DNA of 64,000 nucleotides, taken from positions 1,295,823 to 1,359,822 of the forward strand of contig OZ240229.1 of the NCBI GenBank assembly GCA_965197805.1, in the 5' to 3' direction. The stretch comes from Dehalococcoidia bacterium (lineage in GTDB: Bacteria > Chloroflexota > Dehalococcoidia > Lucifugimonadales > JAAXIE01). The notes under the pieces are model-generated. The model ran no database searches, was not told where the DNA came from, and saw only the letters and a list, made by a program, of their open reading frames with translations. Numbering within the stretch: position 1 is the first letter of the stretch; each line of letters begins with the position of its first letter. Positions 1 to 64,000 of this stretch are shown here, piece by piece. A program made the position numbers and the translations under genes.

Positions 1-36
1 ATAGGTGTATGATTCCAGACAATACCCGCTTGGGAG

Positions 37-1467
37 GTGGCAATGGAAGCCTGGGTCGTCCGCAGCGGCGGGATAACTGAGCCGGATATCTCGGACAAGT
101 TTGAGGCCAATTCGGTTGCTGCGATAGACTACGGGTTGGGCGACGTGTCGCGCGCCCGCAGCCCCCAAGAACTAGAGAGCATACTTCGAAATGACAATCC
201 AGATTTGAGCGAGAGACAAAGGAGACAGATTGCTCTGTTCCTGTTTGACGTCGACTTAGAAGACTGGATAGTTACGCCACCGACAGGCAGGCGAGGCGAC
301 GTTTTGATAGGACGCTGTCAAGGACCCTGTGAGTACTGGCCCGAGTGGATGTCTGGAGAATACACACAGACCAGAAAGGTAACTTGGCTAAAGAGGTTGC
401 CTCGGTCCGCATTTCCAGAGAAGCTGCTAAACTCGCTCAACGGTCAGGGAACCGTATTCAAAGTCAGCAAGCATTTGGACACCATAGTGGATCTTCTCGG
501 AGAGTCCGTGGCCGATGACGTAGCTCCAATGATTAGTCCTGCGGAACCGTACGACATGTGGTCACAAGACAATGTAGATGCCCTAACCAAGGAGCTTCTT
601 TGGGAACCTCACCATCTACAAGGAATCATCGATGACCTGCAAGAGAAGCGGCAGGTAATCTTTTACGGGCCTCCGGGCACCGGCAAGACTTATGTGGCCA
701 AACGCCTCGCAGAACATTGCCTGGAATCCGGCGGCGACTTCGAGATTGTCCAATTTCATCCATCCTACTCCTACGAGGATTTCGTCGAGGGATATCGCCC
801 TCGGCTCTTTGAAGGCCAGCCTGGATTTAACCTTGTGGAAGGACCTCTGAAGCGCATCGCCAAACAGGCCGCGGAGAACCCAGAGTCCACCTTCATTCTG
901 GTGATAGACGAGCTCAACCGGGGCAACGTTGCCAAGGTTTTCGGCGAGCTGTACTTCCTGCTGGAATATCGTGGCGAGGAGGTCCGGCTCCAATATGGTG
1001 AAGGTGGAAAGCGATTTAGCCTGCCTCCCAACCTCTGGTTCATCTGCACGATGAACACCGTGGACCGGTCGATTGCACTCATGGACGCGGCCTTGCGTCG
1101 TCGGTTCTACTTCGAGCCTTTCTTTCCGGCCGAGCCGCCAATCAAGGGACTGCTCAGACGTTGGCTGGACAAGCAGGGTTGGGATAACTGGGTCGCGGAC
1201 TTGGTCGACTTGACCAACAAGAAACTGGAGCGTGATATGGGGATAGGCCCCAGCTACTTCATGGACACCGGCAGATTTCTGGACGAAGAACGCGCCCGCC
1301 GCATCTGGGAACGAGCGGTCATGCCCTACGTCGAGGAGCAGTTCTATGGAGACGACGCGAGGCTGAGACAGTTTGAATTCGACCGTCTGAAACGGGAGCT
1401 GGACGGTGCTTCTTCATTGGACGATACATCGACCATGGTAGACGATGCAGACTCTCACGCTGAGTGA
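37..1467 (+). CDS. mcrB: McrB-like AAA+ GTPase, motor subunit of a McrBC-type (type IV, modification-dependent) restriction system, with an unassigned ~200-aa N-terminal domain
   Basis: 476-aa ORF. P-loop 'FYGPPGTGKTY', McrB signature/Walker B 'FILVIDELNRGNVAKVFGELYFLLEYR', and 'CTMNTVDRS..DAALRRRF'. The McrC-like ORF overlaps its 3' end by 23 nt. Confidence 0.85.
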   Translation: MAMEAWVVRSGGITEPDISDKFEANSVAAIDYGLGDVSRARSPQELESILRNDNPDLSERQRRQIALFLFDVDLEDWIVTPPTGRRGDVLIGRCQGPCEYWPEWMSGEYTQTRKVTWLKRLPRSAFPEKLLNSLNGQGTVFKVSKHLDTIVDLLGESVADDVAPMISPAEPYDMWSQDNVDALTKELLWEPHHLQGIIDDLQEKRQVIFYGPPGTGKTYVAKRLAEHCLESGGDFEIVQFHPSYSYEDFVEGYRPRLFEGQPGFNLVEGPLKRIAKQAAENPESTFILVIDELNRGNVAKVFGELYFLLEYRGEEVRLQYGEGGKRFSLPPNLWFICTMNTVDRSIALMDAALRRRFYFEPFFPAEPPIKGLLRRWLDKQGWDNWVADLVDLTNKKLERDMGIGPSYFMDTGRFLDEERARRIWERAVMPYVEEQFYGDDARLRQFEFDRLKRELDGASSLDDTSTMVDDADSHAE

Positions 1468-2662
1468 ATACGAGCCTCAATCTGTCAATGTCCCCCTGGA
1501 CAAGGGCCAGTTGCGGACGCTGGCGGAAGCACATATCGTCGTAGCCCCGTCGACGACGGAGGGTGAGACATACACTCTCACGCCATCGTCTTATATCGGG
1601 GCGCTGAGTGTCGGCGATCTGGCCGTGCTGGTGCGCCCCAAGGTACCCATCGACAGGGTGATGTTTCTCGTCGCCTACGCACTCGATCCCCAGGACTGGC
1701 GAAAATACCCCTTCGGCCTGCAACCGGAGGCCGATGTTCTGGAAGCCATCATTCCGGCCTTCGTGCACCACACACGTCAAGCCATAAAACGTGGTCTGCT
1801 GCGGTCGTACAAGCGCGAGGAAGATGCGTTGCCAACAGTTCGTGGTCGTATTCGATTCGACGACCAGATCAACCGGCGGTACGGCATCCCACTGCCTCTG
1901 GAGGTGGTGTACGACGAGTTCACCGAGGATATCGAGGAGAACCGGTTGCTGAAAGCGGCGCTGTATCGGCTGGTCCACATGCGGGTGCGGTCGCCACAGG
2001 CCCAACGCGATGTCCGCGCCCTTCGCCCCGCGTTCAACGAGGTCAGCCTTGGCGCGTACCGCAAGGGCAGGCTGCCGATAGTGCAGTATACGCGCCTTAA
2101 CCAGCACTACCGTCCGGCGGTGGAGTTGGCGCGCCTGATCATAGAAAACTGCAGCCTCGAACTCATTCATGGGAAGGTCGTTGGGGCGTCCTTCTTGCTG
2201 AACATGAATCAGGTGTTCGAGAAGTTCATGTTCACCGCGTTGCAAGAAGCACTGGGGCTGTCTGAGAGTGAGTGGCGGAAAGACCGCCTAACATTGGACG
2301 AAGCGGACAACATCAATCTCGAGCCGGACCTCTGTTGGCGGCGGGATCAACGCTGGCTGTTCGTAGGCGACGCCAAGTACAAGCGCCTCACGCCAACCGG
2401 ATTCCCCAATGCCGACATCTACCAAATGCTGGCCTACTGCACGGCCGCCAACCTGCCATCGGGCCTGCTGGTGTACGCGAAAGGTGAGGCGGCTTCCACA
2501 CGCCACCGGGTCAAGTACGCTAACAAGACGATCGAAATAGCGTCCCTCGACCTGCAGGGCCAGCCGGAAGCGATTCTGGCGGAAGTCGGGAGTCTTGCCA
2601 AACGTGTGAGGATGCACGCGATGAGCGGGCTAGCAGTCAGCCCGGTAGGGAGCCGCCCGTAG
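1445..2662 (+). CDS. mcrC: McrC-like PD-(D/E)xK nuclease subunit
   Basis: 405-aa ORF overlapping mcrB. C-terminal nuclease core 'EPDLCW...LFVGDAKYK'. Size and position match McrBC operons. Confidence 0.8.
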   Translation: MQTLTLSEYEPQSVNVPLDKGQLRTLAEAHIVVAPSTTEGETYTLTPSSYIGALSVGDLAVLVRPKVPIDRVMFLVAYALDPQDWRKYPFGLQPEADVLEAIIPAFVHHTRQAIKRGLLRSYKREEDALPTVRGRIRFDDQINRRYGIPLPLEVVYDEFTEDIEENRLLKAALYRLVHMRVRSPQAQRDVRALRPAFNEVSLGAYRKGRLPIVQYTRLNQHYRPAVELARLIIENCSLELIHGKVVGASFLLNMNQVFEKFMFTALQEALGLSESEWRKDRLTLDEADNINLEPDLCWRRDQRWLFVGDAKYKRLTPTGFPNADIYQMLAYCTAANLPSGLLVYAKGEAASTRHRVKYANKTIEIASLDLQGQPEAILAEVGSLAKRVRMHAMSGLAVSPVGSRP

Positions 2663-2950
2663 CAGGTCGTCGGCGACCTCCAGCTCGACGGGCGGGTGGG
2701 TGTACTCGATGGCTTCGCGCATTTGCTGGGAGGCGGTGGGGTCGGCTTCGGTGGGTTGGCTGCGAGCGAGCCAGTGATCGCGGGTGGGCCATTGGGCTAG
2801 TGCGTAGAAGTCGCCGTCTTGAGAGCGCATGAGGCGGGATCCGAGGCTGCCTTTGTGGCGGTAGATGGCCTCGGTGGCGCGATGCCATGCGTCGCGGAAC
2901 TCGTCTTTTTTGTTTTCTTTGACACGCCAGCGATAGAGAACTGCGAACAT
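2630..2950 (-). CDS. ABM (antibiotic biosynthesis monooxygenase)-like small protein
   Basis: 106-aa ORF 'MFAVLYRWRVKENKKDEFRDAW...GSLGSRLM..DGDFYALAQW', the typical ABM-domain pattern. Convergent 33-nt 3' overlap with mcrC. Confidence 0.5.
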   Translation of the reverse strand: MFAVLYRWRVKENKKDEFRDAWHRATEAIYRHKGSLGSRLMRSQDGDFYALAQWPTRDHWLARSQPTEADPTASQQMREAIEYTHPPVELEVADDLLRAAPYRADC

Positions 2951-3023
2951 GTCAGCCGCCTTTCCGCTCTACTGGGATGTGGTAACTCCATGGTCATGGG
3001 GAGTCAGGGCACGCCCATCCTAA

Positions 3024-3044
3024 CCTTCCCCCTGAGGGGGAAGG
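3024..3044 (-). terminator. Hairpin downstream of the aquaporin gene (no U-tract)
   Basis: Perfect 9-bp stem CCTTCCCCC/GGGGGAAGG with a 3-nt loop, 23 nt after the stop at 3067. Member of a local CCTTCCCC/GGGGAAGG motif family. Confidence 0.3.
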
Positions 3045-3066
3045 GACGAGGGTACCCTTATTCATA

Positions 3067-3738
3067 CTAGCCTTGGGTACCCTTGCGGTTGTCGGCGCCT
3101 CGCAGCCAAGTGTAGACGAGCGACGCGGCCGCGGCTCCCACTACCGGTCCGACGATGTACAGCCACTGGCTGGTCCAAGTCCAGCCGACTAGCGCGGGGC
3201 CGAGAGAGCGGGCTGGGTTCATAGAGGCTCCGGCGATGGGGCCAGCGAAAGTAGACTCCAAGGCCACAGTCGCGCCGATGGCAATTGCGGCGATGTTGCC
3301 CTCGGCGCGGGCATCGGTGGCCACGGCCATGATGACGAACATCAGGAAGAAGGTGAGCACGACCTCCAAGCCAAGTGCTTGTGGGTCGTTCCCAGTAGGC
3401 AGAGTGGCCCCCATGTTGGCCACGTCACCCAGAATCGCGAGGAGGGTCAGTCCTGCGGCGGCTGCGCCTGCCAGTTGGGCGAGGATGTAGCAGGGGACTC
3501 GCTTCCAAGGGAAGTGGCGGCTGATGGCAAAGGCCAAGGTGACTGCCGGATTGATGTGTGCCCCTGAGATGTGGCCCGTGGCGAATATCATGGCCGCCAC
3601 GATCAGCCCAAAGGTGAGGCCGATCCCGAGGTGGGTCACCCGTCCGCCGCTGAGCTCGTCGACCATGATGGCCCCAGCTCCAGCGAATAACAGGCCGAAG
3701 GTGCCTATGAACTCAGCAACACAGGCCCTTATCAGCAT
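3067..3738 (-). CDS. MIP-family channel (aquaporin / glycerol facilitator)
   Basis: Two NPA boxes ('HINPAVT', 'SMNPARS') in a hydrophobic six-helix pattern. ATG at 3738 gives the usual N-terminus 'MLIRACVAEFIGTF'. The ORF stays open to a TTG at 3858. Confidence 0.9.
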   Translation of the reverse strand: MLIRACVAEFIGTFGLLFAGAGAIMVDELSGGRVTHLGIGLTFGLIVAAMIFATGHISGAHINPAVTLAFAISRHFPWKRVPCYILAQLAGAAAAGLTLLAILGDVANMGATLPTGNDPQALGLEVVLTFFLMFVIMAVATDARAEGNIAAIAIGATVALESTFAGPIAGASMNPARSLGPALVGWTWTSQWLYIVGPVVGAAAASLVYTWLRGADNRKGTQG

Positions 3739-3886
3739 CGGCGAGGCGCGGCCATGCGACTGTTCAGGATCCAGGCGTCTGTCCGGCTTGATTGGCCTCC
3801 GTAATACCGAGTTGCCCAGTAGTCCAAGCCGTAGAGTCCCGTCTAGGATACTTTGCAAAACCCCTTCCTCCTCGAAAGGGGAAGGT

Positions 3887-3947
3887 GGCTTTGTTCCAAA
3901 AACCTAGCTTGTTCCAATAATCGGCGAGTTGTTCCAAAAAAGCTAGC
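3887..3947 (+). repeat. Left-end array of three direct TTGTTCCAA-core repeats
   Basis: CTTTGTTCCAAAAACC (3889-3904), TAGCTTGTTCCAATAATC (3905-3922) and GAGTTGTTCCAAAAAAGCTAGC (3926-3947). The reverse complement of 3903-3922 matches 20280-20300 at 20/21 positions, with one extra A. Confidence 0.7.
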
Positions 3948-4634
3948 CCAGTTGACTAGTAGTGGGGGGCTGCAGAGAAGCATCTAGGCGTGACGGCACA
4001 AGGACGATATCTTGTCGACGCGGTAAGCGGTTGAGAAAGACGGCGCTCGACATGCGGGTTTTGGCCTACACCGAGGCTTTGTTGCACAATTCCAGCGTTT
4101 CGCAACAGCAGCTAGGTTTTGCGACAAGGCCAGCGGGCAGTACCATAACCTACCTGCCCCGCGCCCGGATGGATACGCGTGGCCAAATGCTTCTTTACTC
4201 TCCGGTATCTTGTACCACTCGCCACCTTCTGGGGGTATGGCGTAGGCGCGAATTGTCGGAACGGCATCGGGGGCAATTGCGTTGCAACTCGACCACTTGC
4301 CTGTTGGGGACTCCTCGGAGTCCGTCACGCGGTATTCTCGGATGGCCTTCTCCTGCTGCAGGGTCTCCCGGTCGCCCTACTGTTTCGGCAGTTCCATCAC
4401 CATCTCCAGCAGGGCTTTGCATCAGAATAGCCTCTTGCTGCAAAATACATCATCCTGCTACAAAATCCCCACCGAGGACATTGGGCTTCGCATCAAGACT
4501 TTCGGTTTATGGCACCCGATAAGGAGAGTTCGGAGGCCACACTCGACGGACTGGACTGGCCAGACGTGCTAGCTGGTCCTTCATCGGATAGCTAGCTGGC
4601 CGTAGGCGCGGTGGGCCATTAAATGTTCCTATGT

Positions 4635-5303
4635 TCACACTGTAGAGTGGTGGCCTACGCGAGCCCACAGGTGGGTAAGGCGGAAGGGCGAGATAGGGTA
4701 ACCGCGGACCAAGTCGTGTTCATATTCTGCGGTTGTTTCACCGTCACGGTGCCTGATGTCTAAGGGTGGAACAGACTCCGTAACAGCGATGGAGTTAATT
4801 CTAGTCAGCGCGTCATCCAGAAGAACCTTCTGCAAGTAGCCCACCATTGCGCCGCTTTGCATCCCCTTTCCATAACTATGATCTTCGTCGATGAAGCGGG
4901 CGATACCCGATCTAACGTACTCGCGGGCATATCTGGTGGCAGGATCGGTCAGCCGTTTGCACTCAACCACGAATTGCTTACAGGCATCGTTTTCATCCTC
5001 CGCGAGGTTGTCGATATAGGGCCAATAAATGTCGGGTCTTTTGAACTCTCGTGGAGTTTGGTGTAGGTCTGATGGTGCCGGCAGGTTACGACCGTCAAGA
5101 ACAGCCGGAGGAATGTGCGCTATATGCTGCCCGGCTCGATGGGACACGCGAATTAGAGTTTTGTACAATTCACGGTTGAGGCTATTCTCATCCGCATCCA
5201 GATATTGGTCGCCAAGCAACATCAAAGCTTCGCGCAGCAACTCTACGCAGGTCCTCACGTGGTCGCTCCAAAGGTCGATGGATGAGAATACTGGGCGTGT
5301 CAT
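4635..5303 (-). CDS. Small PD-(D/E)xK-type nuclease-like protein, putative restriction partner of the upstream MTase
   Basis: 222-aa ORF. 'RPDIYWP' is followed about 20 residues later by 'VVECKRL' (D...ExK core). Its start overlaps the MTase stop (ATGA at 5300-5303). Confidence 0.55.
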   Translation of the reverse strand: MTRPVFSSIDLWSDHVRTCVELLREALMLLGDQYLDADENSLNRELYKTLIRVSHRAGQHIAHIPPAVLDGRNLPAPSDLHQTPREFKRPDIYWPYIDNLAEDENDACKQFVVECKRLTDPATRYAREYVRSGIARFIDEDHSYGKGMQSGAMVGYLQKVLLDDALTRINSIAVTESVPPLDIRHRDGETTAEYEHDLVRGYPISPFRLTHLWARVGHHSTV

Positions 5304-8300
5304 AGCCTTCTGGCAGACATCAGTTGCGCGGCTGTCGCGTCAGCATCTTGCCAAGCTGCACTAGCACTCCATAAACGTCGCTCGTCACGCTTTACGATTA
5401 TGATCGATGTGTCAGTCACAGCTCGCACTGTGCCGTAACGCAACATTGATTGCGCTTGGGTTCTGTTCCATTCCACTCCGAGCCGATTCAATGCCGACCA
5501 CCAACCCTCGTCTCCCTCCTTATTCGGGAAGGGGAATCTATTCCCTTCACCGCCGAGGGTTTCAAAAACTACTGCGACCACACCTTCCACCGGCTCACGC
5601 CATATCCTCCAACTAAGTTCTCCAATAGCACGAAGCCTTTGGTTCCAAGCTCTAAGGAACACAATCAAGTACGGGTCCAGCCCTTCTTTACTGTGGGGGT
5701 CCAGGTCAGCTTCGGTACCTCGCACCGCGGCGATGTGAGCAACCGATTGAGTTGCGTCTGTACTCTGACTTACCCAGAAATCGGCCACTAGGCTACGCTC
5801 TGAGTCTGTGAGTTCGAAAAGGTCAGCCACCGCTTCGTCAACATGAGCCATATGAGCGGCAATACCATGTCTTGCGACTTGGTCACCGAGCGTGTTCATG
5901 TCGCGCAAGTCACCGACGGCCGTCCGAATCTTGCGAGTGGTTACGTCCCAGACTGCCGGCATCCGTGTTGGAAGTTCGAGTAGGTCCCCTGAGCGTACCT
6001 CGTCTGCCCAGGTTCCCCATGATCCAGACACCATATATAACCAATAACGCCCCAAGGACGACACAAGGGTCCCAAGAATGATCTCAGCCTGCCATGGTTG
6101 CAGATGGGTGAGAGAAATCCCGTATGTCGTATGGCGAAATGCAAAGGGTTCTGTTTCAAGCCTGGCATGTGGTCCAAATCCAGGGGACACCCCCCTGCGT
6201 ATTAGCAAGCGTTGTCCCCTGAACAGACGCTCGTCCGGCACAAATTTAACGCGCGATGGGACAGATTCAAACCACTCATCCTTGAGGGCTCCCCAAGAGT
6301 CGAATTTAACGAGGCTCCTCAAGTCGCGCAGTGTCATCGACGGCGAATGTCCTGTTGAGTCGTCCCCTCTCTGAAAACCGTAACCACAAAGCTTCTTGGA
6401 CTCCGTCCAATCGCGCAATTGGTCTTCGACCGCAAGGCGGGCCAAAAAAGCGTCATCACGCGGAGATCCGGCAGTATACGTTTTCCACAAATAGTCACGG
6501 GTACGTAATGAGGTTTGCACCACCATTTGCCGGTCCATACGCGCAAGTGCGGATGACCCACGTCTTCCGCGAGGGACGGGGCGAGCCGTTTCGTAGACGA
6601 CCATCCCGCTTCTTTGGTCTAGTGCACGACGAAACCGGACCAACATAAACGGAGCGACCCCAGTCTTAAAGAAATCTCTCCGGACATGGCTGAAGTTGAC
6701 TACGTGTTCAAGTTTCGCCTCTCCAAGCCACTGTTCACGGAATCTGCGAGACGTGGGCCTAGTATTTAGCAGGGCTTTCGCACTTATTAAGAGGGCAGCC
6801 ACCCCACCGGTCGCCAAGAGGTCTAAGGCTCGCCATAAGAAGAGCTGCGACGGACTTCGGTCTCCAATGGTACGATTGAGCCGAGAAGCCCACTGCTCTG
6901 CCTTAGACTTACCGCCTTTAAGTTCACTCCATGGCGGATTCCCAACTACAACGCCAAAGCCCTCTGTCGTCCAAGGCAATCCGTCCTGTTGCCCGGTATA
7001 ATGTTCGTTGTTCGAGGTATGTTCTCCCTGCCTGGGCGAGAAGGCGTCACCCACGACAAGCGGTGCCATATTCCGTCCCTGTTCTCCGCGCTGGTGGATT
7101 AGCCTAGGAAGAGGCCCGGCTTTCAGTATATCGTTTGGCTGTTGGTAATTCAGAAACGCGATGTATAGGCTGAAGGCAGCTAGCCTAATCGCACCTTCGT
7201 CGATGTCGCACCCTGCAATACGCTGCAATAGTAACTCTTGGAGACGGCCCCTAGTTAGGGGTCGTTCCAGTTTCAACATCTCGTGCCTTACTATTCGACG
7301 ATACGCTTCGACGAGAAAAATCCCTGACCCACATGCAGGGTCGCAGACGGTGGGCTCTTGCTCAAGGGTGTTGTCATCAAGTACGTCAGCAATAACGGAC
7401 CCAACCAATTCAGGAGGGGTATAATAGGCATCAGCTAACTTTTTGGTCACCTCCTCATGATGGAACAGTTCGTACATATTGGAAACAAGATCGGTAGGAA
7501 CAACACTAAAGTCATACGCCCAAAGGAAGAGCCTTTCTTGGTTAGCACTTATGTCCCCTTTCAGTAGGCTCTGGAGGAGGCATAGTTGTTCCTCAGTGAC
7601 AGCTTCGCGTTCGTCATTTTCGGCGATGAATAGGTCGCGGTTGAAGTGCCCAGCGAGTTGGTCAAATAGGGCGTAAGTAAGTTCTTTGCTCGCCAAGAAT
7701 CGAATGAAGTTACTTGTCGGACCAAAGTCTACTGGAGCCTCATTGACACCGACTCGATTGAGTGGTTCCGGAAGCTTCGACGCTACTTCATCAAAGTATG
7801 CATCGGTGAGAATGGTTCGGTCTTCGAGGTAACGGACAAGAATGGCACGCTCAATAAGGGTATGAGAGAGCCTACGAGTTAACCCTGCCGATACAAGGGC
7901 TGTAGTAGCCGAGCGGACATCACGCAACAGCTGTTGGTCGGCCCGTCCGGTTTGATTACCCATTTGAGGATGTTCAAACGTCACGCCCGATTCTAGGCGA
8001 GACCTGTGGAAACGAGAGAGCTGTTCTGCAACATCCGCCGCTCTTGTCACGACCTCTAGAGGCGTCAAAGGCCTCCTACTAACGCCGGGCGTCGTCGGAA
8101 GACTCGCGAGCGAATAGACACGAAGCTCGTCTCCAACTGCCAAGAACAGATATCGAGGCCGGGCAAGACTCCATGCTCGACGGTAGCAGTGGAGCACATC
8201 GCGTTCATCCGATTCGGCTGGTAGAGACGTAAAGACGAGAACCGGATCATCGTTCAGAAAAAAGACTCTTTCCGCCTTGACACGTGCGGCGAGCAACAGC

Positions 8301-8449
8301 CAGTCACCTACTTCGCGCCATCTAGACCGGTTGGAGTCAAAGGACGGGGCTTCCGTGGCTTCAAGTAACATGCCGCTGACTAAGTCAAGGTCGGCGTACA
8401 CACGATCAAGGAGTGGAGATGGTGGATAGGTGGAGGGCATTCTAGTCAT
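5300..8449 (-). CDS. Large gamma-class N6-adenine DNA methyltransferase (type IIG / Eco57I-PglX-like) with unassigned N- and C-terminal regions
   Basis: 1049-aa ORF with motif X 'AYYTPPELV', motif I 'DPACGSGIFLVEAY' and motif IV 'VVVGNPPWSEL'. The upstream helical region has 'FNRDLF'. The ~480-aa C-terminus is TRD-like. Confidence 0.8.
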   Translation of the reverse strand: MTRMPSTYPPSPLLDRVYADLDLVSGMLLEATEAPSFDSNRSRWREVGDWLLLAARVKAERVFFLNDDPVLVFTSLPAESDERDVLHCYRRAWSLARPRYLFLAVGDELRVYSLASLPTTPGVSRRPLTPLEVVTRAADVAEQLSRFHRSRLESGVTFEHPQMGNQTGRADQQLLRDVRSATTALVSAGLTRRLSHTLIERAILVRYLEDRTILTDAYFDEVASKLPEPLNRVGVNEAPVDFGPTSNFIRFLASKELTYALFDQLAGHFNRDLFIAENDEREAVTEEQLCLLQSLLKGDISANQERLFLWAYDFSVVPTDLVSNMYELFHHEEVTKKLADAYYTPPELVGSVIADVLDDNTLEQEPTVCDPACGSGIFLVEAYRRIVRHEMLKLERPLTRGRLQELLLQRIAGCDIDEGAIRLAAFSLYIAFLNYQQPNDILKAGPLPRLIHQRGEQGRNMAPLVVGDAFSPRQGEHTSNNEHYTGQQDGLPWTTEGFGVVVGNPPWSELKGGKSKAEQWASRLNRTIGDRSPSQLFLWRALDLLATGGVAALLISAKALLNTRPTSRRFREQWLGEAKLEHVVNFSHVRRDFFKTGVAPFMLVRFRRALDQRSGMVVYETARPVPRGRRGSSALARMDRQMVVQTSLRTRDYLWKTYTAGSPRDDAFLARLAVEDQLRDWTESKKLCGYGFQRGDDSTGHSPSMTLRDLRSLVKFDSWGALKDEWFESVPSRVKFVPDERLFRGQRLLIRRGVSPGFGPHARLETEPFAFRHTTYGISLTHLQPWQAEIILGTLVSSLGRYWLYMVSGSWGTWADEVRSGDLLELPTRMPAVWDVTTRKIRTAVGDLRDMNTLGDQVARHGIAAHMAHVDEAVADLFELTDSERSLVADFWVSQSTDATQSVAHIAAVRGTEADLDPHSKEGLDPYLIVFLRAWNQRLRAIGELSWRIWREPVEGVVAVVFETLGGEGNRFPFPNKEGDEGWWSALNRLGVEWNRTQAQSMLRYGTVRAVTDTSIIIVKRDERRLWSASAAWQDADATAAQLMSARRL

Positions 8450-8782
8450 TCACGGCTTCGCGGTTGTAGGGTCCGCAGCAGTGTGAATACGACTTTGCGG
8501 TCATATTCGGGAAGAACGCAAGGTCAAACGCCGAGCACACATTTAGTAGACACCCCGTACGGTGTCATCTGTGACTCGGGTATCTGCCGTGGCCTTGGGG
8601 GTGGTCCACGAGGGCCGCAAGCATCAGCTCCCCAATAGCTCGTTCCAAGCGCTCGGCTATCGTACCGTCCGCTTGACCATAAGCAATAATTGTAGTCTAA
8701 GCGTGGTGCTTATTGGGGAAGCCTATCACAGGGTTACGCCACTGTCGACCTGCGGAAACCGCCAGCGCCCCAGCTCCCCCGC

Positions 8783-9034
8783 CTACGCTACCGCCCGGAC
8801 CATCCAGCGCATCATCGCGGATTGTCCCGCCTTCACCCGCATAAGCACTGTAGCTAGAAAGGCCAAGCAAGACATTTGGGCGTGGAGGGTGATTTGACGC
8901 AACCCTCGCAGGCGGTGTCGCTCCAACCGGCGCGATTCCTTCACCGATTTGAAGACCCTCTCAATGGTGGCCAGGCGTGGATACGGCCGCATTGGTGCGC
9001 CAGAGGCTCCACACGTGGTGTGCGTCGCCATCAC
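8783..9034 (-). pseudogene. C-terminal remnant of an IS4/IS5-type DDE transposase
   Basis: 'ATIERVFKSVKESRRLERHRLRGLRQITLHAQMSCLAFLATVL' is the typical end of the DDE_Tnp_1 domain. No intact upstream ORF; the surrounding frames are broken. Confidence 0.6.
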
Positions 9035-9698
9035 GTGTGGAGAGTTCCGGGCACCGACCCGTTCTCTTATGTCGGGGACAGCACGGGCCAGCAGTTCCCG
9101 TAGGCCATGGTGCCCCTAATGCGGCTTGGCCTCTCCCAACGAATTGGCTATTGTGGCGAGAGGCTAGTGCCACTTTGGCGGTTTTGCCCCTGACTCCTAC
9201 GTTGGGTCCTCTTTCCAAAGCACACCCCGTGGCCGTAGCAATTAGTTGGACGGTTGTGCGGGTCTCAGGGAATTAGCGATGAATGTATTGCCTGATAAGA
9301 GCCCTATGAAACGCTGTTCGTTTAGGAAATAGAGAAGCTCCTTGAGGTCGCGGCGAGTGTTCGGCAAAGCAATCTTGTTGCTCTCCTATAACATTAGGTG
9401 AGCGGACAGCGTCGCAGGACAGGGCCTATTCCTACCGAGCACGCCGAGGGCCGGCCGCTTCAGGGATGACCGGGACCGTTCCTGCTGGTACGTCGTCTAC
9501 CAGAGTTATCGGATGAGGTTGTTGGCCGGTGCGGGAACGGCCAGCAGTGGAGGCGTCAGCGCTGTCTCCATCGCGCCATACCCGTAGTGTCGTTCCAGAA
9601 AGGCATCACGGTAGCAGGTCTTGCTACGACATTTATGGGGTATCTACTCTAACCAGTGCGGGGCGGGGCCCGGTTCACGCTGCGCAGCATGACCCCTC

Positions 9699-12600
9699 TC
9701 ACGTCGGTAGCACTACCTGATAGCAGACGACGCCAAGATCGTCTTCGGTGATGGGATCAGGAGCTCGTGGTGCCTCCACCGGCCGTAGGCCGAACCTCGC
9801 GACAACTTCGATGATGCGGCGGGAGCAGTCCGCCACAGTGATCCCGCCGCCTTCGTACTCCCGGCGGAGGTCCGACAACTCACGGCGCACGAGGTTGTTC
9901 CTGCCGGTGGACAGGGCCTGGTCTCCCTCGTCATATTCTTTACCAGTAGGAGCGTCCGGTAAGCGCAGCACGTCCAACGCCCAACGTTGACTAGCAGGCA
10001 GGGAGGCAAACCTTGTCTCGGGGTCGAGGAGCGCGTTGTGAGTCGTGCAGATGTCATCGGCGGCCACCGCAAAGAGGTGCTCAAGGTCAAGCCCCTCTGG
10101 GAGAGGGCATCCGGCCTGCTGTTGGGGGTCTATAAGCCGAACCATCGGCAAGTCTTCGCGGTACAGTATTTCCCCTGATTGGGACACAGTGCGCCAATAG
10201 CGCTCATCCCTGCGTGTCCGACAGGCGAAGAATACCGCAGGCTCCGCCAGTGTGGACGACCGTTGCACGAAAGCGGCCCCGATTCCCCAAGGCAGACCTT
10301 GGAGCCTGCTCACTTCACCTTCCTCGGCGGCGCGCCGGAGATGGGAGCGGAAAAGCTCACCCGCGAATGCCGAGCCCCCAACGCCCTCCTGTTCGTCCAA
10401 CAGCGCAGCATCCCCTTTGGAAAGACGTTCCACAAACGTGCTCAGGTCTGCGTAAACCTGCGACTCCATCTCTACGTCGGCCAATACAGGGGTCTCCATG
10501 CCCACTGAGGCGTTCGCAGCCATGATCTTGGACTGGAGCTTGGCTTCCAGCTTGAGCAGCCTGTCAAGGTCACCCTGTTTAGGGAGCAGGGTGTAGAGAT
10601 ATGCGGTGTCGTGGGGGCTGCGCAGGCGAATTATGCGACCATTACGCTGCACCACTCGCTGAGGGTTCCAAGGCATATCGAACGAGAGCACTGCTTGAGC
10701 CTGTTGTAGGTTCTGGCCCTCAGACAGTATGTCGGTGCTGATAATGACGTCCACTTCACCGCCATCTGGTCGAAATCCCGGCTCGTCCCGCACGGACTCT
10801 GGGCAGAACCGCTCAAGCTCTCTGGTGCGGGCGTCCGCACTGGTCTCCGAGCCGATGACCACCGTCCAATCACGGTTGTCCAGCACTTCCGGTTGCCTTT
10901 CGATTTGCTCTTTCAGATAAGTTGCTGTGTCCTGAAATGCCGTGAACACGGCGACCTTCTGAGACGGCGTTACGGCCATGACGTCCTTCAGCGTATCCAG
11001 CTTGGGGTCGGGGCTGTGCCTCAGGCTTTCCAACCGCGCCGACAGGGTAGCTAGGCTATCCCGGTCACTCTGCAAGTCAGACAAGAACTGGTCGTCGAAT
11101 CTGTTGGCGGGAATGCCTCCCTCCGAGCCAGCCAGTGCCTCGTCGATCAGGTCAGCGCTGAGGAACGTGTCGTCATCGGCATCGCCGACCAAGTCGCGGA
11201 TGACTTCCGGCGGGGGGACCACTCCCCGCTCTGTGATGACATGGAGCATCACGTCATTCGCATTTCTCATCCTGTTCACAGTTTGCAGAGCCGCGTACCA
11301 TGACGACTCGAAGCGTTTTAACAGCTGTGACTGCATCAGCCCGGCAAGCGCATCTTCTGAAGCGGATACGCCCTCATTGTCTAGCCTATAGGCAGATAAG
11401 CGGTACCTCGCCATTGTCAGACCGTCGACTCCATCGTAGATAAATTGCGCGATTCCAGGGTGTGCGCTGTCCAAGTCGTAGCGGCGCTCGTGCAACTCTG
11501 GCTCTGGGAACTTTACAGGCGTCCCGTCCACGAATCGCTCGTTACGGTACCGTTCCTTGACGAAGGCCCGGTCCCGTCGCACTGTCAGAGCGTCGATTAG
11601 GGGGAACAGCTTCGCCTCCGACAGATTCTCTGACTTCGACGCCCCGGCCTCAGCAAAGAGTGTCCGCAGACTGGTAATCTTCAGCGGCTCGCCGTTGAAG
11701 GCACTATCGTGCCTACCGAACAGGAGGAAGAGGTTATGCAGGTCCCAGAGGGAGTTGTTGACCGGAGTCGCAGTGAGGAGCAGTAGCTTCTTCGTAGTGC
11801 CTCCCATCAGCCGGTCCAGAGCTGCGTACCAGGTGTTGTTTATATTGCGGTAGGCGTGGGCCTCATCAATGATGACGAACCGGTACACGTCCTTGTTCAC
11901 CGGAAGCACCCGTCGCCCGCCGTTGGAAGCCAGTTGGCAGTCCTGCGCCAACTCCTGATAGGACACGACGGTTCCAGGCAGGTTTTCCTCGGCTAGGCGC
12001 TGCTCCCACAGGCGGTCCCGAAGCTGGGCCGGGGAGATTACCAGCACGTGCTGACCCAGGTCGCGGGTGTGCTCCCGGATCAACTGCACGCCGATCTCAG
12101 TCTTGCCCATGCCCACGCCGTCGGCATACAGGACGCCGCCGTAGCGGTCCAGAATCCGTTTTGCCCGCGCCAACCCATCTCGCTGGAAAGCGGTTAGGGC
12201 GTGTAGGTCAGGTATCGGCATTTCGTCATCCAGTTCGTCTCCATAGAGTTCCAGTAGTGCTCGTAAGAAGACGGTCTGAGGGTCGCTCTCCAAGGCAGGT
12301 GGTCGCAGCAGTTCCAACAGTTCTTCGCGGAAGTCCAGGGCATCGTCCCATAGGCGCCGGTGCCAGCCCAACGCCATGCCAACAACATTGGGTTGGTAGT
12401 GCACCATGCCCAGTTCGAGATTGGCGACGAGTCCACCTTGCGTGAGGTTGGCCGACGACACCAGGGCCGCCCCAGGTCCAATCGTAGATCCGCCGTCATT
12501 CAGTTGACCGATGACGTAAGCCTTGCCGTGGAGGAAACGTCGAATGTAACGACGTACTGCAACAGCGTCGGATTCAAAGAAGCGGGTCACCCGGTCCAAG

Positions 12601-12932
12601 ACAGCCCGCCGAAAGGCTGGAAAGGCAGAGAAGTCCCTCTCACGACGCAGAGCTGACACGGACTGGTCGAAACGGTCGGCCACGGTTTCCCCCGGCGAGC
12701 CAGCTAATCCCTCTGGCACCGCTCCGACCAACAGGCGAGTAGGTTGTTCCCTCCCCGCGGCTATCTTGGCTAGCGCGTCCAGCCCCTCAAGACCAATATA
12801 GCCTGTGGCCACATTCAGCGGCGCGGAGTAGTACTCTGCCAGCCATACCAACGCTTGGTGGTGGTTACCGTAGTCAACGTTGTCCACCAGTTCATAGGAG
12901 CCGTGTTGCGAGGCGTTGCTGCTGGCCGTCAT
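9699..12932 (-). CDS. PLD-family nuclease domain fused to an SNF2-family helicase/translocase
   Basis: 1077-aa ORF. PLD motif 'FLHGKAYVIG...LVSSANLTQGG' at aa 133-167. SNF2 motifs 'DGVGMGKT' (aa 271-278), 'IIDEAHAYRN' (aa 354-363), 'LLLTATPVNN' and 'FDMPWNPQRVVQRNGRIIRLRS'. The ~280-aa C-terminus is unassigned. Confidence 0.85.
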   Translation of the reverse strand: MTASSNASQHGSYELVDNVDYGNHHQALVWLAEYYSAPLNVATGYIGLEGLDALAKIAAGREQPTRLLVGAVPEGLAGSPGETVADRFDQSVSALRRERDFSAFPAFRRAVLDRVTRFFESDAVAVRRYIRRFLHGKAYVIGQLNDGGSTIGPGAALVSSANLTQGGLVANLELGMVHYQPNVVGMALGWHRRLWDDALDFREELLELLRPPALESDPQTVFLRALLELYGDELDDEMPIPDLHALTAFQRDGLARAKRILDRYGGVLYADGVGMGKTEIGVQLIREHTRDLGQHVLVISPAQLRDRLWEQRLAEENLPGTVVSYQELAQDCQLASNGGRRVLPVNKDVYRFVIIDEAHAYRNINNTWYAALDRLMGGTTKKLLLLTATPVNNSLWDLHNLFLLFGRHDSAFNGEPLKITSLRTLFAEAGASKSENLSEAKLFPLIDALTVRRDRAFVKERYRNERFVDGTPVKFPEPELHERRYDLDSAHPGIAQFIYDGVDGLTMARYRLSAYRLDNEGVSASEDALAGLMQSQLLKRFESSWYAALQTVNRMRNANDVMLHVITERGVVPPPEVIRDLVGDADDDTFLSADLIDEALAGSEGGIPANRFDDQFLSDLQSDRDSLATLSARLESLRHSPDPKLDTLKDVMAVTPSQKVAVFTAFQDTATYLKEQIERQPEVLDNRDWTVVIGSETSADARTRELERFCPESVRDEPGFRPDGGEVDVIISTDILSEGQNLQQAQAVLSFDMPWNPQRVVQRNGRIIRLRSPHDTAYLYTLLPKQGDLDRLLKLEAKLQSKIMAANASVGMETPVLADVEMESQVYADLSTFVERLSKGDAALLDEQEGVGGSAFAGELFRSHLRRAAEEGEVSRLQGLPWGIGAAFVQRSSTLAEPAVFFACRTRRDERYWRTVSQSGEILYREDLPMVRLIDPQQQAGCPLPEGLDLEHLFAVAADDICTTHNALLDPETRFASLPASQRWALDVLRLPDAPTGKEYDEGDQALSTGRNNLVRRELSDLRREYEGGGITVADCSRRIIEVVARFGLRPVEAPRAPDPITEDDLGVVCYQVVLPT

Positions 12933-12947
12933 ATCTCCCTCTTTACC

Positions 12948-15900
12948 TTAAAGGTCCTCGAACTTCTCCACCACCTGATTGCGGTAGGCCGGGCCAACGG
13001 CGTCCTCAGTGAAGTCTGTGAAGATGAAACGCAATTCATCCTCCGCAAGACCGTAGGCTCTCGCCACCAGCGCGTCTATCTCTGCTCGCATATCGTTGCG
13101 CTGGACGTCGGTCAGCGGGCCATATTCGACTTCGGCCCCAATTGAAAATTCGTAGAATCGTTCGTCGACGCAGGACAATCGCGCCGCAAGTCGGCCAATG
13201 CGGACCCATGGAGTGTTGTCGGGAGGGGGGAAGGTAAGCATATTCAGAATGAAATGGTTAAAGTTCATCTCGACGTATCTACGGGCTAACCAATCGAATG
13301 TGACTGAATTGATCACACCCAATACGGCTGCTTGTGGCAGTGCATTCCATCCACTGAATACCAGATAGGGAGCCGCATTCGTAAGAGGTGTTCGGGGAGG
13401 CACTATGCATGCATTCATGGTGCGCGAGTTCGTTCGGTTGGTGACGTGCCCATAAGCAATTCGGCAGTGGTTTATTGGATGAGTGTCAGGATTTGAGAGG
13501 AAAGTGGACGGGAATATGCTCTTGAAAACACGGGAACGCATTCGCTTATTGTGTACAAAGTCTAAAACCTCATCCCACACACAGTATCCAGCAGGTTCAT
13601 TGCCATGCGGATCGTACTGGTCAAATGAACGACCCTTCCATACTGCGACACCTTGAGAATGGGAGAACAGGGCGCGCTGCTGCGTCTCATGTAATTCCGC
13701 ATAGGGAACTAGATGAGACGCAGCAGCGCGCCCTGTTGCGGTCGTTGTACTTTGGGGATTCTGTAGACAGTCGAACTGAACTCCCCCCCGTATCTTCGTC
13801 AGCAGGTTAGAATGTATCTGGCTTGGTAGGAGAGGCACCACTTTGGCACTTCCCAAAGAGGATGCCGGGATACTAACGCCCTGACTACGGGTGACTTCTT
13901 GGAACTCTCTGAGGCTTGATGATGGCCCCGTGATTCGGAAGGTGGTTAACTCGTAAGGCGTGCTACGCTGGCCGGTCAGTAGCGCCACCGTATAACGAGG
14001 CTCCATATCGAACGCCCAGCGCTTTGCATTCAGCAGATAGTCCACCTTGCTCACTGTTGTCTGCCCAAATAGCCATTCCCTGAATCCCCTAGCTCCCTCC
14101 GCAAGGAACGCTGTTCTGGGTAGCACCACGCCCAGACGCCCTTCCTGCCTGACGAGGTGGCTGTACCGCTCGCAGAAAAGCTGATAAAGGTCTGTGTCGC
14201 CCACGCCTTGCAGCTGATATCCTCCACTATGGGAAAAGAACGCCCGGATGTTTGCTAGACGTACTTGCTCCGCTTCAAACTCCCCACGCCAGTTGGGGTT
14301 CTCTTCATCAAGTGCTGCAATACGTGCGCGCCTGTCCGTCAAATTGCTTATACCTCGCAGTCCGGGTTCCCGCAATAAGTAGAAGCGCAGTTCTTCGATG
14401 GTGACTTCGTTCCACGGGGGATTACCGACGACCACGTCGAACCCCGGGCGCTCACGGTGGAAGACGTTGGGAAACTCCAGTGGCCAGTGAAAGAATCGGT
14501 ACTGGGCAGCGGTGCCCGAGGCCTCGGCCATTACAGTTGCTATCTCAGTGGTCCTGCCGTCGTCACGCGCGACGATCGCGTCAGCATGGGTTTCCAGTGT
14601 GTGACGGGCACCTTCCAGACCTAGAGGTTCCGCCGCCCACAGGTCGAAGACGGACCGCAGACCTGCAGTGGCTCCGTGAAGGTCTGCGCCCATCTCCTCG
14701 GAGCGTTTCACCTCGTCGGGGGTTCGGTCTGGGTTCTCAGCCAGCGTACGCTGCAGATCGGCCGCACGCGTCATCGCATCAGCGACGGCCTGACCGGTGA
14801 ACATCGGGCTATCATTTGCGCCCACCACCAATGGGTCGGCCACTCCAATGAGGGCGTCGCCACACTTGAGATTGCTGCCCAGATAGGAGAGAGCTAGACC
14901 AGGGACGAAGGAAGCCAACCACAGAGTGACGTTTGCCACCTCCACTGCCATTGGTGAAAGGTCAACGCCGTAGATACAACGCTTGAGGATGAGCCGCCGA
15001 AGCAGTTCTCCGTCCTCAGGTGGCCGCGAGGCCAGCCCGTTTTCCTGGCTCAATTCGCTGAGTTGCTGGGCAATACTAGGTAGTCCGCCGACTTCCGCGA
15101 GGAAAATCCCCATTCGGTCAGCTATGATGCCCAAGGCAGCTGTTAAGAAGTGGGCACTACCCATTGCAGGGTCCACAATTGAAAAATCGAACAGCCTGCG
15201 GGTTGCTTCTTTGGGGTTTCGGACAGCCACATTCCTGATTTCTTCCAAGTGTTCATCAAGAGCGGGAAGTAGCGAATGGTTGAGGAGATGGTCTACGAAC
15301 TCACGCCTTGTGTAAAATACGCCCCCAGCTTTGCGTCCACCCGCCTCGGCTTGGTAGTAGAGCTGTGCTTTAGTCACCTCCGGCTGCTCCCCGGCGCGCG
15401 CAGGCCTAAACACGTCCTGCTTGGGATCGTAGGCTAAATCTTCGGGAGCGCGCGTAAGGCGCAGGGTCAACAACGCTTCGTAAATGGCTCCAAGGTGGCC
15501 AATCTGCAGGCCAGCATAGTCCAAGCCCGGAGCGTCAGGCTTGTCGGTTTCATAGGCGATGGCCATCAATGCCGGGACCAGATACACATCAGCGACCTCA
15601 GCCCGTTCCAGCAGATCGCTACCCGGGAAGCCGGCGGCAGCGAAAAGGCTGCCGTTGTAGGCTGGCACCGCGGCAGACCGGTCTCCCGTCCGCACCATCC
15701 GCACCAGCGTACGGAGCCGGTCCCATCGCTGTGTAGCTCTCCGGCTCAAAGACGACTGAGCCAGTCGGGAATCTTCGGCAAGCTGGAGGGCGCTATGTGG
15801 CTGGTATGCTGCCGATCCAATAGGCAAGTAACCGCGGGCTTCTGTGTGCAACAGGAACATGAAACGGAATACCAAGGTAAGTGCAGCCTCTTCTATCTGC

Positions 15901-16937
15901 CGGAGCTGCCCTCGGTCGCTTAAGTCAGCGCCCTGTGTTTCAAGCCACTCTCCAAGCCCTCGTGCTATGTTCGGCAGTGCATCCTGGATGAGCCTCTCTT
16001 CTAGACCCTTGCGTAGCTCCTCTCCGAAGTACTTAACCTCATTGACCCATGTAGTTAGCCACCCGTTCTCCTTCAGCGATTCCGGTGCGAGAAGGCCAAG
16101 GTAGAGGCGGTCTTTCCGCTCCAACTCACCCAGGTCTATCTCCACATGCTGCCCAGTCGCAGGTCCTACCGGGGGTCTCCGCTGAAATAAACGATATCGG
16201 CCTTCTGCAGCTAACACACCCCAATACGCTCCGTGTTGGGCAGAGTCTGCCAATACCATCCCCTCGGGCAGTTCGCCGTTGTCCGTGAGGCGACTGAACT
16301 GATTCGCGTCGCGGTGAAGGTGGAGTACGGCAACTGGAGTTTTTTCGTATCTCAGTAAGTAGCCGCGTTGGGGCAACTGCTCGACCTGGTAGCCCATGCC
16401 CTGGAAGAGAGCACGCCAGTCCATACCGGCAGTAGGTGTTATGCCTTCGATGGCACGGGACAGTCGCTGCTCGTTAATGGGCCAGCGTAGGCGGTCCCGC
16501 AAGAAATGAGGAGTAAGGAGGTCCTTGACCCGGAGGCCGGGGACCACTGCCTCCTCAAGACGGCTGAACTCCCGCGCCAAGAACGACGCGGCTTCACGGG
16601 TTGCCAAGCCTCGGCTCGTCTCCAACAGGCCAAGGACTCGATGGGCAGGCAGCTCGCGAACTGGGCGGGCATCCTGTGGCCCAGCGACGCGTACTTTAGC
16701 TTCCTGGTCTGAAGGAGCCAGCAAGACGACTGGATGGGGCTGACGGCCTTTCCTAGCTTCCCACAATCTGCGCAGATCAGCATCGCTCGCTGCGTGATCG
16801 GCCCACAGGAGGTGGTAGGACGACGTTTCCCAAGCTCTCGCTGAAGACCCCGCCTGAGACGTCCAGCTTCGGCCTTGGCCGTAAGCAGCTTCCAAGCGTG
16901 CAATCAACTGGCTGGTGCTAGGTGATTTCATAGCCAT
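12948..16937 (-). CDS. PglX / type IIG-like gamma-class N6-adenine DNA methyltransferase
   Basis: 1329-aa ORF with 'YNGSLF' (aa 427-432), 'RKAGGVFYTRREFV', motif I 'DPAMGSAHFL' (aa 589-598) and motif IV 'VVVGNPPWNEV'. 15-nt gap with a GAGGGAG SD before the helicase gene. Confidence 0.8.
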   Translation of the reverse strand: MAMKSPSTSQLIARLEAAYGQGRSWTSQAGSSARAWETSSYHLLWADHAASDADLRRLWEARKGRQPHPVVLLAPSDQEAKVRVAGPQDARPVRELPAHRVLGLLETSRGLATREAASFLAREFSRLEEAVVPGLRVKDLLTPHFLRDRLRWPINEQRLSRAIEGITPTAGMDWRALFQGMGYQVEQLPQRGYLLRYEKTPVAVLHLHRDANQFSRLTDNGELPEGMVLADSAQHGAYWGVLAAEGRYRLFQRRPPVGPATGQHVEIDLGELERKDRLYLGLLAPESLKENGWLTTWVNEVKYFGEELRKGLEERLIQDALPNIARGLGEWLETQGADLSDRGQLRQIEEAALTLVFRFMFLLHTEARGYLPIGSAAYQPHSALQLAEDSRLAQSSLSRRATQRWDRLRTLVRMVRTGDRSAAVPAYNGSLFAAAGFPGSDLLERAEVADVYLVPALMAIAYETDKPDAPGLDYAGLQIGHLGAIYEALLTLRLTRAPEDLAYDPKQDVFRPARAGEQPEVTKAQLYYQAEAGGRKAGGVFYTRREFVDHLLNHSLLPALDEHLEEIRNVAVRNPKEATRRLFDFSIVDPAMGSAHFLTAALGIIADRMGIFLAEVGGLPSIAQQLSELSQENGLASRPPEDGELLRRLILKRCIYGVDLSPMAVEVANVTLWLASFVPGLALSYLGSNLKCGDALIGVADPLVVGANDSPMFTGQAVADAMTRAADLQRTLAENPDRTPDEVKRSEEMGADLHGATAGLRSVFDLWAAEPLGLEGARHTLETHADAIVARDDGRTTEIATVMAEASGTAAQYRFFHWPLEFPNVFHRERPGFDVVVGNPPWNEVTIEELRFYLLREPGLRGISNLTDRRARIAALDEENPNWRGEFEAEQVRLANIRAFFSHSGGYQLQGVGDTDLYQLFCERYSHLVRQEGRLGVVLPRTAFLAEGARGFREWLFGQTTVSKVDYLLNAKRWAFDMEPRYTVALLTGQRSTPYELTTFRITGPSSSLREFQEVTRSQGVSIPASSLGSAKVVPLLPSQIHSNLLTKIRGGVQFDCLQNPQSTTTATGRAAASHLVPYAELHETQQRALFSHSQGVAVWKGRSFDQYDPHGNEPAGYCVWDEVLDFVHNKRMRSRVFKSIFPSTFLSNPDTHPINHCRIAYGHVTNRTNSRTMNACIVPPRTPLTNAAPYLVFSGWNALPQAAVLGVINSVTFDWLARRYVEMNFNHFILNMLTFPPPDNTPWVRIGRLAARLSCVDERFYEFSIGAEVEYGPLTDVQRNDMRAEIDALVARAYGLAEDELRFIFTDFTEDAVGPAYRNQVVEKFEDL

Positions 16938-17082
16938 CCACTACTTTATAGACATGCGACAATTTGCACGGGTGATCAGGACCTAGAGGAGAGGCAACAC
17001 AACGTAATGTTGCAAGCTGCCTCTCAATAAATTCCGGAGCCACGTAAACTGGCCAAGCGGGCTGCGCTTCCAGCTCCTTGCC

Positions 17083-17265
17083 TCAGCTCCCACGCCGGTA
17101 GCGGTATTCCTTGTCCCAGTTGGCGCTCTTGCACTTTGGGCAGACGCGTGGCCGTTCCTTGTTCAAACCTTTACTGGTCCACTCGTGTCCGCAACGGCAC
17201 CTGTAGGCCGTTACCTCGATCTTGAATGAACCTGGACGTTTGCCGTCGTCGTCTGCGGTCGCCAC
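17083..17265 (-). CDS. Small Zn-ribbon protein, first gene of the MTase-helicase operon (possible controller)
   Basis: 'CRCGHEW...CPKCKSANW' gives two Cys pairs. GTG at 17265 lies 6 nt after GGAGG (17276-17272) and downstream of the predicted minus-strand promoter. The track ORF extends to 17316, into the palindrome. Confidence 0.45.
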   Translation of the reverse strand: MATADDDGKRPGSFKIEVTAYRCRCGHEWTSKGLNKERPRVCPKCKSANWDKEYRYRRGS

Positions 17266-17287
17266 CTTTGACCTCCGGTGCAATTCA

Positions 17288-17344
17288 CTAATACTATAGA
17301 GTATTAGGGTTGACACTACAACCCGTAATACTCTATAGTATTAG
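17288..17344. promoter_or_regulatory. 25/26-bp inverted repeat containing back-to-back divergent promoters
   Basis: CTAATACTATAGAGTATTAGGGTTG (17288-17312) pairs with CAACCCGTAATACTCTATAGTATTAG (17319-17344). Plus strand: TTGACA (17310-17315), N18, TATAGT (17334-17339). Minus strand: TTGTAG (17321-17316), N17, TATAGT (17298-17293). Confidence 0.6.
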
Positions 17345-17370
17345 TATACTACTGAGCATAGGGTGATGCT

Positions 17371-18633
17371 ATGGTGGAAGCGGCCACCGAACTTGACCTC
17401 CACGGTTCCGACGATGGCCGTCGGCAGCGGGGCCTTGCGATTGCAGCCATCGCTCGCATCACCAAGACCAAGCTGGGCTACAAGGTCCCCTCTCAATCCG
17501 GCGAGGGTTCTTATGCGGTGAACCTCGCTGACGACGACCCCTACTGCAGTTGCCCAGACTTTGAGAAGCGACAGGTGTCTTGCAAGCATATCTACGCAGT
17601 ACGGTACTTCATCCAGCGCGAGGGGCAACAATCTAGCGCTGTGGTGCACTCTCAGAGCCTCCGGCCGACCTATCGGCAAGACTGGCCCGCATATAATGCG
17701 GCACAGGCCCACGAGGGTGAGCACTTCCATACTCTCCTTCGGGAACTCTGCGACACTGTGCCACAGCCCCTACAGGCAGGTAAAGGACGCCCACGGCTGC
17801 CTTTGGCCGATGTGGTATTCGGCATCGGCCTCAAGGTCTACTCAACGTTCTCCGGGCGTCGTGCCATGTCGAACATCCGCACTGCTGAGGCAAACGGTCT
17901 CCTAGATCACGCGCCCTCATTCACCAGCGTGTTCCGATACTTGGAGAATCCTGCCCTGACGCCTGTGCTCAAGTCCTTGATTCAGCAGAGCTCCCTGGCC
18001 CTCACGTCCGTCGAGACCGAATTTGCCGTGGACTCCAGCGGGTTCGCCACCACGACCTATCACCGATGGTTTGACCACAAGTGGGGCAAGGAGATCAAGG
18101 AGGCGGAGTTCGTTAAGGCGCATCTGATCTGCGGAGTTACTACCAACATCGTGACGGCTGCCGAGGCTTCTGTAACTCGAGACAACGATGCTCCTTACCT
18201 GGCCCCGTTCGTGCAGACCACTGCGCAACACTTCATCGTCAATGAAGTCTCCGCCGACAAGGCCTATCTGACGAAACGGAACCTACACGCGGTCCAAGAG
18301 GTAGGAGGTACTGCCTACATCCCATTTAAGTCCAATTCCGTCGCTAGTAACCCCAAGGTGAAGCGGGACCCTCTTTGGACCAAGATGTATCACTACTATC
18401 ATCTCAACCGGGCTGAGTTCTTACAGCACTACCACAAAAGGTCCAACGTGGAAACGACGTTCTCCATGGTCAAAGCGAAGTTTGGCTCCGCAGTCCGTGC
18501 CAAGACTCCGGTCGCACAGATCAACGAGGTCTTGACAAAGGTTCTGTGTCACAATGTCTGCGTGGTTATACAGTCCGCCTACGAGCTGGGGATTAACCCG
18601 GTGTTCTCTCCAACAATGCCCGAGTCGGCCTAG
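17371..18633 (+). CDS. SWIM zinc-finger + DDE (IS4/IS5-type) transposase, paralogue A
   Basis: 420-aa ORF. SWIM motif 'CSCPDFEKRQVSCKHIYAV'. DDE candidates 'FAVDSSGF', 'VSADKAYL' and 'YHKRSNVETTFSMVKAKFG'. Confidence 0.8.
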   Translation: MVEAATELDLHGSDDGRRQRGLAIAAIARITKTKLGYKVPSQSGEGSYAVNLADDDPYCSCPDFEKRQVSCKHIYAVRYFIQREGQQSSAVVHSQSLRPTYRQDWPAYNAAQAHEGEHFHTLLRELCDTVPQPLQAGKGRPRLPLADVVFGIGLKVYSTFSGRRAMSNIRTAEANGLLDHAPSFTSVFRYLENPALTPVLKSLIQQSSLALTSVETEFAVDSSGFATTTYHRWFDHKWGKEIKEAEFVKAHLICGVTTNIVTAAEASVTRDNDAPYLAPFVQTTAQHFIVNEVSADKAYLTKRNLHAVQEVGGTAYIPFKSNSVASNPKVKRDPLWTKMYHYYHLNRAEFLQHYHKRSNVETTFSMVKAKFGSAVRAKTPVAQINEVLTKVLCHNVCVVIQSAYELGINPVFSPTMPESA

Positions 18634-18968
18634 GACCGGGTACCCCTTTGCGCCCTGCGCCTCGAAGGCCACAGATGCCTTATGGTCCCCGACTTCCATA
18701 CCTTCTCGCTCCCACGGGCAGCACATGCATCCTTAAGCAGCTTATCTCCGTCGCTTTGTGACCCTGCACGTTCCGCTGCCTCTGGATCCGGCCAAGTCTC
18801 TAGGTCTGCGACATTCGGTAGCAACCAGCGTGGCAACCGCAATCTATTGTGTCTTCAGACAATCAGGTGCACGTCCCATAAATCCCCCGAAAGTATAGAC
18901 CATCACGGTTGGCACAACGACACGCTACACCGTTAGAGTATGAGGATGTTCCTTAAGTTGGGAGCCGA

Positions 18969-20279
18969 TTGATGCTCGAAGTGGTCACGGCCCTAAGCCC
19001 CGACGATCCCGACGACGGTGACACTGGCCGCCAATCGCGGGGCCTTGCCATCGCAGCCATAGCTCAGATCAGCAAGAACAAGCTGGGATACAAAGTGCCG
19101 TCACAATCTGGCAACGGCACTTACGTCGTAAATGTCTCCGATGAAGACCCGTATTGTAGTTGTCCAGATTTCGAGAAGCGACTAGCTAGATGCAAACACG
19201 TCTATGCCGTGGAGTTCCTGATACAGCGTGAGGAACGGATAGACGGTACAGTCATGGACACTAGAGCTGTCCGCGTTACTTACGGACAAGACTGGCCCGC
19301 CTACAATGCCGCGCAGGCCCACGAGGCCGAGCACTTCGTGACACTACTGCGTGACCTTTGTGACGCGGTGGTGATACAGCCAACGCAGCAGGGCAAGGGC
19401 AGACCGCGCCTGCCCTTGGGTGACGTGGTACTCGGTATTGCTCTGAAGGTCTATTCCACGTTCCCGGGGCGCCGCGCGATGTCGAATATCCGTACTGCCA
19501 AGGCCAACGGGTTGATGGATCATGTGCCCTCGTTTACTAGCGTGGCCCGTTACATTGAGAACCCTGCCCTTACTCCGGTCCTAAAATCCCTGATTGAACA
19601 GAGTGCCCTACCGCTCTCATCAGTGGAAGTCGATTTTGCCGTGGACTCCAGTGCGTTTTCCACCACCACGTATCAGCGATGGTATGACCACAAATGGGGC
19701 AAGACGATTAAGGAGTCCCAATGGGTGAAGGCCCACCTTATTGCTGGGGTCAAGACCAACATCGTGACCTCCGCAGAGGCGACTGTCACCCAAGCCCACG
19801 ATAGTCAGTACTGGCCAGCATTCGTGGAGACCACGGCGCAAAACTTCAAACTAAACGAGGTTTCCGGGGACAAGGCCTACCTAAGTCGAAAGAACCTGTG
19901 GGTGGTGCAAGCGCTCGGCGGAACAGCCTACATCCCCTTCAAGACCAACTCCGTGGCCCACAACTCCAAGGCAGCGGGGGATCACCTTTGGCTCAGGATG
20001 TTCCACTACTACAATTACAACCGAGAGGAGTTTCTGCAGCACTACCATAAACGATCAAACGTTGAGGCTACGTTTCACATGATCAAGGCAAAGTTTGGCG
20101 CACGAGTACGGTCCAAGACTCCGACGGCCCAGGTCAATGAAGTGCTGACCAAGATTCTATGCCATAATATCTGCGTCTTGATTCAGTCGGTCTACGAACT
20201 GGGAATCACTCCGGTTTTCAGCCCACCAAAAATTTTTGGAACAGAAGGGCCAGCTGTTCCAAAAATGGCGTGGGAATAG
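18969..20279 (+). CDS. SWIM zinc-finger + DDE transposase, paralogue B
   Basis: 436-aa ORF (TTG at 18969, ATG at 18972). 'CSCPDFEKRLARCKHVYAV', 'FAVDSSAF', 'VSGDKAYL' and 'YHKRSNVEATFHMIKAKFG'. The 3' end runs into the right-end repeats. Confidence 0.8.
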   Translation: MMLEVVTALSPDDPDDGDTGRQSRGLAIAAIAQISKNKLGYKVPSQSGNGTYVVNVSDEDPYCSCPDFEKRLARCKHVYAVEFLIQREERIDGTVMDTRAVRVTYGQDWPAYNAAQAHEAEHFVTLLRDLCDAVVIQPTQQGKGRPRLPLGDVVLGIALKVYSTFPGRRAMSNIRTAKANGLMDHVPSFTSVARYIENPALTPVLKSLIEQSALPLSSVEVDFAVDSSAFSTTTYQRWYDHKWGKTIKESQWVKAHLIAGVKTNIVTSAEATVTQAHDSQYWPAFVETTAQNFKLNEVSGDKAYLSRKNLWVVQALGGTAYIPFKTNSVAHNSKAAGDHLWLRMFHYYNYNREEFLQHYHKRSNVEATFHMIKAKFGARVRSKTPTAQVNEVLTKILCHNICVLIQSVYELGITPVFSPPKIFGTEGPAVPKMAWE

Positions 20280-20298
20280 GATTATTGGAACAAAGCTA
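20232..20298. repeat. Right-end repeat array of the candidate transposon
   Basis: ATTTTTGGAACAG (20232-20244) and CTGTTCCAAAAAT (20254-20266) form a perfect 13-bp palindrome with a 9-nt loop. The terminal copy is GATTATTGGAACAAAGCTA (20280-20298). Confidence 0.7.
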
Positions 20299-20418
20299 GG
20301 GGAAGGTTGGGATGGGGGTGGAAGACATGAATTGCAAGCTACGCCCCGTGTACAAGGAGCCCACGCCTCACGTTAGCATCATCGAAATACAGGGAGTCTG
20401 TCGGGATAGAAGAGGCCG

Positions 20419-21108
20419 CTACTTGCTGGGCGCTTTGGGCAGGAAGGGGACTAGTTTGTCGGCCAAGGAGGCGAGGTTGCGGGTCTGGACCCATACGTGG
20501 CCGTCCCCCCTTAGCTTCATTACCAAGCCTTCTCCGCCAGCTATCAGGGAGCGGATACCGCCTACCTTGCCGATGGAGTATTCGACGTCGTCTGTAAATG
20601 CTACCAAGTGGCCGGTGTCCACCACCAACTCCCTGCCGGGTTGTACCTGGACCTGCTTGATGGCCCCGTAGGAATTGTAGAAGACGGTGCCGTTGCCCTC
20701 GGTAGCGAAGGCCCTGATGAAGAACAGGCTTTCGCCACTGAAGACGCCTTTGAAGCCTTGGAACTTGGAGTCGGTCTGCACATTGGCGGTGCAGGCGAGG
20801 AAAGAACCAGACTGAATGAAGATGTTCTTACCGGGCTGCAGATCGAAGGAGCCGATGTCGCCTGGCGAGCTGGGGGCTAGGCTGATGCGTCCGCCGCCTC
20901 CCTCGGCTGTGAAGGTGTTGACGAAGAAGGACTCGCCGCCCACCATCCTCTTTAGCCCGCCAAACAGGCCGCCTCCCCCACCGCCCGTGGCCATCTCTAT
21001 GCCTTCCTGCATGACCATCGCCCCAGGCTCCGCCTTGATGGCCTCGCCCGGATTCAGGTCTACGGTCAACATGGCGTAGCTGGGGTCGAACTCAACTGTG
21101 GTCTTCAC
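20419..21108 (-). CDS. AIM24/DUF124 (TIGR00266) family protein
   Basis: 229-aa ORF with 'LNPGEAIKAEPGAMVMQEG', a Gly-rich loop and 'GESFFVNTFTAEGGGG', the characteristic family pattern. Confidence 0.7.
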   Translation of the reverse strand: MKTTVEFDPSYAMLTVDLNPGEAIKAEPGAMVMQEGIEMATGGGGGGLFGGLKRMVGGESFFVNTFTAEGGGGRISLAPSSPGDIGSFDLQPGKNIFIQSGSFLACTANVQTDSKFQGFKGVFSGESLFFIRAFATEGNGTVFYNSYGAIKQVQVQPGRELVVDTGHLVAFTDDVEYSIGKVGGIRSLIAGGEGLVMKLRGDGHVWVQTRNLASLADKLVPFLPKAPSK

Positions 21109-21400
21109 GGCGTGTCCTCCTGCCTTACAGATGGCTTCTATTGCAGATGGCTCTTAATGAGCATAGCACTAAATCCGTTTGCTTGGTTACATAACCAACT
21201 TCTTGGTGCGGCAAGTTTCTGATCGCGGGACCGCTGGCGGATGCAGTGCTGGTAGACGTGCTCTTAAGACTGCTTGACTTGCGCCGACGAGAACGCCCAC
21301 TATTGAACCATACGCATCGCCGACGCCGGTCAGCGATCTCCGAGCAACCAAGGCGCCCGAACAACCAAGCCGCTCTAGCAACCGAGCCTGAGGAGCAGTC

Positions 21401-21817
21401 GTGGACATTCTGAAGAAGCCGCTGTCCGTGATTCTCGGCCTCTTGGTCGTGGTTGTGTTGGTCCACTTCGTGTTCAGCCCCTTCTACGAGGACTTGGTCG
21501 ATACTGTTCAGATATGGAACATAGTGAACTGGCTGATGGCGGTCGGCGTCATCGTTACGCTGATAGTGACCTGCATTCAGAAGAAAGGCGCAGGGGGCGA
21601 AGGCGGCGACACGAATACGTACATCTGCGTCAGCGTGGCTTTCTACGCTGCTGCCATATTGGCGGTTCTGTTCTTCTGGAACTGGTTCGATGACCTGACT
21701 GTTGAGGATGGGCAGAGTCAGACCCGCCGCAACTTCTGGGTGGTCATCGACACCCTGTTCATAGTGCTGGTAGGCGCGGTGAGCGCGCACCTCTGGAAGG
21801 GCACGTCGCGCACCTGA
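21401..21817 (+). CDS. Small integral membrane protein (about 4 TM), unknown function
   Basis: 138-aa ORF (GTG start) with four hydrophobic segments. The long antisense ORF 21125-22171 is judged spurious. Confidence 0.5.
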   Translation: MDILKKPLSVILGLLVVVVLVHFVFSPFYEDLVDTVQIWNIVNWLMAVGVIVTLIVTCIQKKGAGGEGGDTNTYICVSVAFYAAAILAVLFFWNWFDDLTVEDGQSQTRRNFWVVIDTLFIVLVGAVSAHLWKGTSRT

Positions 21818-21833
21818 TCGAGTCGCGCCGAGA

Positions 21834-22217
21834 GTGGTGGAGATGGCGACGTTTCGCAGAATAGTTCTAGCCCTAGCCGTGGTGCAGACCGTCTTCGCTG
21901 TCTTGCTGGCTCTGGCGGGGTCCTTCGCCGATGGCGGAACGGCTTTCGAACGGCTGGTGTTGGTCCTTCTCCATCCCCTCGCTGCCGCAGGCCTGTTAAC
22001 ACTGATGTTCTTGCCCCGGACCGCCACTGTGCTGGCCCTAGCCGTCGCCATCCTCTTGATAGCGACGGTAGCAGCCGACCTGTACCTAGTGTGGAGCATC
22101 TCCCAAGGCACGATAAAGGGCGACTGGGAAATCGCGGCGGTCTTGGCAGTAATACCGGCCATCGGTGCCATCTATGCTCTGCTGTTGGTCGTGGCGCGCC
22201 CGACGCCCGCCAGATAG
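21834..22217 (+). CDS. Small integral membrane protein (about 4 TM), unknown function
   Basis: 127-aa ORF starting 16 nt after the previous gene. Ala/Leu/Val-rich helices. Confidence 0.5.
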   Translation: MVEMATFRRIVLALAVVQTVFAVLLALAGSFADGGTAFERLVLVLLHPLAAAGLLTLMFLPRTATVLALAVAILLIATVAADLYLVWSISQGTIKGDWEIAAVLAVIPAIGAIYALLLVVARPTPAR

Positions 22218-22315
22218 GGGCGGGGCTAGGCTCCAACTCTCTCGCACAACGTGTCCGTGACCATGGTCATGAGCATGCTAGAATAGTGGTCACGCCATCA
22301 GACTGGAGAGGCGGC

Positions 22316-22594
22316 ATGTCTACGGACGGTAAGCCAGAGTCTACTCGAACCATGAAGGCCTCCGAATTCAAGGCCAAGTGCCTGAAGCTGATGGATGAGG
22401 TCGCCGACGGTGGCGGCGAGATAGTGATTACCAAGAACGGGAAGCCAGTGGCGAAGCTGGCGCCGTATCGGGAAAAGAAACATGCGCCCTTTAGTCGCGA
22501 CGGTGACATCGTTCAGATTCACGGTGACATTGTCTCGCCGATGCCGGCGGAGTGGTTCGGTGAACCCGAAGACACCCGGAAAGGCCTGTTTTGA
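22316..22594 (+). CDS. Phd/YefM-type type II antitoxin
   Basis: 'MKASEFKAKCLKLMDEVADGGGEIVITKNGKPVAKLAPY'. ATG at 22316 follows GGAGAG. The track ORF starts further upstream at 22091. Confidence 0.75.
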   Translation: MSTDGKPESTRTMKASEFKAKCLKLMDEVADGGGEIVITKNGKPVAKLAPYREKKHAPFSRDGDIVQIHGDIVSPMPAEWFGEPEDTRKGLF

Positions 22595-22989
22595 TTCTCC
22601 TAGATACCCACATCCTGCTGTGGCTGGAGCGAGCCGACATGAGAATGGGGCCACAGGCCCGCCGCGCCGTTGAGTGCGCGGTGCAAGAAGGCGACGCATC
22701 TGTTTCAGCCATTTCCTTCTGGGAAGTGGGTATGCGAATACAAAAGGGCCAGCTTGACTTGCTCATCGACCTAAGCGCTTGGCGACAGGGCCTATTGGAT
22801 CAGGGATTGCTCGAGCTTCCTGTCGACGGCAATATTGCCGTCCGCGCAGGTCTTCTTTCGGACCTCCACGGCGACCCCGCCGACCGCATCATCGTCGCTA
22901 CCGCATTGGGAGGGCACCAACTGATGACCGCGGACCAGCGCATCCTTGACTGGACGGGACAGATGGAGCGGCTGGACGCGCGGGAGTGA
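22591..22989 (+). CDS. vapC: PIN-domain toxin (VapC-like)
   Basis: 'MILLDTHILLW', 'FWEV' and 'DPADRIIVATA' supply the acidic PIN residues. The TTG start overlaps the antitoxin stop by 4 nt. Confidence 0.8.
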   Translation: MILLDTHILLWLERADMRMGPQARRAVECAVQEGDASVSAISFWEVGMRIQKGQLDLLIDLSAWRQGLLDQGLLELPVDGNIAVRAGLLSDLHGDPADRIIVATALGGHQLMTADQRILDWTGQMERLDARE

Positions 22990-23091
22990 GGCGTATATCT
23001 CCACGATTGGAGGGCCGGTCTCATAGACGCGTTCGGGTTGGCCGCCAGCGGAAGCCGCTAAGCCGTGGACGGGATGGTGGTGAAGAGCTCT

Positions 23092-23484
23092 TTACCCGTC
23101 TGGCCCATCCGGTCCATCCACATTTACCACCAACGGCCCGGTGCCCACGCGCACCACAAACGTCTCCGTCTCCCCCTCCGATGGGTTCGACTCGCGGTGC
23201 ACGATGCCCTTCCCCACATGAATCACGTCCCCCGGCCCAGCCATCAAGTCCTCATGTCCGCCACCGCCGTACTCCACCCGCTGCGCCCCGGTAGCGATGT
23301 ACACATAAGTGTCGTACTCGCCATGATGGTGCCACCCCGAGGTCACCCCCGCCTCCGTATGCACCACCCCCACCCACGCCCCATCGCGGTCGTAGGCGAG
23401 CTCACGGTGCATGCCTGGGGTTGCGGCCCTGTCGTCTGAAGTGCGCTCGTCCGCGCGGACGAGAGATACGGGTAGGTTCGTCAT
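23092..23484 (-). CDS. Cupin-domain protein
   Basis: 130-aa ORF with 'GWHHHGEYDTYVYIATG' and 'GDVIHVGKGIVHRESN', the two cupin motifs. Confidence 0.7.
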   Translation of the reverse strand: MTNLPVSLVRADERTSDDRAATPGMHRELAYDRDGAWVGVVHTEAGVTSGWHHHGEYDTYVYIATGAQRVEYGGGGHEDLMAGPGDVIHVGKGIVHRESNPSEGETETFVVRVGTGPLVVNVDGPDGPDG

Positions 23485-23585
23485 GGTGTTGGCTCTCTTC
23501 CTTCAGGGTGGTTTCTAAATGTAGTAACATGTCATTGTGTGGCGGCGCAACCAGGATGTGTCCCATCAGCCGGGCCACATGACTC

Positions 23586-25352
23586 TTGGTAAGCCCAGAC
23601 GAAAGGGGAGCGATGCCAGGTACGCCACAAGAACAGATACACGAAATCGCAATCAGGGACTATAGTGGCCGAGAGGAAGACGCCTTCCCTTACTGGGCTT
23701 TGTCTTGCATACTGGCCGATCAACAACCGGAACGCAATGACCTTCGCGACCATGTCGCAGTAGGGGATGGTGATCTGGGAATAGACGGTTACTGGATCGA
23801 TGAATTCAACAGACGGCTCATCTTGCTACAGGCGAAATACTCTGCGAGAACGAGGCGAGATGAGGCGACGGCGTTTCGGTCAGACATTGAGGCCTTGATA
23901 GACCCGGAATATGTCCATGCACATGCTAACGAAGTCATACGAGAGATATACCCCGAGCTTCTGGAAGCTCTCATCGATGATAGCTATACTATACAGGCAG
24001 TGCTGGCATGTGGCGGACAGGTAGCTCCAACTGCACGCTCGTATGCAAGGACCACAAGCTCACAAAATTGGCAATTCCAGATTGGCGACGACAACCACAC
24101 CAAAGAGATACAGCTTCAAATCTTGGACCTTACCGAGCTTAGCTCCCTTCGTGACGACCTTCTCAGAGACCTTATAGAACCCTACCTAGAATTGCCTGTA
24201 ACGATCGTGGACAACAACCCTAGCTTCCACTATATGGGCGGGGATTTCCCTGCTGTGCAGGCCACGGTCCCTGCCCGCATATTGATCGACGCTTACGACC
24301 AGTATCGCTCTGCTATATTCAGATACAATCCACGAGGACCCCTGGGGTCCAACAAAGTTAATAAGGAGATTCAGCACACTCTCGAGGACACTACTCTTAA
24401 GCGACATTTCCACCTTCTAAACAATGGTCTCACGTCGATGGCCAATGGTATAACCTACAATCAACGCAGTAGCGTCCTCGAGGTAACGGACTTCCAGATT
24501 GTTAATGGTTGTCAAACTGTGTTCACGCTCTACAGATTAAGAGACCATGTTACTGATGACGTGAAAGTCACAGTGAGAGTAGTTGAAGGGTTACACGGAC
24601 CTTGGGCAAACGAAATCTCTAAAGCAAGCAACTATCAAACTGCAGTCCGGCCTGAGCAACTAGCGTCGCTAGGAGCAGAACACGATGAAATACAGCATAA
24701 GTTCGACCGTTTGGTACCACCATGGTTTTACGAAAAACAAAAGGGGTATGTACAATTCCTAAATGCCGCCGGGAAACGATCACATCGACAGCGCTATGGA
24801 GGCCGCAATCTATCCGCATCTGAGGTTGGCCAATACGGCGTCGCATTCCTGGCACAGCCGGTGCTTGCTAAGTACGACCTGCAGCGACTCTTCGAACGGA
24901 AGGATAACGACGGAGAACGGCTATATCGCCTGATCTTTGTCGAGAGCAATGAGGCATCACAACTCGCTCTTCCCGTGATCGTCGGAAGACGAATAGAGCA
25001 AGCCGTCAAGCAGCGTCTCGCTGCCCTAAAGCCTGTGGATGACCAGGAACCCGAGAGGTTCTCAGAGCGCAATTGGTTGCCCTACGCTCGCATGCATATG
25101 ACAGCATTAATTGGTGAGCAGCTTAGACTGGCTAATGTACCGAAAGGCGAAATCCTGGACGCATCTGTCTGTAGTGAACGGTGGGCTTCCATTGATGATT
25201 GGTTCGATGGCTTATTTGCAAAGGCTCGCAGCGCGGTAGCGCTAATCATTGGAGTGGAGAAACGAGCAGATAAGCTCCACAACCTCAGGGAATTTTTCCG
25301 AAATACAGACCGCTACACCGAGATGGTCACCGAGACAAGGGATAATCCTTAG
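23586..25352 (+). CDS. AIPR (abortive infection phage resistance) family protein
   Basis: 588-aa ORF. The N-terminal nuclease-like region has 'GDGDLGIDGYWID...LILLQAKYS'. The C-terminal AIPR signature is 'FQIVNGCQTVFTL'. TTG at 23586, ATG at 23613. Confidence 0.8.
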   Translation: MVSPDERGAMPGTPQEQIHEIAIRDYSGREEDAFPYWALSCILADQQPERNDLRDHVAVGDGDLGIDGYWIDEFNRRLILLQAKYSARTRRDEATAFRSDIEALIDPEYVHAHANEVIREIYPELLEALIDDSYTIQAVLACGGQVAPTARSYARTTSSQNWQFQIGDDNHTKEIQLQILDLTELSSLRDDLLRDLIEPYLELPVTIVDNNPSFHYMGGDFPAVQATVPARILIDAYDQYRSAIFRYNPRGPLGSNKVNKEIQHTLEDTTLKRHFHLLNNGLTSMANGITYNQRSSVLEVTDFQIVNGCQTVFTLYRLRDHVTDDVKVTVRVVEGLHGPWANEISKASNYQTAVRPEQLASLGAEHDEIQHKFDRLVPPWFYEKQKGYVQFLNAAGKRSHRQRYGGRNLSASEVGQYGVAFLAQPVLAKYDLQRLFERKDNDGERLYRLIFVESNEASQLALPVIVGRRIEQAVKQRLAALKPVDDQEPERFSERNWLPYARMHMTALIGEQLRLANVPKGEILDASVCSERWASIDDWFDGLFAKARSAVALIIGVEKRADKLHNLREFFRNTDRYTEMVTETRDNP

Positions 25353-26307
25353 CCTTCGAATAGTTAGTCACGTCCTGTGGCGCTGACTGTAGGTTATCAA
25401 CACCGGGCGGGCTGTACTTACCATTTAAATACCTCGGTGTTGCTGTACGATCCGGAAGTGTGGATTTTACTTGTTTCTCGTTTATCGCTTTGTGAGCTAG
25501 CTGATGATATATCTCGTCAATCTCGATTCCAAGAAAACGCCGATTAGTTTCGATGCAGGACAATGCTGTGGTTCCAGATCCTATAAATGGATCAAGTACC
25601 ACGTCACCCTCCGCAGTGAACAGTTCGATAAACCACGATGACAGTTTCGTCGGAAACGTAGCGCTGTGGTTTCTGTTAGAGCACTGGGTTGCCATATAAA
25701 GGACATTAGTAGGGTAGGCTTTGTCTCTGCCGACCCAATTAGCTACTCTTCGGCCGAGACCGCTGTCGGCATTTGATTCATGTCTGGTCCGATCCACGTC
25801 GCTCAAACTGTCAAGTCGTTTGTTGGCCCACGACCCCATGGGGACCATCACGGCCTCTTGGTACATCTTGAATTGTTTATTCCTAGTAAAGTGAAGACAC
25901 CGCTCCCATGCGTCTCTGAAGCGGTTGGGCCATTTGCCTGGATATGAATTTTTCTTGTGCCAGATATATTCTTCTGTCCAAAGCCAGCCCTGCTCTCGCA
26001 TGGCTAGGATTAACTTCAAAACGTACGTATGCCTTTCGCCGTTAACAGCCCTCTCCTTAATATTGAGAACAAACGAACCTTGCGGCTTAAGGACCCGAAG
26101 GAGTTCTTCGGAAATAGGCATGAACCAATCGACGTAACCTTCTATCGGAATGCCATGATAAGGACCCTTGCGATTGTCGGCGTAGGGTGGTGAAGTGAAT
26201 ACTAGGTCGACTGAGTCGTTTGGTAGGTTAGGTAGAAGGTCACGACAGTCTCCCAAAAGGATCGTGTCTACTTCCAAAGGCCAACCTCCAAGTCGGCATA
26301 CTGACAT
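25327..26307 (-). CDS. Beta-class amino (N4-cytosine or N6-adenine) DNA methyltransferase
   Basis: 326-aa ORF. Motif IV 'DLVFTSPPYADN' precedes motif I 'VLDPFIGSGTTALSC', the beta-class order. The 3' end overlaps the AIPR 3' end by 26 nt. Confidence 0.85.
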   Translation of the reverse strand: MSVCRLGGWPLEVDTILLGDCRDLLPNLPNDSVDLVFTSPPYADNRKGPYHGIPIEGYVDWFMPISEELLRVLKPQGSFVLNIKERAVNGERHTYVLKLILAMREQGWLWTEEYIWHKKNSYPGKWPNRFRDAWERCLHFTRNKQFKMYQEAVMVPMGSWANKRLDSLSDVDRTRHESNADSGLGRRVANWVGRDKAYPTNVLYMATQCSNRNHSATFPTKLSSWFIELFTAEGDVVLDPFIGSGTTALSCIETNRRFLGIEIDEIYHQLAHKAINEKQVKSTLPDRTATPRYLNGKYSPPGVDNLQSAPQDVTNYSKAKDYPLSR

Positions 26308-26395
26308 CCCGAGTAATTTGCGGGTCGGTACGGCAGTCTAACAATGCCTCAGCGCAGCGTCAACGGCCCCACACACATGCTACACTCCCCGCACC

Positions 26396-26983
26396 ATGAC
26401 CCCTATCCTGCCCGCACTCGTTGCGATCGCGCTGGCGCTTGCCCTCGGCTGCGCTGAGCGGACGCTAGTCCCGATGTCTGAGGCTGGGCGGGCGCCTGCT
26501 GCCACCACTCTCACTTCCACCACGAGCCCTGCGACTTTCTCGCGGGACGTGTCGCCGCTGGTTGTGGGGGAGGCGGCGCCGGGGTTTGAGTTGCAGGCGT
26601 TGGATGGCGGGGAGGTGAGCCTGGAGGGGCTGAGGGGGAATGTGGTGGTACTCAACTTCTGGGCCTCGTGGTGCCAGCCGTGTCGACAGGAGATGCCCGA
26701 CTTCCAGCAGGCTTGGGAGGAGCATCGCGATCAAGGGGTGGTGTTCCTCGGTGTAGCTGTGGACGATACGGAGTTGGAGGCCAGCCGGTTTGCCCAGCAG
26801 GTCGGCGTCACCTACCCGTTGGCTTTGGACCAGACAGGAGACGTGGCGCGGGCGTACCGGATACAGGGCGTACCCAGCACCTACTTCATCGACCGGCAGG
26901 GCAACCTAGCCACCAGCCTGTCAGGCTTGGCCAACCAAGGCGCACTGCGGATTTTCCTGCGAGGACAGGTCGGAGACAGGTAG
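26396..26983 (+). CDS. TlpA/ResA-like thiol-disulfide oxidoreductase lipoprotein
   Basis: Signal peptide with lipobox 'LALGC' and thioredoxin motif 'WASWCQPCRQEMP'. Confidence 0.8.
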   Translation: MTPILPALVAIALALALGCAERTLVPMSEAGRAPAATTLTSTTSPATFSRDVSPLVVGEAAPGFELQALDGGEVSLEGLRGNVVVLNFWASWCQPCRQEMPDFQQAWEEHRDQGVVFLGVAVDDTELEASRFAQQVGVTYPLALDQTGDVARAYRIQGVPSTYFIDRQGNLATSLSGLANQGALRIFLRGQVGDR

Positions 26984-27482
26984 GCAAGGAGCAGTGAGCG
27001 CTCCATACTGCACTAGGGTCTTTCGACTATCCACACCCTTCCCACTCGAGCCCCGACGAACAGCCTGCCCATACCTGATGCGGGGCCTGACTGACAAGCA
27101 ACCCTTGCCCCAGTCACCTTGCCTGGGTATATCATGTACTCAAGGCCTTGGGGAAAGAGCCCTTGGCGAAAGAAGAAAGAAGGTGGTCCCTTTGCCCGCC
27201 CGGACGCCCCATGGGACACCGCGGCTACACTTTCTCAGCTACGACCCAAGCTGGTAGTGAGACAAATGGGACAACAATCAGATACGAAGAAAAGTTTCGC
27301 AGATACAAACAGTGTCTCATTCAGATACAAGAATGGGACACCCTGTCTCACTCTTCATAGCTGCACAACCTCAAAAAGTGGCACATCATGTCCCACCCCG
27401 CCAACAATCGAATGGCCTGCATACTAGGTGGAGTGTCACTAGCCTACCAAAACACGAAACGCGCCAAATAACGAGACGTGCC

Positions 27483-28223
27483 ATGAGGGAGGACGAATTG
27501 TCGGGGAGCCGTGCGGGGGCCATCATAGCGGCCAAGGATGTTTACAAGACTTACGATGCGGGACGGGTGAAGGTACACGCCCTAAGGGGTGTGGACTTGG
27601 AGGTAACCCGCGGCGAGATGGTCGCCATCATGGGTCCCAGTGGCTGTGGGAAGACCACTCTCCTCAACTGCCTGTCGGGCCTCGATGAAATCGATTCGGG
27701 CAGCATCAGCATAGGCGGGGCTGATCTGGTGGGGATGAAGGACAACGAGAAGACGCGCTACCGTGCCACCCGCATGGGCTACGTCTTCCAGTCATTCAAC
27801 CTGCTGCCGGTGCTCACCGTGATGGAGAATGTGGAGCTGCCCCTACTGGTGTCCCGCACAAAGTCTAGCCAAGCTAGGGAGAAGGCCGAGGCCTCCGTCG
27901 AGATGGTAGGCTTGAGCGAGTGGGCACGTCACTATCCCTCGGAGCTCTCCGGCGGACAGCAGCAACGGGTGGCCATCGCCCGTGCGTTGGTGAACGAGCC
28001 GGAAATCGTCTGGGCCGACGAACCCACAGGCAACTTGGATACTGAGAACTCCAAGGCCATCATGGACCTCCTCAGCCTGCTGAACCGCGAGAGCGAACAC
28101 ACCTTCGTCATCGTCACCCACTCCGATGAAGTGGCGGCCCGGGCCCACCGCCTCATCCGTATGCAGGACGGCCAGATCGCAAGCGACGCCCGAGTGACAG
28201 CAAACCCCGCGGCCACGGCTTAG
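27483..28223 (+). CDS. ABC transporter ATP-binding protein (MacB/LolD-like)
   Basis: 'GPSGCGKTTLLN', 'LSGGQQQRVAIARAL' and 'VWADEPTGNLD'. ATG at 27483; the track ORF starts at 27312. Confidence 0.9.
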   Translation: MREDELSGSRAGAIIAAKDVYKTYDAGRVKVHALRGVDLEVTRGEMVAIMGPSGCGKTTLLNCLSGLDEIDSGSISIGGADLVGMKDNEKTRYRATRMGYVFQSFNLLPVLTVMENVELPLLVSRTKSSQAREKAEASVEMVGLSEWARHYPSELSGGQQQRVAIARALVNEPEIVWADEPTGNLDTENSKAIMDLLSLLNRESEHTFVIVTHSDEVAARAHRLIRMQDGQIASDARVTANPAATA

Positions 28224-28225
28224 CC

Positions 28226-31200
28226 ATGGATGAGCTTTTCAGCGCTCCTGTAAGCAGCATAGCCTTCGTGCTGGCCATCGCCTTTGCCTTCGTGGTGGCG
28301 GCCCTGCTCTACATTTTCATTCGTGACAACGTGCTGGTGCGCATGGCCCTGCGCAACGTAGTCAGACGTCCGCTGCGTGGTGTGCTCGTTGTGGTAGGGC
28401 TGATGCTGGCCACTGCCATTATCTCCAGTGCCTTCACCACCGGCGACTCCGTGACCCACAGCATCAAGCTCAACGCCACCGAGAGCCTGCGCTCTCTGGA
28501 TGAGGTGGTGCGCTTCGACGAGGACTCCGAGCTGTGGCAGGACCGCGCCCTGCCGGAAGAATTCGCCGAATCGGTGTACCAGGACATCGCGCCACAGCTG
28601 ACGGCGGCGACCGACATCATAGATGGCGCCGCGCCGATCTTGGCCCAGTCGACTGCTGTAATCAATCAAGGCTCCCGGCAGTTTGAGGTGGATGCCCTGC
28701 TTACCGGCTTGGAGCCGGCCAGCGCCGCCACCTTCGAGAGCCTTACCGACACCCAAGGCAACCCCGTCGACCTAGCGGCACTGGCCCCTGGAGAGGTGTA
28801 CCTCGATTCCGAAGGAGCCGACGCCCTCGAAGCCCAAGCAGGCGACACCATCGGCCTTGCTCTGGGGCCGGGTCTTCTGACCGACCTCCAGGTCAGGGCA
28901 GTCGTGGACGGCTGGTACTACAAACAGTCGACGACCAATGTCGTCGTCATGACCTCCTTGTCGCATGCCCAAGAGTTGCTGGGCAAGCCGGGACTCATCT
29001 CGACCATCCTGATATCCAACAAGGGCGACTACTTCGAGGGTGAGGCCCTGACTGACGATGTGGTGGATCGGTTCAACGAGTTGCCTGCTCTGAAGGAAGC
29101 CGGCCTTGAGCTGTTCGGAGTCAAGCAGGAAATTGTAGAGATCGCCAACGAGATCGGCAACATCTTCGTCTCCCTGTTCACAACCTTCGGCCTCTTCTCC
29201 ATCGGAGTGGGGCTGTTGCTGATATTCCTGATGTTCACCATGCTGGCAGCCGAGCGCAAAAGCGAGATGGGCATCGCCCGGGCTGTGGGCATGCAGCGCC
29301 GCCACTTGATACGCACCTTCATGGCGGAAGGGGCCTTCTACAGCTTGGGATCAGCCGTTGTCGGCACTCTCATCGGAGTGGGGTTGGGCTATCTGATTGT
29401 CGTCGTGGTAGGCGAGATATTCGGCTCCAGCGCCTCCACCGCTGATTTCAACTTCGATCCACACGTCGAGGCGACCTCGATGCTGGTATCCTTCTTCCTA
29501 GGCAGCGTCCTCACGTTCATCACCGTCATTTTTGCCTCGTGGCGCATCAGCAAGCTGAACATCGTCCGGGCTATTCGCGACATACCCGAACCCCGCTTTT
29601 CCCGCGCCAGCCGCGCCACCCTCTTTTGGGGGCTGGTCATCACCATCTTGGGAGTGGTCGTGCTCCTCCTCTCTTGGAATGCGGACCACCTGACAGGGTT
29701 CGGCATTGGCGTCTCAATGATACCCGTGGGCATTGCTCTTATCCTGCGATGGAGGGGTGTGGGGCAACGGTGGGTGCTCACCGGCACAGGCGTAGTCCTG
29801 CTGGTGTGGTGGCTGCTGCCAGCCAGCGTCACAGATAGCATGAAGGAGCAGTGGAACGAAGACCTCTCCATCTTCTTCGTGTCCGGTGCCCTGCTGGTCG
29901 CTGGGGCCGTGCTGGTGATCGTCAACAACTCGCCCATTGTTCTGCGTCTGTTGTCTGCCAGCTTGGGGCGGAGCATGTCGTTTGCCCCTATCGTCAAGTC
30001 GGCAGCCGCCTACCCTCTGCGCTATGGTTTTCGCACCGGCGTGTCTGTGGCAATGTTCGCGGTCGTCATCTTCTCCGTCACCGTCATGTCTATTCTTCTG
30101 GCAGGCTTCGACAAGCTGTGGGAGGACCAAGAGCGATTTGCTGGCAACTACAATGTGCTGGCCTTCGCGGGCAACGACCTGAACCCCATAGCGGACCTGT
30201 CGGCGCGGGTGGAAGCGGACCCCAATCTCACCATAATCGAGAGGGAGAACGGCCAGGCACAGGTTGGCACCTTCCGCACCGACTACCAATCCACCGCCCA
30301 CTTGTCTGCTACACCAGACGCCGAGAGCGATGACACAGTGTTGACCGGAGTGGACGACGACTTCGTGGCCTCCAGTGGCTTCCCCTTCTCCCTCACCACT
30401 GCCGAGTACGTCACCGAATCGGGCATCGACCACCAAGCCCTGTGGAACGACCTACGAGACGAGCCAAACTTGGCTGTGGTCAACGCATTGCTGGTTCCCA
30501 CCCGCAACGACTCTGCCTTCGCGCCTCCCTTCGACGGGTTCACTCTCGAAGGTGTCGAAGGCCTGTACATCGAAAACGATGTGATAGAACCTGTGCAGAT
30601 CACCGTTCAGCACCTGAAGAGCAACACCTCCTTCGAGTTGACCATTGTGGGTGTGCTCGACGAGTTCGCCTCTCAGGGACAGATACTGCCCCCAGGCGTG
30701 TTCACATCTTCCAATACCTTGGGCGCAGTCCTGCCCGAGGATGTCACCGCCACTCAATTTTTCTTCAACACGGCCCCCGACGCGGCCGATGTCGACCAGC
30801 AGATTGAGGCGGCTTTGTTCGAACACGGGTTGCAGACCATAGACCTGCAGGAGGCCATCGCCGATGCCCAAGCGCAGCAGCGCGCTTTCTTCGACCTTGT
30901 GCTGGGCTTCATGACCTTAGGGCTGGTAGTGGGCATCGTTGCCTTGGGTGTTATCAGTGCTCGCGCCGTGGTGGAGAGACGACACGAGATCGGCGTGATG
31001 CGGGCCATCGGCTACTCGCGTGGAATGGTGCAACTCAACTTCCTCGGCGAGTCCTCTTTCATCGCCATACTGGGCATAGCTGTGGGCTTGGGCTTGGGGA
31101 TACTGACATCGGTGAACGTAGCTGCCGACATACGGACCGACGAGCCCTCCTTCCAGTTTGTTATACCTTGGGCGAAGGTCGTCCTCATCGCCGTGGGAGC

Positions 31201-31285
31201 CTATATCTTCTCCCTGCTGACCACCTTCCTCCCATCCCGGCAAGCCGCGGCCATAGCTCCGGCACAAGCCCTGCGCTACGAGTAA
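28226..31285 (+). CDS. FtsX/MacB-type ABC transporter permease (double FtsX-domain)
   Basis: 1019-aa ORF starting 2 nt after the ATPase gene. Two 4-TM blocks with large extracytoplasmic domains. 'ERKSEMGIARAVGMQRRHL' and 'RRHEIGVMRAIGYSRGMV' are FtsX motifs. Confidence 0.8.
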   Translation: MDELFSAPVSSIAFVLAIAFAFVVAALLYIFIRDNVLVRMALRNVVRRPLRGVLVVVGLMLATAIISSAFTTGDSVTHSIKLNATESLRSLDEVVRFDEDSELWQDRALPEEFAESVYQDIAPQLTAATDIIDGAAPILAQSTAVINQGSRQFEVDALLTGLEPASAATFESLTDTQGNPVDLAALAPGEVYLDSEGADALEAQAGDTIGLALGPGLLTDLQVRAVVDGWYYKQSTTNVVVMTSLSHAQELLGKPGLISTILISNKGDYFEGEALTDDVVDRFNELPALKEAGLELFGVKQEIVEIANEIGNIFVSLFTTFGLFSIGVGLLLIFLMFTMLAAERKSEMGIARAVGMQRRHLIRTFMAEGAFYSLGSAVVGTLIGVGLGYLIVVVVGEIFGSSASTADFNFDPHVEATSMLVSFFLGSVLTFITVIFASWRISKLNIVRAIRDIPEPRFSRASRATLFWGLVITILGVVVLLLSWNADHLTGFGIGVSMIPVGIALILRWRGVGQRWVLTGTGVVLLVWWLLPASVTDSMKEQWNEDLSIFFVSGALLVAGAVLVIVNNSPIVLRLLSASLGRSMSFAPIVKSAAAYPLRYGFRTGVSVAMFAVVIFSVTVMSILLAGFDKLWEDQERFAGNYNVLAFAGNDLNPIADLSARVEADPNLTIIERENGQAQVGTFRTDYQSTAHLSATPDAESDDTVLTGVDDDFVASSGFPFSLTTAEYVTESGIDHQALWNDLRDEPNLAVVNALLVPTRNDSAFAPPFDGFTLEGVEGLYIENDVIEPVQITVQHLKSNTSFELTIVGVLDEFASQGQILPPGVFTSSNTLGAVLPEDVTATQFFFNTAPDAADVDQQIEAALFEHGLQTIDLQEAIADAQAQQRAFFDLVLGFMTLGLVVGIVALGVISARAVVERRHEIGVMRAIGYSRGMVQLNFLGESSFIAILGIAVGLGLGILTSVNVAADIRTDEPSFQFVIPWAKVVLIAVGAYIFSLLTTFLPSRQAAAIAPAQALRYE

Positions 31286-31305
31286 GCTCCGCACCAGTGG
31301 GAGAA

Positions 31306-31346
31306 GTAAGAAGGGGCCAGCGTACTACACGTTGGCCCCTTCTTAC
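31306..31346. terminator. Strong hairpin between convergent genes (putative bidirectional terminator, no U-tract)
   Basis: Perfect 14-bp stem GTAAGAAGGGGCCA (31306-31319) / TGGCCCCTTCTTAC (31333-31346) with a 13-nt loop. It lies 20 nt after the permease stop. Confidence 0.5.
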
Positions 31347-31438
31347 CGGTGACCCGGGCTGGCGACCCACGCGGGCCGGATCAATGCATAACAACTACCG
31401 TACCCGCTGCCGCCACAAACTCTGTCATATAGATGCAG

Positions 31439-32755
31439 CTACCCGCTGGTTATTGCCGGTGTGCCTCGGAGCATGGGTGGGCGCTCGCGGATGAGCACCA
31501 CGAGGCCGGCGGCTAGCAGCAGAGCTAGGTTGGTGACGATCGCCATCTGGTAGCTGTCGTACTGATCGTAGAAGTAGCCTCCCAGAAAGGCCCCCAACCC
31601 TGAACCCAAGGGCATGACCGCGAACATCGTGCCGTAGATTGTCCCCATGTGGCCCACGCCGAAGCGGTCCGCGGTATAGGCTGCGGTGATGCCCACCACG
31701 GCGTTCCAGGAGATGCCCACCAGTATGACTCCTACCAGCAGTGCGGCTAGCCCCAGTGATGGGATGTGGAGGACAGATACGCCCATGGACAGCAGCACTA
31801 TGAAGAACCCCAAGCCGCGCAGGAGGTAGGAGAAGCTGAGGAATTTGCGTCGCCCGTACTTGTCGGAGATATGGCCGAAGACCACGGTGCCAATGATGGC
31901 CCATATGCCGATGAGGCTGAAGCAGGCGGCTGCTACCAGTCTAGGGTATCCCAAGTCTTGGAAGTAGGAGATGAAGTGAGCGTTCACGAAGCTCATGGAG
32001 TACCCTCAAACGAAATAGCCGAAGGTGAGCCTCCAGAAGAGTCCTGTGCCCAAGGCCTCGGTGAAGGTGGCGTCGCGCCCAAATAGCACCTCGGACGGGT
32101 CGGTCTTGCGAGGTGCCTGCTCTTGGTTCGCCTTCAGTGGCTCTAGGCCCATGTCTTGGGGCCTGTCACGCAGGAACAGCAGGCCCATAGGCAGCACAAT
32201 GGCAATGAGGAAGAGACCTAGGAACAGGTAGCCCTCGCGCCAACTGAAAAACTCCACGAAAGACGAGGAGGCTGGCACGAGGATGACCGCGCCGATGGAG
32301 CCTCCGCCGGTGAGAAGCCCTAGGGTCACGCCACGGCTGCGGTGGAACCAGGCACTGACAATCTTGGCCAAGGCCGAGCCGGAGCCTAGAGTGATGCCAA
32401 GGGCCATGGCAGAGAACACGACGTACAGCTGGGTCAGGTTGTTCACTTGGGTCAGCACCAGCAGCATGGCCCCCATGATTGCGACGCCACTCAACGCGAC
32501 CCACTTGGCGCTATAGCGGTCGGCTAGGTATCCGGTCAGCGGTCGCAACAGGCCCGACAGCATGAAGGTGGTGCCAAAGGCTAGTGAGAGGGTGGCCCTG
32601 CTCCAGCCGAAGTCCTCGGTCATGGGCTTCATGAAGACGCCAAAGGAGAACTGGCTGCCGATGACGCCGAAAGACACCAGCAGGCTGGCAGCAACGACGA
32701 ACCAGCCGAAGAAGATACGTCCCTCTGCTCGGTTGGCTATGAGCCTCGTGACCAT
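31439..32755 (-). pseudogene. MFS transporter interrupted by one in-frame TGA
   Basis: ORFs 32006-32755 and 31439-31996 share one frame. They are separated only by TGA (32008-32006) plus 3 sense codons. Read-through gives '...FGYFV-TGA-GYSMSFVNAHF...'. Confidence 0.7.
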
Positions 32756-32820
32756 GGCTAAGCAGGTCCTCCTCTCGGTACCAAGTCGTTCGGGGAGGTT
32801 AGGTCACGTAGAAGAGCCCA

Positions 32821-34092
32821 CTAAACATTGCTCCAGCGGTCGGCTGCCATCAGGTCGGACCAGCGCTGATAGAAGGCGCGATGATTGCTCTCGCAATAGC
32901 GGTTGTCGCCAGCCCAAGCCTTGAGTTCCTCATTGAATCCCTCGTGGCCCAAGCCCATCTGAAGGTTGACCGGAAGGCGACGGGAGACAACGCCACGGCA
33001 CGTCTGGGCGCACTCCTGCCAGTTGTCCATGTCGTCCTGCTCGAAGGTGCCCGAGGGGCTGAAGGTGCGGATGCAGTTGATGCGATGGGCCTCTTTGACC
33101 TCGGGCGGGGCATTCTTATCGACGAAACCCCACATCCATATCTCAATCTTGTCTGGCCCCTTGGGGTGCCACACCCGGAAGTGGTTGGAGGTGGCGCGGG
33201 TCACCGAGAAGTTGGGGAAAACCGTGGCTACGATGGGGTCGACAAGCTCGGTCCGGGGCCCCAGCAGGCGTATGGATTCCGGGCGAATCTGCTGCTCCCA
33301 AGTCCGTATGTGGTCGACGGGCGGGCTGGTGAGCTCGCCAGGGGCGTTGCACTGCACACCGTGGCCGTTGCCAGGCGTCACCGGCCTCCCGTAGCCGGTG
33401 GATTGGCCCGCCTGGGCCTCGCTGAAACCTGCCCGCATGGCCGAGGTATGAGTCCATTGCACATGGTACGAGTCGCCGCCAAAGCTCTCAGCAGGGAGTT
33501 TCCAGTTGGTGTTGAGCGTCCAGCGATATATACCGCCGATAACCTCGGAGCCACCCTCGGCGCGGTTGAAGAAGCTGTCGAGGTACCACGTCATCTCGCC
33601 GAGGTAGTCTAGCAGAGGCGGTGCTTCGGGATCGAAAGTGGCGAAGTAGAGGCCACGATAGTTGTCGATCTGGGCAACAGGCATCAGGCCCCACTTGGAG
33701 GTGTCCAGCTCGTCGTAGTACGCCTCCTTGAGGCTCGGTACGGCGATCAGCTTGCCGTCGTTGCCGTAAGTCCAGCCATGGTACGCGCACACGAAGGCGG
33801 AGGCGTTGCCCGAGTCCGCCCGACAGACACGGTTGCCACGGTGACGGCAGACATTGAGGAAGGCGTTGATCTTGCCCTTGGAGTCGCGGGTGACCAGCAC
33901 CGGGTCTTCGCCCATGTAGGTGGAGAGGAAATCGCCCGGGTTGGGCAACTGGCTCTCATGGCAGAGGAAGAGCCAGCAGCGGGCGAAGATGCGCTCCATC
34001 TCTTGCTGGTATATGTCCGGCTCAATGTAGATGCGCCGGCTGACCAGGCCTTGGGCGGAATCGACCAAGCCTCGAACGTCTGTTGTCACCAT
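32821..34092 (-). CDS. Rieske [2Fe-2S] aromatic ring-hydroxylating oxygenase, alpha subunit
   Basis: 'CRHRGNRVC...CAYHGWTY' Rieske motif and a C-terminal catalytic domain. Confidence 0.85.
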
Positions 34093-34181
34093 GCACCTCC
34101 TGCTGTTGCCTGCTCCCCAATTGGAGGTCTTCGGAAAGTCGCCGTGATACCAGTGTTCGCGGGTATCCAGCCCCGTCGGCC

Positions 34182-35282
34182 CTAGGACAGATGCTTTATG
34201 GTGGAATCGAAGTCCTTGAGTGCGGGGATGACTTCGGTGCCAAAGAGGCGAATGGAGCGCATCAGGTCCTCTTCCGGCAGGTGCCCAATGTTGAACTCCC
34301 CACAGTAGACATTGAACAGGCCAGTCGCCGAGGCGTCGTGTAACTTCTCCGCTACGGTCTGAGGGGAGCCGACAAACACCAAGGTGTTCTTATGCAGGTA
34401 ATCAAAGTCGTACCACTTGAGACGGTCTGACTGGTCTTCATTGAAGCCCTCAGTCACCTGCTGAGTCCCTGCTTGGTAGTACTCCACCTCATTGCTCTCG
34501 CTGACGCCCATGGCCCGGCCATAGATGGTCCGCATGCTGTGCAGCAGGTGGGGTGCCGCGGTCTCCGCCGCCTTCTCGTCGGTCTCGTCGACATACACAA
34601 AGGCGACATAAGCAACGTTGGGGTTGTAAGGGTGGTCGTACTGCTGCCACATGCGCAGGTACTCGGCAACGCTGGGCGCCGCCTCCTCGCGCCTTCGGAA
34701 GAAGACATACCCGGTATGCGCCCCCTCTTGGGCCGCTGCCTGCAACTGGGTAGGGGACATGGAAAGGAGCCAGATAGGAGGGTGCGGCTGCTGCAACGGC
34801 TCCACCGCCAAGGGTACGTTGTGGTACTGGTGGTGAGGCCCCTCGAAGGTGAAAGGCCGGTCGCCGCTGGTGAAAGCCTTGCGCAGCAACTGCATCGCCT
34901 CCGTGGCCACCGAATGCCTTTCGTCCCAATCACCACCGTAGATGCGAAACTCTTCGGGTGTCACTCCGGTGGTGAGGCCTACCTCCAAGCGCCCGTGGGT
35001 GATGTTGTCCAGCAGGGCAACCTCTTCCACCAGTCGGATGGGGTTGTAGAGGCCGACGGTGTACCCCATGGGGCCAAGGCGGAGCCTCTTGGTGCGGGCC
35101 GCCGCTCCTGTGCAGTAGGTAGAGGACGTGGGACGCAGACGGCTGAAGTGATGCACGGAGGAGAAGCCGTAGTCGAAATTCACCTGATCGGCCAACTCGA
35201 GTTCGCGCCACATCTGGTCGTAGCGATCGGCTGCTGTTTCGCCCTCCCGGGGGAACGTCTGGGTGAAATGGGCGAATTTCAC
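34182..35282 (-). CDS. Luciferase-like (LLM) flavin-dependent oxidoreductase
   Basis: 366-aa ORF with '[10 protein letters not shown]...' and '[10 protein letters not shown]', the typical LLM TIM-barrel pattern. Confidence 0.75.
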
Positions 35283-35342
35283 CGGAACACCTCCTCGTGC
35301 GCTATCGCCCGGCCGACTATCTTATTGTTCCGTTGTGCTTGA

Positions 35343-36626
35343 CTAAACGTCGCGCCAACTCTCGGCGCCCATAAGGTCGGCCCAGCGCTGGTAGAAAGCA
35401 CGGTGGTTTTCTTCCGTCCACCGGTGATCGCTCTGCCATGCCTTGAGCTCTTCGCTGAAGCTCCCATGTCCCATACCCATCTGGTTGTTGATGGGAACCC
35501 GCCTCGACATGACCCCACGGCATGTGTTGGTGCACTCCTGCCAGTTGTCCATGTCGTCCTGCTCGAAGGTACCGGAGGGTCCGAAGCCACGGGCGCCCAC
35601 CTGCCGGATGGCGGCTTTGACCTCGGGCGGGGCCTTCTTGTCAGCGCAGGCCCAAGACCAGATTTCCACCTTGTCCGGCCCACGGGGATGCCAGACCCTG
35701 AGCAGGCGCGAGGCGGTGCGCAGCATGGAGAAGTTGGGGAACAGCGTCCCCGATATGGGCTTCACCAAGTCCATGCGCGGCCCCAAGCGTTCTCGCACCT
35801 CGTCGCGCACCGCGTCCTCGTACTCCCGCACCGGCGTCTGGGGCGGGTCAGAGTCGGAGTTGGGTTCGTGGCAGATTATGCAGTGGCCTCCGCGTCCATC
35901 ACCCCAAGGCACGCTGAGCATGCTGCCCTTGCCTTCGGGTGTTGCAGAAGGGGAGTTGGAGAAGTTGGCCATCACGGCGGAAAGATGGGTCCACTGGATG
36001 TGATAGGAGTCGCCAGCAAAGTTCTCGGCCCCAAATTTCCAGTTGCAGGGCACAATCCATCGTTGCGGCGCTCCCAATACCTCGACACCACCCTCGCGCC
36101 GGTCGAAGAAGAAATCGAGGTACCAGGTCATCTCACCGAGGTACTCAAGCAGTGAGGGTGCAGAAGAGTCGAAGGTCCCGAAGTAGAGGCCCTTGTAGGA
36201 GTCGATTTGGGCCACCGGAGCGAGGCCCCACTTGCTGGTGTCCAGTTCGTTGTAGTAAGCCTCTTTGAGGCTGGGCACAGCAATCAGCTTGCCGTCGGTG
36301 CCATAGGTCCAGCCGTGGTAGGCGCAAACAAAGGAGGAGGCGTTACCGGCATCAGCCCGGCAGACGCGGTTGCCGCGGTGACGGCATACGTTCAGAAACG
36401 CGCCAACGCTCCCGTCGGTATGGCGCACCACCAGCACCGGGTCCTCACCCATGTAGGTGGAGAAGAAATCGCCGGGATTGGGTATCTGGCTTTCGTGACA
36501 GAGGAAGAGCCAGCAGCGGGCGAAAATTTGCTCCAGTTCCTGCTTGTAAAGCTCGGGCTCGATGAAGATTTGCTTGTTGAGCATCCCGCGGTCGGTATCA
36601 ACCAAGCCACGCACGTCAGTTGCCAT
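35343..36626 (-). CDS. Rieske oxygenase alpha subunit (tandem-duplicate copy 1)
   Basis: '[17 protein letters not shown]'. ATG at 36626 follows GAGGAGG and aligns with the copy 2 start 'MATD(V/L)RGLVDTDRGM'. The ORF stays open 42 more codons to 36752. Confidence 0.85.
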   Translation of the reverse strand: MATDVRGLVDTDRGMLNKQIFIEPELYKQELEQIFARCWLFLCHESQIPNPGDFFSTYMGEDPVLVVRHTDGSVGAFLNVCRHRGNRVCRADAGNASSFVCAYHGWTYGTDGKLIAVPSLKEAYYNELDTSKWGLAPVAQIDSYKGLYFGTFDSSAPSLLEYLGEMTWYLDFFFDRREGGVEVLGAPQRWIVPCNWKFGAENFAGDSYHIQWTHLSAVMANFSNSPSATPEGKGSMLSVPWGDGRGGHCIICHEPNSDSDPPQTPVREYEDAVRDEVRERLGPRMDLVKPISGTLFPNFSMLRTASRLLRVWHPRGPDKVEIWSWACADKKAPPEVKAAIRQVGARGFGPSGTFEQDDMDNWQECTNTCRGVMSRRVPINNQMGMGHGSFSEELKAWQSDHRWTEENHRAFYQRWADLMGAESWRDV

Positions 36627-36800
36627 TCGCGCCTCCTCAAAAGGCCCACGAGAGTCAATCTCCAGGGAGCCCCGCCTGTGGTTGTCCAAGTTATGGGTGC
36701 CCAAGTATCGCACGCCACCACGGGGCGGGCAAGCAAGAGTCCATTTCGCCATGACATTCTCGTGTTGACGTATTGTCGTCCTCTGCCATACGCTTGATGT

Positions 36801-36888
36801 GCATAGACCCTTGATGTGGTCCGGTAAAGAAACGGCTGGGGACTGGCCCCTGTGGAGAATGGACAGGCGGTCCTCCCCAGCTTTTTTT
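36801..36888 (+). ncRNA. Candidate small RNA antisense to the 5' region of the Rieske gene (copy 1)
   Basis: TTGACG (36765-36770), N18, TACGCT (36789-36794). About 85 nt downstream is a hairpin GCTGGGGA (36835-36842) / TCCCCAGC (36874-36881) followed by T7 (36882-36888). The sequence is almost identical in copy 2. Confidence 0.3.
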
Positions 36889-37106
36889 GTTCAGGCAACT
36901 TAGTAATTTGGAGCGCTTAACCGTGACTAGCAACTCAACCCTGCCCGGGAATTCTACTAACGAAGAACACCCCCGCATCAAGGGCGGGCCTAGTTCCGCC
37001 GCGGCGACCTCGTCAAGCTGACCCCAACCTGTCGTCCGTCAATCTGGACTATCGGGGGCCTATTACGGACCCGTCACGCACAACAGTGGCCCTGCCATTC
37101 GGGATT

Positions 37107-38390
37107 CTAGGCGTCGCGCCAGTTTTCGGCACCCATCATGCGGTGCCAGCGGTCGTAGAAGGCACGGTGGTTCTCTTCGGTCCAGCGGTAGTCGCTATGC
37201 CAAGCCTTGAGCTCTTCACTGAAGCGCTCGTGACCCATGCCCATTTGGTTATTGATAGGAACGCGACGCGACATAACGCCACGACAGGTGTTCGTGCATT
37301 CCTGCCAGTTGTCCATGTCGTCCTGCTCGAAGGTCCCGGATGGGCCGAAGCCACGGGCCCCCACCTGCCGGATGGCGGCTTTGACCTCGGGCGGGGCCAG
37401 CTTGTCGGCGCAGGCCCACGACCAGATTTCCACCTTGTCGGGCCCGCGGGGATGCCACACACGCAGCAGGCGGGATGCGGAACGCAGCATGGAGAAGTTG
37501 GGGAAGAGGTTGCCCGAAATTGGCTTCACCAAATCCATGCGCGGCCCCAATCTCTTACGCACCTCGTCGCGGACGGAATCCTCGTACTCCCGCACCGGGG
37601 TATTGGGCGGGTCGGAGTCGGAGTCGGGCCCGTGGCATATGACGCCGTGTCCCCCTCTTCCATCACCCCAAGGCACGTTCAGCATCGTGCCCTTCCCGTC
37701 TGGCGCGGCCGAAGGAGAGTTGGAAAAGTTGGACAGTACGGCGGAAAGATGCGTCCACTGGATGTGGTAGGAGTCGCCAGCGAAGTTTTCGGCCCCAAAT
37801 TTCCAGTTGCAGGGCACAATCCAGCGCTGTGGGGCGCCCAATACTTCCACGCCTCCCTCGCGCCTGTCGAAGAAGAAGTCGAGGTACCAAGCCATTTCGC
37901 CAAGGTACTCCAGCAGCGATGGCGCGGAGGTGTCGAAGGTACCGAAATAGAGACCCTTGTAGCTGTCTACTTGGGCTACAGGAGCAAGGCCCCACTTGCT
38001 GGTGTCCAGCTCGTTGTAGTAGGCCTCCTTGAAGCTGGGCACCGCGATGAGCTTGCCATCTGTGCCATATGTCCAGCCGTGGTAGGCGCAGATGAAGGAG
38101 GAGGTGTTGCCGGCATCGGCACGGCAGACGCGGTTGCCCCGGTGACGGCACACGTTCAGAAACGCACCGACTGTCCCATCAGTGTGACGCACGACGAGCA
38201 CGGGGTCCTCGCCCATGTACGTGGAGAAGAAATCGCCGGGGTTGGGTATCTGGCTCTCGTGGCAGAGGAACAGCCAGCAACGGGCGAAAATCTGCTCCAA
38301 TTCTTTCTGGTAAAGGTCCGGTTCGATAAAAATTTGCTTGCTGATCATTCCCCGGTCAGTATCAACCAAGCCACGTAGGTCCGTCGCCAT
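37107..38390 (-). CDS. Rieske oxygenase alpha subunit (tandem-duplicate copy 2)
   Basis: 427-aa ORF, close paralogue of 35343-36626 with the same Rieske motif. Confidence 0.85.
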   Translation of the reverse strand: MATDLRGLVDTDRGMISKQIFIEPDLYQKELEQIFARCWLFLCHESQIPNPGDFFSTYMGEDPVLVVRHTDGTVGAFLNVCRHRGNRVCRADAGNTSSFICAYHGWTYGTDGKLIAVPSFKEAYYNELDTSKWGLAPVAQVDSYKGLYFGTFDTSAPSLLEYLGEMAWYLDFFFDRREGGVEVLGAPQRWIVPCNWKFGAENFAGDSYHIQWTHLSAVLSNFSNSPSAAPDGKGTMLNVPWGDGRGGHGVICHGPDSDSDPPNTPVREYEDSVRDEVRKRLGPRMDLVKPISGNLFPNFSMLRSASRLLRVWHPRGPDKVEIWSWACADKLAPPEVKAAIRQVGARGFGPSGTFEQDDMDNWQECTNTCRGVMSRRVPINNQMGMGHERFSEELKAWHSDYRWTEENHRAFYDRWHRMMGAENWRDA

Positions 38391-38552
38391 TTGCGCCTCC
38401 TAGAGAGCTCAGGAGAGGGTTCGGCTCATCAGAGTCTTGGACTCGTGAGTGCCAAAGTATCGCATGCCACCAAAGGTCGGGCAAGCAAGAGTCCATTCCG
38501 CCATGACATTCTCGTGTTGACGTATTGTCGTCCTCTGCCATACGCTTGATGT

Positions 38553-38640
38553 GCATAGACCCTTGATGTGGTCCGGTAAAGAAACGGCTGGGGACTGACC
38601 CCTGTGGAGCATGGACAGGCGGTCTCCCCTAGCCTTTTTT
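38553..38640 (+). ncRNA. Candidate small RNA (copy 2 of 36801-36888)
   Basis: TTGACG (38517-38522), N18, TACGCT (38541-38546). Hairpin GGCTGGGGA / TCCCCTAGCC (one bulge) followed by T6 (38635-38640). Offset from copy 1 is exactly 1752 nt. Confidence 0.3.
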
Positions 38641-39087
38641 ATTCAGGCAACTTAGCAATTTGGAGCGCTCAACCGTGACTAGCAACTCAACCCTGCGCGG
38701 GAACTCTACTAACGAAGCACAACCCCATACACCAAGAGCGGGCTTGGTTCCGCCGCGGCCACCTCGTCAAGGCTGACCCGAACCTGTCGTCCGACAATCT
38801 GGACCACACACAGACACAAAAATTTTCGCGCCAGCTACGGAAGTGCAATCGCGGCATCCTTGCCGCGCGAAACATCCCCCAAATCCTATCTGGACCATGT
38901 TCCACCGCGGCAAACGCGGCGGAGATTAGCTACGAAACGTTTTTCCTCAGATACGATCAGTGCCGCATTCAACACCCAGATCGTATCTGGCGGGGCCGGT
39001 TCTTTGCGGCATCGTGGCCACATTAATGCCGCGTTGAAGTTCCCCGCTCCCCCGCTACGGCGCAGGGATATCATGCGAGGATTCGTG

Positions 39088-39990
39088 TTAGATGCGCGTG
39101 AACTTGACGACGCGTCGGCCGGGCCCCCAATCGCCGGGCTGGACTACGTAGAGGTCCTTGTGGGAGTCGACCCAGATGCCGTGGCAGGTGCGCAACTCCG
39201 GGCCTCCCCAACGGGCCAGACGTTCCCCGTCGAGGGTCACGATGCTGGTGTGACCCGAATTGTGTTCCGGTATGTAGACCGCATCATCCTCGTCCACGTA
39301 GAAGAGGGCTGGGCCGATGAGGTCCGTTTCCCAGATATCCAGCACCTCGCCCTCTTGGCTGAAAACCTGCACCCGGTCGCCCTCGCGCTCCGCCACCAAC
39401 ACCCGGTCCCGGCGATCAATCCACACCCCGTGTGGGAGGGTGAGCCCACCGGGTGCGGTACCCGGCTGGCCCCACGACAGGAGATGCCTTCCATCGGCGG
39501 AGAAGCGGTGCACTTCGCAGTTGCCATAACCATCGGCGATGAAAATGTCGCCCGATGGAGCGACGCATACACCCGCGGGCAGGTTGAAGGGGCCTCCGGG
39601 ATGGGTAACGTCTGTGTAGGCTGTGGAGCTGAGCTCGGTGGCGCCGGAGTCGGAGCGATAGCCTCTCGTCCCGATGGTGAGCTGAAGGTCGCCGTCTGTG
39701 GTGAACTTCATGACTTGTCCATGATTGCGGTCCACCAGCCAGACGTAGTCCTCGGCATCGACATAGATGGCATGAGGGAATGCGAATTGACCTTCACCCC
39801 ATGAGCGCAGGTAGGTCCCATCGGCGGCGAAAACCATCACGGGGTGCTCTTCGGAGCGGTTGAAGCAGTAGACGCGGTCTTGAGAGTCGACTGCTACAGC
39901 TGCTGCGCGTATCTCCACGCCTTCGGGCAATTGTGCCCAATCTTGGTCCACTTGGTAAGTATATTTCCCGCTACCGACGACAACTGACAT
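39088..39990 (-). CDS. NHL-repeat six-bladed beta-propeller protein
   Basis: 300-aa ORF with repeated 'P.G(V/I).(V/I)D....(V/I)(Y/W)V.D' blades, e.g. 'FPHAIYVDAEDYVWLVDRNHGQVMKF' and 'LPHGVWIDRRDRVLVAERE'. Confidence 0.6.
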   Translation of the reverse strand: MSVVVGSGKYTYQVDQDWAQLPEGVEIRAAAVAVDSQDRVYCFNRSEEHPVMVFAADGTYLRSWGEGQFAFPHAIYVDAEDYVWLVDRNHGQVMKFTTDGDLQLTIGTRGYRSDSGATELSSTAYTDVTHPGGPFNLPAGVCVAPSGDIFIADGYGNCEVHRFSADGRHLLSWGQPGTAPGGLTLPHGVWIDRRDRVLVAEREGDRVQVFSQEGEVLDIWETDLIGPALFYVDEDDAVYIPEHNSGHTSIVTLDGERLARWGGPELRTCHGIWVDSHKDLYVVQPGDWGPGRRVVKFTRI

Positions 39991-40361
39991 AACGATTCCC
40001 CTCTCCAGCCAGTTATGTTGGGCCGCATTCTATCGCCAGACGCATCGAGCCGACAAGTCTTTGGTCACTGTTTCAAAATCTGACCAAAAGTCGCCGTTCG
40101 TTTCCATGGCGTTCGAGTTTGAGGCTCGCCATAATCTCAACCCGTGAAGGTCATGTGCTACGCGTCATCTCAGATCCAATGGTCCCCACCCTCCGATCAT
40201 ATGGCGCACCGCATGATACAGGAACCGACAACCCCCACGGCGTTGGAGAGGAGGGATGAACTGAGGAATAGCATGCCAGATCGCGCCTTGAGCAGACGAC
40301 TCAGGGCGAAATGGGGGCAACCCCGAAAAGACTCAATTAATTTGCGACAGGAGCATGGTAG

Positions 40362-40676
40362 ATGGACAACTTCAGCGTAGTGGTCTTGGCCTTTGCGATG
40401 GCTTATGCCACTGGTGTCCTTTGGTATAACATACTGGACCGCAGGTACGACTCATGGATGCGCATGGCTGCCTTCCCGCTGCTCGGTCTAGTTGCTGCCG
40501 AAGGAATATGGGGCGTCTACAGCTTGGCGGGGCCGGAGTTCATGGGCTTGCACGTTGTTGCAGTGGCATTCGGCACTGGCATCGGCGCTCTGAGTGACGT
40601 AGTGCTGCAGGCCATCACACGCGAGTCTCATGTGAACAAGGTGGTCGGCGTCTTCACTCACCTCTTCCGCGGATAG
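40362..40676 (+). CDS. Small membrane protein (3 predicted TM), unknown function
   Basis: 104-aa hydrophobic ORF. No recognisable motif. Confidence 0.35.
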   Translation: MDNFSVVVLAFAMAYATGVLWYNILDRRYDSWMRMAAFPLLGLVAAEGIWGVYSLAGPEFMGLHVVAVAFGTGIGALSDVVLQAITRESHVNKVVGVFTHLFRG

Positions 40677-41185
40677 CTCCCGCATACCGCCAACCTCGAC
40701 CCTGGGCACATTTCATGGGAGGAAGTGCCCAGGGTTTTCTTTTGCCCCCCGAGCCGTTCCATAGCTGTCATCGAGGTGAGGCGGGTTATGCAAGGCATCG
40801 GGAGGGAGATACAATGGCGCAGATGCAGAATAGGGATAAGGGATAGTAGAAAGCTGAGCTGAGGGACGGACAAATTGCCTTTATCTGATCGAGACTACGT
40901 AAGGGGTAACCATCCGGCCGCCTGCACGTGTGTAGAATGCGGCCGGAAACGCATGGCGCAATCGCAGAGGGGCAGTCTGATAGATAAGCTGTTCAGGGGC
41001 GTTTCCCGCTTGTTCGGGGGCAGGTAGCCGGGGGGTCTCCACTACCATAGTATTGGTCTTCGACGGCTTGCACCCAGAGTGCCTCGCCCAATGCGAGACC
41101 CCGACGCTGCCGGAGAGCAAGGAACTGGGCGCTATGTGATGGAGAAGGTGCTGGCTTAGGGGTAGGCACCCTTCAGTCGGTCACT

Positions 41186-41905
41186 TCAGCCGATCACGTA
41201 GCTCTTGAAGCTCTCGGCGGCGCCCATGCCCTTCTCTTTGCCCGCGCTCACCTTCCACTGGCGCACAAAATCGAAATGGTCCTCTCCCATGTGTCCCACT
41301 TGGCTCACATGCTGTTTCAGGGCTTCCAATCCTTGTTCCACGGTGTCGGTGACGTCGACCCACTTGTCGGCGCCGTCGTCACCGAATGTCATGATCATCA
41401 ACTCGCGTATCTTGTGAGGCTCGAACCCCTCGGCGAACAGCTCGGGGAAGGTGAGGCGGTCGCGGGCCGCGGGGAACATGGCAGCCATGGCGGCCTCGCC
41501 AGAGGCGAAGTGGTCAGGGTGGCCCATATACCCGTGCCCTTTCAGGGTACGCATGGGCGTCTCGCATATCATCACGTCGGGTTGGAAGCGCCTTATCTCA
41601 CGCACGATATCACGGCGCAGGTCGAGGGTGGGCTCCAGCATGGCATCCTCGTAGTTCAGGAAGACGACGTCCTCAACACCCAGCACCTTGCAGGCGTTGC
41701 GCTGCTCCTGTTGCCGGGTCTCTATCAGCCAGCCGACGTCCACATTGGGGTCGGAGCTGCCCTTGCTACCGTCGGTGCACACCACATAGACGACCGACAT
41801 GCCCTCTCGGCACCACTTCGCCACGGTACCGGCGCATCCGTACTCCGCATCGTCGGGATGGGCTATAACTACCATCCCTCTCTGATAGCCTTCCTCTGAG
41901 GCCAT
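41186..41905 (-). CDS. PIG-L/LmbE-family deacetylase
   Basis: 'VVIAHPDDAEYGCAGT' and 'HPDH', the family zinc-binding motifs. Confidence 0.8.
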   Translation of the reverse strand: MASEEGYQRGMVVIAHPDDAEYGCAGTVAKWCREGMSVVYVVCTDGSKGSSDPNVDVGWLIETRQQEQRNACKVLGVEDVVFLNYEDAMLEPTLDLRRDIVREIRRFQPDVMICETPMRTLKGHGYMGHPDHFASGEAAMAAMFPAARDRLTFPELFAEGFEPHKIRELMIMTFGDDGADKWVDVTDTVEQGLEALKQHVSQVGHMGEDHFDFVRQWKVSAGKEKGMGAAESFKSYVIG

Positions 41906-42014
41906 GCTTATCTCCTCGTCAACTCAAACTCCAAAATTGCAGGGCATAGTGTACCATTCCGTTCTTCCAGATACGAGGAACCGCGCTGTCGCACCCCAGT
42001 CTCCACGAGCGGCG

Positions 42015-42043
42015 TTGACACCGTCCCGCGCCCTTGCTGTAAT
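42015..42043 (+). promoter_or_regulatory. Sigma70-type promoter of tRNA-Val
   Basis: TTGACA (42015-42020), N17, TGTAAT (42038-42043), 11 nt upstream of the tRNA 5' end. Confidence 0.55.
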
Positions 42044-42054
42044 AGAACCCCCAC

Positions 42055-42131
42055 GGGCGGTTAGCTCAGCTGGTTAGAGCACCTGCTTTACACGCAGGGG
42101 GTCAGAGGTTCGAGTCCTCTACTGCCCACCA
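42055..42131 (+). tRNA. trnV: tRNA-Val (anticodon TAC), CCA encoded
   Basis: Cloverleaf read by eye. Acceptor GGGCGGT/ACTGCCC, D-arm GCTC..GAGC, anticodon stem CCTGC/GCAGG with loop TTTACAC, T-arm AGAGG-TTCGAGT-CCTCT, then A-CCA. Confidence 0.9.
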
Positions 42132-42293
42132 CACTGGACGGTAGCCAGTACCGAACCCGTCATGAGCTCCATCCTCGGCGTTCCCCGGGTGTCCTGCTGT
42201 CCTCGGGCATGGTAATGGAATAGGTAACATTCCGCCGCCATCTCAATCCATCGCCCCTGGCTACCGCAGAATTTAGTGGTCCCACACATCTGA

Positions 42294-42686
42294 TCACACG
42301 ATGGAGTCCGGGTCTAGCAACGCCTCGGCCTGCGTCCGGTCCATGGTTGTGAGGGCCACGGTCGCTTGGCCTTCGCAGCGGTCCAGGATGTGCAGGCTCT
42401 GGATGTTCACGCCCGCTTCCTTGAACCGCTCCGCTACCCTAGCCAGCGAGCCCGGCTGGTCCGGCAGCCGGAATATCAGCGAGTCATCGGTGGCGGCCCG
42501 GTACCCAGCGTCCTTCAGGGCATGCAGCGCCAGGTCCGTGTCATCGGTCGTGAGGGTGATGATGCCCTGCGCACCGGTCCCCCCGGTGTCCAGGGACTCG
42601 ATGTTGACGCCCGCGTCGGCCAAGGCTCGGGCGATGTCGGCGATGAGGCCGACCCGGTCCCTGACGATGATGACTATTCTCTCCAT
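42294..42686 (-). CDS. Tandem ACT-domain regulatory protein
   Basis: 130-aa ORF with 'IIVRDRVGLIADIARALADAGVNIESL' and a second copy 'LPDQPGSLARVAERFKEAGVNIQSL'. Confidence 0.7.
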   Translation of the reverse strand: MERIVIIVRDRVGLIADIARALADAGVNIESLDTGGTGAQGIITLTTDDTDLALHALKDAGYRAATDDSLIFRLPDQPGSLARVAERFKEAGVNIQSLHILDRCEGQATVALTTMDRTQAEALLDPDSIV

Positions 42687-42698
42687 TTGTTCTCTCCT

Positions 42699-43811
42699 CT
42701 ACATCCTGCAGTCTTCGACCAGCCCGTCAACCATCTCGTGGGTCACATGGGGCATGGTTATAAGGTGGGCCAAGTCCTGGGACGGTGCCAGCTGCCACTT
42801 ACGCATGATCGGATCAGGCGGCCGGGGGAACAGTACCGTGACGGAGTTCCGGTTACGCCATGCCGGGATGCCCCGATCGTTGAAACGGTCGACGGCGTAC
42901 CGGGCCGTCTCCAGCATCCCACCCACCAGCCGAGTGAAGCCGTCCCTGCCGTACCTTTCCAGTGCGTACCACAGTATGAGGGGAGTCCAAGCGTTCCGTG
43001 ACCCCGGGATGGTGGTGTCCATGACACCCACGACCTCGATGGAGCGAGCGATGCGGGCCACGTAATCACGCTTCGTCAGGACGACCCCGCAGGGCAGGGG
43101 CGAGCCGATGAGTTTGTGACCGCTGATGGCCAAGCTGTCGGCACCGGCGTCGAATCCGAAGGGCTGGGGCTCTGGCACGAAAGGCAGGATCATGCCGCTC
43201 AGTGCGGCGTCCGAGTGGATGTAGGAACGGGTGATACCCAGGTCCCGAAGGATCGAGCCCACCCTGCCCAGATCGTCTACCGCCCCCTTCATGGTGGTGC
43301 CGATGTTGGCCATAAAAATGACGGGGGTATCCAGATGGATCCGGAGGGTCTCCTGCAGGTCCTCGTAGTCTACCTCGCCGTTCTCCTGGCTGCGGATCAT
43401 CATGCTCCGCATGTTCAGGACCCGGAGGAGTTTGGGGATGCTGTAGTGGGTGTCCTCGGAGAAGTAGACCGTGCCGTCGGGGAATAACTCCCGGGCCATG
43501 TAGAGGCCATACATGTTCCCCTCCGTGCCGCCCGACGTCACGTAGCCCCAAGCCTGGTCTTGGGGCAGTCCCATGAGGCTGGCGAAGCTGGCTACCACCT
43601 CCTGCTCGAACTCGTGGGTGTTGACTCCGAAGTTACTGCCCCGGAAGGGGTCCCCGACGTTGTTGGCGGAGTACTGGAGGAACGGCAGCAGTTCCGAGTA
43701 GTCGAAGTCCTGGTTGCAGGGGTATCCGACCTGGAAGCCAGCCCTCTCCTCGAAGGTCTGGAGGAGGGCATCCAGCCGGGCCCGTGATCTGTCCGTGAGG
43801 GGCTTGAACAT
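42699..43811 (-). CDS. PLP-dependent group II decarboxylase (histidine decarboxylase-like)
   Basis: 370-aa ORF with the 'SLAISGHKLIGSPLPCGVVL' PLP-lysine motif. Size and N-terminus resemble bacterial PLP-type HdcA. Confidence 0.7.
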   Translation of the reverse strand: MFKPLTDRSRARLDALLQTFEERAGFQVGYPCNQDFDYSELLPFLQYSANNVGDPFRGSNFGVNTHEFEQEVVASFASLMGLPQDQAWGYVTSGGTEGNMYGLYMARELFPDGTVYFSEDTHYSIPKLLRVLNMRSMMIRSQENGEVDYEDLQETLRIHLDTPVIFMANIGTTMKGAVDDLGRVGSILRDLGITRSYIHSDAALSGMILPFVPEPQPFGFDAGADSLAISGHKLIGSPLPCGVVLTKRDYVARIARSIEVVGVMDTTIPGSRNAWTPLILWYALERYGRDGFTRLVGGMLETARYAVDRFNDRGIPAWRNRNSVTVLFPRPPDPIMRKWQLAPSQDLAHLITMPHVTHEMVDGLVEDCRM

Positions 43812-44366
43812 GACGTATTCTCCCTGAGGTCCTGTGTGTAATACGGCTTACATCGGTCTGGAGGGTTGCACCCCTCTCGGGTCCACCCTCCCATTATCGG
43901 CTTCTCTGGCCTTTTCTACCGTGGTGGACGTGGTCTATGAGCCCTTGGGTAATCCTCTCCTGCAAGTCCCCTTCGGGAAGGCTTCCCTAGAACCAGTCTA
44001 TCACTTACTTGTTTGACATCGAGAAGGAGGTCGTCTTAGGAGACTACCCGAACCGGTAGAGCAAGGTGGAATAGGATGGGGTTGTAGCTGTAGCTACCAA
44101 AGGGGGTGCAAGTCAGGGTGAGGGACTTACCGCGGGCATCGGCGAGGACGCCCACTGGGATGTCCTGTCCGAGCCATGGCCCTCGTACTTGTTGACCTCA
44201 GCGCCGATGAGCAGGTCGAGGAAGCCTGCCATGCGGTGCTCGACGTGGTCGGCCAACGGGTAGCGCCTGGGACACCACGATGCGGTGTCCTCCCCGTGTC
44301 TTCAGATCATCCTATGAGGGCTCCGATGCGCCGTGTTGGGGACCAATCCAGCCAGCGACGCGGTTT

Positions 44367-45123
44367 CTACTCAGGAGACTTGAAGAGTGATATGCGATTG
44401 CCAGCGATGTCATAGAATATGGCTAGGGAGCCGAATCCGCCGGGAACCTCTGTGGGAGGCACTAGGGCGCTGCCGCCTAGGCTTACGGCCTTGTCAAGAT
44501 ACGCTGGCAGGTCGTCGACCACAACGGCGACGGACGGATGGTTGGGAGGCATAACTTCTGTGTGTTGGAAGATACCACCGCCAATCCCTCCAGATTCCTG
44601 TTGGACAAGGCGGTAGTTGGCCTCCTCGTGGTGGTGGATTTGCCAGTCGAACATTGCGGCGTAGAACTCGGCGAGCGACGCAGCGTCGCTGCCTCCAACC
44701 TCGAGGTGCACCGCCGGCGGAGCGTTCCCCTTGGGTGGCATCTGTCCATCCCATTCCGTCGGTAGCGAATACAGCCCTATGCAGTTGTCAGCAGGGTCCC
44801 CGAACATAGCGATCGAACCCATGCCAGGCGCTATCTCCATCGGTGGCATGATGGCGTTCCCACCCATGCCTGCCACCTTATCGAGTGCTGTTTAGAAGGT
44901 CGTCAACCTGCACGTAGAAGGCGACATAGCTGCGCGCCGGCATTTCCTCAGTCGTAGGAAACACGCCACCACCGATGCCGCCCTCGTTTGCCGACACCAC
45001 TCCGTAGTTGCCCATCTCTTCGCTCTGCACGTCAATCTTCCATCCGAACAACTCGCGATAGAACTGTTGCGAGGCAGGCCCATCCGGGCCGGCAATTTCA
45101 AAGTGCACTACTGGGTTTCCCAT
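44367..45123 (-). pseudogene. Two-domain VOC/glyoxalase-family protein with a 1-nt frameshift
   Basis: ORFs 44878-45123 and 44367-44876 are two halves of one VOC protein. 'VQVDDL' continues as 'TALDKVAGMGGNAIMPPMEI' in the other frame. The shift is at an A3 run (plus-strand TTT, 44891-44893). Confidence 0.65.
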
Positions 45124-45340
45124 TGTTTATCCTACCCTCAAAGTTCGGAATTTTCCTGCGTCACAATCTATTGTAAGGTTCTACGACTTGTCCACCTAGT
45201 TCAGTAGCCAGTTGACTCGATGTTGTTGCTCATGAGGCAGGAGAGCGCTGACGGGGCAAGGACCGGCCACCGGCGTAGGGCGGCACTGATGTTCCCGGAC
45301 TTGTCACCGCATAGGCGCAACGGCAACGGCCTGCGCCAGC

Positions 45341-47389
45341 CTATTCCGCCTTCAGTTCCTGCAATTGGCTGTCGATGGCTTCGGCTGCTAGGGACAACCT
45401 CTCCCACTCTTCCCACAGGGACTCGACCTCTTTTTTGAGGACGGTGTACTGTTCTCCTGTGGTGACCAGTTGATCGTGGTGGTCGAACTGGTCTGGGCGG
45501 GAGAACATTTTCTCCAATGCCGCGATGCGTTTCTCCCGGTCAGATAGGGTCACGCTTATCTCTTCTGTCCATGCAGCCAACCTGCGAGCTTCGCTGGCGA
45601 GCAACCGACGCTGTTCCTCTTCGGGGCTCAGCGGGCGTCCGGAGCGTCTTCTGCCGGATCTTCCGCTACCAGATCCCCCGAGAACAGGTGGCCCACTGGA
45701 GCCGGCGGCTGTACCTCCGTTGGATGCTGGACTCGCGCTTCCGTTACGATTGTGAGGCTGCTTCTGGTGCTCGAACTGCTGTTGGTGCTGGGTTTGCTTC
45801 TGGTGGAGATAGGAGTCGTAGTCGCCGGGGAATATGGCGGGCTTGCCATGGTCAATCTCGACTATCTTGTTGGCGACCTGCCGAATCAGAGTCCGATCGT
45901 GGGTGATGAGACAAATGGTACCGTGATAAGCGTCGAGGGCGTCGGCGAGTATTTCCCGGGAGGCCATGTCGAGATGATTGGTGGGCTCGTCCATGAGGAG
46001 GAGATTGCTGGGGCGGAGGAGGAGCTTGGCTAGGGCCACCCGGGCTTTCTCTCCGCCGGACAACACGGATATTGACTTGTAGACATCATTTCCGGTGAAC
46101 AGAAAGCCGCCGAGGGTTGTGCGCAGGTTCTGTTCTGTCTCAGTGGGCGTGGACTCGTGGAGTTCCTGGATGAGTGTGTTGCGCGGGTTCAGGAGTTCGG
46201 GTAAATGTTGCGCATAGTAGGCTGGCACCACGTTGTGGCCGAGCTTCCTTTCGCCCGCATCAAGAGGCAGAACATCGGCGAGTATCTTCAGCATGGTGGT
46301 CTTGCCAGCGCCGTTTGGTCCGACTAGGGCAACCCGGTCGCCGCGGTAGAGCTCCAGACCAATGCCACGATAGACCGCGTTATCGCCGTAGGACTTGCTG
46401 ACGTTGGTCAGGGATATAACCGTGTGACCAGCGCGGGGAGGCTCAGGGAAGGAGTAGCGGACTTTCTTCGTCGTTCTCGGCAACTCGATAATCTGAATCT
46501 TTTCGAGCTGCTTCAGGCGGCTCTGGACTTGGCTGGCCTTTCGTGCCTTGGAACGAAAACGCTCGACGAAGCGCATTTGCTTCGCTATCTCGCGTTCCTG
46601 CCTGTCCGCGGCCGCCTGCTTGGCCTGCAGGGAGCGCTCGCGGGCAACGAGGTAGTCATCGTAGTTTCCCCGGTGGAGGATTACCTCGTTGAACTCGATG
46701 GCGAGGACTTGGGTTGCGGTTTGGTTCAAGAACGCGCGGTCGTGGGACGTGATTATCACCCCGCCTGGGAAGGAGGACAGATATTTCTCGAACCAGATGT
46801 TTGCATCGAGGTCGAGGTGATTGGTTGGTTCGTCCAACAACAAGAGGGAGGGCCTCATAAAGAGCAGCCGGGCAAGACCTGCCCGCATGACCCAGCCGCC
46901 GCTGAACTCGCCCATGGGCCGAATGAAGTCGTGCTGCTTGAAACCGAGGCCCGACAGGATGGTCTTGGCTTCGTATTCCCTGCCCTCGCCATCAGAGGCT
47001 TCGAGGGCTGCATCGAGTTGGCGGAGGCGTTGCAAGAGATCGGCCTGCTGCTCGGGGTCGGTCTCCGATGAGAGGGCCTGCTGCGTGGCAGCAATACTCT
47101 CCACTAGGGCGATCGCCTCGGTGTTGGCGTCGAGCACCTCTTGGAGTAGAGGTTTGCCGGCAAACAGGGCAGGCTCCTGCTTGAGATAGCCGATGGAGAC
47201 GTTGCGCTGAGTGGACAGGCTGCCTGTTTCCGAAAGGGTGATGCCTGCCAGGATATCCATGAGCGTGGTCTTACCAGAGCCATTTGCCCCAATCAGGGCA
47301 ATACGGTCGCCCGCCGCTACGTTGAATGTGAGGTTACTGAACAGAGTCCTGTCGGAGTAGCCCTTACTGATATTAGATGCAAATAGCAT
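45341..47389 (-). CDS. ABC-F family ATPase (two ABC domains, no TMD)
   Basis: 682-aa ORF with 'GANGSGKTT' + '[14 protein letters not shown]' and 'GPNGAGKTT' + '[15 protein letters not shown]'. Gly/Arg-rich linker and coiled-coil tail. Confidence 0.9.
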
Positions 47390-48443
47390 TGTGTTCCGTC
47401 ATGTCTTCTGCCAGCCGGGCCCACAGGGCGGACGCGTTAATCACGACCAGAATCCGGACCACAATCACCGGCGCGCTCGGCACTTGCGCTCGAAAGCCGG
47501 TAGGCCGGTAAGCCCGTCCCGAGACTTCTCCGCTGCTGCTGGTGCGTCCAGCGTCGGGGACATAGGTGTCTCAGAATTGGCCTCGAGCTTGCGGGAGAGG
47601 CTGAGTGGCGATACTCGCTGTGGCTGTGGAAATGGGGGCGGCGATATGTCGCATCCGGTGCGAGGTTTTTGTATCTGTAGCATGTCGCATTTGTCTCAAC
47701 GTTGGAACGGGCGGATACGTTTTGTGCCAGTTTGGTGCGGCGTTCCGACCGCACGGGAGTGGCGTGGGGTGGTCGTCATGCAGGCTTGCCTGTGCTCGGG
47801 TAGAGGTTGCTGGTAATGACCATCCTGGTCATTCACTCTCCTTCTTCATCCGATGGGGCTTTATCCAGTTTATCCTGCGGATGTGGCCGCTGGGGCGTCG
47901 ATGGGCTGGTCTCATGGACTGGCGTCCATTGTACCAGCAGGGTGTGGGCGGGCCTTCAATGGGGGCTTGTCATAGCTACAGGGCATGGCTGCGGGGTTTG
48001 CCTGGGGAATTGCTCATGGCGTTGGGGGCCATGTAAGACGATGAAAATGGGGTGCGTTCATCTACGGGGGCGCGACTTGGCGCACGGTCAGGGCCGTGGG
48101 TCTCCGCCTTCGCGGGATGACGGGGGGCCGTCTGCTGAAGCCCCGTGCGTTCGCCAACTTAATTTCCCATATTTGGGAGTCTTCCGACTCATGGTGCATC
48201 CCAAACGAGATGGTAGCAGCATAATCAGGGCTTGCAAAGCCGGACACACCCGGTCTGGCAAGATAGGGAGTACGATTGCCGTCGTGGGCCACACTTGAGG
48301 ATGCCCTCTACGATACCGAGAGGTGTGCCGGAGCGAGTGTTGGCCAGCGTGGGCTATCCGCCAGTCATTGACTTGAAGGAAGGGACTGTTTTAGCGTAAG
48401 ACTGCCGCCTCCCGACCAGTCGCGTGATCCGGGAACTAAGGAG

Positions 48444-49322
48444 ATGAACTTGTCCAAGACACTCCGTCTTCAGGTATCGATCATAATGTTGATGATGGGT
48501 GTCCTGTTGCTCGCCGCCGCGTGTGGAGCGGACCCAACGCCCACGGCGGCACTGACCCCAACGCCCACGGCGGCACTGACCCCAACGCCCACCGCTGCGC
48601 CGACCCCAACGCCCACCGCTGCGCCGACTCCCGTGCCCACCGCTGCGCCGACTCCCGTGCCCACCGCTGCACCGACTCTCACGGCAACCCCGCAGTTGTC
48701 GGTGGATGATTTGCTTTCAAGCGCGGGGGCAAAACTGGCCGCCATGTCGACAGCAAAGTTCCAGTTGGTCGACGAACTCGAATCGGGAACCAAGTTCTTT
48801 GGGACCACTTTCAAGCGCTTGGAAGGAGAGGTGAAAACTCCCGACAGCTTCAGGATGCGGGTGGACGTCGTATCTCCGGGTTTTGGATTTGTGGAAATAG
48901 GTATGATGGCCATCGGGGACCAAGCATACATACAGTTCTCCGAGGACGCTCCATGGGTCCCTCTGCCCCTTGAGCAGGTGCCCTTTGATTTCGGTGGGAT
49001 CGGTGTGGCTCTGAGCGAACTGCTGCCAAACATCAAGGACGCGGCCATTGTAGGACAGGAGTCGCTCGGTGGCACGCAGACCATCCGGGTGGAGGGGAAC
49101 GTTACCTCCGAGGACCTGTTGGACCTCATCAAATCCGTGGGTTCGGGTCATGCCGTCATATTGACCCTGTGGATTGAGGCTGATGGGCATATTTTGCAGC
49201 AAATGAGGATAGGGGGCCAGATCTTCGACGACGACGCACCGGAAACCACGCGTCTGCTGACCATCGAAGGCATCGACATCCCGGTTGACATCCAACTTCC
49301 CGATATAGCTTCTGGACCGTGA
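48444..49322 (+). CDS. LprG/LppX-like (LolA-fold) lipoprotein with a Pro/Thr/Ala repeat linker
   Basis: Lipobox 'LLAAAC', then a 48-aa PTPTAA repeat, then a domain resembling LppX_LprAFG. GGAG SD at 48439. Directly upstream of an MFS gene. Confidence 0.5.
   Translation: MNLSKTLRLQVSIIMLMMGVLLLAAACGADPTPTAALTPTPTAALTPTPTAAPTPTPTAAPTPVPTAAPTPVPTAAPTLTATPQLSVDDLLSSAGAKLAAMSTAKFQLVDELESGTKFFGTTFKRLEGEVKTPDSFRMRVDVVSPGFGFVEIGMMAIGDQAYIQFSEDAPWVPLPLEQVPFDFGGIGVALSELLPNIKDAAIVGQESLGGTQTIRVEGNVTSEDLLDLIKSVGSGHAVILTLWIEADGHILQQMRIGGQIFDDDAPETTRLLTIEGIDIPVDIQLPDIASGP
48534..48677 (+). repeat. 6 x 24-bp in-frame tandem repeat
   Basis: The unit CCAACGCCCACGGCGGCACTGACC and variants are repeated six times head to tail. 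They encode (P-T/V-P-T-A-A-L/P-T)x6. Confidence 0.9.
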
Positions 49323-50782
49323 GTTCTGTCAGGTCGGGCCTCACCTCACTGGGGTCTTCTTCCTGGGTCGTCCTAGGGGTCCTCTGCTTGGGAGTTTTCT
49401 CGACCGCCCTGGACCAGACCGTGGTCGTCGCCGCCCTGCCTAGCGTAATGGAGGACCTCGAGATCCCCCTCACGGACCTGGACAAAGCATCCTGGATCGT
49501 AACCGGGTATCTGGTCAGCTACACAGTAGCCATGCCCTTGGCTGGGCGCCTGTCCGATGTCTATGGCCGCGTCAGGATGTTCCAGGTAGCGCTGCTCCTA
49601 TTCTCTGTAGGGTCGGGTTTCGTGGCGGTTGCGCCGGACTTTGCCTGGATTGTGCCCTCGCGGGTACTCCAAGCCATCGGAGGGGGCGCCACGGTCCCCA
49701 TCGGCTTGGCCATGGCGGTGGGAGCCGTCACCCCGGAGAGAAGGGGAGTTGCCTTGGGACTTGTGGCTGCCTCAGCTGAAGCAGGGTCCGTTTTGGGCCC
49801 CCTCTATGGAGGCGCCATTATCGAGTTGATTGACTGGCGGTGGATATTCTGGCTGGACATACCCCAGAGCTTCATCCTGATAGGGCTTCTCGCCATCATA
49901 CCGAACCGAGCCAACCCCGCTGCTAGGATGGACTATTTCGGAGCCTTGGCTCTGGGAGGGGCCCTCACCGTCCTGACCCTGGCGCTTTCCCAAAGAAGTC
50001 TTTTTTCAGGGGAGTCCATCATCCCCTATGTGATGGCCGCCTTTGGGGTCTTCTTGGTCGCTGCATTGATTGTGGTAGAGAGACGGGCAGTCCAGCCTCT
50101 GCTAGCATCTTTCCTGTACTGCTCTAGGGCGTTCTTGTCTTCCAACATGACCCAGTTTCTGGTGGGGGTTGCCTTGATCATTTCCTTGGTAACCGTGCCC
50201 CTGATGGCCGGTACCGTCATGGAAAAAAGTGCTTGGCAGAGCGCCCTCCAATTGGTGCGTCTTACTGCCGCCATTCCGGTGGGAGCGGTGGTGGGAGGTT
50301 ACATCCTGCGTTGGGCGGGAGTCAGGGCGGTGTGCATAACCGGCCTTGGACTGATAGGAGTGGGCCTACTGATAATGAGCGGTTGGGAGACTGAGGTGGA
50401 CGAAGTCAGGCTATCGTTACCTCTAGCCTCCGCGGGCTTGGGATTTGGGCTTGTCATCCCCGCCATTAGCGTCAGCGCTCTAAGCGCGGCACCCAGCCAC
50501 TATTGGGGAGCGGCCGCCTCGTTGGTTACCGCATCGCGAATGGTGGGGATGGCGTTGGGGCTGGCGGCCTTGTCCGCTTGGGGTATAGAGCGCTTCTACA
50601 GCCTGACTGCCCATGTGACGATTGGATCGACGTTCGAGGAGACTGAAGCCCCCCTAATAGAAGCCGGCGTGACGGTGTTCCAGAACCTCTTCATGATCGC
50701 GGGTTTCCTGTCTTTGCTTGCCATTCTGCCGGCCTTACTGATGAGAATTGACGATGTCAAAGAAGAGGAGGACTTCATCTAA
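49319..50782 (+). CDS. MFS efflux transporter (DHA2-like, about 14 TM)
   Basis: 487-aa hydrophobic ORF with 'LDQTVVVAALPSV' and 'GRLSDVYGR' MFS motifs. The GTG start overlaps the lipoprotein stop by 4 nt. Confidence 0.8.
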   Translation: MSSVRSGLTSLGSSSWVVLGVLCLGVFSTALDQTVVVAALPSVMEDLEIPLTDLDKASWIVTGYLVSYTVAMPLAGRLSDVYGRVRMFQVALLLFSVGSGFVAVAPDFAWIVPSRVLQAIGGGATVPIGLAMAVGAVTPERRGVALGLVAASAEAGSVLGPLYGGAIIELIDWRWIFWLDIPQSFILIGLLAIIPNRANPAARMDYFGALALGGALTVLTLALSQRSLFSGESIIPYVMAAFGVFLVAALIVVERRAVQPLLASFLYCSRAFLSSNMTQFLVGVALIISLVTVPLMAGTVMEKSAWQSALQLVRLTAAIPVGAVVGGYILRWAGVRAVCITGLGLIGVGLLIMSGWETEVDEVRLSLPLASAGLGFGLVIPAISVSALSAAPSHYWGAAASLVTASRMVGMALGLAALSAWGIERFYSLTAHVTIGSTFEETEAPLIEAGVTVFQNLFMIAGFLSLLAILPALLMRIDDVKEEEDFI

Positions 50783-51566
50783 GGCTGTTCACCTGTGAGA
50801 TGGTGTAAGAGCCTGTGGTCTCACCGAGTCATCATCTGACGACACGACAAGATCGTACTCGCCAGACTCCGGGCTCTCCACGAGACACGGTGAGGTTGCC
50901 GGCAACGTTTCCTAGGTCGCCACTATCAGATGCGTCTCTTCCTCCTTGCTTGGAAGATGTAGATGTCGGCTTGTCTGGGCTCATCCACCGCGTCCTCCAC
51001 GCTTCCAGCCACCCGTATTGGTATACGAACCTCCTCGCCGACGGACAATTGGGAGGCGGAGGAACCTCTAAGAGTAGACGTGGCCGCATCTCCACCTGAG
51101 CCGAAACGTCTCCGCAAGCGGAAGGGCGACGGCAGCGAGCAGAACCCCTAGGAGGATCCCGAGTGACCCTAACGCCAAAAGCCTCCTGACGGCGAATACC
51201 CACTTGTTGAGGGCGCAGAACCTCAAATGGGGCGTCGGGGGATGGCTGAGCCTTGTACGTGATCGCTCTTCCTTGAGAAGTGTTCGGATGGGAGAGGTCA
51301 GTCGATGACAAGGGCAGCCTTATTGTCCTCACGGTGAGTGGCGAGACCTCCGGCTTCAATGCCATGTCGTTGCTGAACCCGCTGTTTAGAGCTGTCTGCT
51401 GAAGATGCCCAGTTCAATCTCGGCCATGTCCAGCGAGCTTCAGTGCTTGGGGGAGAGCGATGGAGCCGAGCAGGTTCTCGAGCCCAGCGGGGTGAGTGAG
51501 GTATGTTCGGTGAAGGGTGGAAGGTGGCGGATGGTATAATCTTCGAATTCGAATGCGAGGTGGGAG

Positions 51567-52484
51567 ATGCCTCTGGACCCCCAAGCTCTGACCGTCATCG
51601 AAAGAAGGGATGCCTCAATCCAGCCTCCCCTAGGCCCGGACGCATCGTTGGCAGACCGGAGGGAGCGCTTCAACCAGACTTGGCGTGAGCCGGGGCCTGA
51701 GGTGGGTAGTGTGGAAGACCGGCTGCTGCCGGGGCCACGGGGCGACATACCTGTCCGCATCTATACGCCTTCAGGCAGCGGCCCGTTCCCCATCCTGATG
51801 TTGTTCCATGGCGGAGGGTTCGTATTCGGGAACATCGACACCTACGATGGGAACGCGCGGCGCATCTGCGTGGGGGTAGGCTGCGTTGTGGTCAGCGTGG
51901 AATACCGGGTTGCGCCAGAGAATAAGTTTCCTGCTGCTCCTGAGGACTGCTACAGCACCATACTATGGGCAGCCGAGAACGCAGCGAGTATCAATGGGGA
52001 TGCTCGCAGAATTGCCGTGTGTGGCGACAGTGCGGGGGGGAATCTCTCCACGGTGGCATGCATGATGGCCCGGGACAAGAGGGGCCCGGAGATACGATTT
52101 CAATCACTGCGCTGCCCAGTGACCCACCGCAACTTCGAGCCTCTCACCGTCGATCGAGAACTGACCCCCGCGAGCAGCAGGGACTGGTGGTGGAAGCAGT
52201 ATCTTGCCGATGAGGCCGACGCCGAAAACCCCTACGCCAGCCCCATGGCCTCCGAGGATCTCGCCGGGCTGCCCCCAGCCTTGATTATCACCGCGGAGTA
52301 CGACGAGTTGCGTGACGAGGGGGAGGCCTACGCCCAGATGCTTCAGAAAGCGGGCGTACCGGCCACCTGTGTGCGGTACGAGGGAATGTTCCACGTATTC
52401 CACATGTACCCCGCCTACATCCACAAGGCCAAGGAGGCCTTGGAGCAAGAATTCCGTATGCTGAGGGATGCTTTCGCTGGTTAG
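51567..52484 (+). CDS. Alpha/beta hydrolase, hormone-sensitive-lipase-type esterase
   Basis: 'HGGGF' oxyanion motif and 'GDSAGGNL' nucleophile elbow. Confidence 0.85.
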   Translation: MPLDPQALTVIERRDASIQPPLGPDASLADRRERFNQTWREPGPEVGSVEDRLLPGPRGDIPVRIYTPSGSGPFPILMLFHGGGFVFGNIDTYDGNARRICVGVGCVVVSVEYRVAPENKFPAAPEDCYSTILWAAENAASINGDARRIAVCGDSAGGNLSTVACMMARDKRGPEIRFQSLRCPVTHRNFEPLTVDRELTPASSRDWWWKQYLADEADAENPYASPMASEDLAGLPPALIITAEYDELRDEGEAYAQMLQKAGVPATCVRYEGMFHVFHMYPAYIHKAKEALEQEFRMLRDAFAG

Positions 52485-52500
52485 GCCGTGTAGCGCTCGC

Positions 52501-52890
52501 TCAGGCTTGGGTCACGGCTATGCCTTCGATTTCGATCATGTAGTCGGGGAAGGCTAGCGACTTCACTTCAACGAGGGTTCCGGCTGCGGGGTTGGCCTTG
52601 TTGATGTACTTGTCCCGCACTTCCTGGAACTCGTTCAGCTTGCTGACGTCGGTCACGTAGGCGGTGTACTGGACCATGTCGGCCATGGTGGCGCCCACTT
52701 CCTCCAAGGCAATCCTGATTCTCTCGAAGACGCGTTCGGTCTGACCGCGCATGTCGCCGACGCACACCACTTGACGGTTGGCGTCCACAGCCACATGGCC
52801 CTGTAGGAAAATCATGTTTCCTACTTTGACGCCACGGGCGCCATCGTCGCCGTCGCCAAGTTTCTGACTTCTGATTACTGTTTTGGCCAT
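52501..52890 (-). CDS. RidA/YjgF-family deaminase
   Basis: ATG at 52890 follows AGGAG. 'GDMRGQTERVFERI', 'YTAYVTD' and 'PAAGTLVEVKSLA'. The track ORF extends to 52998. Confidence 0.8.
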   Translation of the reverse strand: MAKTVIRSQKLGDGDDGARGVKVGNMIFLQGHVAVDANRQVVCVGDMRGQTERVFERIRIALEEVGATMADMVQYTAYVTDVSKLNEFQEVRDKYINKANPAAGTLVEVKSLAFPDYMIEIEGIAVTQA

Positions 52891-53363
52891 AAAGACACTC
52901 CTAGTTCTGATGAGGCTGGGGAGCATGTCCGGTTCCGAGAGACCAGAAGGCGCGCCGAGTATAGCATCGCCCCTTTGCGCCCTGCTACTGTGGGTCATGC
53001 AGTATACCTGTGTAGGGTTGATGGACGGGGTTGTGCCAGAGTTTTTGGCGGCAGAGTGCTGGTGGAGTGGCAGAATTATATCTGGGGAAGGTTGGATGGA
53101 TGGGACCTCACAGTCGAGGCCTGGAGCTTGAAAAAGCGCTCATTGCCGGCCCCCCTTAAACCCTGCTGATATAATGTGGCGAGTCCATCGATGGGATGGG
53201 CACCGCCACACATAGGCAGAGTGGCGCCGCTCGCCTTTAAGTACCTCTTTCTATTGAGCCGGGGCCTGTCACTTAGGCCTCCTGGATTCCGGCTCAAGGC
53301 TGGAATGATTGTCGAAGGCTGCCCTGACTCCTGATTTTTGTCAGTACATCGAAGGAGCTGTCC

Positions 53364-53984
53364 TTGATCTACGAGATGCGCACCGACACCTTTGCCCAAC
53401 ATAACGATGCTGTCGACTTCGTGGCGAAGTTGGGCGGGGTTATCGAACACCGCACTACGTTCTCTCCGCTGGGGGCCTTGTGGCTTTCGGAGATAGGCAC
53501 CCTCAACCAAGTGATCCACGTCTGGCCTTACGAGGACCTGCAGCACCGTAATGAGGTGCGGGCTGCCGTGGCTGCAGATGGCAATTGGCCCCCTCCGGGC
53601 ATTACGGGGCTGCTGGGGGAATATGTGGAGATACTGAACCCAGTGCCCTTCATGCGCCCTTGGGATGGCGTTCAGGAGTTGGGCAACTTCTATGAGATGC
53701 GGAGCTATGTCTGTAAGCCGGGGAGCATTCGTGAGATGGTCCGTCTTTGGGGCGAGTTCTTTCCCGAGCGGGAGAATTACTCCCCGCTGGCGGCCTGCTG
53801 GTATACCGAGTTCGGCACCCAGTTCAAGTGGATAAGCGTCTGGGCCTATACCAGCCTCGATGAGCGAGCCCGGATCAGGGCCGAGGCTGCGAAGCACGGG
53901 GCTTGGCCCCCCAATACGGGACACATGATGATGCGTCAGGAAAACCGGATATTGACCCCGGCATCGTTTTCTCCGATGCGCTAG
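53364..53984 (+). CDS. NIPSNAP-family protein (two NIPSNAP domains)
   Basis: 'IYEMRTDTF...GTLNQVIHVWPYEDLQHR' and a second 'FYEMRSYVCKPG...KWISVWAYTSLDER'. Confidence 0.7.
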   Translation: MIYEMRTDTFAQHNDAVDFVAKLGGVIEHRTTFSPLGALWLSEIGTLNQVIHVWPYEDLQHRNEVRAAVAADGNWPPPGITGLLGEYVEILNPVPFMRPWDGVQELGNFYEMRSYVCKPGSIREMVRLWGEFFPERENYSPLAACWYTEFGTQFKWISVWAYTSLDERARIRAEAAKHGAWPPNTGHMMMRQENRILTPASFSPMR

Positions 53985-54074
53985 GGCCAATGCATCGAAA
54001 GCTCCATAAGTTGAAAGACCCGATAAGTCGAAAGGCTCCATGCGCTGACTATTCTACCGACGGAGGCTACCATC

Positions 54075-55070
54075 ATGGCTTTGGATATCACCTTTGCCTG
54101 CAACCTGTACGACCGTACCGTTGCCCTGCAGAACGGGACCGTCCGGCCCAACGGCATTGATCTACACTACCTGCTGATGAACAACGTGGGCGAGATTTTC
54201 CGGCGCCAAGCGCGCTTTGCCGAGTTCGATGCCTGCGAGATGTCGTTGTGCACCTACAGCACGTTGCACGCCCAAGGCGACCGTCGCATGATCGCCATCC
54301 CCGTCTTTCCTTCCCGCAAGTTCCGGCACTCGGAGATATTCATTAACACCAACTCCGGCATCAAGGAGCCCAAAGACCTGATCGGTAAACGCATGGGTGT
54401 ACACGAGTACCTGCAGACCGCGGGCATCTGGCAGAGGGCGCATCTGCAAGAGCACGGGGTGGGTCTGGACCAGATGGACTGGTATTTCGGGCCAATGACC
54501 AGCCCCGAACCTAACTACCGTGAGCGTATAAGCATCGAGTTGCCAGCCTCGATGCGTACCCACTTCATCTCAGAAGACAAGTGGCTGGACAAGATGCTGG
54601 ATGACGGGGAGATCGACGCGGTGATGTGGGCCGCCGACCCGCCTTCTTTCGTGCGGCGCTCGCCCAATGTTGGCCGCCTCTTCCCCAACTACCAGGAGGT
54701 TGAGGCGGACTACTTCCGGCGTACCGGCATACTTCCGGTGATGCATACAGTCGTGATCAAGCGAGAGATATACGAACGTGCGCCATGGGTGGCATTGAGC
54801 CTCTGCCAAGCCTTTGTGGAGGCCAAGGCAGAGGCCATCGAGAGGCAACACAGCATGAGCGCGCTGTTCTCGATGATGCCTTGGATTGGGCCTCACCTAG
54901 AGCATCAGGAGTCAATCCTAGGTCCAGACCCCTTCATCTATGGGATGGAGGCCAACCGCGGGTTGCTGGAGACCTTCTTCCGTCACATGGAAGAGCAGGG
55001 ACTGACAAAGGGGCGTGTTACTCCCGAGGAGATATTCGCCCGCGAAACCCACGACGCGATTCTGCACTGA
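54075..55070 (+). CDS. PhtD-like (4,5-dihydroxyphthalate decarboxylase family) protein with a periplasmic-binding-protein fold
   Basis: 331-aa ORF with 'YDRTVALQNGTVRPNGIDL', 'FAEFDACEMSL' and 'VFPSRKFRHSEIFINT', matching the PhtD family pattern as I remember it. Confidence 0.5.
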   Translation: MALDITFACNLYDRTVALQNGTVRPNGIDLHYLLMNNVGEIFRRQARFAEFDACEMSLCTYSTLHAQGDRRMIAIPVFPSRKFRHSEIFINTNSGIKEPKDLIGKRMGVHEYLQTAGIWQRAHLQEHGVGLDQMDWYFGPMTSPEPNYRERISIELPASMRTHFISEDKWLDKMLDDGEIDAVMWAADPPSFVRRSPNVGRLFPNYQEVEADYFRRTGILPVMHTVVIKREIYERAPWVALSLCQAFVEAKAEAIERQHSMSALFSMMPWIGPHLEHQESILGPDPFIYGMEANRGLLETFFRHMEEQGLTKGRVTPEEIFARETHDAILH

Positions 55071-55080
55071 GGGTCGCACC

Positions 55081-56010
55081 TTACGAGGCGAGATCAGGCA
55101 TCACCTGTTTCGCGAACTGCTCCATGGCTTGCAAATAGCGGGTGAAGTCGGTCTCGGTGCTGCGGAGGATGAAGGTGTCGACTCCCGCCTCGGCGTATGT
55201 CTGCGCTTGGGCGGCCATATCGGTGGGCGAACCCTGCAGAGCCACTCGGTAGGCATCCGGGAGGGGCTGGTCGCCCAAGTGCATTGGAATGCCCAAGGCG
55301 GTGGGGAAGTCTTCAACCGGAAGTCCGTGGGAGTGTCGCATCTCCAGTAGGCGTTTCCTCTTCTCCGCCAGCTCATCGGGCGTCAGGCGTATGGGGTGCC
55401 AGCCATCGCCCAACAGGGCAGCGCGGCGCATGGCCGCAGGGCTGCCGCCCCCGACCCAGATGGGCGGGTTAGGGAGTTGGAGGGGACGGGGCAGGATCCT
55501 CGTACCTTCTACATGGTAGTGCTGGCCATGGAAGTTGAGCTCTTCGCCTGAGCAGACATCCTTGAACAGCCGGATGTGCTCGTCAGCTATGGAGCCACGG
55601 TCCTCAAAGCTGGCGTCCAAGGCCTCGAATTCCTCTCGGCACCAACCGGTACCGACGCCAAGGACGACGCGTCCACCGGACAGCACGTCCAACGTGGTGA
55701 GCATTTTGGCATTCAAAAGTGGCGGCCGGTAGGGGAGCACCTGCACTGCGACGCCCAGCCGCACCCTGCTGGTGATTCCGGCAAGATAGGCGAGGAGGGT
55801 GAATGACTCGTAGATATCGTGCTGGGAGGTGAACTCGGCCACGCCCGTCGAACTGCCCACATAGCGGGTCTCCGGTTGCACCGGGAGGGCTATGTGGTCG
55901 CCGACGAACAACCCGTAGTAGCCTGCTTCTTCGATGCGTCGGGCATAAGGCTCAATGGCCTCTGCCTTCGGGATACCCCCCAAGTTGGGGAGCATGGCAG
56001 CGAAACGCAT
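55081..56010 (-). CDS. LLM-class (possibly F420-dependent) oxidoreductase
   Basis: 309-aa ORF with 'MRFAAMLPN', 'GYYGLFVGDH' and 'GGRVVLGVGTGW'. Confidence 0.7.
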   Translation of the reverse strand: MRFAAMLPNLGGIPKAEAIEPYARRIEEAGYYGLFVGDHIALPVQPETRYVGSSTGVAEFTSQHDIYESFTLLAYLAGITSRVRLGVAVQVLPYRPPLLNAKMLTTLDVLSGGRVVLGVGTGWCREEFEALDASFEDRGSIADEHIRLFKDVCSGEELNFHGQHYHVEGTRILPRPLQLPNPPIWVGGGSPAAMRRAALLGDGWHPIRLTPDELAEKRKRLLEMRHSHGLPVEDFPTALGIPMHLGDQPLPDAYRVALQGSPTDMAAQAQTYAEAGVDTFILRSTETDFTRYLQAMEQFAKQVMPDLAS

Positions 56011-56046
56011 CTTAACCCACCTTACTCATGCTCGTGGCGCGTTCCT

Positions 56047-57396
56047 TTAGCTCTTGAGAAAGTCGAAATATGCACGCCCCGGCTTGCCGGGGACACGCGG
56101 ATTCAGCCTCGGCTCATAGGGCGCCGTTCCCATGAAGGGAGGATGCTGGTCCACATACTCCTGGGCCCAAGCGACTCCGGCCTTGTGCAACAGGTCTCGC
56201 TCTTCCTTTGGGGTCTCGGCCCGGGGAACGCGCCGCACCGTATCGTTGGTGTAGGTCGGTATTACCCCGTTCTGCCGGGGGACCTCTGGCGGGTCCTCCC
56301 CCATTGCCACTGCCCGGATTCTCTCACGGAACTTACCCCGCAACATGATAACCCCGCGGTCGGTGTCGGCCAAGTGCTCGAAATCATGCACGGCTATCGG
56401 GCGCTGGGTGACGATGGCAGACCCATCGCTGGGGTGTAGCTGTCTTTCCTCAAAAGGGTCGTCCCAGTCGGCCAACTCGCCCCACGAGCGGGGTGGCTCC
56501 GGCGCGTCGTCCGGGATGCGCTTCAGCGCGAAGGTGACGGAATGAGTATCGTCTATGGGCACAAACCACTCGGTGGTAGACCCAGGCCAGAAGGGATGTT
56601 CCGTAAGCCCGTCCTCTTCGTTGCGGTTGATCTGAGCGAGGTTGGGCAGGATGGAATCGGTCATGCGCAGCCAGATATTGTCGTCAACACGTCGTGCCGC
56701 TACGTATACCATCCCGGTGGGTGTGCTCAGGAAGTCTATAACGGGGATGGAGAGGAACCCTGTGGAAAACTGCACACCGCTAGTGCGAGCATGGAGGAAT
56801 GTAGTATGCACCGGGTCCATGATGTTCTCATAGTTTTGAAGCCAATTGCAGGGCGCCAGGTAGCCCCCATTGGGAACAAGGCGGGTGCCTGGAACTGCGA
56901 AAGTGTCGTAGATGGGGAATTCGGGACGCTTCTGAGGAGGCCCCATATAAGCGAAGATGAGGCCACTATACTCGTAGGTGGGGTAGGCGCCGTGGCACAG
57001 CCGGTCTTTGTAGGTGCTGTCGGGAGGCTCTCCCGGCGTATCCAGAATCCTTCCACCTACCCCAAACAGCCAGCCGTGGTAGCAGCACCTTATCCCTTCC
57101 TCCTCGACCTGCCCGTAGACCAGAGAGCTGCCACGGTGCGAACAGTGGAGCTCCACTAAGCCCAGTTTTCCGTTGCCAGCGCGGAAGAGCACAAGGTCTT
57201 CCCCTAGGACGCGTACTCCCATGGGCATATCGGTGAGATCCTCCGACAGGGCTATGGGATGCCAGAAACGGCGGAAGTATTCTCCGGCGGGGGTCCCCGG
57301 TCCGACCCGCGTGAGCTCCGGGTCTTCAGTTGGCACCTGGTTGTGGTGGTAGCCAGCGTATTCTTCGGTGAGAAAAGAGGTCTGCTTGGTCGCCAT
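56047..57396 (-). CDS. Rieske oxygenase alpha subunit (phthalate/KshA-like alpha-only type)
   Basis: 'CSHRGSSLVYG...CCYHGWLF'. ATG at 57396 follows GGAGG. The track ORF extends to 57435. Confidence 0.8.
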   Translation of the reverse strand: MATKQTSFLTEEYAGYHHNQVPTEDPELTRVGPGTPAGEYFRRFWHPIALSEDLTDMPMGVRVLGEDLVLFRAGNGKLGLVELHCSHRGSSLVYGQVEEEGIRCCYHGWLFGVGGRILDTPGEPPDSTYKDRLCHGAYPTYEYSGLIFAYMGPPQKRPEFPIYDTFAVPGTRLVPNGGYLAPCNWLQNYENIMDPVHTTFLHARTSGVQFSTGFLSIPVIDFLSTPTGMVYVAARRVDDNIWLRMTDSILPNLAQINRNEEDGLTEHPFWPGSTTEWFVPIDDTHSVTFALKRIPDDAPEPPRSWGELADWDDPFEERQLHPSDGSAIVTQRPIAVHDFEHLADTDRGVIMLRGKFRERIRAVAMGEDPPEVPRQNGVIPTYTNDTVRRVPRAETPKEERDLLHKAGVAWAQEYVDQHPPFMGTAPYEPRLNPRVPGKPGRAYFDFLKS

Positions 57397-57469
57397 AGAT
57401 TCGCCTCCATGTATCGTTCGTGCCAACCTTACCAACGTGAGGGAGGGTGGGCAAGTGGGAATTTGACGT

Positions 57470-58453
57470 TCAGAAGTTGGGAATCACCTCACGAGCGAGC
57501 TTTCGTACCAAGTCCTGCTTGTCGATGCCCGGCAAGCCAGCGTAGAAGAGCCAGTTGGTCACGCCCATCTCTGCCAACTCTGACAGGCGGTGGCTGATAT
57601 CGCGGGGGGTGCCCCATAAGCGGGCTGAGCGGCTGACCAGCCAGTCGTATATCCCCAGCTCCTTCGACCGTTGCACCGTCCATGTCCCCCGGTCCACATT
57701 GTGGTAGGTAGCGGAGAAGCTGTGCTCATCGTGGGTCAACTGCAACAGAGCTTCGCGGTACTCTTCTGGTATCAGCTTGCCTTCCATGCTGCCCATGGTC
57801 ATCCAGTTGGTGTTGACACCTAGGTTGGTGCGCATGCCCTCCTCGACGCTGGAGGAGAAACTGAGGGCCGTCTGCCACCATACGTCCAACTCTTCCGGGT
57901 CGCGGCCGACTTTGGCACAGCTCTCGGAGATGATGCCCCTGATGTACTGGATGTTGTCAGGGCCGTAGCCCATGGACATGATCAGTCCGTCTGCGACTTG
58001 GGATGCCATGGCTAGGACACGCGGCCCGGAGCAGGCGACATATATCGGCACCTCGGAAGTCGGGTCGTAGTCTTCCCAGTGGGGCGAGAAGGTGGCGCCA
58101 CGGTATTGCACCTCTTCACCGCTAAGCAGTCCCTTGACCGCAAGGATGTACTCCTTCAGGTGGGCGACTGTGGCTATGCCCTTCTTGCCGATGCCCCAAA
58201 GGGCGCTGTCGCCTGTGGCCAGTCCAAGGCCGATCCTGCCCGGAGCAAGCTGGTTCAAGGCGTAGATGCCACTGGCGGTTACCGATGGATGACGCGTCAC
58301 CGGATTGGTTACGGCAGAGACCACCTTTACCTTGGAGGTGTTCAAAGCGCAGTAGGTGGAGACTACGTAAAGCTCTTTAGTCAGCATGGGGGAGTCGGAG
58401 ACTCCGAGCATCTCGAGCCCGGCTTCATCGGCTGCACGGCACATCTGCAGCAT
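57470..58453 (-). CDS. LLM-class flavin-dependent oxidoreductase (ATG-defined; true start probably about 58510-58513)
   Basis: 327-aa ORF with LLM pattern 'GRIGLGLATGDS'. The first beta-strand 'VRFGVNG' lies in frame upstream of the first ATG. Confidence 0.7.
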   Translation of the reverse strand: MLQMCRAADEAGLEMLGVSDSPMLTKELYVVSTYCALNTSKVKVVSAVTNPVTRHPSVTASGIYALNQLAPGRIGLGLATGDSALWGIGKKGIATVAHLKEYILAVKGLLSGEEVQYRGATFSPHWEDYDPTSEVPIYVACSGPRVLAMASQVADGLIMSMGYGPDNIQYIRGIISESCAKVGRDPEELDVWWQTALSFSSSVEEGMRTNLGVNTNWMTMGSMEGKLIPEEYREALLQLTHDEHSFSATYHNVDRGTWTVQRSKELGIYDWLVSRSARLWGTPRDISHRLSELAEMGVTNWLFYAGLPGIDKQDLVRKLAREVIPNF

Positions 58454-58635
58454 CTCAGGGTAAGAGCCGTGTAGTACGCCGTTTACTCCGAACCTGACTT
58501 TACTACTGATAATATGGCTCCTTTTGCTTCTGCAAGCGGGTCACCGTTCCCAAGGCCCCGTTTGGTGGCAAGACGTGAGCCCCGGCTAGGCCAGGGCTCA
58601 CGTTCAATGCCCTATCGGAGACGAGTTATCGGGGG

Positions 58636-60780
58636 CTATTGTTCCTTGTGGGTCACGAACTCGTAGTTGTTCAACAGGTTGGACCCCAAGGCTTGTAGGG
58701 ACCAGGCGTTAATCTCACGTCCTATTGGGGCAACGGTGGCCTGCCTGTACAAGGGCAGCACCATCACGTTGTCGAATATCCACTCGGCCATCTCAGCCAT
58801 GACGGCCCAACGAGCGTCGTCGTCGAGAGTGGTCCCTGCTTCCTCCAACTTCGCCGTGAACCAGGGATGCTCGAAACCCAGGTTCAAGCCACTGGTGGGG
58901 TCAAAGAATAGGTTATAGGCGGGCAGCGGTGATAGACCTGGATTGTCGCCCAAGGGGTGTACTGCCTTTGCCGTGCGATTCACCAGGCTGGGCCGGTAGG
59001 CCGAGAAGGGTATTTGGAAGCCCTTGGTGCTGATTCCCACGCCTTCCCACATGGTCCCCACGGCCTCGATGACGGGTATGACGCCGGGGAAGAAGCCTTC
59101 ACTCAGGGCGAGGTCCAGTTCGATTCCTTCGGGTGCAACTTCTGCCAAAAGTTCTCTGGCACGGTCAGGATCGTAGTCCCAACTGAGTTCGTCGAGGCCA
59201 AACTGCTGCATCCTGAAGTCATGCCCCAGCCACCACTGCACAAACCAAGGCTCACCTTCGCCATATGCGAGGTTATTGAGCAGCTTCTGGCGATCGATGG
59301 CCAGAGTCATGGCCAGCCGCACCTTGCGGGCTTTTTCCCATTCCTCTGACTCCAGGTCCCGGTCGCAGGACACATAGGCGACGGTGCAGTCATAGGGGTT
59401 CTCACCCAAGGGCACCGCGACGTTCCCCTCGGCATCGGGTTGATGAGCCGCATGGTCGGTCTGGTACTGCTGCCCCAGCATGTTTAGGTATAAGGTAGCG
59501 CCGCCGGGAACCTGCATGAACTCTACCCAGTCTAGATCTTCCTGCTTGATCGTCTGCACCTGGGCTGAGGTGAACTGGCCCGTATCCAGCAGCCCAATGA
59601 GGAAGTTGGCCACTCTCGTCTCGGCTTCCTGTATCTCGTGCCAGATCATCCGCTCAAAGTTGGGGGTCTTGCGCCAGTGATCGGGGACGGCGTCGACGAC
59701 TCTCCTGTCCCCACTCCTGAATTCGACGGCCGCCCAAGGGCCTGTGCCAACCGACTCCCTGTTGGCTTGATCTTCACCCACTGCGTCGTAGTGCTCCTTG
59801 CTGTGCATGGCCATCACCGAGCCTGATCGGGGCGACCGGCTATGCCAGGTGATCTGGAAGGTAGGGCTGGGTCGAGTCAGCTGCACTGTATGGTCGTCAA
59901 TTTTGGACATCTCGCAGCCCTCGCAGGTCCAGATGCGCCTCATGTGGCCGGAGGCGGCATGGGGCGAGCCGTCGGCCACCACGTCCTCGATAGACCAGAT
60001 GAAGTCATCGGCGATGAAGTCTCCATAGTCCCTGTGCCATGGCACTCCCTGTTTCAGATTGAAGGTGTAAACTAGGCCTGAGGCGTCGGCGCTCCAGTCT
60101 TCGACCAGCCGGTTCTCCACTCGGTTGTCAGGGGTGGTGGCAAACATATGCTCGTGGGTCACCAGATTGTCGAACCGAAAAGCCGAGAGGGCCTGGTTGC
60201 GCAAGACATTGACATTGACCCCTAGGTCAACGACACCTACGTCCAATGTGCCGGCTGGCCCCATCATGGCAGGGGGGGCCGTAGGTTCCGGCATAGCGGC
60301 GGGTGTTGCCATCGCCTCGATCTCCTGAGATACGGCAGCTTGAACGAGTCTGGCTATCTCCTCTGGAGCTATGTCCGTCGATGGGAGGGAGGATATGGTC
60401 TGCTCGACCATGGCTGCCACTTCTTCTTGTGAGAGAGCAGAGCCGGCGGTGGCTGCCATTGACGCTGTCACGGCTGCCTGTATTTGCGCCGCGAGTGCAG
60501 CGGCCGTGGGGCCGCCCGGGTCTGGGGCAGGCAGCCCCTCCAGGGCCTCTTGCACTGCCATGATGATTTGTTCGTTGGTGTCGACTGGCTCCGGGGTGGG
60601 CGTAGCCTCCCCGCCGCAAGCCAAGATGATGGCTAGTAGCGAGATGATTGCTACCAATACAAGTGCTTTGCCTCTGATAAACAACAAGCTATCTCCTTCC
60701 AGTAACCTTTGGGCAGTGACTTTCTGGGCAGTGGCCTTTTGGCAGTGGGCGTTTGGCTCGCCAGCATTTGGGGCCGACAC
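58636..60780 (-). CDS. ABC transporter substrate-binding lipoprotein, family 5 (peptide/nickel type)
   Basis: 714-aa ORF with lipobox 'LAIILACGG', an Ala/Pro-rich linker and an SBP_bac_5-like body. The exact start is uncertain. Confidence 0.7.
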   Translation of the reverse strand: MSAPNAGEPNAHCQKATAQKVTAQRLLEGDSLLFIRGKALVLVAIISLLAIILACGGEATPTPEPVDTNEQIIMAVQEALEGLPAPDPGGPTAAALAAQIQAAVTASMAATAGSALSQEEVAAMVEQTISSLPSTDIAPEEIARLVQAAVSQEIEAMATPAAMPEPTAPPAMMGPAGTLDVGVVDLGVNVNVLRNQALSAFRFDNLVTHEHMFATTPDNRVENRLVEDWSADASGLVYTFNLKQGVPWHRDYGDFIADDFIWSIEDVVADGSPHAASGHMRRIWTCEGCEMSKIDDHTVQLTRPSPTFQITWHSRSPRSGSVMAMHSKEHYDAVGEDQANRESVGTGPWAAVEFRSGDRRVVDAVPDHWRKTPNFERMIWHEIQEAETRVANFLIGLLDTGQFTSAQVQTIKQEDLDWVEFMQVPGGATLYLNMLGQQYQTDHAAHQPDAEGNVAVPLGENPYDCTVAYVSCDRDLESEEWEKARKVRLAMTLAIDRQKLLNNLAYGEGEPWFVQWWLGHDFRMQQFGLDELSWDYDPDRARELLAEVAPEGIELDLALSEGFFPGVIPVIEAVGTMWEGVGISTKGFQIPFSAYRPSLVNRTAKAVHPLGDNPGLSPLPAYNLFFDPTSGLNLGFEHPWFTAKLEEAGTTLDDDARWAVMAEMAEWIFDNVMVLPLYRQATVAPIGREINAWSLQALGSNLLNNYEFVTHKEQ

Positions 60781-60885
60781 CGCTCACAGTGGCAGGCGTA
60801 TGCTACGGCCCTGATGTAGTTGGCGTCAAGGCGGCCTACTACATATTGGGGCATTGCGGCAGTGAAGTCCCATACCGTGCCGATT

Positions 60886-61656
60886 TCACGACTCGTGCTT
60901 GGTCAAAAACCCTTCCACCAGGTAGTTGAAAACGTCGGGCTTTTCCCAGTAAACGGAGTGGGCCGCGTCGGGCACCTCTGCTAGGACTGAGCCGGGCAGC
61001 AGCTTGTGGGCTCCCCGAACTGTCGTAGGCGAGGCGACCACGTCCTCTTGTCCCACAAGGAACATTACAGGGACGCCGGACTTCTGCACCGCGTCCGGAG
61101 TGGGGCCCACGTAGCCGCTGTCCCGGAGCAGGCGGCGGTTGGTCCTGTTGAAGGAGTTGAGCTGAAGAAACAGCAGCGACATGGCGGGTTCTCTGACTTG
61201 GAAGCCCTTGGAGACTGCCCGGTCGAGCTGGGAAAGTCCGTCGGAGAACTCGCGGTCGGAGCTAGTCAGGGCCTGAAGGCCCTCGTCGTCCATGCTGCCC
61301 ACGGTGTCGGCCATGACCAGGGCTGACACACGCTCAGGATATCTAGCGGCTAGTCCGAGGCAAGCGATGCCACCCATCGATTGCGCTACCAAAGCCGCGT
61401 GCTCAATGTTCAGGTGGTCCAAGAGGCCGTGCAGGTCCTCCACAAACTCGGCGCGGTCGGGCCCTTCGGGAATCTCCTTGGACCGTCCGAACCCGCGATG
61501 GTCAAAAGTGATGACCTGACGGCTGCGGGCGAAGTAGGCAACCTGCTGAAAGAACACCGAATGATTGCCGCCCACTCCGTGGGCGAACACTATGACCGGG
61601 CCTTCACCGTGGGTCTCGTAGTATATTTCTGTTCCGTTGACTTTGGCGTCGGGCAT
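60886..61656 (-). CDS. Alpha/beta hydrolase
   Basis: 'VFAHGVGGN' and 'AQSMGG' nucleophile elbow. 256 aa. Confidence 0.8.
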   Translation of the reverse strand: MPDAKVNGTEIYYETHGEGPVIVFAHGVGGNHSVFFQQVAYFARSRQVITFDHRGFGRSKEIPEGPDRAEFVEDLHGLLDHLNIEHAALVAQSMGGIACLGLAARYPERVSALVMADTVGSMDDEGLQALTSSDREFSDGLSQLDRAVSKGFQVREPAMSLLFLQLNSFNRTNRRLLRDSGYVGPTPDAVQKSGVPVMFLVGQEDVVASPTTVRGAHKLLPGSVLAEVPDAAHSVYWEKPDVFNYLVEGFLTKHES

Positions 61657-61685
61657 ACTGGACTACCTCTTTCTGCGCCCCGACT

Positions 61686-62951
61686 CTAGGGGGCGGTCTC
61701 CAAAGATGGGTTGGCCACGTACATCTCGACCGCGTGTCGGCCGGTCTTCAGCAGCAGCTCGCGGTCTTCTTCGGGAGTGGGCGCGGGCGGGACATGCCAT
61801 ACCGAGTTGTTGGCGTAGGTTGTGACCTCGCCCGGAGTCCGCAGGATGCCCTTGGGGTCTCTCCCCTCGCGCACCGCCCGGATGCCGTCGCGCACCTCGC
61901 CTCGCAGCATGATGATTCCCCTGTCGGTGGCACCCAGACGCTCCATGGCGTGTACCGCGATGGGCCTCTGGGTGACCTGAGCGTCCCAGTCGCCAGGGGA
62001 GCGCTGGCGCTCCTCGTAGGGCCTCTCTCCATCCTGACCGAAGGATGGCCCTGGGGGAGGGGCGTCCTGACGCTGGCGACGCAGAACCATGGTAAAGCAG
62101 TTGGTGTCGTCTATGGGCACCAGCCAGAAGGTGTTGGTGGCGCGATAGAAGCTGTGCTCCTCGGCCGCGTCTTCGGCGTTTGTCGCTATCTGGTGCAGGG
62201 TTGGGGATATGTAGTCGGTCATCCGCACGAAGACCTTGTCTTCCACGCGGCGGCAATGGATATAGATCATCCCAATGGGCGTCTCCATCCAGTCCAACGT
62301 TCCCAATTCTTTGTGGATATCGCTGAAGCCATGGCCCATCTCGATAGTATGCAGGAAGGCAGTGTGGGAGGGGTCCATGCAATTGTCCTTGACCTGGAGC
62401 CAATTGCATGGCCAGTGATGGACCCGGACGTTGTAGTGGTCATACCCTGGCAGGTTGGACGTGTCGTATATGGGGAACTCGGGGATTTTGTCGGGTGGCC
62501 CCATGTAGGCGAAGACCAGCCCCTGATATTCTCGGACGGGGTAAGCGCCGTGGCACAGCCTATCCTTGAAGGTGCTCTCCGGGGGTTCGCCCGGCGTGTC
62601 GACAATGGCCCCGTCGACGCCAAATAGCCAGCCGTGATAACAGCAGCGGATGCCCTCCGCCTCTATCTGGCCGTACTCCAGCGAGGTGCCCCGGTGGGAG
62701 CAATGCAACTCCAGAAGGCCCACCCTGCCGGAACGGTCGCGGAACACGACAAGTTCTTCCCCCATGATGCGGAGGGCTATCGGCAACTCTTTAAGCTCTG
62801 CGGTGGAGACTACCGGGTGCCAGAACCGGCGCAGGTACTCTCCGCAAGGTGTGCCGGGCCCTACGCGGGTCAACTCCTCGTCGTCGTTAGGCACGAACCT
62901 ATGGTGGTATGCGCCGTAGCGCTGGTCTAGAAAAGGCGCTCTCTCACTCAT
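61686..62951 (-). CDS. Rieske oxygenase alpha subunit (paralogue of 56047-57396)
   Basis: 'CSHRGTSLEYG...CCYHGWLF'. The start at 62951 ('MSERAPFLDQRYGAYHH') aligns with the paralogue. Alternative starts are at 62981 and 63029. Confidence 0.75.
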   Translation of the reverse strand: MSERAPFLDQRYGAYHHRFVPNDDEELTRVGPGTPCGEYLRRFWHPVVSTAELKELPIALRIMGEELVVFRDRSGRVGLLELHCSHRGTSLEYGQIEAEGIRCCYHGWLFGVDGAIVDTPGEPPESTFKDRLCHGAYPVREYQGLVFAYMGPPDKIPEFPIYDTSNLPGYDHYNVRVHHWPCNWLQVKDNCMDPSHTAFLHTIEMGHGFSDIHKELGTLDWMETPIGMIYIHCRRVEDKVFVRMTDYISPTLHQIATNAEDAAEEHSFYRATNTFWLVPIDDTNCFTMVLRRQRQDAPPPGPSFGQDGERPYEERQRSPGDWDAQVTQRPIAVHAMERLGATDRGIIMLRGEVRDGIRAVREGRDPKGILRTPGEVTTYANNSVWHVPPAPTPEEDRELLLKTGRHAVEMYVANPSLETAP

Positions 62952-63037
62952 TGGTTTCTCACCCGTTGATCGTGTACTCATGTGGCAGCCCCTCTTTGAG
63001 AGAATCGGGAACCGGGACCTACTATGCACCGTTTAGA

Positions 63038-64000
63038 CTAATAGGCTCCAGGTACAATCACGTCGCCGCCCAAACCAGCCTGCATTCCGGTAGGGGTGTA
63101 CTCGGCTTTGATTTGCTCGGAGTTGGGCTGCCACGCAATGCAGTTCAGTTCGCCGAAGGTCTGCTCGATAAGACGCCACGTATCGCCCACATCGTCGCTG
63201 GCCCATACCTCACCGTTGACGGCGCAGGCGACTACGCGCTCGGGCTCGGCTGCATTGGTGTGGATGCCAAACACCGTGGAGTTGGTGTACTTGGAGAGGC
63301 CTGCAGGTTCCCAGCTCTGGCCGAAGTCCATGCTGCGGAAGATGTTGCCGGAGTCTCCCACATTGAAGCTGCCGGTGCCCATGAACATCACACTGTGGTC
63401 GTCGGGCTTATGGGCCAGCCACCGTTGGTAGTGACCTTTGTTGTCTGCGTTGGCGAAACGCTTGGTGCCCATGGGCTCCCAGCTTTCACCCATGTCGGTG
63501 GTGACGTAGAGCTCACGGGGGGTCAGGGCAAAGATGCGCTTGGGGTTGCCTTCCCCGATGACCATGCTGTGGATGTCCTCATCGGGCACTTGGACGCGGG
63601 TCCATGTGTCCCCTTGGTCCGTACTCCGAAGTATCCCGTCCACCTCGATGCCAGCCCAGATGATCCGGATGTCGTCAGGGTCGATCACCATCTGGGTGAC
63701 CCGTGGGTCTCCGACCTCGCACTCAGTGGCGAGATGAGGGAGAGACAACTTCTCCCATGTATAGCCGCCGTCGCGGGAGCGATGGAGACCTGTGGGGCTG
63801 ACACCGGCGAACATGGTGTTGGGGTCGTCCCGGCATATGGCGATGGACCACACGTTGGAGAGGGCCCCAGGTGTGCTGAGCATCTCCCAGTTGCGGCCGT
63901 TGTCTACGCTACGGTGGACTCCCCGGTCGCCTCCTGCGTACACAGTGTGGGTCTGCGATGGGTGGAGGGTCAGGGCCCTCACTATGGGGCTCTCAGGCGG
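63038..64000 (-). CDS. BNR/Asp-box repeat beta-propeller protein, 5' end beyond the window
   Basis: Repeated SxDxGxTW boxes ('SRDGGYTWEKL', 'STDQGDTWTRV', 'TTDMGESWEPM', 'SMDFGQSWEPA', 'SDDVGDTWRLI'). The frame stays open to the window edge. Confidence 0.75.
   Translation of the reverse strand, partial: PPESPIVRALTLHPSQTHTVYAGGDRGVHRSVDNGRNWEMLSTPGALSNVWSIAICRDDPNTMFAGVSPTGLHRSRDGGYTWEKLSLPHLATECEVGDPRVTQMVIDPDDIRIIWAGIEVDGILRSTDQGDTWTRVQVPDEDIHSMVIGEGNPKRIFALTPRELYVTTDMGESWEPMGTKRFANADNKGHYQRWLAHKPDDHSVMFMGTGSFNVGDSGNIFRSMDFGQSWEPAGLSKYTNSTVFGIHTNAAEPERVVACAVNGEVWASDDVGDTWRLIEQTFGELNCIAWQPNSEQIKAEYTPTGMQAGLGGDVIVPGAY

Follow-up and report, generated by a model that had tools for sequence, protein, structure and literature searches.

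A block of restriction-type genes is found between AIM24 and an aquaporin gene in a 64,000-nucleotide stretch of DNA (the window) from a Dehalococcoidia bacterium. The question raised by this locus is whether the block is mobile and, if so, what moves it. A preliminary description had proposed one transposon with inverted ends, a target duplication and defence genes within. This is borne out by an empty site and by relatives that follow the same rule of ends and duplication: the 16.4-kb block is a genuine transposon, and it was inserted recently. Very probably, it spans positions 3887-20297 of the window (16,411 bp) as a single, non-composite unit of the DDE type (Table 1).

Table 1. Features of the element and its surroundings (positions in the window; aa, amino acids)
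Position	Strand	Feature	Remarks
3010..3050	-	Second, unoccupied REP-like copy across the aquaporin gene	22 nt, 91%
3859..3886	.	Left part of the split REP-like hairpin, CCCCTTCC-loop-GGGGAAGG; target	Intact in empty site L001
3877..3886	.	Left target-site duplication, AGGGGAAGGT	Single copy in L001
3887..3943	+	Left end: terminal inverted repeat GGCTTTGTTCC, three direct TTGTTCCAA sites at element positions 5, 23, 43	
3962..4522	+	186-aa ORF, possibly not a gene	No family match
4635..5303	-	222-aa cargo protein, unknown family	Start overlaps stop of upstream methyltransferase gene
5300..8449	-	1049-aa type IIG-like restriction-methyltransferase (N6_Mtase, Eco57I)	REase_MTase_IIG, E 5e-45
8783..9034	-	Dead IS: unrelated DDE transposase, C-terminal remnant	DDE_Tnp_1_6, E 5e-5
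9699..12932	-	1077-aa PLD/HKD nuclease-SNF2 helicase fusion, DrmD-like	HKD+Snf2 C3a139, E 3.5e-43
12948..16937	-	1329-aa type IIG / DrmMI-like restriction-methyltransferase	REase_MTase_IIG, E 1e-105; DrmMI, E 6e-66
17083..17265	-	60-aa zinc-ribbon protein (CxC...CPKC), putative regulator, divergent from tnpA; module start	dN/dS 0.03
17287..17345	.	Putative tnpA operator, two 23-nt palindromic arms around/over a promoter-like site	Arms 96% complementary
17371..18633	+	tnpA, 420-aa SWIM + DDE_Tnp_1 transposase paralog	dN/dS 0.09-0.36
18969..20279	+	tnpB, 436-aa SWIM + DDE_Tnp_1 transposase	dN/dS 0.16-0.21
20231..20297	-	Right end: terminal repeat ...GGAACAAAGCT, sites inward at 5 (+), 36 (-), 54 (+)	
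20298..20307	.	Right target-site duplication, AGGGGAAGGT	Single copy in L001
20308..20320	.	REP-like repeat tail TGGGATGGGGGTG, outside the element	

An insertion and its empty site

The block is flanked on both sides by the same 10-mer, AGGGGAAGGT. A shorter direct repeat of 9 bp, GGGGAAGGT, had been described before; it is present at 3878-3886 and 20299-20307, but 10 bp is the best reading of the target duplication in the window. The search for an empty site that had been suggested finds one in the near-identical metagenome contig L001, where AIM24 and the aquaporin gene are separated by 139 bp that contain AGGGGAAGGT a single time. The flanks of this contig are 99.9% and 98.1% identical to those of the window, and it fuses the sequence ending at 3886 straight to that beginning at 20298. 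In effect, the two half-repeats in the window amount to the single repeat of L001 plus 10 bp. As this empty site exists, a chance origin of the repeat is excluded; insertion, duplication and empty site are all observed directly rather than deduced.

When the window is scanned for a pair of tips together with a duplication, only those of this element are found. A scan of composition, also proposed earlier, does not set the element apart, as GC content gives no signal (0.51-0.60 inside vs 0.55-0.61 outside). Exact look-ups of tnpB, P0001 and the 1329-aa cargo protein return no record, and a second copy of the exact 16.4-kb element was not seen.

Architecture of the ends

The element opens with GGCTTTGTTCC and closes with GGAACAAAGCT, and its left tip, GGCTTTGTTCCAAAAA, matches the right tip read inward, AGCTTTGTTCCAATAA, at 14 of 16 positions. 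Each end, about 57 bp on the left and 67 bp on the right, contains three TTGTTCCAA sites. With at most one mismatch, these sites start at 3891, 3909 and 3929 on the left, all on the plus strand, and at 20236 (-), 20254 (+) and 20285 (-) on the right; across the window, there are 19 such matches vs 9.4 expected. The inverted tips and three core copies per end of the preliminary description are, then, present. The second copy on the left (3905-3922) is identical to the right terminus once a one-base gap is allowed, and the two inner sites of the right end make up an inverted pair of 12 bp. One departure from the relatives counts against the transposon reading: at the right terminus, the final base is T in the window and C in theirs. 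The left ends of the window and of a close relative, L004, are 82% identical. The right-end repeats encode the last codons of tnpB. All the right-end copies had been placed within this gene, which holds for two of the three, but the terminal copy lies beyond the stop codon (20277-20279).

The mobility module

The mobility module comprises 3.2 kb with the zinc-ribbon gene, the putative operator, tnpA, tnpB and the right end. Judging from their sequences, the two transposases encoded in tandem are DDE enzymes with a SWIM finger and belong to the IS5 family, IS903 type. For both of them the best NCBIfam profile is NF033579, which is also matched by IS903B; tnpB (117.5 bits) and tnpA (113.7 bits) score under its 140-bit cutoff, and IS903B reaches 356 bits. 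The IS4-type transposase initially supposed does not fit, since NF033592 yields 24.5-27 bits vs a cutoff of 115. In the family alignment, the zinc ligands C63, C65, C75 and H77 are invariant, as are D226, D301 and E366, which align with IS903B, and a Y-2-R-3-E-6-K motif can be read in the sequence (YHKRSNVEATFHMIK). A search of solved structures by sequence finds no relative; the structure model is mediocre (pLDDT 66.5), and its matches are all of a generic DDE/RNase H-like kind (P element, HIV integrase, Tn5). In a plasmid collection, only IS5-family matches of ~25% identity are found.

Both transposase genes and the zinc-ribbon gene are under purifying selection, as their dN/dS values are well below 1. 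The tnpB protein has a C-terminal tail, encoded by the end repeats, which is missing from the tnpA protein. A promoter-like site, TTGACA-18-TATAGT, lies at 17310-17339 (11/12 promoter match). Between tnpA and tnpB, the similarity to the zinc-ribbon gene is merely degenerate, without an ORF.

A family of cargo-bearing elements

More than 7,000 transposase clusters are found, centred on Dehalococcoidia and other Chloroflexota. Elements are considered delimited where a terminal repeat is accompanied by an exact duplication, which gives 34 with the window included. The 33 more distant ones measure 3.0-9.1 kb and have the GGCTTTG tip and duplications of 9-10 bp, both lengths occurring in the family. 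Cargo-free members are not found among the delimited elements: from the smallest, at 3.0 kb, to the 16.4 kb of the window, all have extra genes, which in the 33 distant ones are mostly of the type IIG restriction-modification class. A relaxed scan also gives left-end candidates that lack a duplication; their distances from the right end are 2.2-7.4 kb and, consequently, no ~1-kb IS is suggested. A scan of JGI metagenomes for the left-end pattern gave 10 matches, all due to chance and without a transposase.

The target

The element is inserted in a REP-like hairpin repeat, which on the minus strand lies 3′ of AIM24 and is followed by a T-run. The preliminary description had held that the direct repeat would be coincidental if GGGGAAGGT belonged to a REP-like element. 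It does belong to one, but this does not refute the insertion, as the repeat is the target: three of the four further readable junctions of close relatives adjoin the same 10-mer. L004 has its duplication, GGGGGAAGGT, within the same REP-like repeat, and the other two cases are the right junctions of L005 and, in inverted orientation, L002. Thus, the REP-like repeat is the preferred target of this lineage, with L098 showing that the preference is not absolute. Perfect hairpins are found at 44% of the 34 target sites (the 33 distant delimited elements and the window).

Cargo and its turnover

The cargo of ~13 kb consists of two type IIG-like restriction-methyltransferases, an HKD-SNF2 nuclease-helicase, one unknown gene and a dead IS, the latter within a 1.25-kb gene-free gap between two cargo modules. 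It had been claimed that all inner genes serve defence or mobility; restriction-type genes are indeed inside, but the ORFs of 222 and 186 aa have no match, and the IS is dead. The predicted 1329-aa and 1049-aa proteins both fit type IIG restriction-modification in a single polypeptide, with the REase_MTase_IIG match spanning nearly the full length of the former. DISARM is rejected, as there are DrmMI-like and DrmD-like matches only and no DrmA or DrmB gene. The cargo would presumably protect against phage.

Close relatives keep the mobility module at 91-97% identity, with cargo that differs: BREX, a phosphorothioation system or a type III-like system. Since closely related modules carry quite different cargo, cargo turnover outpaces module divergence. 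Homology stops at the 3′ terminus of the zinc-ribbon gene and, on the other side, after ~55 bp of the left end; a site-specific cargo junction was sought and none was found. In addition, the window and L005 differ unequally at synonymous sites (divergence of 0.33 for tnpA, 0.04 for tnpB), which indicates that elements recombine. Such exchange would suit an alternative history, where a small element made of the left end and the module inserted first, and most or all of the 13-kb cargo was gained later via recombination between elements or secondary insertions. The 4.8-kb L004, a complete close relative (4,774 bp) with the same ends, resembles such a precursor, and its cargo is changing in place, with merely a brxL fragment retained; the dead IS within the window cargo points the same way. 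Nevertheless, this history is unlikely. No delimited member of the family lacks cargo, and one genome contains three 3.57-kb copies, 99.9-100% identical including the cargo, at three sites, one of them with its own duplication. Moreover, the window has no internal duplication or second set of ends that would mark a later insertion, and the left end provides only those ~55 bp for recombination. Insertion as a single cargo-bearing unit is, consequently, the preferred reading, although it is not certain that the cargo was wholly delivered in one transposition event, and part of it may have entered afterwards.

It is far less probable that the block is a decayed composite transposon, derived from a chromosomal defence island between two IS copies, of which the left one now survives as an outer end only. 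Two transposase genes are present, and IS903 is known to form the composite Tn903. However, both genes sit side by side, in direct orientation, at the right end, and no transposase remnant is found near the short left end. In 33 of 33 distant delimited elements the layout is one-sided in the same way, the transposase adjoining the right end, and the tandem pair is inherited as such in L002, L004, L005 and L098. Least credible of all is a coincidence of two REP copies in an island that came via an integrase or homologous recombination: GGGGAAGGT is over-represented in the window (6 occurrences vs 0.8 expected) because it is part of the dispersed REP-like hairpin repeat, but the empty site, with exactly one hairpin and one 10-mer, already contradicts this, the junctions lie at the canonical GGCTTTG tips used family-wide, and no integrase is found among the element genes.

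Comparison with known systems

IS903B has ends GGCTTTGTTGAATAAATC and a 9-bp repeat (PMC10569121). The element resembles it in its DDE_Tnp_1 core, which can be aligned over its whole length and keeps D, D and E in register, and in a terminal repeat that starts GGCTTTGTT as in IS903 (PMC10569121). The duplication made by IS903 is 9 bp; in the family described here both 9 and 10 bp occur, with 10 bp the best reading for the window. By contrast, its transposase is merely 21% identical to that of IS903B and has an extra N-terminal region of ~105 aa with a SWIM zinc finger. There are also three putative binding sites per end instead of one 18-bp repeat, a small divergent gene for a putative DNA-binding protein, cargo that is always present (3-16 kb vs 1.06 kb for IS903) and hairpins as targets. 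IS1397 and ISKpn1 also target REP sequences, with a fixed insertion position in these repeated extragenic palindromes, but they belong to other IS families and have no cargo. Neither the element nor its relatives are simple ~1-kb IS with a sole transposase gene. Instead, the element is a unit transposon, or IS with passenger genes, akin to the 'transporter IS' of ISfinder usage: a single set of ends encloses both the passenger genes and one transposase module.

Tn7-like transposons with defence cargo (Benler et al. 2021, PMC8649781) offer an analogy only, as unit transposons with several transposase sites, asymmetric ends, preferred targets and variable, defence-rich cargo on a constant core. 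An identity with them is rejected, since no gene of the element has TnsB (rve), TnsC ATPase or TnsA domains; target selectors are also absent, and the transposase is of another family. Furthermore, the duplication made by Tn7 is 5 bp, vs 9-10 bp here.

The element belongs, apparently, to a large and undescribed family that moves restriction-type defence genes: a search of the literature did not turn up any account of SWIM-DDE IS5-like elements that carry defence genes. A broader picture can be drawn tentatively, with rather less than even confidence. According to it, this large, undescribed family of distant IS903 kin would target hairpins or REP sequences and, never empty, would act chiefly as a shuttle for restriction-modification and further defence systems, with BREX, phosphorothioation, type IIG and type III-like modules swapped on a constant 3.2-kb module; in this lineage, both of the diverged transposase paralogs would be maintained by selection, perhaps as a pair.

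Proposed mechanism and significance

In the mechanism proposed, three 9-bp sites per end would be bound, presumably by the transposase, which would then pair both ends and insert the whole segment through staggered cuts 9-10 bp apart, probably by cut-and-paste chemistry. The lineage would favour one position within the REP-like hairpin repeat, and the element would in this way have landed between AIM24 and the aquaporin gene. The zinc-ribbon protein may act as a repressor through the putative operator over the tnpA promoter. With its short ends (57 and 67 bp) and defined target, this mechanism is directly testable in vitro.

The locus makes a clean case, its empty site being verified: the mover of a 16-kb defence island is here a simple DDE transposase and neither a phage, an integrative element nor a Tn7-like machine. 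A constant module, interchangeable cargo and insertion in hairpins would explain defence islands beside housekeeping genes in the uncultured, poorly studied Chloroflexota. Finally, the layout of the sites (5/23/43 on the left, 5/36/54 on the right) is common to the window and several relatives, while the 9-mer itself varies at this fixed layout (TTGTTCCAA, TTGCCCCAA, TTGACCCAA and TTGCTACAA, among others). Such a fixed three-site architecture with co-varying sequence constitutes a ready-made data set on transposase-DNA recognition.

Delimitation of the element

The element between the AIM24 and aquaporin genes is a unit transposon related to IS903; it combines a SWIM domain and ends of three sites each with targeting of hairpins and a cargo of defence genes. 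The observation in the preliminary description is real, and its transposon interpretation is supported here with some corrections. No prior description of such elements was found in literature searches, ISfinder being outside the search.

The insertion was delimited by comparison with L001, a metagenome contig (ENA ERZ25067264) retrieved by exact look-up of the AIM24 protein, in which the aquaporin gene lies 139 bp after AIM24. By BLAST, this contig matches window positions 2649-3886 with 99.9% identity and 20298-23487 with 98.1%, and the overlap of the two matches consists of precisely the 10 bases that occur in only one copy at its junction (...ccccttcctcctcgaaAGGGGAAGGTtgggatgggggtggaag...). 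Thus, the window carries 16,411 bp of inserted DNA at 3887-20297 with a 10-bp duplication (9 bp when the right end is taken as ...AGCTA), and L001 holds the empty site that the preliminary description had proposed to look for.

In a scan of the window, the 10-bp repeat was the sole exact 8-11-bp direct-repeat pair associated with a TIR. The element tips lie directly inside it, and the left one (GGCTTTGTTCCAAAAA) is identical to the right one read inward (AGCTTTGTTCCAATAA) at 14 of 16 positions. In effect, the previously described 9-bp repeat, inverted ends and repeated core sites were as found in the sequence. The right-end core copies had all been placed within tnpB, which holds for two of them, located in its last codons, but not for the third, which is past the stop codon.

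As a result of the insertion (3858-3886 / 20298-20420), the left end is now located 29 nt upstream of the start annotated for the aquaporin gene, and AIM24 is parted from the hairpin and T-run that followed it on the minus strand. The expression of both genes may be altered.

Features of the element and its surroundings (window positions; core sites with at most one mismatch)
Feature	Position	Strand	Remark
Repeat-like sequence	3010-3031		Reverse complement of 20299-20320, 91%
Direct repeat, 9 bp	3878-3886; 20299-20307		GGGGAAGGT
Direct repeat with preceding A, 10 bp	3877-3886; 20298-20307		AGGGGAAGGT
Core sites TTGTTCCAA, left end	3891; 3909; 3929	+; +; +	
Core sites TTGTTCCAA, right end	20236; 20254; 20285	-; +; -	
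Type IIG / DrmMI-like enzyme		-	1329 aa
HKD-SNF2 protein		-	1077 aa
Type IIG-like enzyme		-	1049 aa
Protein, no family assigned		-	222 aa
Gene-free gap in cargo	8450-9698		1.25 kb
Dead IS fragment	8783-9034	-	C-terminal remnant of unrelated DDE transposase
Inverted repeat in 1329-aa ORF	13666-13737		33-nt arms, 94% complementary, 6-nt spacing
PIN-domain gene	22591-22989		Adjoins islet
Second strain-variable islet	23488-26377		Low GC, 0.495
AIPR abortive-infection protein	23586-25352	+	In islet
N6_N4 methyltransferase	25327-26307	-	In islet

Target sequence

The target sequence is a dispersed REP-like repeat, CCCCTTCC-loop-GGGGAAGGTTrGGATGGGsGTG, and GGGGAAGGT is over-represented six-fold in the window. 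In the preliminary description, membership of GGGGAAGGT in a REP-like element would have made the direct repeat coincidental. This membership was indeed found, but it does not refute the transposon, as the repeat is the preferred target, which right junctions of close relatives abut. The preference is strong, although not absolute, since a different sequence is present at L098, one of these relatives. Of 34 reconstructed target sites in the wider family, 15 include a perfect stem (7 bp or longer) versus 3% of control windows; the stem is typically CCCTCTCC/GGAGAGGG, with the duplication spanning the loop.

Transposases and their proposed regulation

The products of tnpA and tnpB, which are 72% identical, both contain a DDE_Tnp_1 domain preceded by a SWIM zinc finger. 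Among NCBIfam profiles, both match NF033579 best (117.5 bits for tnpB and 113.7 for tnpA, below the cutoff of 140), while the IS4 profile scores no more than 27 bits; consequently, the IS4 assignment proposed earlier was rejected. IS903B, for which NF033579 gives 356 bits, can be aligned to residues 108-400 of tnpB (21% identity), and the catalytic D, D and E coincide in this alignment. IS903B has GGCTTTGTTGAATAAATC ends and a 9-bp repeat (PMC10569121), and the tip GGCTTTGTT is common to it and the element.

A 24-member family alignment shows no variation at the zinc ligands C63, C65, C75 and H77 or at D226, D301 and E366. The two paralogs are equally diverged, each being about 70% identical to the other and to the remaining family members. 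The dN/dS values are low for tnpA (0.09-0.36), tnpB (0.16-0.21) and the zinc-ribbon gene (0.03), which indicates that all three genes are maintained. Between the zinc-ribbon gene and tnpA, two 23-nt arms, 96% complementary, overlap a promoter-like TTGACA-18-TATAGT (11 of 12 positions matched), where the small zinc-ribbon protein is predicted to repress tnpA. Family transposases have a small divergent gene upstream, of either zinc-ribbon or HTH_3 type.

The C-terminal tails of family proteins vary together with the end repeats that encode them. In the family transposases P0001-P0120, the last ~15 residues (for instance, FGTEGPAVPKMAWE, GLFVQDGQLHKMSA and GLLEQNGQLFQKSA) can be sorted into types that follow the sequence of the end repeats, and the DNA binding sites overlapped by the tail appear to dictate it.

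Cargo of the element and its close relatives

The gene-free gap with its transposase remnant suggests a mosaic cargo built from two modules. DISARM was rejected as its identity, because DrmA and DrmB are both absent. The 1329-aa ORF reads through its inverted repeat uninterrupted.

The transposase family comprises more than 7,000 clusters at E <= 1e-20. All contigs whose transposase shares at least 90% identity with tnpB carry the same tandem tnpA-tnpB, and the module (from about 17080/17093 to 20296 in the window) is 91-97% identical in these close relatives, with the sole exception of L099, where another IS cuts it off at window position 19264. Upstream of this shared module, the cargo differs.

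Cargo and right junctions (slash) of loci with close relatives of the element
Locus	Cargo	Right junction
L002	ResIII helicase, 921-aa N6_N4 methyltransferase	CAAAGCC/ACCTTCCCCC (same repeat, inverted)
L004 (complete, 4,774 bp; duplication GGGGGAAGGT)	brxL fragment only (6663-7565, C-terminal 300 aa of BrxL Lon-like protease), abutting left end	CAAAGCC/GGGGGAAGGTtggga
L005/L006	Cysteine desulfurase, DUF4007, ATPase, PAPS reductase, DndB (phosphorothioation system)	CAAAGCC/GGGGGAAGGTtagga
L098	BrxC, PglX (BREX)	CAAAGCC/GCCGGAGGTG (different sequence)
L099	BrxC, PglX, PglZ (BREX)	Lost, tnpB cut by another IS

L004 seems to derive by deletion from the BREX-carrying elements L098 and L099. In the comparison of the window with L005, dS is 0.33 in tnpA and 0.04 in tnpB, a discrepancy that shows that the elements recombine with one another. 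Among close relatives, cargo is replaced quickly compared with the divergence of the module, and no site-specific cargo junction was found. An entry of part of the 13-kb cargo after the element landed is considered rather unlikely. Movement of element and cargo together is illustrated by OZ253466.1, a metagenome-assembled Dehalococcoidia genome with three 3.57-kb copies (L034, L036 and L037), 99.9-100% identical, at different sites of one chromosome, one with its own duplication TGCTGCGTCT; these copies are taken as proof that family elements move with their cargo. In addition, a 1,184-bp block with 100% identity is common to L034 and L036, where it flanks the respective elements on opposite sides, and in L034 it is preceded by a 10-nt left-end tip; nesting or rearrangement may account for this structure.

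Wider family

The genome scan returned 80 family loci, mostly from metagenome-assembled Dehalococcoidia and other Chloroflexota, with some from Acidobacteriota, Alphaproteobacteria and archaea. When the scan for ends and duplications that had been run on the window was applied to the family, 33 elements (3.0-9.1 kb) could be delimited, all with a GGCTTTG tip and 9- or 10-bp duplications. No simple 1.5-kb IS was found by a relaxed scan. In the viral collection IMG/VR, 25 contigs (L100-L124) encode family members with 44-57% identity, and the scan delimited five more elements there (3.0-3.9 kb) with the same ends and 9-10-bp duplications.

The 9-mer at terminal-repeat positions 5-13 recurs directly at 5, 23 and 43 in the left end of the window element and, reading inward, at 5 (+), 36 (-) and 54 (+) in the right end. 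The full left triplet is also found in L019, L022, L032, L033, L037, L039 and L041, and the right one in L023, L032, L037 and L047, so that L032 and L037 have both. The sequence of the 9-mer varies among these elements (TTGTTCCAA, TTGCCCCAA, TTGACCCAA, TTGCTACAA, TTGCCTCAA, TTGATGCAA); as the spacing is fixed while the sequence changes, there is strong comparative evidence that the 9-mers are real binding sites.

The 75 family cargo ORFs of at least 130 aa include N6_Mtase (9), Eco57I (4), N6_N4_Mtase (2), Mrr (2) and helicases (2), as well as HSDR_N, AIPR, BrxL, PIN and nested ISs. Seven of the ten largest, each from a different element, are N6-methyltransferase proteins, the majority being type IIG-like. 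In L080, L083 and L084, from Acidobacteriota, a second paralog (~47% identity) lies tail-to-tail after the transposase, an arrangement that differs from the tandem pair of the window.

Beyond the element, the strain-variable islet at 23488-26377 is absent from L001, which holds a different 1.6 kb there.

Follow-up and report, generated by a model that had tools for sequence, protein, structure and literature searches.

A candidate split Type IIG-like restriction-modification pair: a gamma-class methyltransferase with its own target recognition domain and a small stand-alone PD-(D/E)xK-type protein

In a 64,000-nucleotide stretch from a Dehalococcoidia bacterium (contig OZ240229.1, positions 1,295,823 to 1,359,822; hereafter, the window), two overlapping genes encode a 1049-aa DNA methyltransferase (MTase) and a 222-aa protein with nuclease-like motifs, and the question that they raise is which of the two would cut DNA, and at whose direction. 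The initial annotation proposed a restriction-modification (RM) pair in which a Type IIG-sized protein, combining an MTase with a target recognition domain (TRD), is accompanied by a small nuclease on a separate chain rather than having one fused to it, and our examination of fold, co-occurrence and catalytic residues supports this proposal. Our preferred reading, to which we assign a probability of about 0.68, is that the pair is a two-subunit, split Type IIG-like RM system with the layout R + gamma-M~S. In such a system, the 1049-aa protein, equipped with an N6-adenine MTase and its own TRD, would read the recognition sequence and methylate the host DNA, its N-terminal nuclease-like domain having lost the catalytic residues, and the 222-aa PD-(D/E)xK protein, presumably an active nuclease, would supply the DNA-cleaving site in trans. 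Made in a fixed ratio owing to the ATGA stop/start overlap, and having no specificity of its own, the small protein would be recruited or licensed by the methylase-TRD protein on an unmethylated site, presumably in a physical complex with it, and would cut nearby; restriction under the control of methylation state, with an anti-phage role, may be the outcome.

A two-gene module across many phyla

Both genes lie on the minus strand and open with ATG in the ORF list of the window. The MTase gene occupies 5300..8449 and the 222-aa gene, the proposed R subunit, 4635..5303, an assignment that draws on the ORF itself, its conserved residues, an AlphaFold (AF2) model and Foldseek. At their junction, which reads GGCTATGACACG on the minus strand, the small gene's ATG (5303-5301) runs into the large gene's TGA (5302-5300), and the ATGA overlap described earlier is indeed present (5300..5303, minus strand), as would suit translational coupling. 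By our own count from the locus table, 40 of 71 homologous loci retain a 4-bp ATGA or GTGA overlap, which makes the junction no local accident, and the intergenic distance falls between -14 and +17 nt in about 64 of the 71.

Linkage was followed from both sides: the small protein led to 72 genome loci, spread over many phyla, and the MTase to 80 metagenome loci. An MTase homologue, full or decayed, lies directly upstream on the same strand in 68 of the 72 genome loci; the other four end at a contig edge, so all 68 loci with upstream DNA carry it. Reciprocally, the small gene lies directly downstream of the MTase in 73 of the 75 metagenome loci with at least 300 nt of downstream sequence, and co-occurrence is essentially complete from either side. 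No conserved third gene accompanies the two in the flanks of 149 loci, where the largest flanking ORF family is found in seven, nor do these flanks hold a separate conserved S gene. The MTase and the small gene form an obligate, self-contained two-gene module.

In the window, the adjacent genes encode an HKD/PLD and SNF2 helicase (9699-12932) and a 1329-aa MTase (12948-16937). We considered a larger DISARM- or BREX-like system that would include these neighbours and rejected it, the helicase and the 1329-aa MTase being absent from the pair's 77 loci except for a single distant coincidence of the pair with a neighbour-type gene (locus L070).

The block was previously judged by eye to be more AT-rich than the helicase gene, and the numbers agree: the pair has a GC content of 53.5%, below both the helicase gene (59.9%) and the window (58.5%), which puts it in the lowest 2.3% of equal-sized windows, and its GC3 is 52-58%, against 69.5% for the helicase gene. 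The 1.25-kb spacer between the module and the upstream helicase gene holds a remnant of the C-terminus of a DDE transposase (8783..9034, minus strand), with Pfam matches to DDE_Tnp_1_6 (5e-5) and DDE_Tnp_1 (3e-4) that are both under gathering scores; the remnant marks one boundary of the module. A GC content five points below that of the window, together with this remnant at the border, suggests that the pair was horizontally acquired, which we count in favor of the main reading. The surroundings of the module form a defence island with McrBC, an AIPR protein, other MTases and abortive-infection genes.

Organization of the two proteins

The 1049-aa translation contains all three of the motifs first noted in it, AYYTPPELV (341-349), DPACGSGIFLVEAY (370-383) and VVVGNPPWSEL (500-510), and its Pfam matches (N6_Mtase 4e-16, Eco57I 8e-16, MmeI_Mtase 2e-9) confirm the assignment to the gamma-class N6-adenine MTases. 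Read along the minus strand, the protein begins with an N-terminal alpha/beta domain (residues 1-135; 8045..8449), followed by a helical linker with conserved RYLEDR and WAYDF motifs (residues 136-330; 7460..8044), delimited by PADLOC and conservation. The gamma-class catalytic domain with YTP, DPACGSG and NPPW (residues 331-640; 6530..7459) is defined by Pfam and profiles; NPPW and the G-S of motif I (DPACGSG) are invariant in 116 of 116 homologues, and profiles of this core match solved adenine-specific DNA methyltransferases, BsaXI, the BREX methyltransferase BrxX, 7LO5 and MmeI. The TRD comes next (residues about 641-800; 6050..6529), supported by TaqI_C matches in 5 of 37 members and placed by mosaic pairs that show a swappable segment at about 671-800. 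The remaining residues, 801-1049 (5303..6049), form a conserved C-terminal region with a KRNERRLW...AAREDAEAT motif, which we infer to be a candidate docking surface for the nuclease.

The small protein, in turn, carries PDIYW (90-94) and VVECK (112-116) at a spacing of 22 residues, close to the figure of about 20 given originally. Seven of its residues, E39, D91, E114, K116, Y129, G133 and R136, are the same in all 116 non-redundant homologues, and the putative catalytic residues D91 (codon 5031-5033, minus strand), E114 (4962-4964) and K116 (4956-4958) are thereby conserved throughout. The AF2 model is confident (pLDDT 87.3, pTM 0.85): D91 opens a strand (92-97), E114-x-K116 lies in the next strand (108-118), and a helix and a strand follow, in the order of the PD-(D/E)xK core. 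Among named structures, the closest Foldseek matches of the model are weak (McrC, probability 0.85, E 0.013; an Mrr-domain protein, probability 0.90, E 0.016), and on the predicted structure a PD-(D/E)xK fold is probable.

By sequence, the 222-aa protein finds no match in Pfam, PADLOC, NCBIfam or PDB sequences, whether searched singly or as a profile, and no P-loop, helicase or ATPase match or motif was found in Pfam, PADLOC or NCBIfam. Plasmid and phage collections yielded no homologue, the one match being a spurious C-terminal ORF extension. An exhaustive profile search returned 997 representatives of 50%-identity clusters at E<=1e-3. Each of the best 150 is a stand-alone protein, 135-293 aa long, and fused R~M~S proteins are absent from this set, so that evidence from fusion tying the nuclease to the methylase is lacking in the best 150 of the 997, which counts against the main reading. 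Comparison of profiles by hhalign detected no homology of the small protein to the N-terminal domain of the MTase, and thus offers nothing to support an origin of the nuclease through fission or duplication of that domain; nor did it detect homology to the McrC of the same window.

Where specificity and cleavage may reside

An indication of how the two proteins would divide their work comes from exchanges within the TRD. At two Microcystis loci (L062 and L108), the MTases are 97-100% identical except at residues ~671-800, where identity falls to 40-67%, and the accompanying nucleases are 97.9% identical; the pairs L139 and L148, and L109 and L127, behave as the same kind of TRD mosaic. A TRD that is swapped while the nuclease stays 98% identical implies that the nuclease probably does not recognize any sequence by itself, and on this argument it would be targeted by the MTase protein. 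The swapped TRDs could read one and the same sequence, which would weaken the argument. Hypervariability of the TRD across the whole family was looked for and not seen: identity in the TRD region is modestly lower family-wide (0.31-0.43, vs 0.45-0.61 elsewhere in the MTase), and the swap signal is present between close relatives only.

These exchanges bear on the possibility that the locus is a classical Type II pair, in which the 222-aa protein would act independently as a sequence-specific endonuclease at the site that the methylase also recognizes, and the size of the methylase would be incidental. An M-then-R order with overlapping stop and start is common in Type II systems, the small protein has the full PD-(D/E)xK signature, and 222 aa falls within the textbook size range of Type IIP enzymes. 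Against this, a TRD swap beside a 98% identical nuclease would be lethal unless both TRDs read one site, and members of the 222-aa family from many phyla align end to end, at 28-68% identity. Several loci also combine a frame-shifted MTase with an intact small ORF, as would fit a nuclease that is harmless alone; most of these are MAGs, in which the frameshifts may be sequencing errors, and the point weighs only weakly against an independent endonuclease. We regard the classical arrangement as unlikely.

The apparent lack of specificity in the nuclease would also suit an addiction cassette of the toxin-antitoxin kind, or a methylation-linked abortive-infection system with a non-specific nuclease effector, in place of restriction of foreign DNA; in the latter, unmodified DNA sensed by the methylase protein, or inhibition of that protein by a phage, would set the nuclease free. 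The module's mobility, patchy distribution and foreign composition, and its place among abortive-infection and other defence genes, are all compatible with such a role. A diversifying TRD, however, is a hallmark of sequence-specific discrimination between self and non-self, for which an addiction module has no need, and we found no evidence for any trigger. Addiction is moreover a known side-property of RM systems, hence this explanation, improbable as we consider it to be, overlaps with the split RM system that we prefer.

The remaining question is whether the large protein could cut by itself. The AF2 model of its N-terminal domain (pLDDT 83.4) has the order helix-strand-helix-strand-strand-helix-strand-strand, and Foldseek matches in the PDB, mostly to PD-(D/E)xK folds, are weak (E 0.08-1); they include 9Y1L, BpuSI (3S1S), DrdV (7LO5), HsdR, Hjc and RecU. 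Among 116 non-redundant homologues, residues 1-135 contain no invariant D, E, K or H: position 60 is E or D in 108, position 68 varies (D in 67, N in 39, E in 7, H in 2 and S in 1), and position 70, where the lysine would be expected, is always V, I or L. No match to MmeI_N or to another nuclease Pfam domain was found in 37 members. The absence of a nuclease motif from the first ~330 aa, noticed initially in this one protein, therefore extends to the family, and the cryptic N-terminal nuclease for which a search had been proposed is probably there as a weakly matched restriction-endonuclease fold and not as a set of conserved catalytic residues. From the model, Foldseek and conservation, the domain is probably a degenerate restriction-endonuclease-like domain, a pseudo-nuclease, rather than simply absent. 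With neither conserved D/E/K in residues 1-135 nor a nuclease Pfam domain, the MTase protein should be unable to cut alone.

It follows that a conventional single-chain Type IIG enzyme, with an N-terminal domain cutting through an unconventional active site and the small protein as an accessory (second-strand nickase, regulator or repair factor), is very unlikely, for although the domain has a nuclease-like fold with a mostly acidic position 60, and PADLOC Type IIG models match the large protein at 1e-45 to 1e-37, the model PDLC03623 aligns only residues 139-698 (profile 120-652), outside its nuclease part, and the degenerate active site just described argues against cleavage.

Within the split RM system, it is conceivable, though doubtful, that the dead N-terminal domain docks the small nuclease to give an asymmetric active/inactive pair, which would assemble or unlock only once the TRD-MTase has bound an unmethylated site. 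Because each small protein has just one catalytic site, cutting both strands requires the further assumption of a dimer or of two complexes, a point against the main reading. Pairs of the Mus81-Eme1 type, in which a pseudo-nuclease scaffolds an active, paralogue-like partner, would offer a parallel if the dead domain pairs with the small nuclease; as hhalign finds no homology between the two here, the likeness is pure analogy.

Relation to known systems and significance

The 1049-aa protein is most like the Type IIG enzymes (BpuSI, Eco57I, MmeI, DrdV), with which it shares a gamma-class N6-adenine MTase with Eco57I/MmeI_Mtase-type motifs, a TaqI_C-like TRD in the same chain, an overall size of ~1000 aa, a helical linker that matches the PADLOC Type IIG models, TRD swaps as in the MmeI family, and an N-terminal alpha/beta domain where these enzymes, BpuSI and DrdV among them, bear their nuclease. 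It differs in that this domain has no conserved catalytic residues, so that the D...(D/E)xK of the single-chain enzymes is missing, and in the linked 222-aa PD-(D/E)xK protein that stands in its place; similarity to solved Type IIG enzymes is limited to the MTase core (MmeI, E 6e-4; 7LO5, 2e-6). To our knowledge, reviews present Type IIG enzymes as having a permanently fused R domain.

With Type III systems (Mod and Res), the pair shares a two-gene organization in which the TRD belongs to the methylase subunit and its nuclease partner appears to have no specificity of its own, so that loss of the methylase protein would also abolish restriction. Res, however, is a large protein that joins an SF2 helicase to a nuclease. 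The partner in the present pair has 222 aa and no ATPase motifs, and Type III Mod enzymes are beta-class MTases, in contrast to the gamma-class MTase of this pair. Type I (HsdM/HsdS/HsdR) and Type IIB systems (BcgI and BsaXI, RM + S) also have gamma-class MTases and show that modular restriction can be split over subunits, but the present module has no separate S subunit, no translocase and neither HsdS nor HsdR, and the split runs between R and M~S rather than between RM and S or between an R-motor and M. Evolutionary models link Types I and IIB by fusing the HsdR nuclease domain to HsdM (PMC6158711), and no mention of a split between R and M~S was found in the passages of PMC3874165 consulted. 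BREX PglX/BrxX is likewise a gamma-class MTase of large size that contains its own TRD but no working nuclease, and is weakly matched by NCBIfam and PDB profiles; the NCBIfam BREX MTase scores of 25-39 bits (best 38.7, vs a cut-off of 400) are nevertheless far below cut-offs of 400-900, and neither PglZ, BrxC nor another conserved neighbour occurs in the flanks of 149 loci.

We found no description of the R + gamma-M~S layout in the open-access full-text literature, and the ~150 loci, spread over many bacterial phyla, look like a seemingly undescribed two-protein layout of a familiar RM enzyme. In automated annotation, the large protein will pass for a fused Type IIG restriction-methylase, because the PADLOC models match it at 1e-45, and the real candidate nuclease will go unnamed, since its family has no Pfam, NCBIfam or PADLOC model. 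A name for the small family would put RM annotation right in Chloroflexota, Actinomycetota, Planctomycetota, Acidobacteriota, alpha-proteobacteria and cyanobacteria, Microcystis, Anabaenopsis and Dolichospermum among the last.

MmeI-family enzymes have been re-engineered through TRD editing, and a separate 25-kDa cutter subunit could give tool builders a methylase-only reader with a detachable nuclease. If the dead domain does dock the small nuclease, the pair would amount to a modular 'programmable reader plus detachable cutter' found in nature that gains new specificities by TRD exchange alone, and its layout a living intermediate between Types I and III, with their separate R, and Type IIG, with its fused R. 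An R + gamma-M~S system with a vestigial cis-nuclease domain would fill a gap in the evolutionary series proposed for Type I, IIB and IIG enzymes.

The gene pair and its surroundings

The initial annotation proposed a restriction-modification pair in which a gamma-class methyltransferase (MTase) of Type IIG size, carrying its target recognition domain (TRD), is accompanied by a separate small nuclease, and this reading is supported by gene linkage, residue conservation and fold. The evidence fits best with an R + gamma-M~S layout, a Type IIG-like system split into a separate nuclease and a methylase/specificity chain. ORF listing and translation place the large gene (1049 aa) at 5300-8449 and the small gene (222 aa) at 4635-5303, both on the minus strand, and all of the motifs originally quoted for them are found in the translations. 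The minus-strand junction reads GGCTATGACACG, and the window sequence bears out the stop/start overlap, with the ATG of the small gene lying on the TGA of the large gene over four bases. The block had also been judged AT-richer by eye, correctly: its GC content is 53.5%, versus 59.9% for the neighbouring helicase gene and 58.5% for the window, while GC3 is 52-58% in the pair and 69.5% in the helicase gene. Because GC and GC3 are low relative to the surroundings, base composition points to horizontal acquisition of the pair. The 1.25-kb spacer between the helicase and MTase genes (8450-9698) is without a long ORF; its minus strand carries, at 8783-9034, the vestige of a DDE transposase C-terminus (Pfam 5e-5, short of the gathering score), suggesting that an old insertion had its boundary here.

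Neighbouring genes give the first 26 kb of the window the look of a defence island. An McrBC-type system (37-2662, plus strand; Pfam and PADLOC) comprises a 476-aa protein with an AAA_5 GTPase domain and an N-terminal domain matching the PADLOC PDC-S02 models, whose gene overlaps the start of that for a 405-aa McrC (Pfam McrBC, 1e-54). A second, separate two-gene system (9699-16937, minus strand; PADLOC) consists of a 1329-aa Type IIG/DrmMI-like gamma MTase (PDLC03620, 1e-105) and, 15 nt after it, a DrmD-like 1077-aa PLD(HKD)+SNF2 helicase (C3a139 'HKD+Snf2', 4e-43). Two paralogous tandem transposases of 420 and 436 aa with SWIM and DDE_Tnp_1 domains (17371-20279, plus strand; Pfam) are followed at 23586-26307 by an AIPR abortive-infection protein (588 aa, 1e-34) and an N6_N4_Mtase DNA methylase (326 aa, 4e-41), encoded by convergent genes with a 26-nt overlap. 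In two homologous loci, L001 and L002, a gene with HEPN_RES_NTD1 and RES domains (11014-12192) comes directly after the pair, with a PycTM gene just upstream, providing further defence-island context; a 438-aa gene with SWIM and DDE_Tnp_1 domains (18911-20227) lies about 8 kb from the pair in the same loci.

Linkage of the two genes

A genome search with the small-protein alignment returned 72 loci, drawn from Chloroflexota, Solirubrobacterales, Planctomycetota, Acidobacteriota, Verrucomicrobiota, Bacteroidota, cyanobacteria (Microcystis, Anabaenopsis, Dolichospermum, Cronbergia, Laspinema) and alpha-proteobacteria (Mesorhizobium, Sinorhizobium, Sphingomonas, Sphingopyxis, Methylobacterium, Xanthobacter). 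Isolates that carry the pair include Microcystis ichthyoblabe FBCC-A1114 (L062) and Anabaenopsis elenkinii CCIBt3563 (L052). Wherever a genome locus includes upstream DNA, the gene immediately upstream, in the same orientation, encodes a homologue of the 1049-aa protein; in the four remaining loci the contig ends within about 200 nt of the small gene. Conversely, when metagenome contigs were searched with the MTase alignment, 80 loci were recovered, 75 of them with at least 300 nt downstream of the MTase; in 73 of these 75 the small gene follows within a few tens of bases, and in the other two less than 480 nt is available for it. Co-occurrence is thus nearly complete whichever gene is used as the query. 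The ATGA/GTGA overlap is retained in 40 of 71 loci, and nearly all the rest are spaced by -14 to +17 nt.

The module is exactly two genes, because no other gene is conserved beside the pair: the flanks of 149 loci contain no conserved third gene, the largest flanking ORF family (7/149) consists of syntenic Microcystis copies, and the helicase and second MTase that adjoin the pair in the window do not accompany it across the homologous loci. In a Planctomycetaceae MAG (L004), a 97-aa ORF (6339-6632) with a weak Pfam match to the MmeI_N nuclease domain lies just upstream of the pair's MTase; this ORF may be a piece of another Type IIG gene, or may have some relation to the module.

The small protein and the N-terminal domain of the methylase

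Searches of Pfam, PADLOC, NCBIfam and the PDB sequence set, whether with the small protein's own sequence or with its profile, found no match. The protein nonetheless belongs to a real, sizeable family: a word-indexed search recovered 86 clusters at 90% identity, and an exhaustive profile search recovered 997 representatives at E<=1e-3, of which 229 reach E<=1e-30; the 150 best of the 997 are all stand-alone proteins of 135-293 aa. Across 116 non-redundant members, E39, D91, E114, K116, Y129, G133 and R136 are invariant, the putative catalytic D91, E114 and K116 among them, and P90 is kept in 115. AlphaFold modelled the protein with confidence (pLDDT 87.3, pTM 0.85), placing D91 at the opening of strand 92-97 and E114-x-K116 within strand 108-118, followed by a helix and then a strand, the predicted order being that expected for a PD-(D/E)xK core. 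Foldseek returned no strong match for this model; its top-ranked named matches are without exception PD-(D/E)xK proteins, including McrC (E 0.013, prob 0.85) and an Mrr-domain protein (E 0.016, prob 0.90), with arenavirus and Mus81 nucleases, VRR-NUC and 'PD-(D/E)XK' phage proteins lower in the lists. The model and these weak matches favour the nuclease fold assigned at the outset.

The large protein matches Pfam N6_Mtase, Eco57I and MmeI_Mtase, confirming it as the gamma-class N6-adenine methyltransferase it had been called. PADLOC Type IIG models match it at 5e-45 over residues 139-698 only (profile 120-652), leaving the nuclease-bearing part of the model unmatched. The family alignment of the N-terminal domain conserves W50, F64, P69, F73, W93, P98, F102, L114 and P118 and contains no invariant charged residue, in line with the lack of a nuclease motif noted initially. 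Position 60 is E or D in 108 of 116 members, position 68 is variable (D 67, N 39, E 7, H 2, S 1), and position 70, which would hold the Lys of a D-x-K, is V, I or L throughout. In a sample of 37 MTases, neither MmeI_N nor any other nuclease Pfam family was matched, and five matched the TaqI_C specificity domain. Residues 1-160 were modelled with a pLDDT of 83.4 in the order helix-strand-helix-strand-strand-helix-strand-strand, and their Foldseek matches, individually weak (E 0.08-1), are mostly restriction-endonuclease-like folds: 9Y1L (a putative restriction endonuclease domain protein), BpuSI and DrdV (both Type IIG), EcoR124I HsdR, Hjc, RecU and tRNA-splicing endonucleases. Going beyond the initial annotation, which noted only the missing motif, we read this domain as a probable vestigial, catalytically dead nuclease domain.

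Target specificity, mechanism and classification

Across the whole family, the segment that follows the catalytic domain varies only a little more than the remainder of the MTase, but close relatives differ sharply there. Two Microcystis MTases (L062 and L108) are 97-100% identical per 30-residue bin except at residues about 671-800 (window numbering), where identity falls to 40-67%, and their small proteins are 97.9% identical; the same mosaic pattern recurs in L139 versus L148 and L109 versus L127. Cassette-like replacement is the signature of TRD exchange in Type I, Type III and MmeI-family enzymes, and the replacement at residues ~671-800 appears to be such an exchange. Since a TRD swap would be incompatible with a nuclease that had a matching specificity of its own, the small nuclease is most likely targeted by the MTase-TRD protein, although the swapped TRDs might conceivably recognise one and the same site. 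Another Microcystis-type comparison (L062 versus L112) pairs MTases at least 97% identical outside the TRD with small proteins only 71% identical, so the nuclease gene may also be exchanged between modules.

For the split system, we propose that the large subunit would read the site and methylate it, while the small subunit, produced through coupled translation, would be the sole active nuclease centre and cleave when the large subunit sits on an unmethylated site. Candidate docking surfaces for the nuclease are the putatively dead N-terminal domain and the conserved C-terminal region (residues 801-1049); each small subunit has one active site, versus two strands to cut. Several MAG loci carry a frame-shifted MTase gene next to an intact small ORF, as would fit a nuclease that is harmless without its partner, although the frameshifts may be sequencing errors. 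Both genes are decayed in Sinorhizobium chiapasense (L072) and in L077.

Among known systems, BREX is excluded by the missing BREX partner genes and Type I by the missing S subunit. Type III resembles the pair in logic, with Mod providing specificity and Res the cutter, but the pair is without a motor and falls outside that type. Type IIG is alike in its parts, but the cutter of the pair is detached, and it lacks the fused active nuclease that defines Type IIG proper. Passages of one review describe two organisations, R~M~S fusions (some with additional MTases) and the RM + S form of BcgI, and give Type I enzymes a supplementary R/translocase subunit (PMC3874165); Bower and colleagues, in their evolutionary model, connect the types through an HsdR nuclease domain that became fused to HsdM (PMC6158711). 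Full-text searches of open-access literature turned up no account of R + M~S combined with a vestigial cis-domain, though such a layout may already be listed in REBASE. The small protein appears to belong to a widespread nuclease family, as yet unnamed, that forms an obligate pair with a Type IIG-like methylase whose nuclease domain is seemingly dead. The pair matters for annotation and classification, and leaves the general understanding of restriction-modification unchanged.

Follow-up and report, generated by a model that had tools for sequence, protein, structure and literature searches.

The two large genes at positions 9,699–16,937 of the window (the whole 64,000-nucleotide stretch of DNA analyzed here) form a conserved unit: both are located on one strand, and a methylase of about 1330 aa is followed by a protein of about 1080 aa in which an HKD (PLD) domain is fused to SNF2. 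The pair probably represents a self-contained, two-component, ATP-dependent phage defense module of the restriction–modification (R-M) type. Parts of this module, namely the HKD–SNF2 effector and its adjacency to R-M genes, are already known; the pair itself is unnamed. The most unusual feature of the locus is a flipping quasi-palindrome inside the methylase gene.

Organization of the Locus

Both open reading frames were intact, and their coordinates and those of their domains are given in Table 1. The 15-nt gap between the genes with its GAGGGAG Shine–Dalgarno run, reported in the initial annotation, was present in the sequence. In RefSeq the two proteins are named "hypothetical protein" and "helicase-related protein". 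A profile search for an already named subtype with the same gene set found none: the pair was not assigned to a named system by any profile library, and all NCBIfam matches were far under their cut-offs.

Table 1. Features of the methylase/PLD–SNF2 locus (positions in the window).
Feature	Position	Strand	Evidence
Methyltransferase/specificity subunit, 1329 aa, gamma-class N6-adenine, DrmMI/type-IIG-like	12948..16937	-	ORF, Pfam, PADLOC, synteny
Methylase N-terminal domain, ~residues 1–340	15918..16937	-	Homologue alignment
Methylase catalytic core, ~residues 530–860; motif X FYT, motif I DPAMGSAHF, motif IV NPPW	14358..15350	-	Motifs; DrmMI/Eco57I profiles
Mosaic C-terminal half, putative target-recognition region, ~residues 845–1240	13218..14405	-	Identity/entropy profile
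Quasi-palindrome (micro-inverton), 25-bp perfect inverted repeats and 22-bp spacer	13666..13737	.	Encodes methylase residues 1068–1091, TGRAAASHLVPYAELHETQQRALF
Methylase/PLD–SNF2 junction, 15 nt, GGTAAAGAGGGAGAT	12933..12947	-	Sequence read; GAGGGAG Shine–Dalgarno-like run
Restriction/motor subunit, 1077 aa, HKD(PLD), SNF2 ATPase, and RapA-like C-terminal part	9699..12932	-	ORF, Pfam, PADLOC, AlphaFold2, Foldseek
PLD/HKD nuclease domain, ~residues 13–200, one HKD motif	12333..12896	-	Invariant residues, Pfam PLDc_2
SNF2 motor, ~residues 245–800	10533..12200	-	Invariant motifs; SNF2-rel_dom and Helicase_C matches
C-terminal tail, ~residues 800–1077, folded alpha/beta, without catalytic signature	9699..10532	-	AlphaFold2 model, alignment

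The locus is flanked by transposase genes and an IS remnant. PADLOC and Pfam scans revealed McrBC, a second R-M pair, and an AIPR gene elsewhere in the window. DrmA, DrmB, PglZ, and BrxC, which the initial annotation had reported as absent from the window, did not occur among the top 25 families listed by PADLOC and Pfam for all other window ORFs of at least 200 aa.

The locus had initially been described as a three-gene operon. The two large genes and the small ORF do exist, but the latter lies outside the unit and belongs with the neighboring transposase. This ORF runs on the minus strand from a GTG codon at 17265, preceded by GGAGG, to 17083, and encodes a CxC...CxxC Zn-ribbon-like peptide. 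Its homologues were not found near the pair in related loci, and none of the 34 evaluable loci had a Zn-ribbon-like small ORF upstream of the methylase. The sole homologue, in locus L026, adjoins a fragment of the same transposase family and has no methylase nearby. In the window, the ORF is divergent from the transposase gene around a palindrome with 23-nt arms, in which a near-consensus promoter points toward the transposase.

Methylase

The translation contained YNGSLF, GGVFYTRREFV, DPAMGSAHFL, and VVVGNPPWNEV, and the enzyme is of the Eco57I type with the motif order X–I–IV. It matched Eco57I in Pfam (9e-20) and, in PADLOC, REase_MTase_IIG (1e-105, residues 48–1312) and DrmMI (6e-66); the NCBIfam PglX models gave a score of 33.5 against a cut-off of 500. 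Residues Y542, T543, D589, G593, S594, F597, and N839-P840-P841-W842 of the catalytic core were invariant in the alignment of homologues.

In the N-terminal domain, only R62, A203, P224, L242, R249, E266, G292, and R315 were invariant among homologues of 24–69% identity, and a conserved D...(D/E)xK was not found in the same alignment. One distant homologue gave a weak match to MmeI_N (E = 0.037) at the "ILTNGxxWRLY" strand. The domain is probably a restriction-endonuclease-like fold devoid of catalytic residues and, judging by the alignment, appears to be catalytically dead.

Along the protein, identity was lowest and entropy highest in the C-terminal half. Identity of this half to the window did not correlate with the identity of the N-terminal part (r of −0.17 and −0.01) and was bimodal, 0.46 versus 0.7–0.8; a paralogue in the same genome also diverges from the methylase most strongly there. 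Such an independently evolving mosaic half is the pattern expected for specificity swapping.

PLD–SNF2 Protein

The second protein contained HGKAYVIG...SSANLTQGG (H135/K137/N162), GVGMGKT, DEAH, TATPVNN, and QRNGRIIR. All motifs quoted initially for the two proteins were thus recovered in the translations, in agreement with the Pfam and PADLOC profiles. Pfam matches included SNF2-rel_dom, Helicase_C, and a sub-threshold PLDc_2 (residues 58–195, 22.9 bits with a cut-off of 27). In PADLOC, the protein matched the "HKD+Snf2" model C3a139 (3.5e-43), DrmD (~1e-23), and, by its Helicase_C part only, HmaA (2.6e-21). A profile search gave a match of 5e-4 to DrmC, and the score with NCBIfam DrmD was 103.6 against a cut-off of 610.

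In an alignment of 39 sequences of 24–87% identity, the invariant residues were H135, K137, S160, N162, T164, G167, and E173 in the PLD domain; G274, G276, and K277 (Walker A), D356 and E357, and T389-P390 in the motor; and Q762, R763, G765, R766, and R769 in motif VI. Beyond G811, this alignment contained no invariant residues. Together with the conservation of the methylase, this pattern indicates that the catalytic motifs of the PLD domain, the motor, and the methylase have all been kept under purifying selection, even among relatives with as little as 24% identity. Because each chain carries one HKD motif, a dimer would be needed to form one active site; the expectation that single-HKD chains pair in this way is based on Nuc and BfiI.

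The AlphaFold2 model of the protein had a pLDDT of 85.4 and a pTM of 0.79. Its tail was modeled with pLDDT values mostly of 80–97 from residue 860, with strands at 884–924 and 1066–1076, and fits the "inactive REase + alpha/beta" tail of BR helicases (PMC12839542).

RapA proteins gave the top Foldseek and profile matches, with Foldseek alignments of over 1000 columns, and among solved structures they are closest to the motor. For the PLD–helicase junction, the nearest solved structure was SauUSI (7clg), aligned to residues 119–283 (4.8e-13). The kinship with RapA, along with the PglX/DrmMI-like methylase, is what could be expected of a non-cleaving methylation-guided exclusion or regulatory module, in which the motor, in a BREX-like or RapA-like manner, displaces or blocks the replication or transcription machinery on unmodified DNA, and the PLD domain is accessory or has a target other than invader DNA. 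In BREX, no degradation of DNA is detectable. We regard such a module as unlikely, given that the family-wide invariance of the HKD residues argues for a working phosphodiesterase and that PglZ and BrxC were absent from the scanned neighborhoods.

Conservation, Neighbors, and Spread

In 39 of the 43 close loci, the methylase gene lay upstream of the PLD–SNF2 gene and shared its strand; in L026 and L028 the PLD–SNF2 gene was present with no methylase within 10 kb. In about 60% of the close loci, other genes (PIN, Uma2, DUF5131 with TcmP, or a trypsin-like protease) lie between the two, so the pair may not always act alone. In this it resembles Hma, inside whose operons other defense genes are reported to insert (PMC11232893).

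The pair was present in every distant relative sampled (24–40% identity). Its methylase was upstream on the same strand in L058, L060, L064, and L063 (40, 33, 32, and 30% identity, respectively), and the gene order was swapped in L061 (29%). The two genes overlap in L058 (10001–10013) and L063 (4245–4255) and are separated by 2 nt in L064. The pair was also found on the plasmids pHLAC01 of Halorubrum lacusprofundi and pCRE138 of Rhodococcus erythropolis R138; its range extends from sponge bacteria to archaeal plasmids, across domains of life, and the family has moved between phyla at 65–86% identity. Identities of the methylase and of the PLD–SNF2 protein to those of the window were correlated with r = 0.97 across 39 loci: the two proteins co-diversify and are co-inherited. 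AbiE, CBASS, GmrSD, and TIR genes were neighbors of the pair in related loci, and the context of the locus is a defense island.

Defense genes cluster for reasons besides shared function, and two independent systems might simply travel together: a complete type IIG enzyme that restricts with its own N-terminal nuclease, and a PLD–SNF2 protein acting by itself as a SauUSI-like (type IV) or backup effector. The type IIG family of PADLOC does cover the whole methylase, a distant homologue has the weak MmeI_N match, and the PLD domain with the start of the helicase aligns to SauUSI, in which an N-terminal PLD-family nuclease likewise precedes an SF2 ATPase. However, a type IIG enzyme unites endonuclease, gamma-class methylase, and target recognition in one chain, whereas here the D...(D/E)xK triad seems to be missing from the N-terminal domain. 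SauUSI, unlike the pair, is solitary and depends on modified DNA, and a modification-dependent nuclease beside a methylase would be self-toxic. As adjacency, shared strand, coupling or overlap, and co-diversification moreover hold at 24–87% identity and across domains of life, independence of the two genes appears quite unlikely.

No third large gene recurred among 62 neighbors of at least 520 aa in 44 loci, and families of the DrmA/DrmB/PglZ/BrxC type did not recur among these neighbors or the called genes of L001 and L058–L064. DUF499 and DUF3780 were neither among the recurring families near the pair nor in the Pfam labels of distant loci. The neighborhood survey suggested initially as a check for a decayed fragment thus showed orthologous loci without DrmA/DrmB, PglZ/BrxC, or DUF499 next door, and since these genes never recur nearby, the pair does not look like a decayed DISARM, BREX, or Hma fragment. 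Its best named PADLOC and NCBIfam relatives are indeed DrmMI, DrmD, and DrmC, and transposase genes with an IS remnant lie beside the locus, but descent by decay from class 1 DISARM or from a DUF499-centered BR/Hma system is highly improbable: the two ORFs are intact and retain invariant catalytic residues, and the idea is largely refuted by recurrence of the same two-gene layout without DrmA/DrmB (DUF1998), DUF499, DUF3780, PglZ, and BrxC in 39 close and 8 distant loci.

Comparison with Known Systems

The defining effector of Type-2 BR (Hma-like) systems is a Swi2/Snf2 helicase with an HKD fused at its N-terminus; it works with an N6-methylase, and its predicted mode of action is that of an R-M system (Rakesh & Krishnan, NAR 2026, PMC12839542). 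Milman et al. (2023) tabulated type II R-M genes adjoined by a PLD+SNF gene (PMC9881135), and PADLOC already includes a model of the HKD+Snf2 fusion, C3a139. The word "undescribed", used initially for the system, was therefore too strong. The pair shares with Type-2 BR/Hma the N-terminal HKD, Swi2/Snf2, the RapA-like tail, and an N6-adenine methylase, the BR helicases being compared by description. The DUF499 AAA+ ATPase defines BR systems, and for type 2 DUF3780 is a further defining component, present in 98% of taxa (PMC12839542); neither recurs near the pair, and its methylase differs in being about 1330 aa long and DrmMI/type-IIG-like.

Similar to class 1 DISARM, the pair has an SNF2 helicase, a large N6-adenine methylase, and a PLD nuclease, and Drm proteins are its best named profile relatives; unlike class 1 DISARM, it lacks the DrmA helicase and DrmB, and its PLD is fused to SNF2 instead of forming a separate DrmC. 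BREX (types 1–6) differs by the PglZ phosphatase and BrxC ATPase, not seen in the neighborhoods. With types III and ISP the pair shares a specificity/methylase part and an SF2 ATPase–nuclease part, for which cleavage is expected to need translocation and the meeting of two enzymes; the methylase gene comes first, as in mod–res of type III. However, type III systems have a beta-class Mod (N6_N4_Mtase) and a Res with C-terminal PD-(D/E)xK, whereas here the methylase is gamma-class and an N-terminal PLD is placed on an SNF2-family motor. Type ISP enzymes are single chains with an Mrr-like nuclease, in contrast to two proteins and a PLD nuclease here. The ATP-dependent type II systems CglI/NgoAVII also combine a PLD-family nuclease with an SF2 ATPase, but as two separate proteins and together with a C5 methylase. 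The initial description of a self-contained methylation and translocase–nuclease unit outside types I, II, and III, BREX, and DISARM agrees with these comparisons: the genes that define class 1 DISARM, BREX, and type III were not found in the neighborhoods scanned. Homology to the Drm proteins is clear, and the methylase with its variable C-terminal half matches the type IIG family of PADLOC over its full length.

Proposed Function

If the pair is an R-M-type module, the methylase would mark host DNA at a specific site through its own target-recognition region, which may reside in the mosaic C-terminal half. Alone it would be unable to restrict because its N-terminal nuclease-like domain is apparently dead. 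The SNF2 motor of the downstream protein is predicted to translocate on double-stranded DNA, and the single-HKD PLD domain would cut once two copies dimerize, as in Nuc, BfiI, and SauUSI. The PLD protein of DISARM is not essential in all cases, however, and the presence of a PLD domain therefore does not ensure that defense proceeds by DNA cleavage. At unmethylated sites, the methylase most probably recruits or licenses the motor–nuclease, which implies physical coupling of both proteins and translocation-dependent cleavage; this would be the Mod/Res logic of type III, type ISP, and the DrmMI/DrmD part of DISARM.

Micro-Inverton inside the Methylase Gene

Among 25 arm pairs of the quasi-palindrome, 17 contained compensatory changes; 98.6% of cells were paired, G–U pairs were almost nil, and none of 500 shuffles reached this pairing signal. 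As single-stranded DNA the element folds with −37.7 kcal/mol (z of −10.85). The 22-bp spacer was seen in both orientations among relatives, including 9 of 10 clusters at 90% identity; L006 and L007, which are 99.6% identical, differ by an exact inversion. Both readings of the spacer are in frame without stop codons, and the flip recodes LAPYTELH<->AIPYRELD.

Conserved recombinase genes were not found near the pair in the neighborhoods of related loci. The inversion probably arises by replication template-switching or through a hairpin rather than by the action of an invertase. It is conceivable, if rather doubtful, that the pair constitutes an unnamed widespread two-component R-M class whose specificity subunit is switched by recombinase-independent, high-frequency 22-bp micro-inversion, the flip exchanging a conserved methylase motif and thereby altering activity, specificity, or nuclease coupling. 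Such switching, if true, would amount to a form of phase variation new to defense systems.

The element has the features of a recoding intragenic inverton: intra-ORF repeats and two orientations, both in frame, in near-identical sequences. It resembles those of Chanin et al. (bioRxiv 10.1101/2023.03.11.532203) as an intra-ORF segment that occurs in both orientations and yields two protein versions. Unlike them, it has only 22 bp between its 25-bp perfect arms and no conserved recombinase nearby, and it is conserved across the whole gene family in several phyla.

Core genes and their domain architecture

Both large minus-strand genes of the operon proposed in the initial annotation, encoding a gamma-class N6-adenine methyltransferase (methylase) and a PLD-SNF2 helicase, were present, and every motif quoted for them was found in the translations. 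The third gene proposed, encoding a small Zn-ribbon protein, did not hold up as a part of this operon. The 15-nt gap between the two large genes carries a ribosome-binding site, as had been claimed (GGTAAAGAGGGAGAT).

Earlier domain calls agreed with Pfam and PADLOC profile searches. The methylase matched Eco57I in Pfam (9e-20) and, in PADLOC, the type IIG REase-MTase family over its whole length (1e-105) and DrmMI (6e-66). In PLD-SNF2, Helicase_C and SNF2-rel_dom were matched in Pfam, with the PLDc_2 match falling under the cut-off; the top PADLOC model was "HKD+Snf2" (C3a139, 3.5e-43), which groups candidate accessory genes of type III CRISPR systems (PMC6546367), followed by DrmD (~1e-23). 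NCBIfam gave sub-threshold matches only, e.g., DrmD, which scored 103.6 bits where the cut-off is 610.

Table. Features of the operon region, its surroundings and related loci. L-numbers denote loci carrying relatives of PLD-SNF2; all other coordinates are those of the window.
Feature	Locus	Coordinates	Strand	Remarks
McrBC	window	37-2662		McrB-like AAA_5 and McrC
Second R-M-like pair	window	4635-8449	minus	methylase and PD-ExK partner
IS remnant	window	8789-8983		65-aa C-terminal piece of another DDE transposase, in the 1.25-kb gap downstream of the operon
PLD-SNF2	window	9699-12932	minus	1077 aa
Methylase	window	12948-16937	minus	1329 aa
Quasi-palindrome	window	13666-13737		within the methylase ORF; perfect 25-bp arms, 22-bp spacer
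Zn-ribbon ORF	window	17083-17265	minus	60 aa, GTG start at 17265, CxC...CxxC peptide
Palindrome between Zn-ribbon ORF and transposase gene	window	17287-17345		23-nt arms
Transposase gene	window	17371-18633		SWIM zinc finger and DDE_Tnp_1; upstream of the operon
Transposase gene	window	18969-20279		SWIM zinc finger and DDE_Tnp_1; upstream of the operon
AIPR/AbiU-like gene	window	23586-25352		low-GC patch
Further methylase	window	25327-26307		N6_N4
Intervening cassette	L011	8127-9984
Intervening cassette	L024	9389-9976
Intervening cassette	L002	9601-9975
Intervening cassette	L035	2969-3682

Conservation of PLD-SNF2 was analyzed in an alignment of 39 sequences with 24-87% identity. The HKD site (H135, K137, S160, N162, T164, G167, E173), the Walker A and DE residues of the SNF2 motor (G274, G276, K277 and D356, E357, respectively) and motif VI (Q762, R763, G765, R766, R769) were invariant in all 39. 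The same range of identities supported an AlphaFold2 model with pLDDT 85.4 and pTM 0.79; a model from a shallow alignment (75-87% identity) reached a pLDDT of 55.7 and was discarded. RapA ranked first in both Foldseek and profile searches, while the junction of the PLD and helicase parts was matched by SauUSI (7clg). The C-terminal 200-280 residues were folded in the model and had no invariant polar residue in the alignment, which fits a non-catalytic RapA-like tail as in the helicases of BREX-Related (BR, Hma-like) systems. In the one-HKD nucleases Nuc and BfiI, the active site is formed by a dimer. Since PLD-SNF2 also carries a single HKD motif per chain, it would, by analogy, need to dimerise to form its active site.

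The gamma-class motifs of the methylase were invariant across the aligned homologues. Its N-terminal 330 residues contained eight invariant positions only, and no conserved D...(D/E)xK was found there in the homologue alignment; in one distant homologue, the "ILTNGxxWRLY" strand matched MmeI_N weakly. This region is probably a dead endonuclease-like domain. Residues 845-1240 were the most variable stretch: their similarity to the window protein was bimodal and showed no correlation with the values for the remaining methylase. Judged from the alignment, such a mosaic is the signature of putative recognition modules that have been swapped.

Distribution and synteny of the pair

Scanning a single genome for each species revealed 43 close loci with a PLD-SNF2 identity of 55-86%. 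They belonged mostly to Dehalococcoidia and other Chloroflexota MAGs; the remaining ones were labelled Entotheonella, Binatia, Acidimicrobiales, Gemmatimonadota, Caldilineaceae, and Anaerolineales. A methylase homologue was located upstream on the same strand in 39 of the 43. The four exceptions comprised an inverted methylase ~6 kb away, a locus cut by the contig end, and two loci without a methylase within 10 kb, in one of which the helicase was N-terminally truncated. The two genes are co-inherited: across the 39 loci, identities of the methylase and PLD-SNF2 to the window proteins covaried with r = 0.97. This speaks against the unlikely rival reading that they are two independent systems instead of one module.

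An exhaustive search across 1.84 billion cluster representatives gave 1221 PLD-SNF2 matches at E<=1e-30 (50% identity clusters), and the full PLD, SNF2 and tail architecture was kept down to about 29-30% identity among the relatives listed. Contigs of five distant representatives were looked up. Those with 40, 33, 32, and 30% identity encoded an Eco57I-type methylase of 1322-1350 aa immediately upstream, abutting or overlapping PLD-SNF2; in the fifth, with 29% identity, the methylase lay downstream. Translated plasmid searches located the pair on pHLAC01 of the archaeon Halorubrum lacusprofundi ATCC 49239 (181113-188671) and on pCRE138 of Rhodococcus erythropolis R138 (72267-79714), where RefSeq annotates the products as "hypothetical protein" and "helicase-related protein". 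The same genome encodes both proteins a second time outside the window (P0013, P0169; 86% and 75% identity), on the 3,682,742-bp contig, the C-terminal half of that methylase being the most divergent part.

According to record titles, versions of the pair with 65-86% identity occur in MAGs of at least five phyla (Chloroflexota, Entotheonella, Binatia, Actinomycetota, and Gemmatimonadota), which suggests recent horizontal spread inside one community type. Truncated ORFs were common among the cluster members, long contigs included.

Genomic context

Clustering of all ORFs of the 44 loci left the methylase and the helicase as the only universal families. The large neighbouring genes were nearly all singletons, and the commonest families among the 62 neighbours of at least 520 aa had 3-5 members only. 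Recurring DrmA, DrmB/DUF1998, PglZ, BrxC or DUF499 were not found among these 62 by PADLOC and Pfam, nor did any of them occur in the distant loci or in the plasmid copies. For the window itself, the absence of DrmA/DrmB, PglZ and BrxC reported initially was borne out by the top family lists for its other ORFs. On this census of close loci, distant loci, plasmids and window lists, a decayed DISARM or BR fragment is rejected as an explanation: DrmA/DrmB or PglZ/BrxC beside the orthologues, named in the initial annotation as a finding that would overturn it, did not turn up as a regular feature. The earlier interpretation is partly supported, as regards a self-contained unit that is no DISARM or BREX remnant, but not as a three-gene operon.

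In none of the 34 evaluable loci did a small ORF of the Zn-ribbon type precede the methylase. The sole homologue of the Zn-ribbon ORF, in locus L026, lies beside a partial transposase gene of the SWIM+DDE family that also adjoins the ORF in the window, with no methylase nearby. In the window, the ORF and a transposase gene diverge around a palindrome containing a TTGACA-18-TATAGT promoter oriented toward the transposase. Because of this divergent arrangement, the pairing in L026 and the lack of homologues near related pairs, we assign the Zn-ribbon gene to an insertion sequence rather than to the defence operon; it may be a small regulator of the IS element. The two transposase genes are tandem, diverged copies with 72% amino acid identity.

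The core genes were directly adjacent in 17 loci and separated by a variable cassette in the others. Cassettes encoded DUF5131 with TcmP (~10 loci), Uma2 nuclease (~6), PIN (4), a trypsin-like protease (2), and further proteins of no named family. Between the core genes there may thus be a hotspot for insertions or a home of auxiliary effectors, as reported for hmaABC. Flanking genes at related loci included AbiEi/AbiEii, CBASS-type SMODS with patatin, GmrSD, and a TIR protein.

In the window, the operon sits in a defence island, since McrBC, a second R-M pair, AIPR and an N6_N4 methylase lie within the same 26 kb. In the second pair, a 1049-aa type-IIG/PglX-like methylase (VVVGNPPWSE) shares a 4-nt overlap with a 222-aa protein that has a PD...ECK endonuclease motif but no match in Pfam, PADLOC or NCBIfam; the same pair is present in L006 and L007 (1979-5616), two of the close loci.

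Distant SNF2 matches L045-L057 were set aside, having no PLD domain and a different association. Those checked sit in conserved operons together with a type III-like N6_N4 methylase and a helicase of the ResIII/SWI2_SNF2 kind (e.g., L047, 9833-18928).

Relation to known systems and proposed mechanism

The effector architecture of Type-2 BR (Rakesh & Krishnan, PMC12839542) is the same as that of PLD-SNF2; however, Type-2 BR is defined by DUF499 and DUF3780, both absent here. Class 1 DISARM has SNF2, methylase and PLD parts in common with the pair but also needs DrmA and DrmB; ARMADA likewise includes a YprA helicase. In a table of Milman et al. (PMC9881135), a PLD+SNF gene is listed as a neighbour of type II R-M genes, with no analysis given there. 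In view of the Type-2 BR architecture, the DISARM parts and this table, the pair is not categorically new. The initial label "undescribed" goes too far: the effector architecture is known, whereas no published name or test of the methylase/PLD-SNF2 pair was found in the literature searched, whose reach was limited.

The best-supported reading, which we hold to be fairly probable, is a two-component R-M-like system in which the methylase would recognise and mark a site, while the HKD-SNF2 protein, in contact with it, would act as an ATP-driven restriction subunit licensed at unmodified sites. Cleavage would be coupled to translocation and take place after an encounter of two motors has brought their PLD domains together. 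The reading builds on the observed gene pair and its co-inheritance, on the conservation of catalytic residues, on the mosaic recognition half and on the defence context. A less likely rival is non-cleaving exclusion by the pair, against which the invariant HKD residues speak.

If the two-component system restricts alone, it would be a minimal form of the DISARM/BR coupling of a PglX-like methylase to an SNF2 motor, a simple system for studying how a methylase licenses a translocating PLD nuclease, and a common, currently unannotated defence type. The culturable plasmid hosts, R. erythropolis R138 and H. lacusprofundi, make experiments practical.

A flipping palindrome in the methylase gene

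The operon is moderately interesting in itself; a flipping palindrome inside the methylase gene adds interest beyond it. The quasi-palindrome encodes TGRAAASHLVPYAELHETQQRALF and, folded as single-stranded DNA, has an energy of -37.7 kcal/mol (z -10.85). Perfect arms of 19-33 bp, mostly 22-27, occupied the same site in 36 of 42 orthologous loci, and, among the 51 perfect inverted repeats at least 16 bp long in the 1.27 Mb examined, ~37 were at this site. No palindrome was found in relatives at <=35% identity.

The arm sequences vary among loci with complementarity kept, and compensatory changes were detected in 17 of 25 arm pairs. Altogether 98.6% of cells were paired, with G-U almost absent, a level reached by none of 500 shuffles. 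An RNA hairpin or intragenic terminator is a less likely reason for the palindrome: many right arms do end in TTTT, but the compensatory changes are nearly all from one Watson-Crick pair to another, suggesting that it is DNA that pairs. Such strictly Watson-Crick covariation argues for DNA-level homogenisation of the arms, for example by quasi-palindrome template switching.

The spacer was found in both orientations, each in frame and stop-free. The two states encode H-LAPYTEL-H and H-AIPYREL-D, with P-Y-x-E-L common to both; of 106 cluster representatives, 60 had one of these states and 46 the other. State was independent of overall similarity: in each identity bin between 60 and 90%, about half of the pairs differed in state, and 9 of 10 clusters at 90% identity contained both. 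The second methylase copy of the same genome had the opposite state (D, not H). L006 and L007 share 99.6% identity over 17.4 kb, and their methylase genes differ by an exact inversion of the palindrome segment (9204-9275) and two single-base changes. An assembly artefact could produce two orientations; it is unlikely here, as both states were seen in complete-chromosome and short-read assemblies alike.

The palindrome fits the class of "recoding intragenic inverton" (bioRxiv 10.1101/2023.03.11.532203). It differs from ordinary invertase systems in its 22-bp spacer, far too short for synapsis, and in that no conserved recombinase gene was found near the pair in related loci. It represents a family-wide case of a very short in-frame inversion giving two protein versions. 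It would act either as a novel switch regulating an R-M system or as a clear example, from nature, of a coding sequence shaped by palindrome-driven template-switch mutation. Gene breaks adjoin the site in two loci, a 1.2-kb insertion in L003 and a frameshift in L031. Scanning metagenomes for the palindrome gave one contig, whose length equals that of locus L027.

Follow-up and report, generated by a model that had tools for sequence, protein, structure and literature searches.

Textbooks present transposases of the Tn5/IS5 type as homodimers, and that of Tn5 works as a dimer. In Tn5/IS50 (IS4 family) a single gene is present, and an inhibitor, the transposase derivative Inh, is made from that same gene. 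Insertion sequences of the IS903 group (IS5 family) are about 1 kb long and contain one transposase of ~307 aa and no passengers; IS903 itself measures 1.06 kb, is bounded by a single 18-bp inverted repeat and duplicates 9 bp of its target. SWIM fingers (CxCxnCxH) fused to a DDE transposase are found in eukaryotic Mutator-like elements (MULEs), where the finger is C-terminal to an IS256-like catalytic domain. In Tn7-type heteromeric systems two proteins, TnsA and TnsB, serve one cargo-carrying transposon with several transposase-binding repeats per end, TnsA being a restriction-enzyme-like nuclease unrelated to the DDE protein TnsB. Tn7-type transposons often carry defence cargo (PMC8649781).

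The window analysed here, a stretch of 64 kb from a Dehalococcoidia bacterium, contains a transposon of 16,411 bp (positions 3887-20297) with two transposase genes, A and B, at its right end (Table 1). On balance, we think it likely that A and B arose by an ancient tandem duplication in an IS903-related, cargo-carrying SWIM-DDE transposon, and that both are working subunits, both needed for the spread of the element. A first-pass annotation had called the arrangement unusual, and indeed an adjacent transposase pair was found in none of 160 relatives sampled outside this lineage.

Judged by sequence, the closest catalogued relative is IS903. Transposase B aligns with that of IS903 over 306 residues from the very N-terminus (NW.xYN..., GRP; E = 6e-9), a YREK-type DDE core is present in both, and the two elements resemble each other in their ends, the first nine terminal bases GGCTTTGTT being common to both (IS903 being taken from locus L088, where its ends read GGCTTTGTTGAATAAATC and GATTTATTCAACAAAGCC). 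However, identity with IS903 is only 20%, and the present elements show an extra N-terminal SWIM domain of ~100 residues, three binding-site repeats at each end, a Zn-ribbon gene that is conserved and divergently oriented, a size of 2.1-16.4 kb with cargo and, in this lineage, two transposase genes (420 and 435 aa). Among NCBIfam models, NF033579 (IS903 group) scores highest for both A (113.7 bits) and B (117.5 bits); both values are below the cut-off of 140, whereas the IS903 transposase reaches 353 bits. Because of these sub-threshold scores, the extra SWIM domain, the Zn-ribbon partner gene and the cargo, the element is not classified as a member of the IS903 group.

The closest solved fold is that of the Tn5 transposase. 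The structure predicted for B (pLDDT 86.9) has 1muh and 3ecp as its nearest matches (Foldseek: probability of 1.00, E = 4e-4), the modelled DDE core having a beta-strand insertion and the YREK signature in common with Tn5; by sequence, no PDB chain was matched. Unlike A and B, the Tn5 transposase has no SWIM domain. Along the structure, fixed differences between A and B are most frequent in the N-terminal 33 residues and in the catalytic core. The element resembles Tn7-type transposons in its two proteins, its cargo and its several repeats per end, but A and B are paralogues, and it encodes neither an ATPase nor a TniQ-type partner, besides a weak, sub-threshold match of the 77-aa Zn-ribbon protein to the TniQ zinc ribbon. 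The fusion of a SWIM finger to a DDE transposase is shared with MULEs; in A and B, however, the finger precedes a DDE_Tnp_1 domain of IS5/IS903-like type.

Table 1. Features of the transposon, in window coordinates.
Feature	Position	Strand	Remarks
Target-site duplication, left copy AGGGGAAGGT	3877..3886		same 10-mer found at 20298-20307
Left end	3887..3941	+	terminal GGCTTTGTTCC and three direct subterminal repeats TTGTTCCAA(A/T)AA
Cargo	3962..16937		five ORFs: 186, 222, 1049, 1077 and 1329 aa
Zn-ribbon protein gene, 77 aa	17083..17316	-	divergent from A; first gene of the conserved transposition module
Two 7-4-7 palindromes TAATACT-N4-AGTATTA	17287..17345		37 bp apart; overlap a promoter-like site
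Transposase paralogue A, 420 aa	17371..18633	+	ATG start; SWIM and DDE; without IRR-encoded tail
A-B spacer, 335 bp	18634..18968	+	near-neutral evolution except block before B
Transposase paralogue B, 435 aa from ATG	18972..20279	+	SWIM and DDE; C-terminal tail and stop codon within right end
Right end, closing ...TTGGAACAAAGCT	20232..20297	+	three repeats
Target-site duplication, right copy AGGGGAAGGT	20298..20307		10 bp, perfect

The two proteins had been read as collinear, of 420 and 436 aa, and by eye as roughly two-thirds to three-quarters identical. The ORF listing agrees: the B frame opens at TTG 18969 (436 aa), and the database protein P0001 begins one codon later, at the ATG. BLASTP aligns A and B collinearly with 286 identities over 399 positions (72%) and one gap. 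The SWIM finger and the intact D, D, E residues attributed to both are borne out, since both proteins pass the Pfam gathering thresholds for SWIM (PF04434; 29.1 bits for A and 33.4 for B, threshold 19.6) and DDE_Tnp_1 (56.8 and 66.7 bits, threshold 23), and the SWIM C/C/C/H, DDE triad and YREK columns are invariant across 93 family members. The SWIM ligands (CxC..CxH), predicted to bind zinc, are C59/C61/C71/H73 in A and C62/C64/C74/H76 in B; the catalytic residues are D221, D296 and E361 in A (signature Y354-R357-E361-K368) and D225, D300 and E365 in B (Y358-R361-E365-K372). With a D, D, E triad, a Y-(2)-R-(3)-E-(6)-K signature and an RNase-H-like fold, the latter predicted by modelling for B, both proteins fall in the IS4/IS5 (Tn5-like) superfamily of DDE transposases. 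Among 150 columns at least 90% conserved in 133 other family members, A is altered at 4 (146/150 retained) and B at 5, i.e. each retains ~97% of the family-conserved residues. As first noticed, only B has a C-terminal extension from the terminal repeats: the tail PPKIFGTEGPAVPKMAWE is coded by the repeats ATTTTTGGAACAG and CTGTTCCAAAAAT at 20232-20266.

The termini of the element are GGCTTTG, a feature conserved in relatives with mapped ends; the left end reads GGCTTTGTTCC and the right one ...GGAACAAAGCT, where homology to L002, L004 and L085 breaks off exactly at 20296. Each end contains three putative binding-site repeats, located at 3891-3903, 3909-3921 and 3929-3941 on the left and at 20232-20244 (+), 20254-20266 (-) and 20281-20293 (+) on the right. 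Within the 64 kb of the window the motif TTGGAACA is present in exactly 6 copies, of which three lie at 3891-3941 and the other three at 20232-20293; for a 13-mer of this type with up to 2 mismatches, 0.92 matches are expected by chance, and 6 were reached in none of 100 shuffles. In the same window no copy lies between A and B, in agreement with the earlier remark that no inverted repeat separates them, and neither TTGGAACA-type repeats nor GGCTTTG termini were found near A. The six end repeats form one sequence class, without a split into two, so there is no sign of one protein per end. The target duplication of relatives is of 9 or 10 bp, according to whether one includes the terminal G/C, and is a perfect 10-mer in the window.

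The cargo of the element includes phage-defence genes: the ORF of 1049 aa is type IIG RM-like, that of 1077 aa is an SNF2/DrmD-like helicase and that of 1329 aa a type IIG/DrmMI-like Eco57I-family methylase, while the ORFs of 186 and 222 aa gave no family match. The Zn-ribbon gene, A, the spacer, B and the right end constitute a module of 3.2 kb, which recurs with 90-97% DNA identity in five other loci (L002, L003, L004, L085 and L086). All loci that carry the pair are closely related, with DNA identities of 89% or more, and come from a single set of ENA long-read assemblies. Homology begins at 17079-17093 and ends exactly at the right terminus, and homologues of the Zn-ribbon gene occupy the equivalent position in 20 more distant loci. 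L002 and L085 contain the same genes and the same flanks; the five loci therefore stand for no fewer than three additional distinct elements. The module has different cargo and flanks in the distinct pair-bearing elements, and A-type and B-type cluster members co-occur on contigs of at least five different lengths. No left end was found within 10 kb for the L002, L004 and L085 elements; a candidate at L002:8622 was discarded, as it has no matching target duplication. With the module beside different cargo in different places, and with intact ends and a perfect target duplication, the domestication envisaged in the first-pass annotation finds no support. The A ORF is intact in the window and in L002, L003, L085 and L086. 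The tail of B is frameshifted in L002 and L085, B is interrupted by another IS in L086, and L087 contains a solitary B remnant, so that individual copies do decay.

Upstream of A, the two palindromes are probable operators; the promoter-like site that they overlap (TTGACA-18-TATAGT, 17310-17339) is directed into A, is rated strong and is present before A only. No terminal repeat and no terminator-like site were found in the A-B spacer, nor any Rfam family or unusual fold (fold z-score -0.24). The spacer is 76-78% identical to those of L002 and L004, whose coding sequence is 89-93% identical (91% against L003), and its divergence is close to the synonymous rate. A block ahead of B, TTGGCA..TAGAGTAT..GGGAG, is conserved, its GGGAG, 7 nt upstream of the ATG, being B's own. 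Two origins of the spacer, duplication of the sequence upstream of A and a dead Zn-ribbon gene, were considered and rejected: the local alignment scored 22, against 18.5 +/- 2.2 for shuffled sequences, 34 of 300 shuffles having equalled it, and tblastn gave no match.

The transposase family comprises more than 7,000 clusters, mostly from Dehalococcoidia/Chloroflexota, Planctomycetota and Acidobacteriota. Elements of the relatives measure 2.1-10.5 kb, and in all of them the transposase gene reaches into the right end, as does B. Genes of restriction-modification, BREX-like or DISARM-like type are found in several family elements, and many of the mapped insertions are at hairpin-like sites. In the plasmid collection no full-length family member was found, the matches being ordinary IS5 transposases with ~25% identity. 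The searchable literature gave no description of the SWIM-DDE family, nor anything relevant on paralogous or heteromeric transposases.

A and B are sister clades (96 of 100 NJ bootstraps), which identifies the pair, on phylogenetic grounds, as an old tandem duplication. In comparisons between elements, A has a dN/dS of 0.13-0.23 and B one of 0.14-0.19, and no upper bootstrap limit exceeds 0.39; these ratios indicate that purifying selection acts on both genes, though among transposon copies such a signal can also stem from recent common ancestry of active copies. The lowest value for any part of either gene (0.06-0.10) is that of the catalytic core of A. As dN/dS is low and the conserved residues are retained, A is not decaying: in the proposal of a tandem duplication with one decaying copy, the duplication stands and the decay does not. 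Likewise, of the two observations by which the first-pass annotation would have recognized a simple decaying duplicate, single-transposase relatives do exist, and relaxed selection on A was not seen. It is thus very improbable that A is a dying copy from a recent duplication; it lacks the tail and lies inside the element, and relatives have one gene, but its ORF is preserved in five loci, its clade is old and distinct, and the selection analysis already contradicts such a history. A chance juxtaposition of two separate insertion sequences seems more improbable still. Whole family elements do lie head to tail exactly 9 bp apart in L082 and L051, and a conserved GCTTTGTGA within the spacer (18754-18762) looks like a left terminus; against this, A is not surrounded by terminal repeats or GGCTTTG ends, A, spacer and B recur as a single unit in five other loci, and a single target duplication brackets all 16.4 kb. 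Such a side-by-side arrangement may have been the beginning of the pair, not its present state. A composite transposon was also rejected, since A and B are at the same end, no repeats separate them and the element has a single pair of ends.

Two other explanations grant A a function. In one, which we regard as rather unlikely, A and B are redundant, each a self-sufficient homomeric transposase acting on the same ends, and the pair is kept by a dose benefit for a long cis-acting element or has not yet lost a member. The end layout of single-gene relatives matches that of the pair-bearing element, hence one protein can evidently be enough, and such relatives do transpose (three different sites, L019, L021 and L046, hold identical copies of 4,403 bp); the single class of end repeats and the apparent full competence of both copies point in the same direction. 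Yet neutral loss predicts dN/dS well above the observed values and lineages with a single intact gene, whereas both copies are intact after ~28% protein divergence since the duplication, and none of the 160 other family members sampled kept a duplicate. It is also unlikely that labour is divided without shared catalysis, one protein being the transposase and the other a regulator, inhibitor, architectural or target-selecting partner. B would be the likelier transposase, as its gene runs into the right end like that of all relatives, and A, which has no tail, departs from the family at its N-terminus (3-residue deletion in the motif TALGPxDPDDGD, and D11 changed to H); altered or truncated transposases acting as inhibitors exist, e.g. 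Tn5 Inh. However, A retains its triad, its YREK signature and nearly all family-conserved positions, and a pure regulator needs no active site, let alone the most constrained catalytic core of the pair.

The best reading is a joint, probably hetero-oligomeric transposase, as suggested by the co-retention of A and B under selection; a heteromeric two-protein transposase was among the options of the first-pass annotation. Transcription of both genes would probably start at the operator-controlled promoter ahead of A. A and B would bind the three TTGTTCCAA-type sites of each end, probably with their N-terminal SWIM region and the adjoining helical region, and would form a mixed A/B transpososome; the element would then move by a DDE reaction of the Tn5/IS903 type, giving the 9-10 bp target duplication. 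More tentatively, the pair could have become an obligate hetero-oligomer in which both paralogues are competent for catalysis, derived from a homomeric bacterial DDE transposase of a large IS903-related SWIM-domain family which carries defence systems, inserts at short hairpins and for which we found no description.

Two diverged, catalytically intact paralogues kept in one element would show a homomeric machine turning heteromeric. If this is true, a homomeric Tn5-like transposase has been caught after its split into two specialised subunits, and the single-gene sister elements with the same ends are natural controls. Given the defence genes present in several elements, the many insertions at hairpin-like sites and the silence of the literature, the SWIM-DDE family may be an unrecognised vehicle of defence genes in Chloroflexota, Planctomycetota and Acidobacteriota.

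A search of the 64-kb window for TTGGAACA gave six copies, all within the two terminal intervals of the table and none between the tandem transposase genes A and B, in agreement with the first-pass annotation, which had seen no inverted repeat between them. These repeats are the ends of a single element, which starts GGCTTTGTTCC and finishes GGAACAAAGCT; the transposon takes up the entire 16.4-kb stretch, and the 10-bp target duplication on either side of it, AGGGGAAGGT, is perfect. Its cargo looks like anti-phage defence, with type IIG RM/DrmMI-like proteins and a SNF2/DrmD-like helicase. Between the Zn-ribbon gene and A, two 7-4-7 palindromes (TAATACT-N4-AGTATTA, twice) overlap a strong promoter-like site, TTGACA-18-TATAGT. 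The Zn-ribbon protein matched the TniQ zinc ribbon weakly and below threshold (E = 0.008). It may act as a repressor or as a partner that binds DNA, in which case the palindromes would be its operators.

Features of the window element and of compared loci (L numbers)
Feature	Locus	Coordinates	Strand	Remarks
Transposon	window	3887-20297		16,411 bp
Hairpin at insertion site	window	3861-3886		CCCCTT-N9-AAGGGG
TTGGAACA repeats	window	3891-3941, 20232-20293		six copies
Type IIG RM/DrmMI-like proteins	window			1049 and 1329 aa
SNF2/DrmD-like helicase	window			1077 aa
Two small ORFs	window			cargo, no family match
Cargo without ORF of at least 150 aa	window	8450-9698		~1.25 kb, between 1049-aa and 1077-aa genes
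Inverted repeat	window	13666-13737		33 nt, 94% complementary, 6-nt loop, within 1329-aa gene
Zn-ribbon gene	window	17083-17316	minus	77 aa, divergent from A
Divergent Zn-ribbon gene and intergenic promoter region	window	17083-17345
Same	L001	9668-9966
A	window	17371-18633		420 aa
GCTTTGTGA	window	18754-18762		A-B spacer
B	window	18969/18972-20279		436 aa from TTG; 435 aa from ATG, start used by database protein
DNA encoding B tail	window	20232-20266		repeats
Recurring block	window	17079/17093-20296		Zn-ribbon gene, A, spacer, B, right end
GGGGAAGGTTGGGATGGGGGTG	window	20299-20320		22 nt, right flank
Inverted copy of GGGGAAGGTTGGGATGGGGGTG	window	3010-3031		91%, ~860 bp left of element
Head-to-tail junction	L082	7040-7125
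Head-to-tail junction	L051	8420-8460		two different family members
Split transposase gene	L011/L012	8442-11098		~1.3-kb insertion
B cut by IS5/DUF772-type element	L086	11983-13173

The two proteins are collinear with one gap and 72% identical, which bears out the two-thirds to three-quarters estimated by eye for the 420- and 436-aa ORFs. Both exceed the Pfam thresholds for SWIM and DDE_Tnp_1, and each has the SWIM ligands, the D/D/E triad and a Y-2-R-3-E-6-K signature, in columns invariant among 93 family members; the SWIM finger and the D, D, E candidates first noted in both are thus confirmed, as is the tail PPKIFGTEGPAVPKMAWE, present in B only and encoded by the terminal repeats. Structure prediction for B (pLDDT 86.9) gave a fold nearest to that of Tn5 transposase. 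Of the NCBIfam models, NF033579 fits both proteins best; it gave 114-118 bits, below its cut-off of 140, and matched the transposase of IS903 (a copy from a Klebsiella plasmid) at 353 bits. This transposase aligned with B over 306 residues (20% identity, E = 6e-9), and the IS903 inverted repeats start GGCTTTGTT, nine bases shared with the window element. The SWIM + DDE family is therefore IS903-like in core and termini; its membership in the IS903 group was rejected because the score is under threshold and the architecture is different.

A and B each retrieve more than 7,000 clusters of ~435-aa SWIM + DDE proteins, none with an informative name (one is labelled just "transposase"); in this collection of 5.8 billion proteins, the A type amounts to just three clusters and the B type to just two. 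Among species-representative genomes, the family occurs mainly in Dehalococcoidia and other Chloroflexota, Planctomycetota, Acidobacteriota and Myxococcota; to judge by the nearest relatives, the window probably comes from a Dehalococcoidia MAG. Mapping of both ends in 26 loci with relatives, some 21 distinct elements of 2.1-10.5 kb, showed shared features: termini of GGCTTTG, usually three subterminal repeats at each end, target duplications of 9-10 bp and a transposase stop codon inside the right end. In 20 distant loci the Zn-ribbon gene occupies the same divergent position. Recent activity is shown by identical copies found at more than one site (L019/L021/L046, L028/L029, L069/L070); in L011/L012 a family transposase gene is split by an insertion. 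Short hairpins like TCTCCC-N5-GGGAGA hold many of the insertions (flanks of L026, L028, L029, L035, L065 and L034), and the window element is also located at a hairpin, which suggests targeting of structure or of a terminator. The right-flank stretch GGGGAAGGTTGGGATGGGGGTG, of which an inverted copy lies left of the element, may be a dispersed host repeat targeted by it.

The family norm is a single transposase. As the survey of homologues proposed at first pass now indicates, no adjacent same-strand full-length pair was found outside the window lineage in 80 genome loci or in 80 metagenome loci, 52 of the latter having enough upstream sequence to reveal one. Within this lineage the pair is a unit: the block from the Zn-ribbon gene to the right end recurs at 90-97% DNA identity in L002, L003, L004, L085 and L086. 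Because L002 and L085 are alike in genes and flanks, these loci count as no fewer than three additional elements. Adjoining genes vary by locus (BREX-like, ResIII/methylase, others), right flanks differ and homology ends exactly at the terminus. A-type and B-type cluster members also occur together on contigs, with at least five different lengths among them.

Relaxed selection on A, a possibility raised at first pass, was not observed, and A is not decaying. Between elements, whole-gene dN/dS is 0.13-0.23 for A and 0.14-0.19 for B, and in the catalytic core 0.06-0.10 and 0.12-0.20 respectively, with upper bootstrap limits of at most 0.39; 4 (A) and 5 (B) of 150 family-conserved columns are changed. 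The spacer is approximately neutral, given that the window's is 76-78% identical to that of L002 or L004 (91% to that of L003), against 89-93% for coding sequence. Decay does affect individual copies: L002 and L085 have a frameshift in the B tail, L086 has an interrupted B, and L087 retains a B fragment alone. The frameshifts of A in L004, a 1x contig, may be sequencing errors.

A 50-taxon NJ tree joins the A and B clades (each 100%) as sisters in 96 of 100 bootstraps, though gene conversion between adjacent paralogues could produce the same picture; recent A/B conversion left no sign, window A being no closer to window B than to L002 B. The sister clades indicate that the pair arose once, within the window lineage and long ago (28% protein divergence). 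The tandem duplication with one decaying copy envisaged by the first-pass annotation therefore stands as a duplication, but not as decay. In L082 and L051, whole elements lie head to tail, their ends exactly one shared 9-bp target duplication apart. If such a dimer lost its inner junction, both genes would end up inside one pair of ends, and the upstream gene would also lose its end-encoded tail, as in A; this is a plausible route to the pair. The spacer sequence GCTTTGTGA, kept in 4/4 aligned loci, resembles the family's left terminus and may be a relic of the inner left end, or chance (~4% expectation for a 7-mer match). Synonymous sites have diverged very unevenly along the two genes (B codons 1-103 versus the remainder; A codons 1-100 in L085): for B, comparison of the window with L002 gave a dS of 0.86 for the N-terminal domain and of 0.15 for the core. 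The L004 module combines an A near the window's (95.7%) with a B near that of L002 (95.6%). Recombination has exchanged modules, the SWIM domain region above all.

We infer that A and B are both needed, since purifying selection on either would lapse if the other sufficed. Redundancy or dosage, which two complete copies might suggest, is by this reasoning an unlikely explanation of the pair; that A, the copy without the tail but with an intact triad, serves as a regulator or an architectural partner is slightly less likely still. The six repeats, which form a single sequence class, and the same end layout in single-gene relatives speak against a model of strictly one protein per end. A and B are probably co-transcribed, as the sole strong promoter-like site precedes A, the spacer contains no terminator-like site and B has its own ribosome-binding site. 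Tn5-type enzymes work as dimers in trans; A and B would assemble jointly on the 3+3 putative binding sites. The chemistry and the superfamily are already known, and no description of a SWIM-IS903-like family or of a retained paralogue pair was found in searchable literature or plasmid annotations. In the window element, two intact, selected and catalytically complete paralogues share one set of ends and one target duplication, and in its lineage they travel together.
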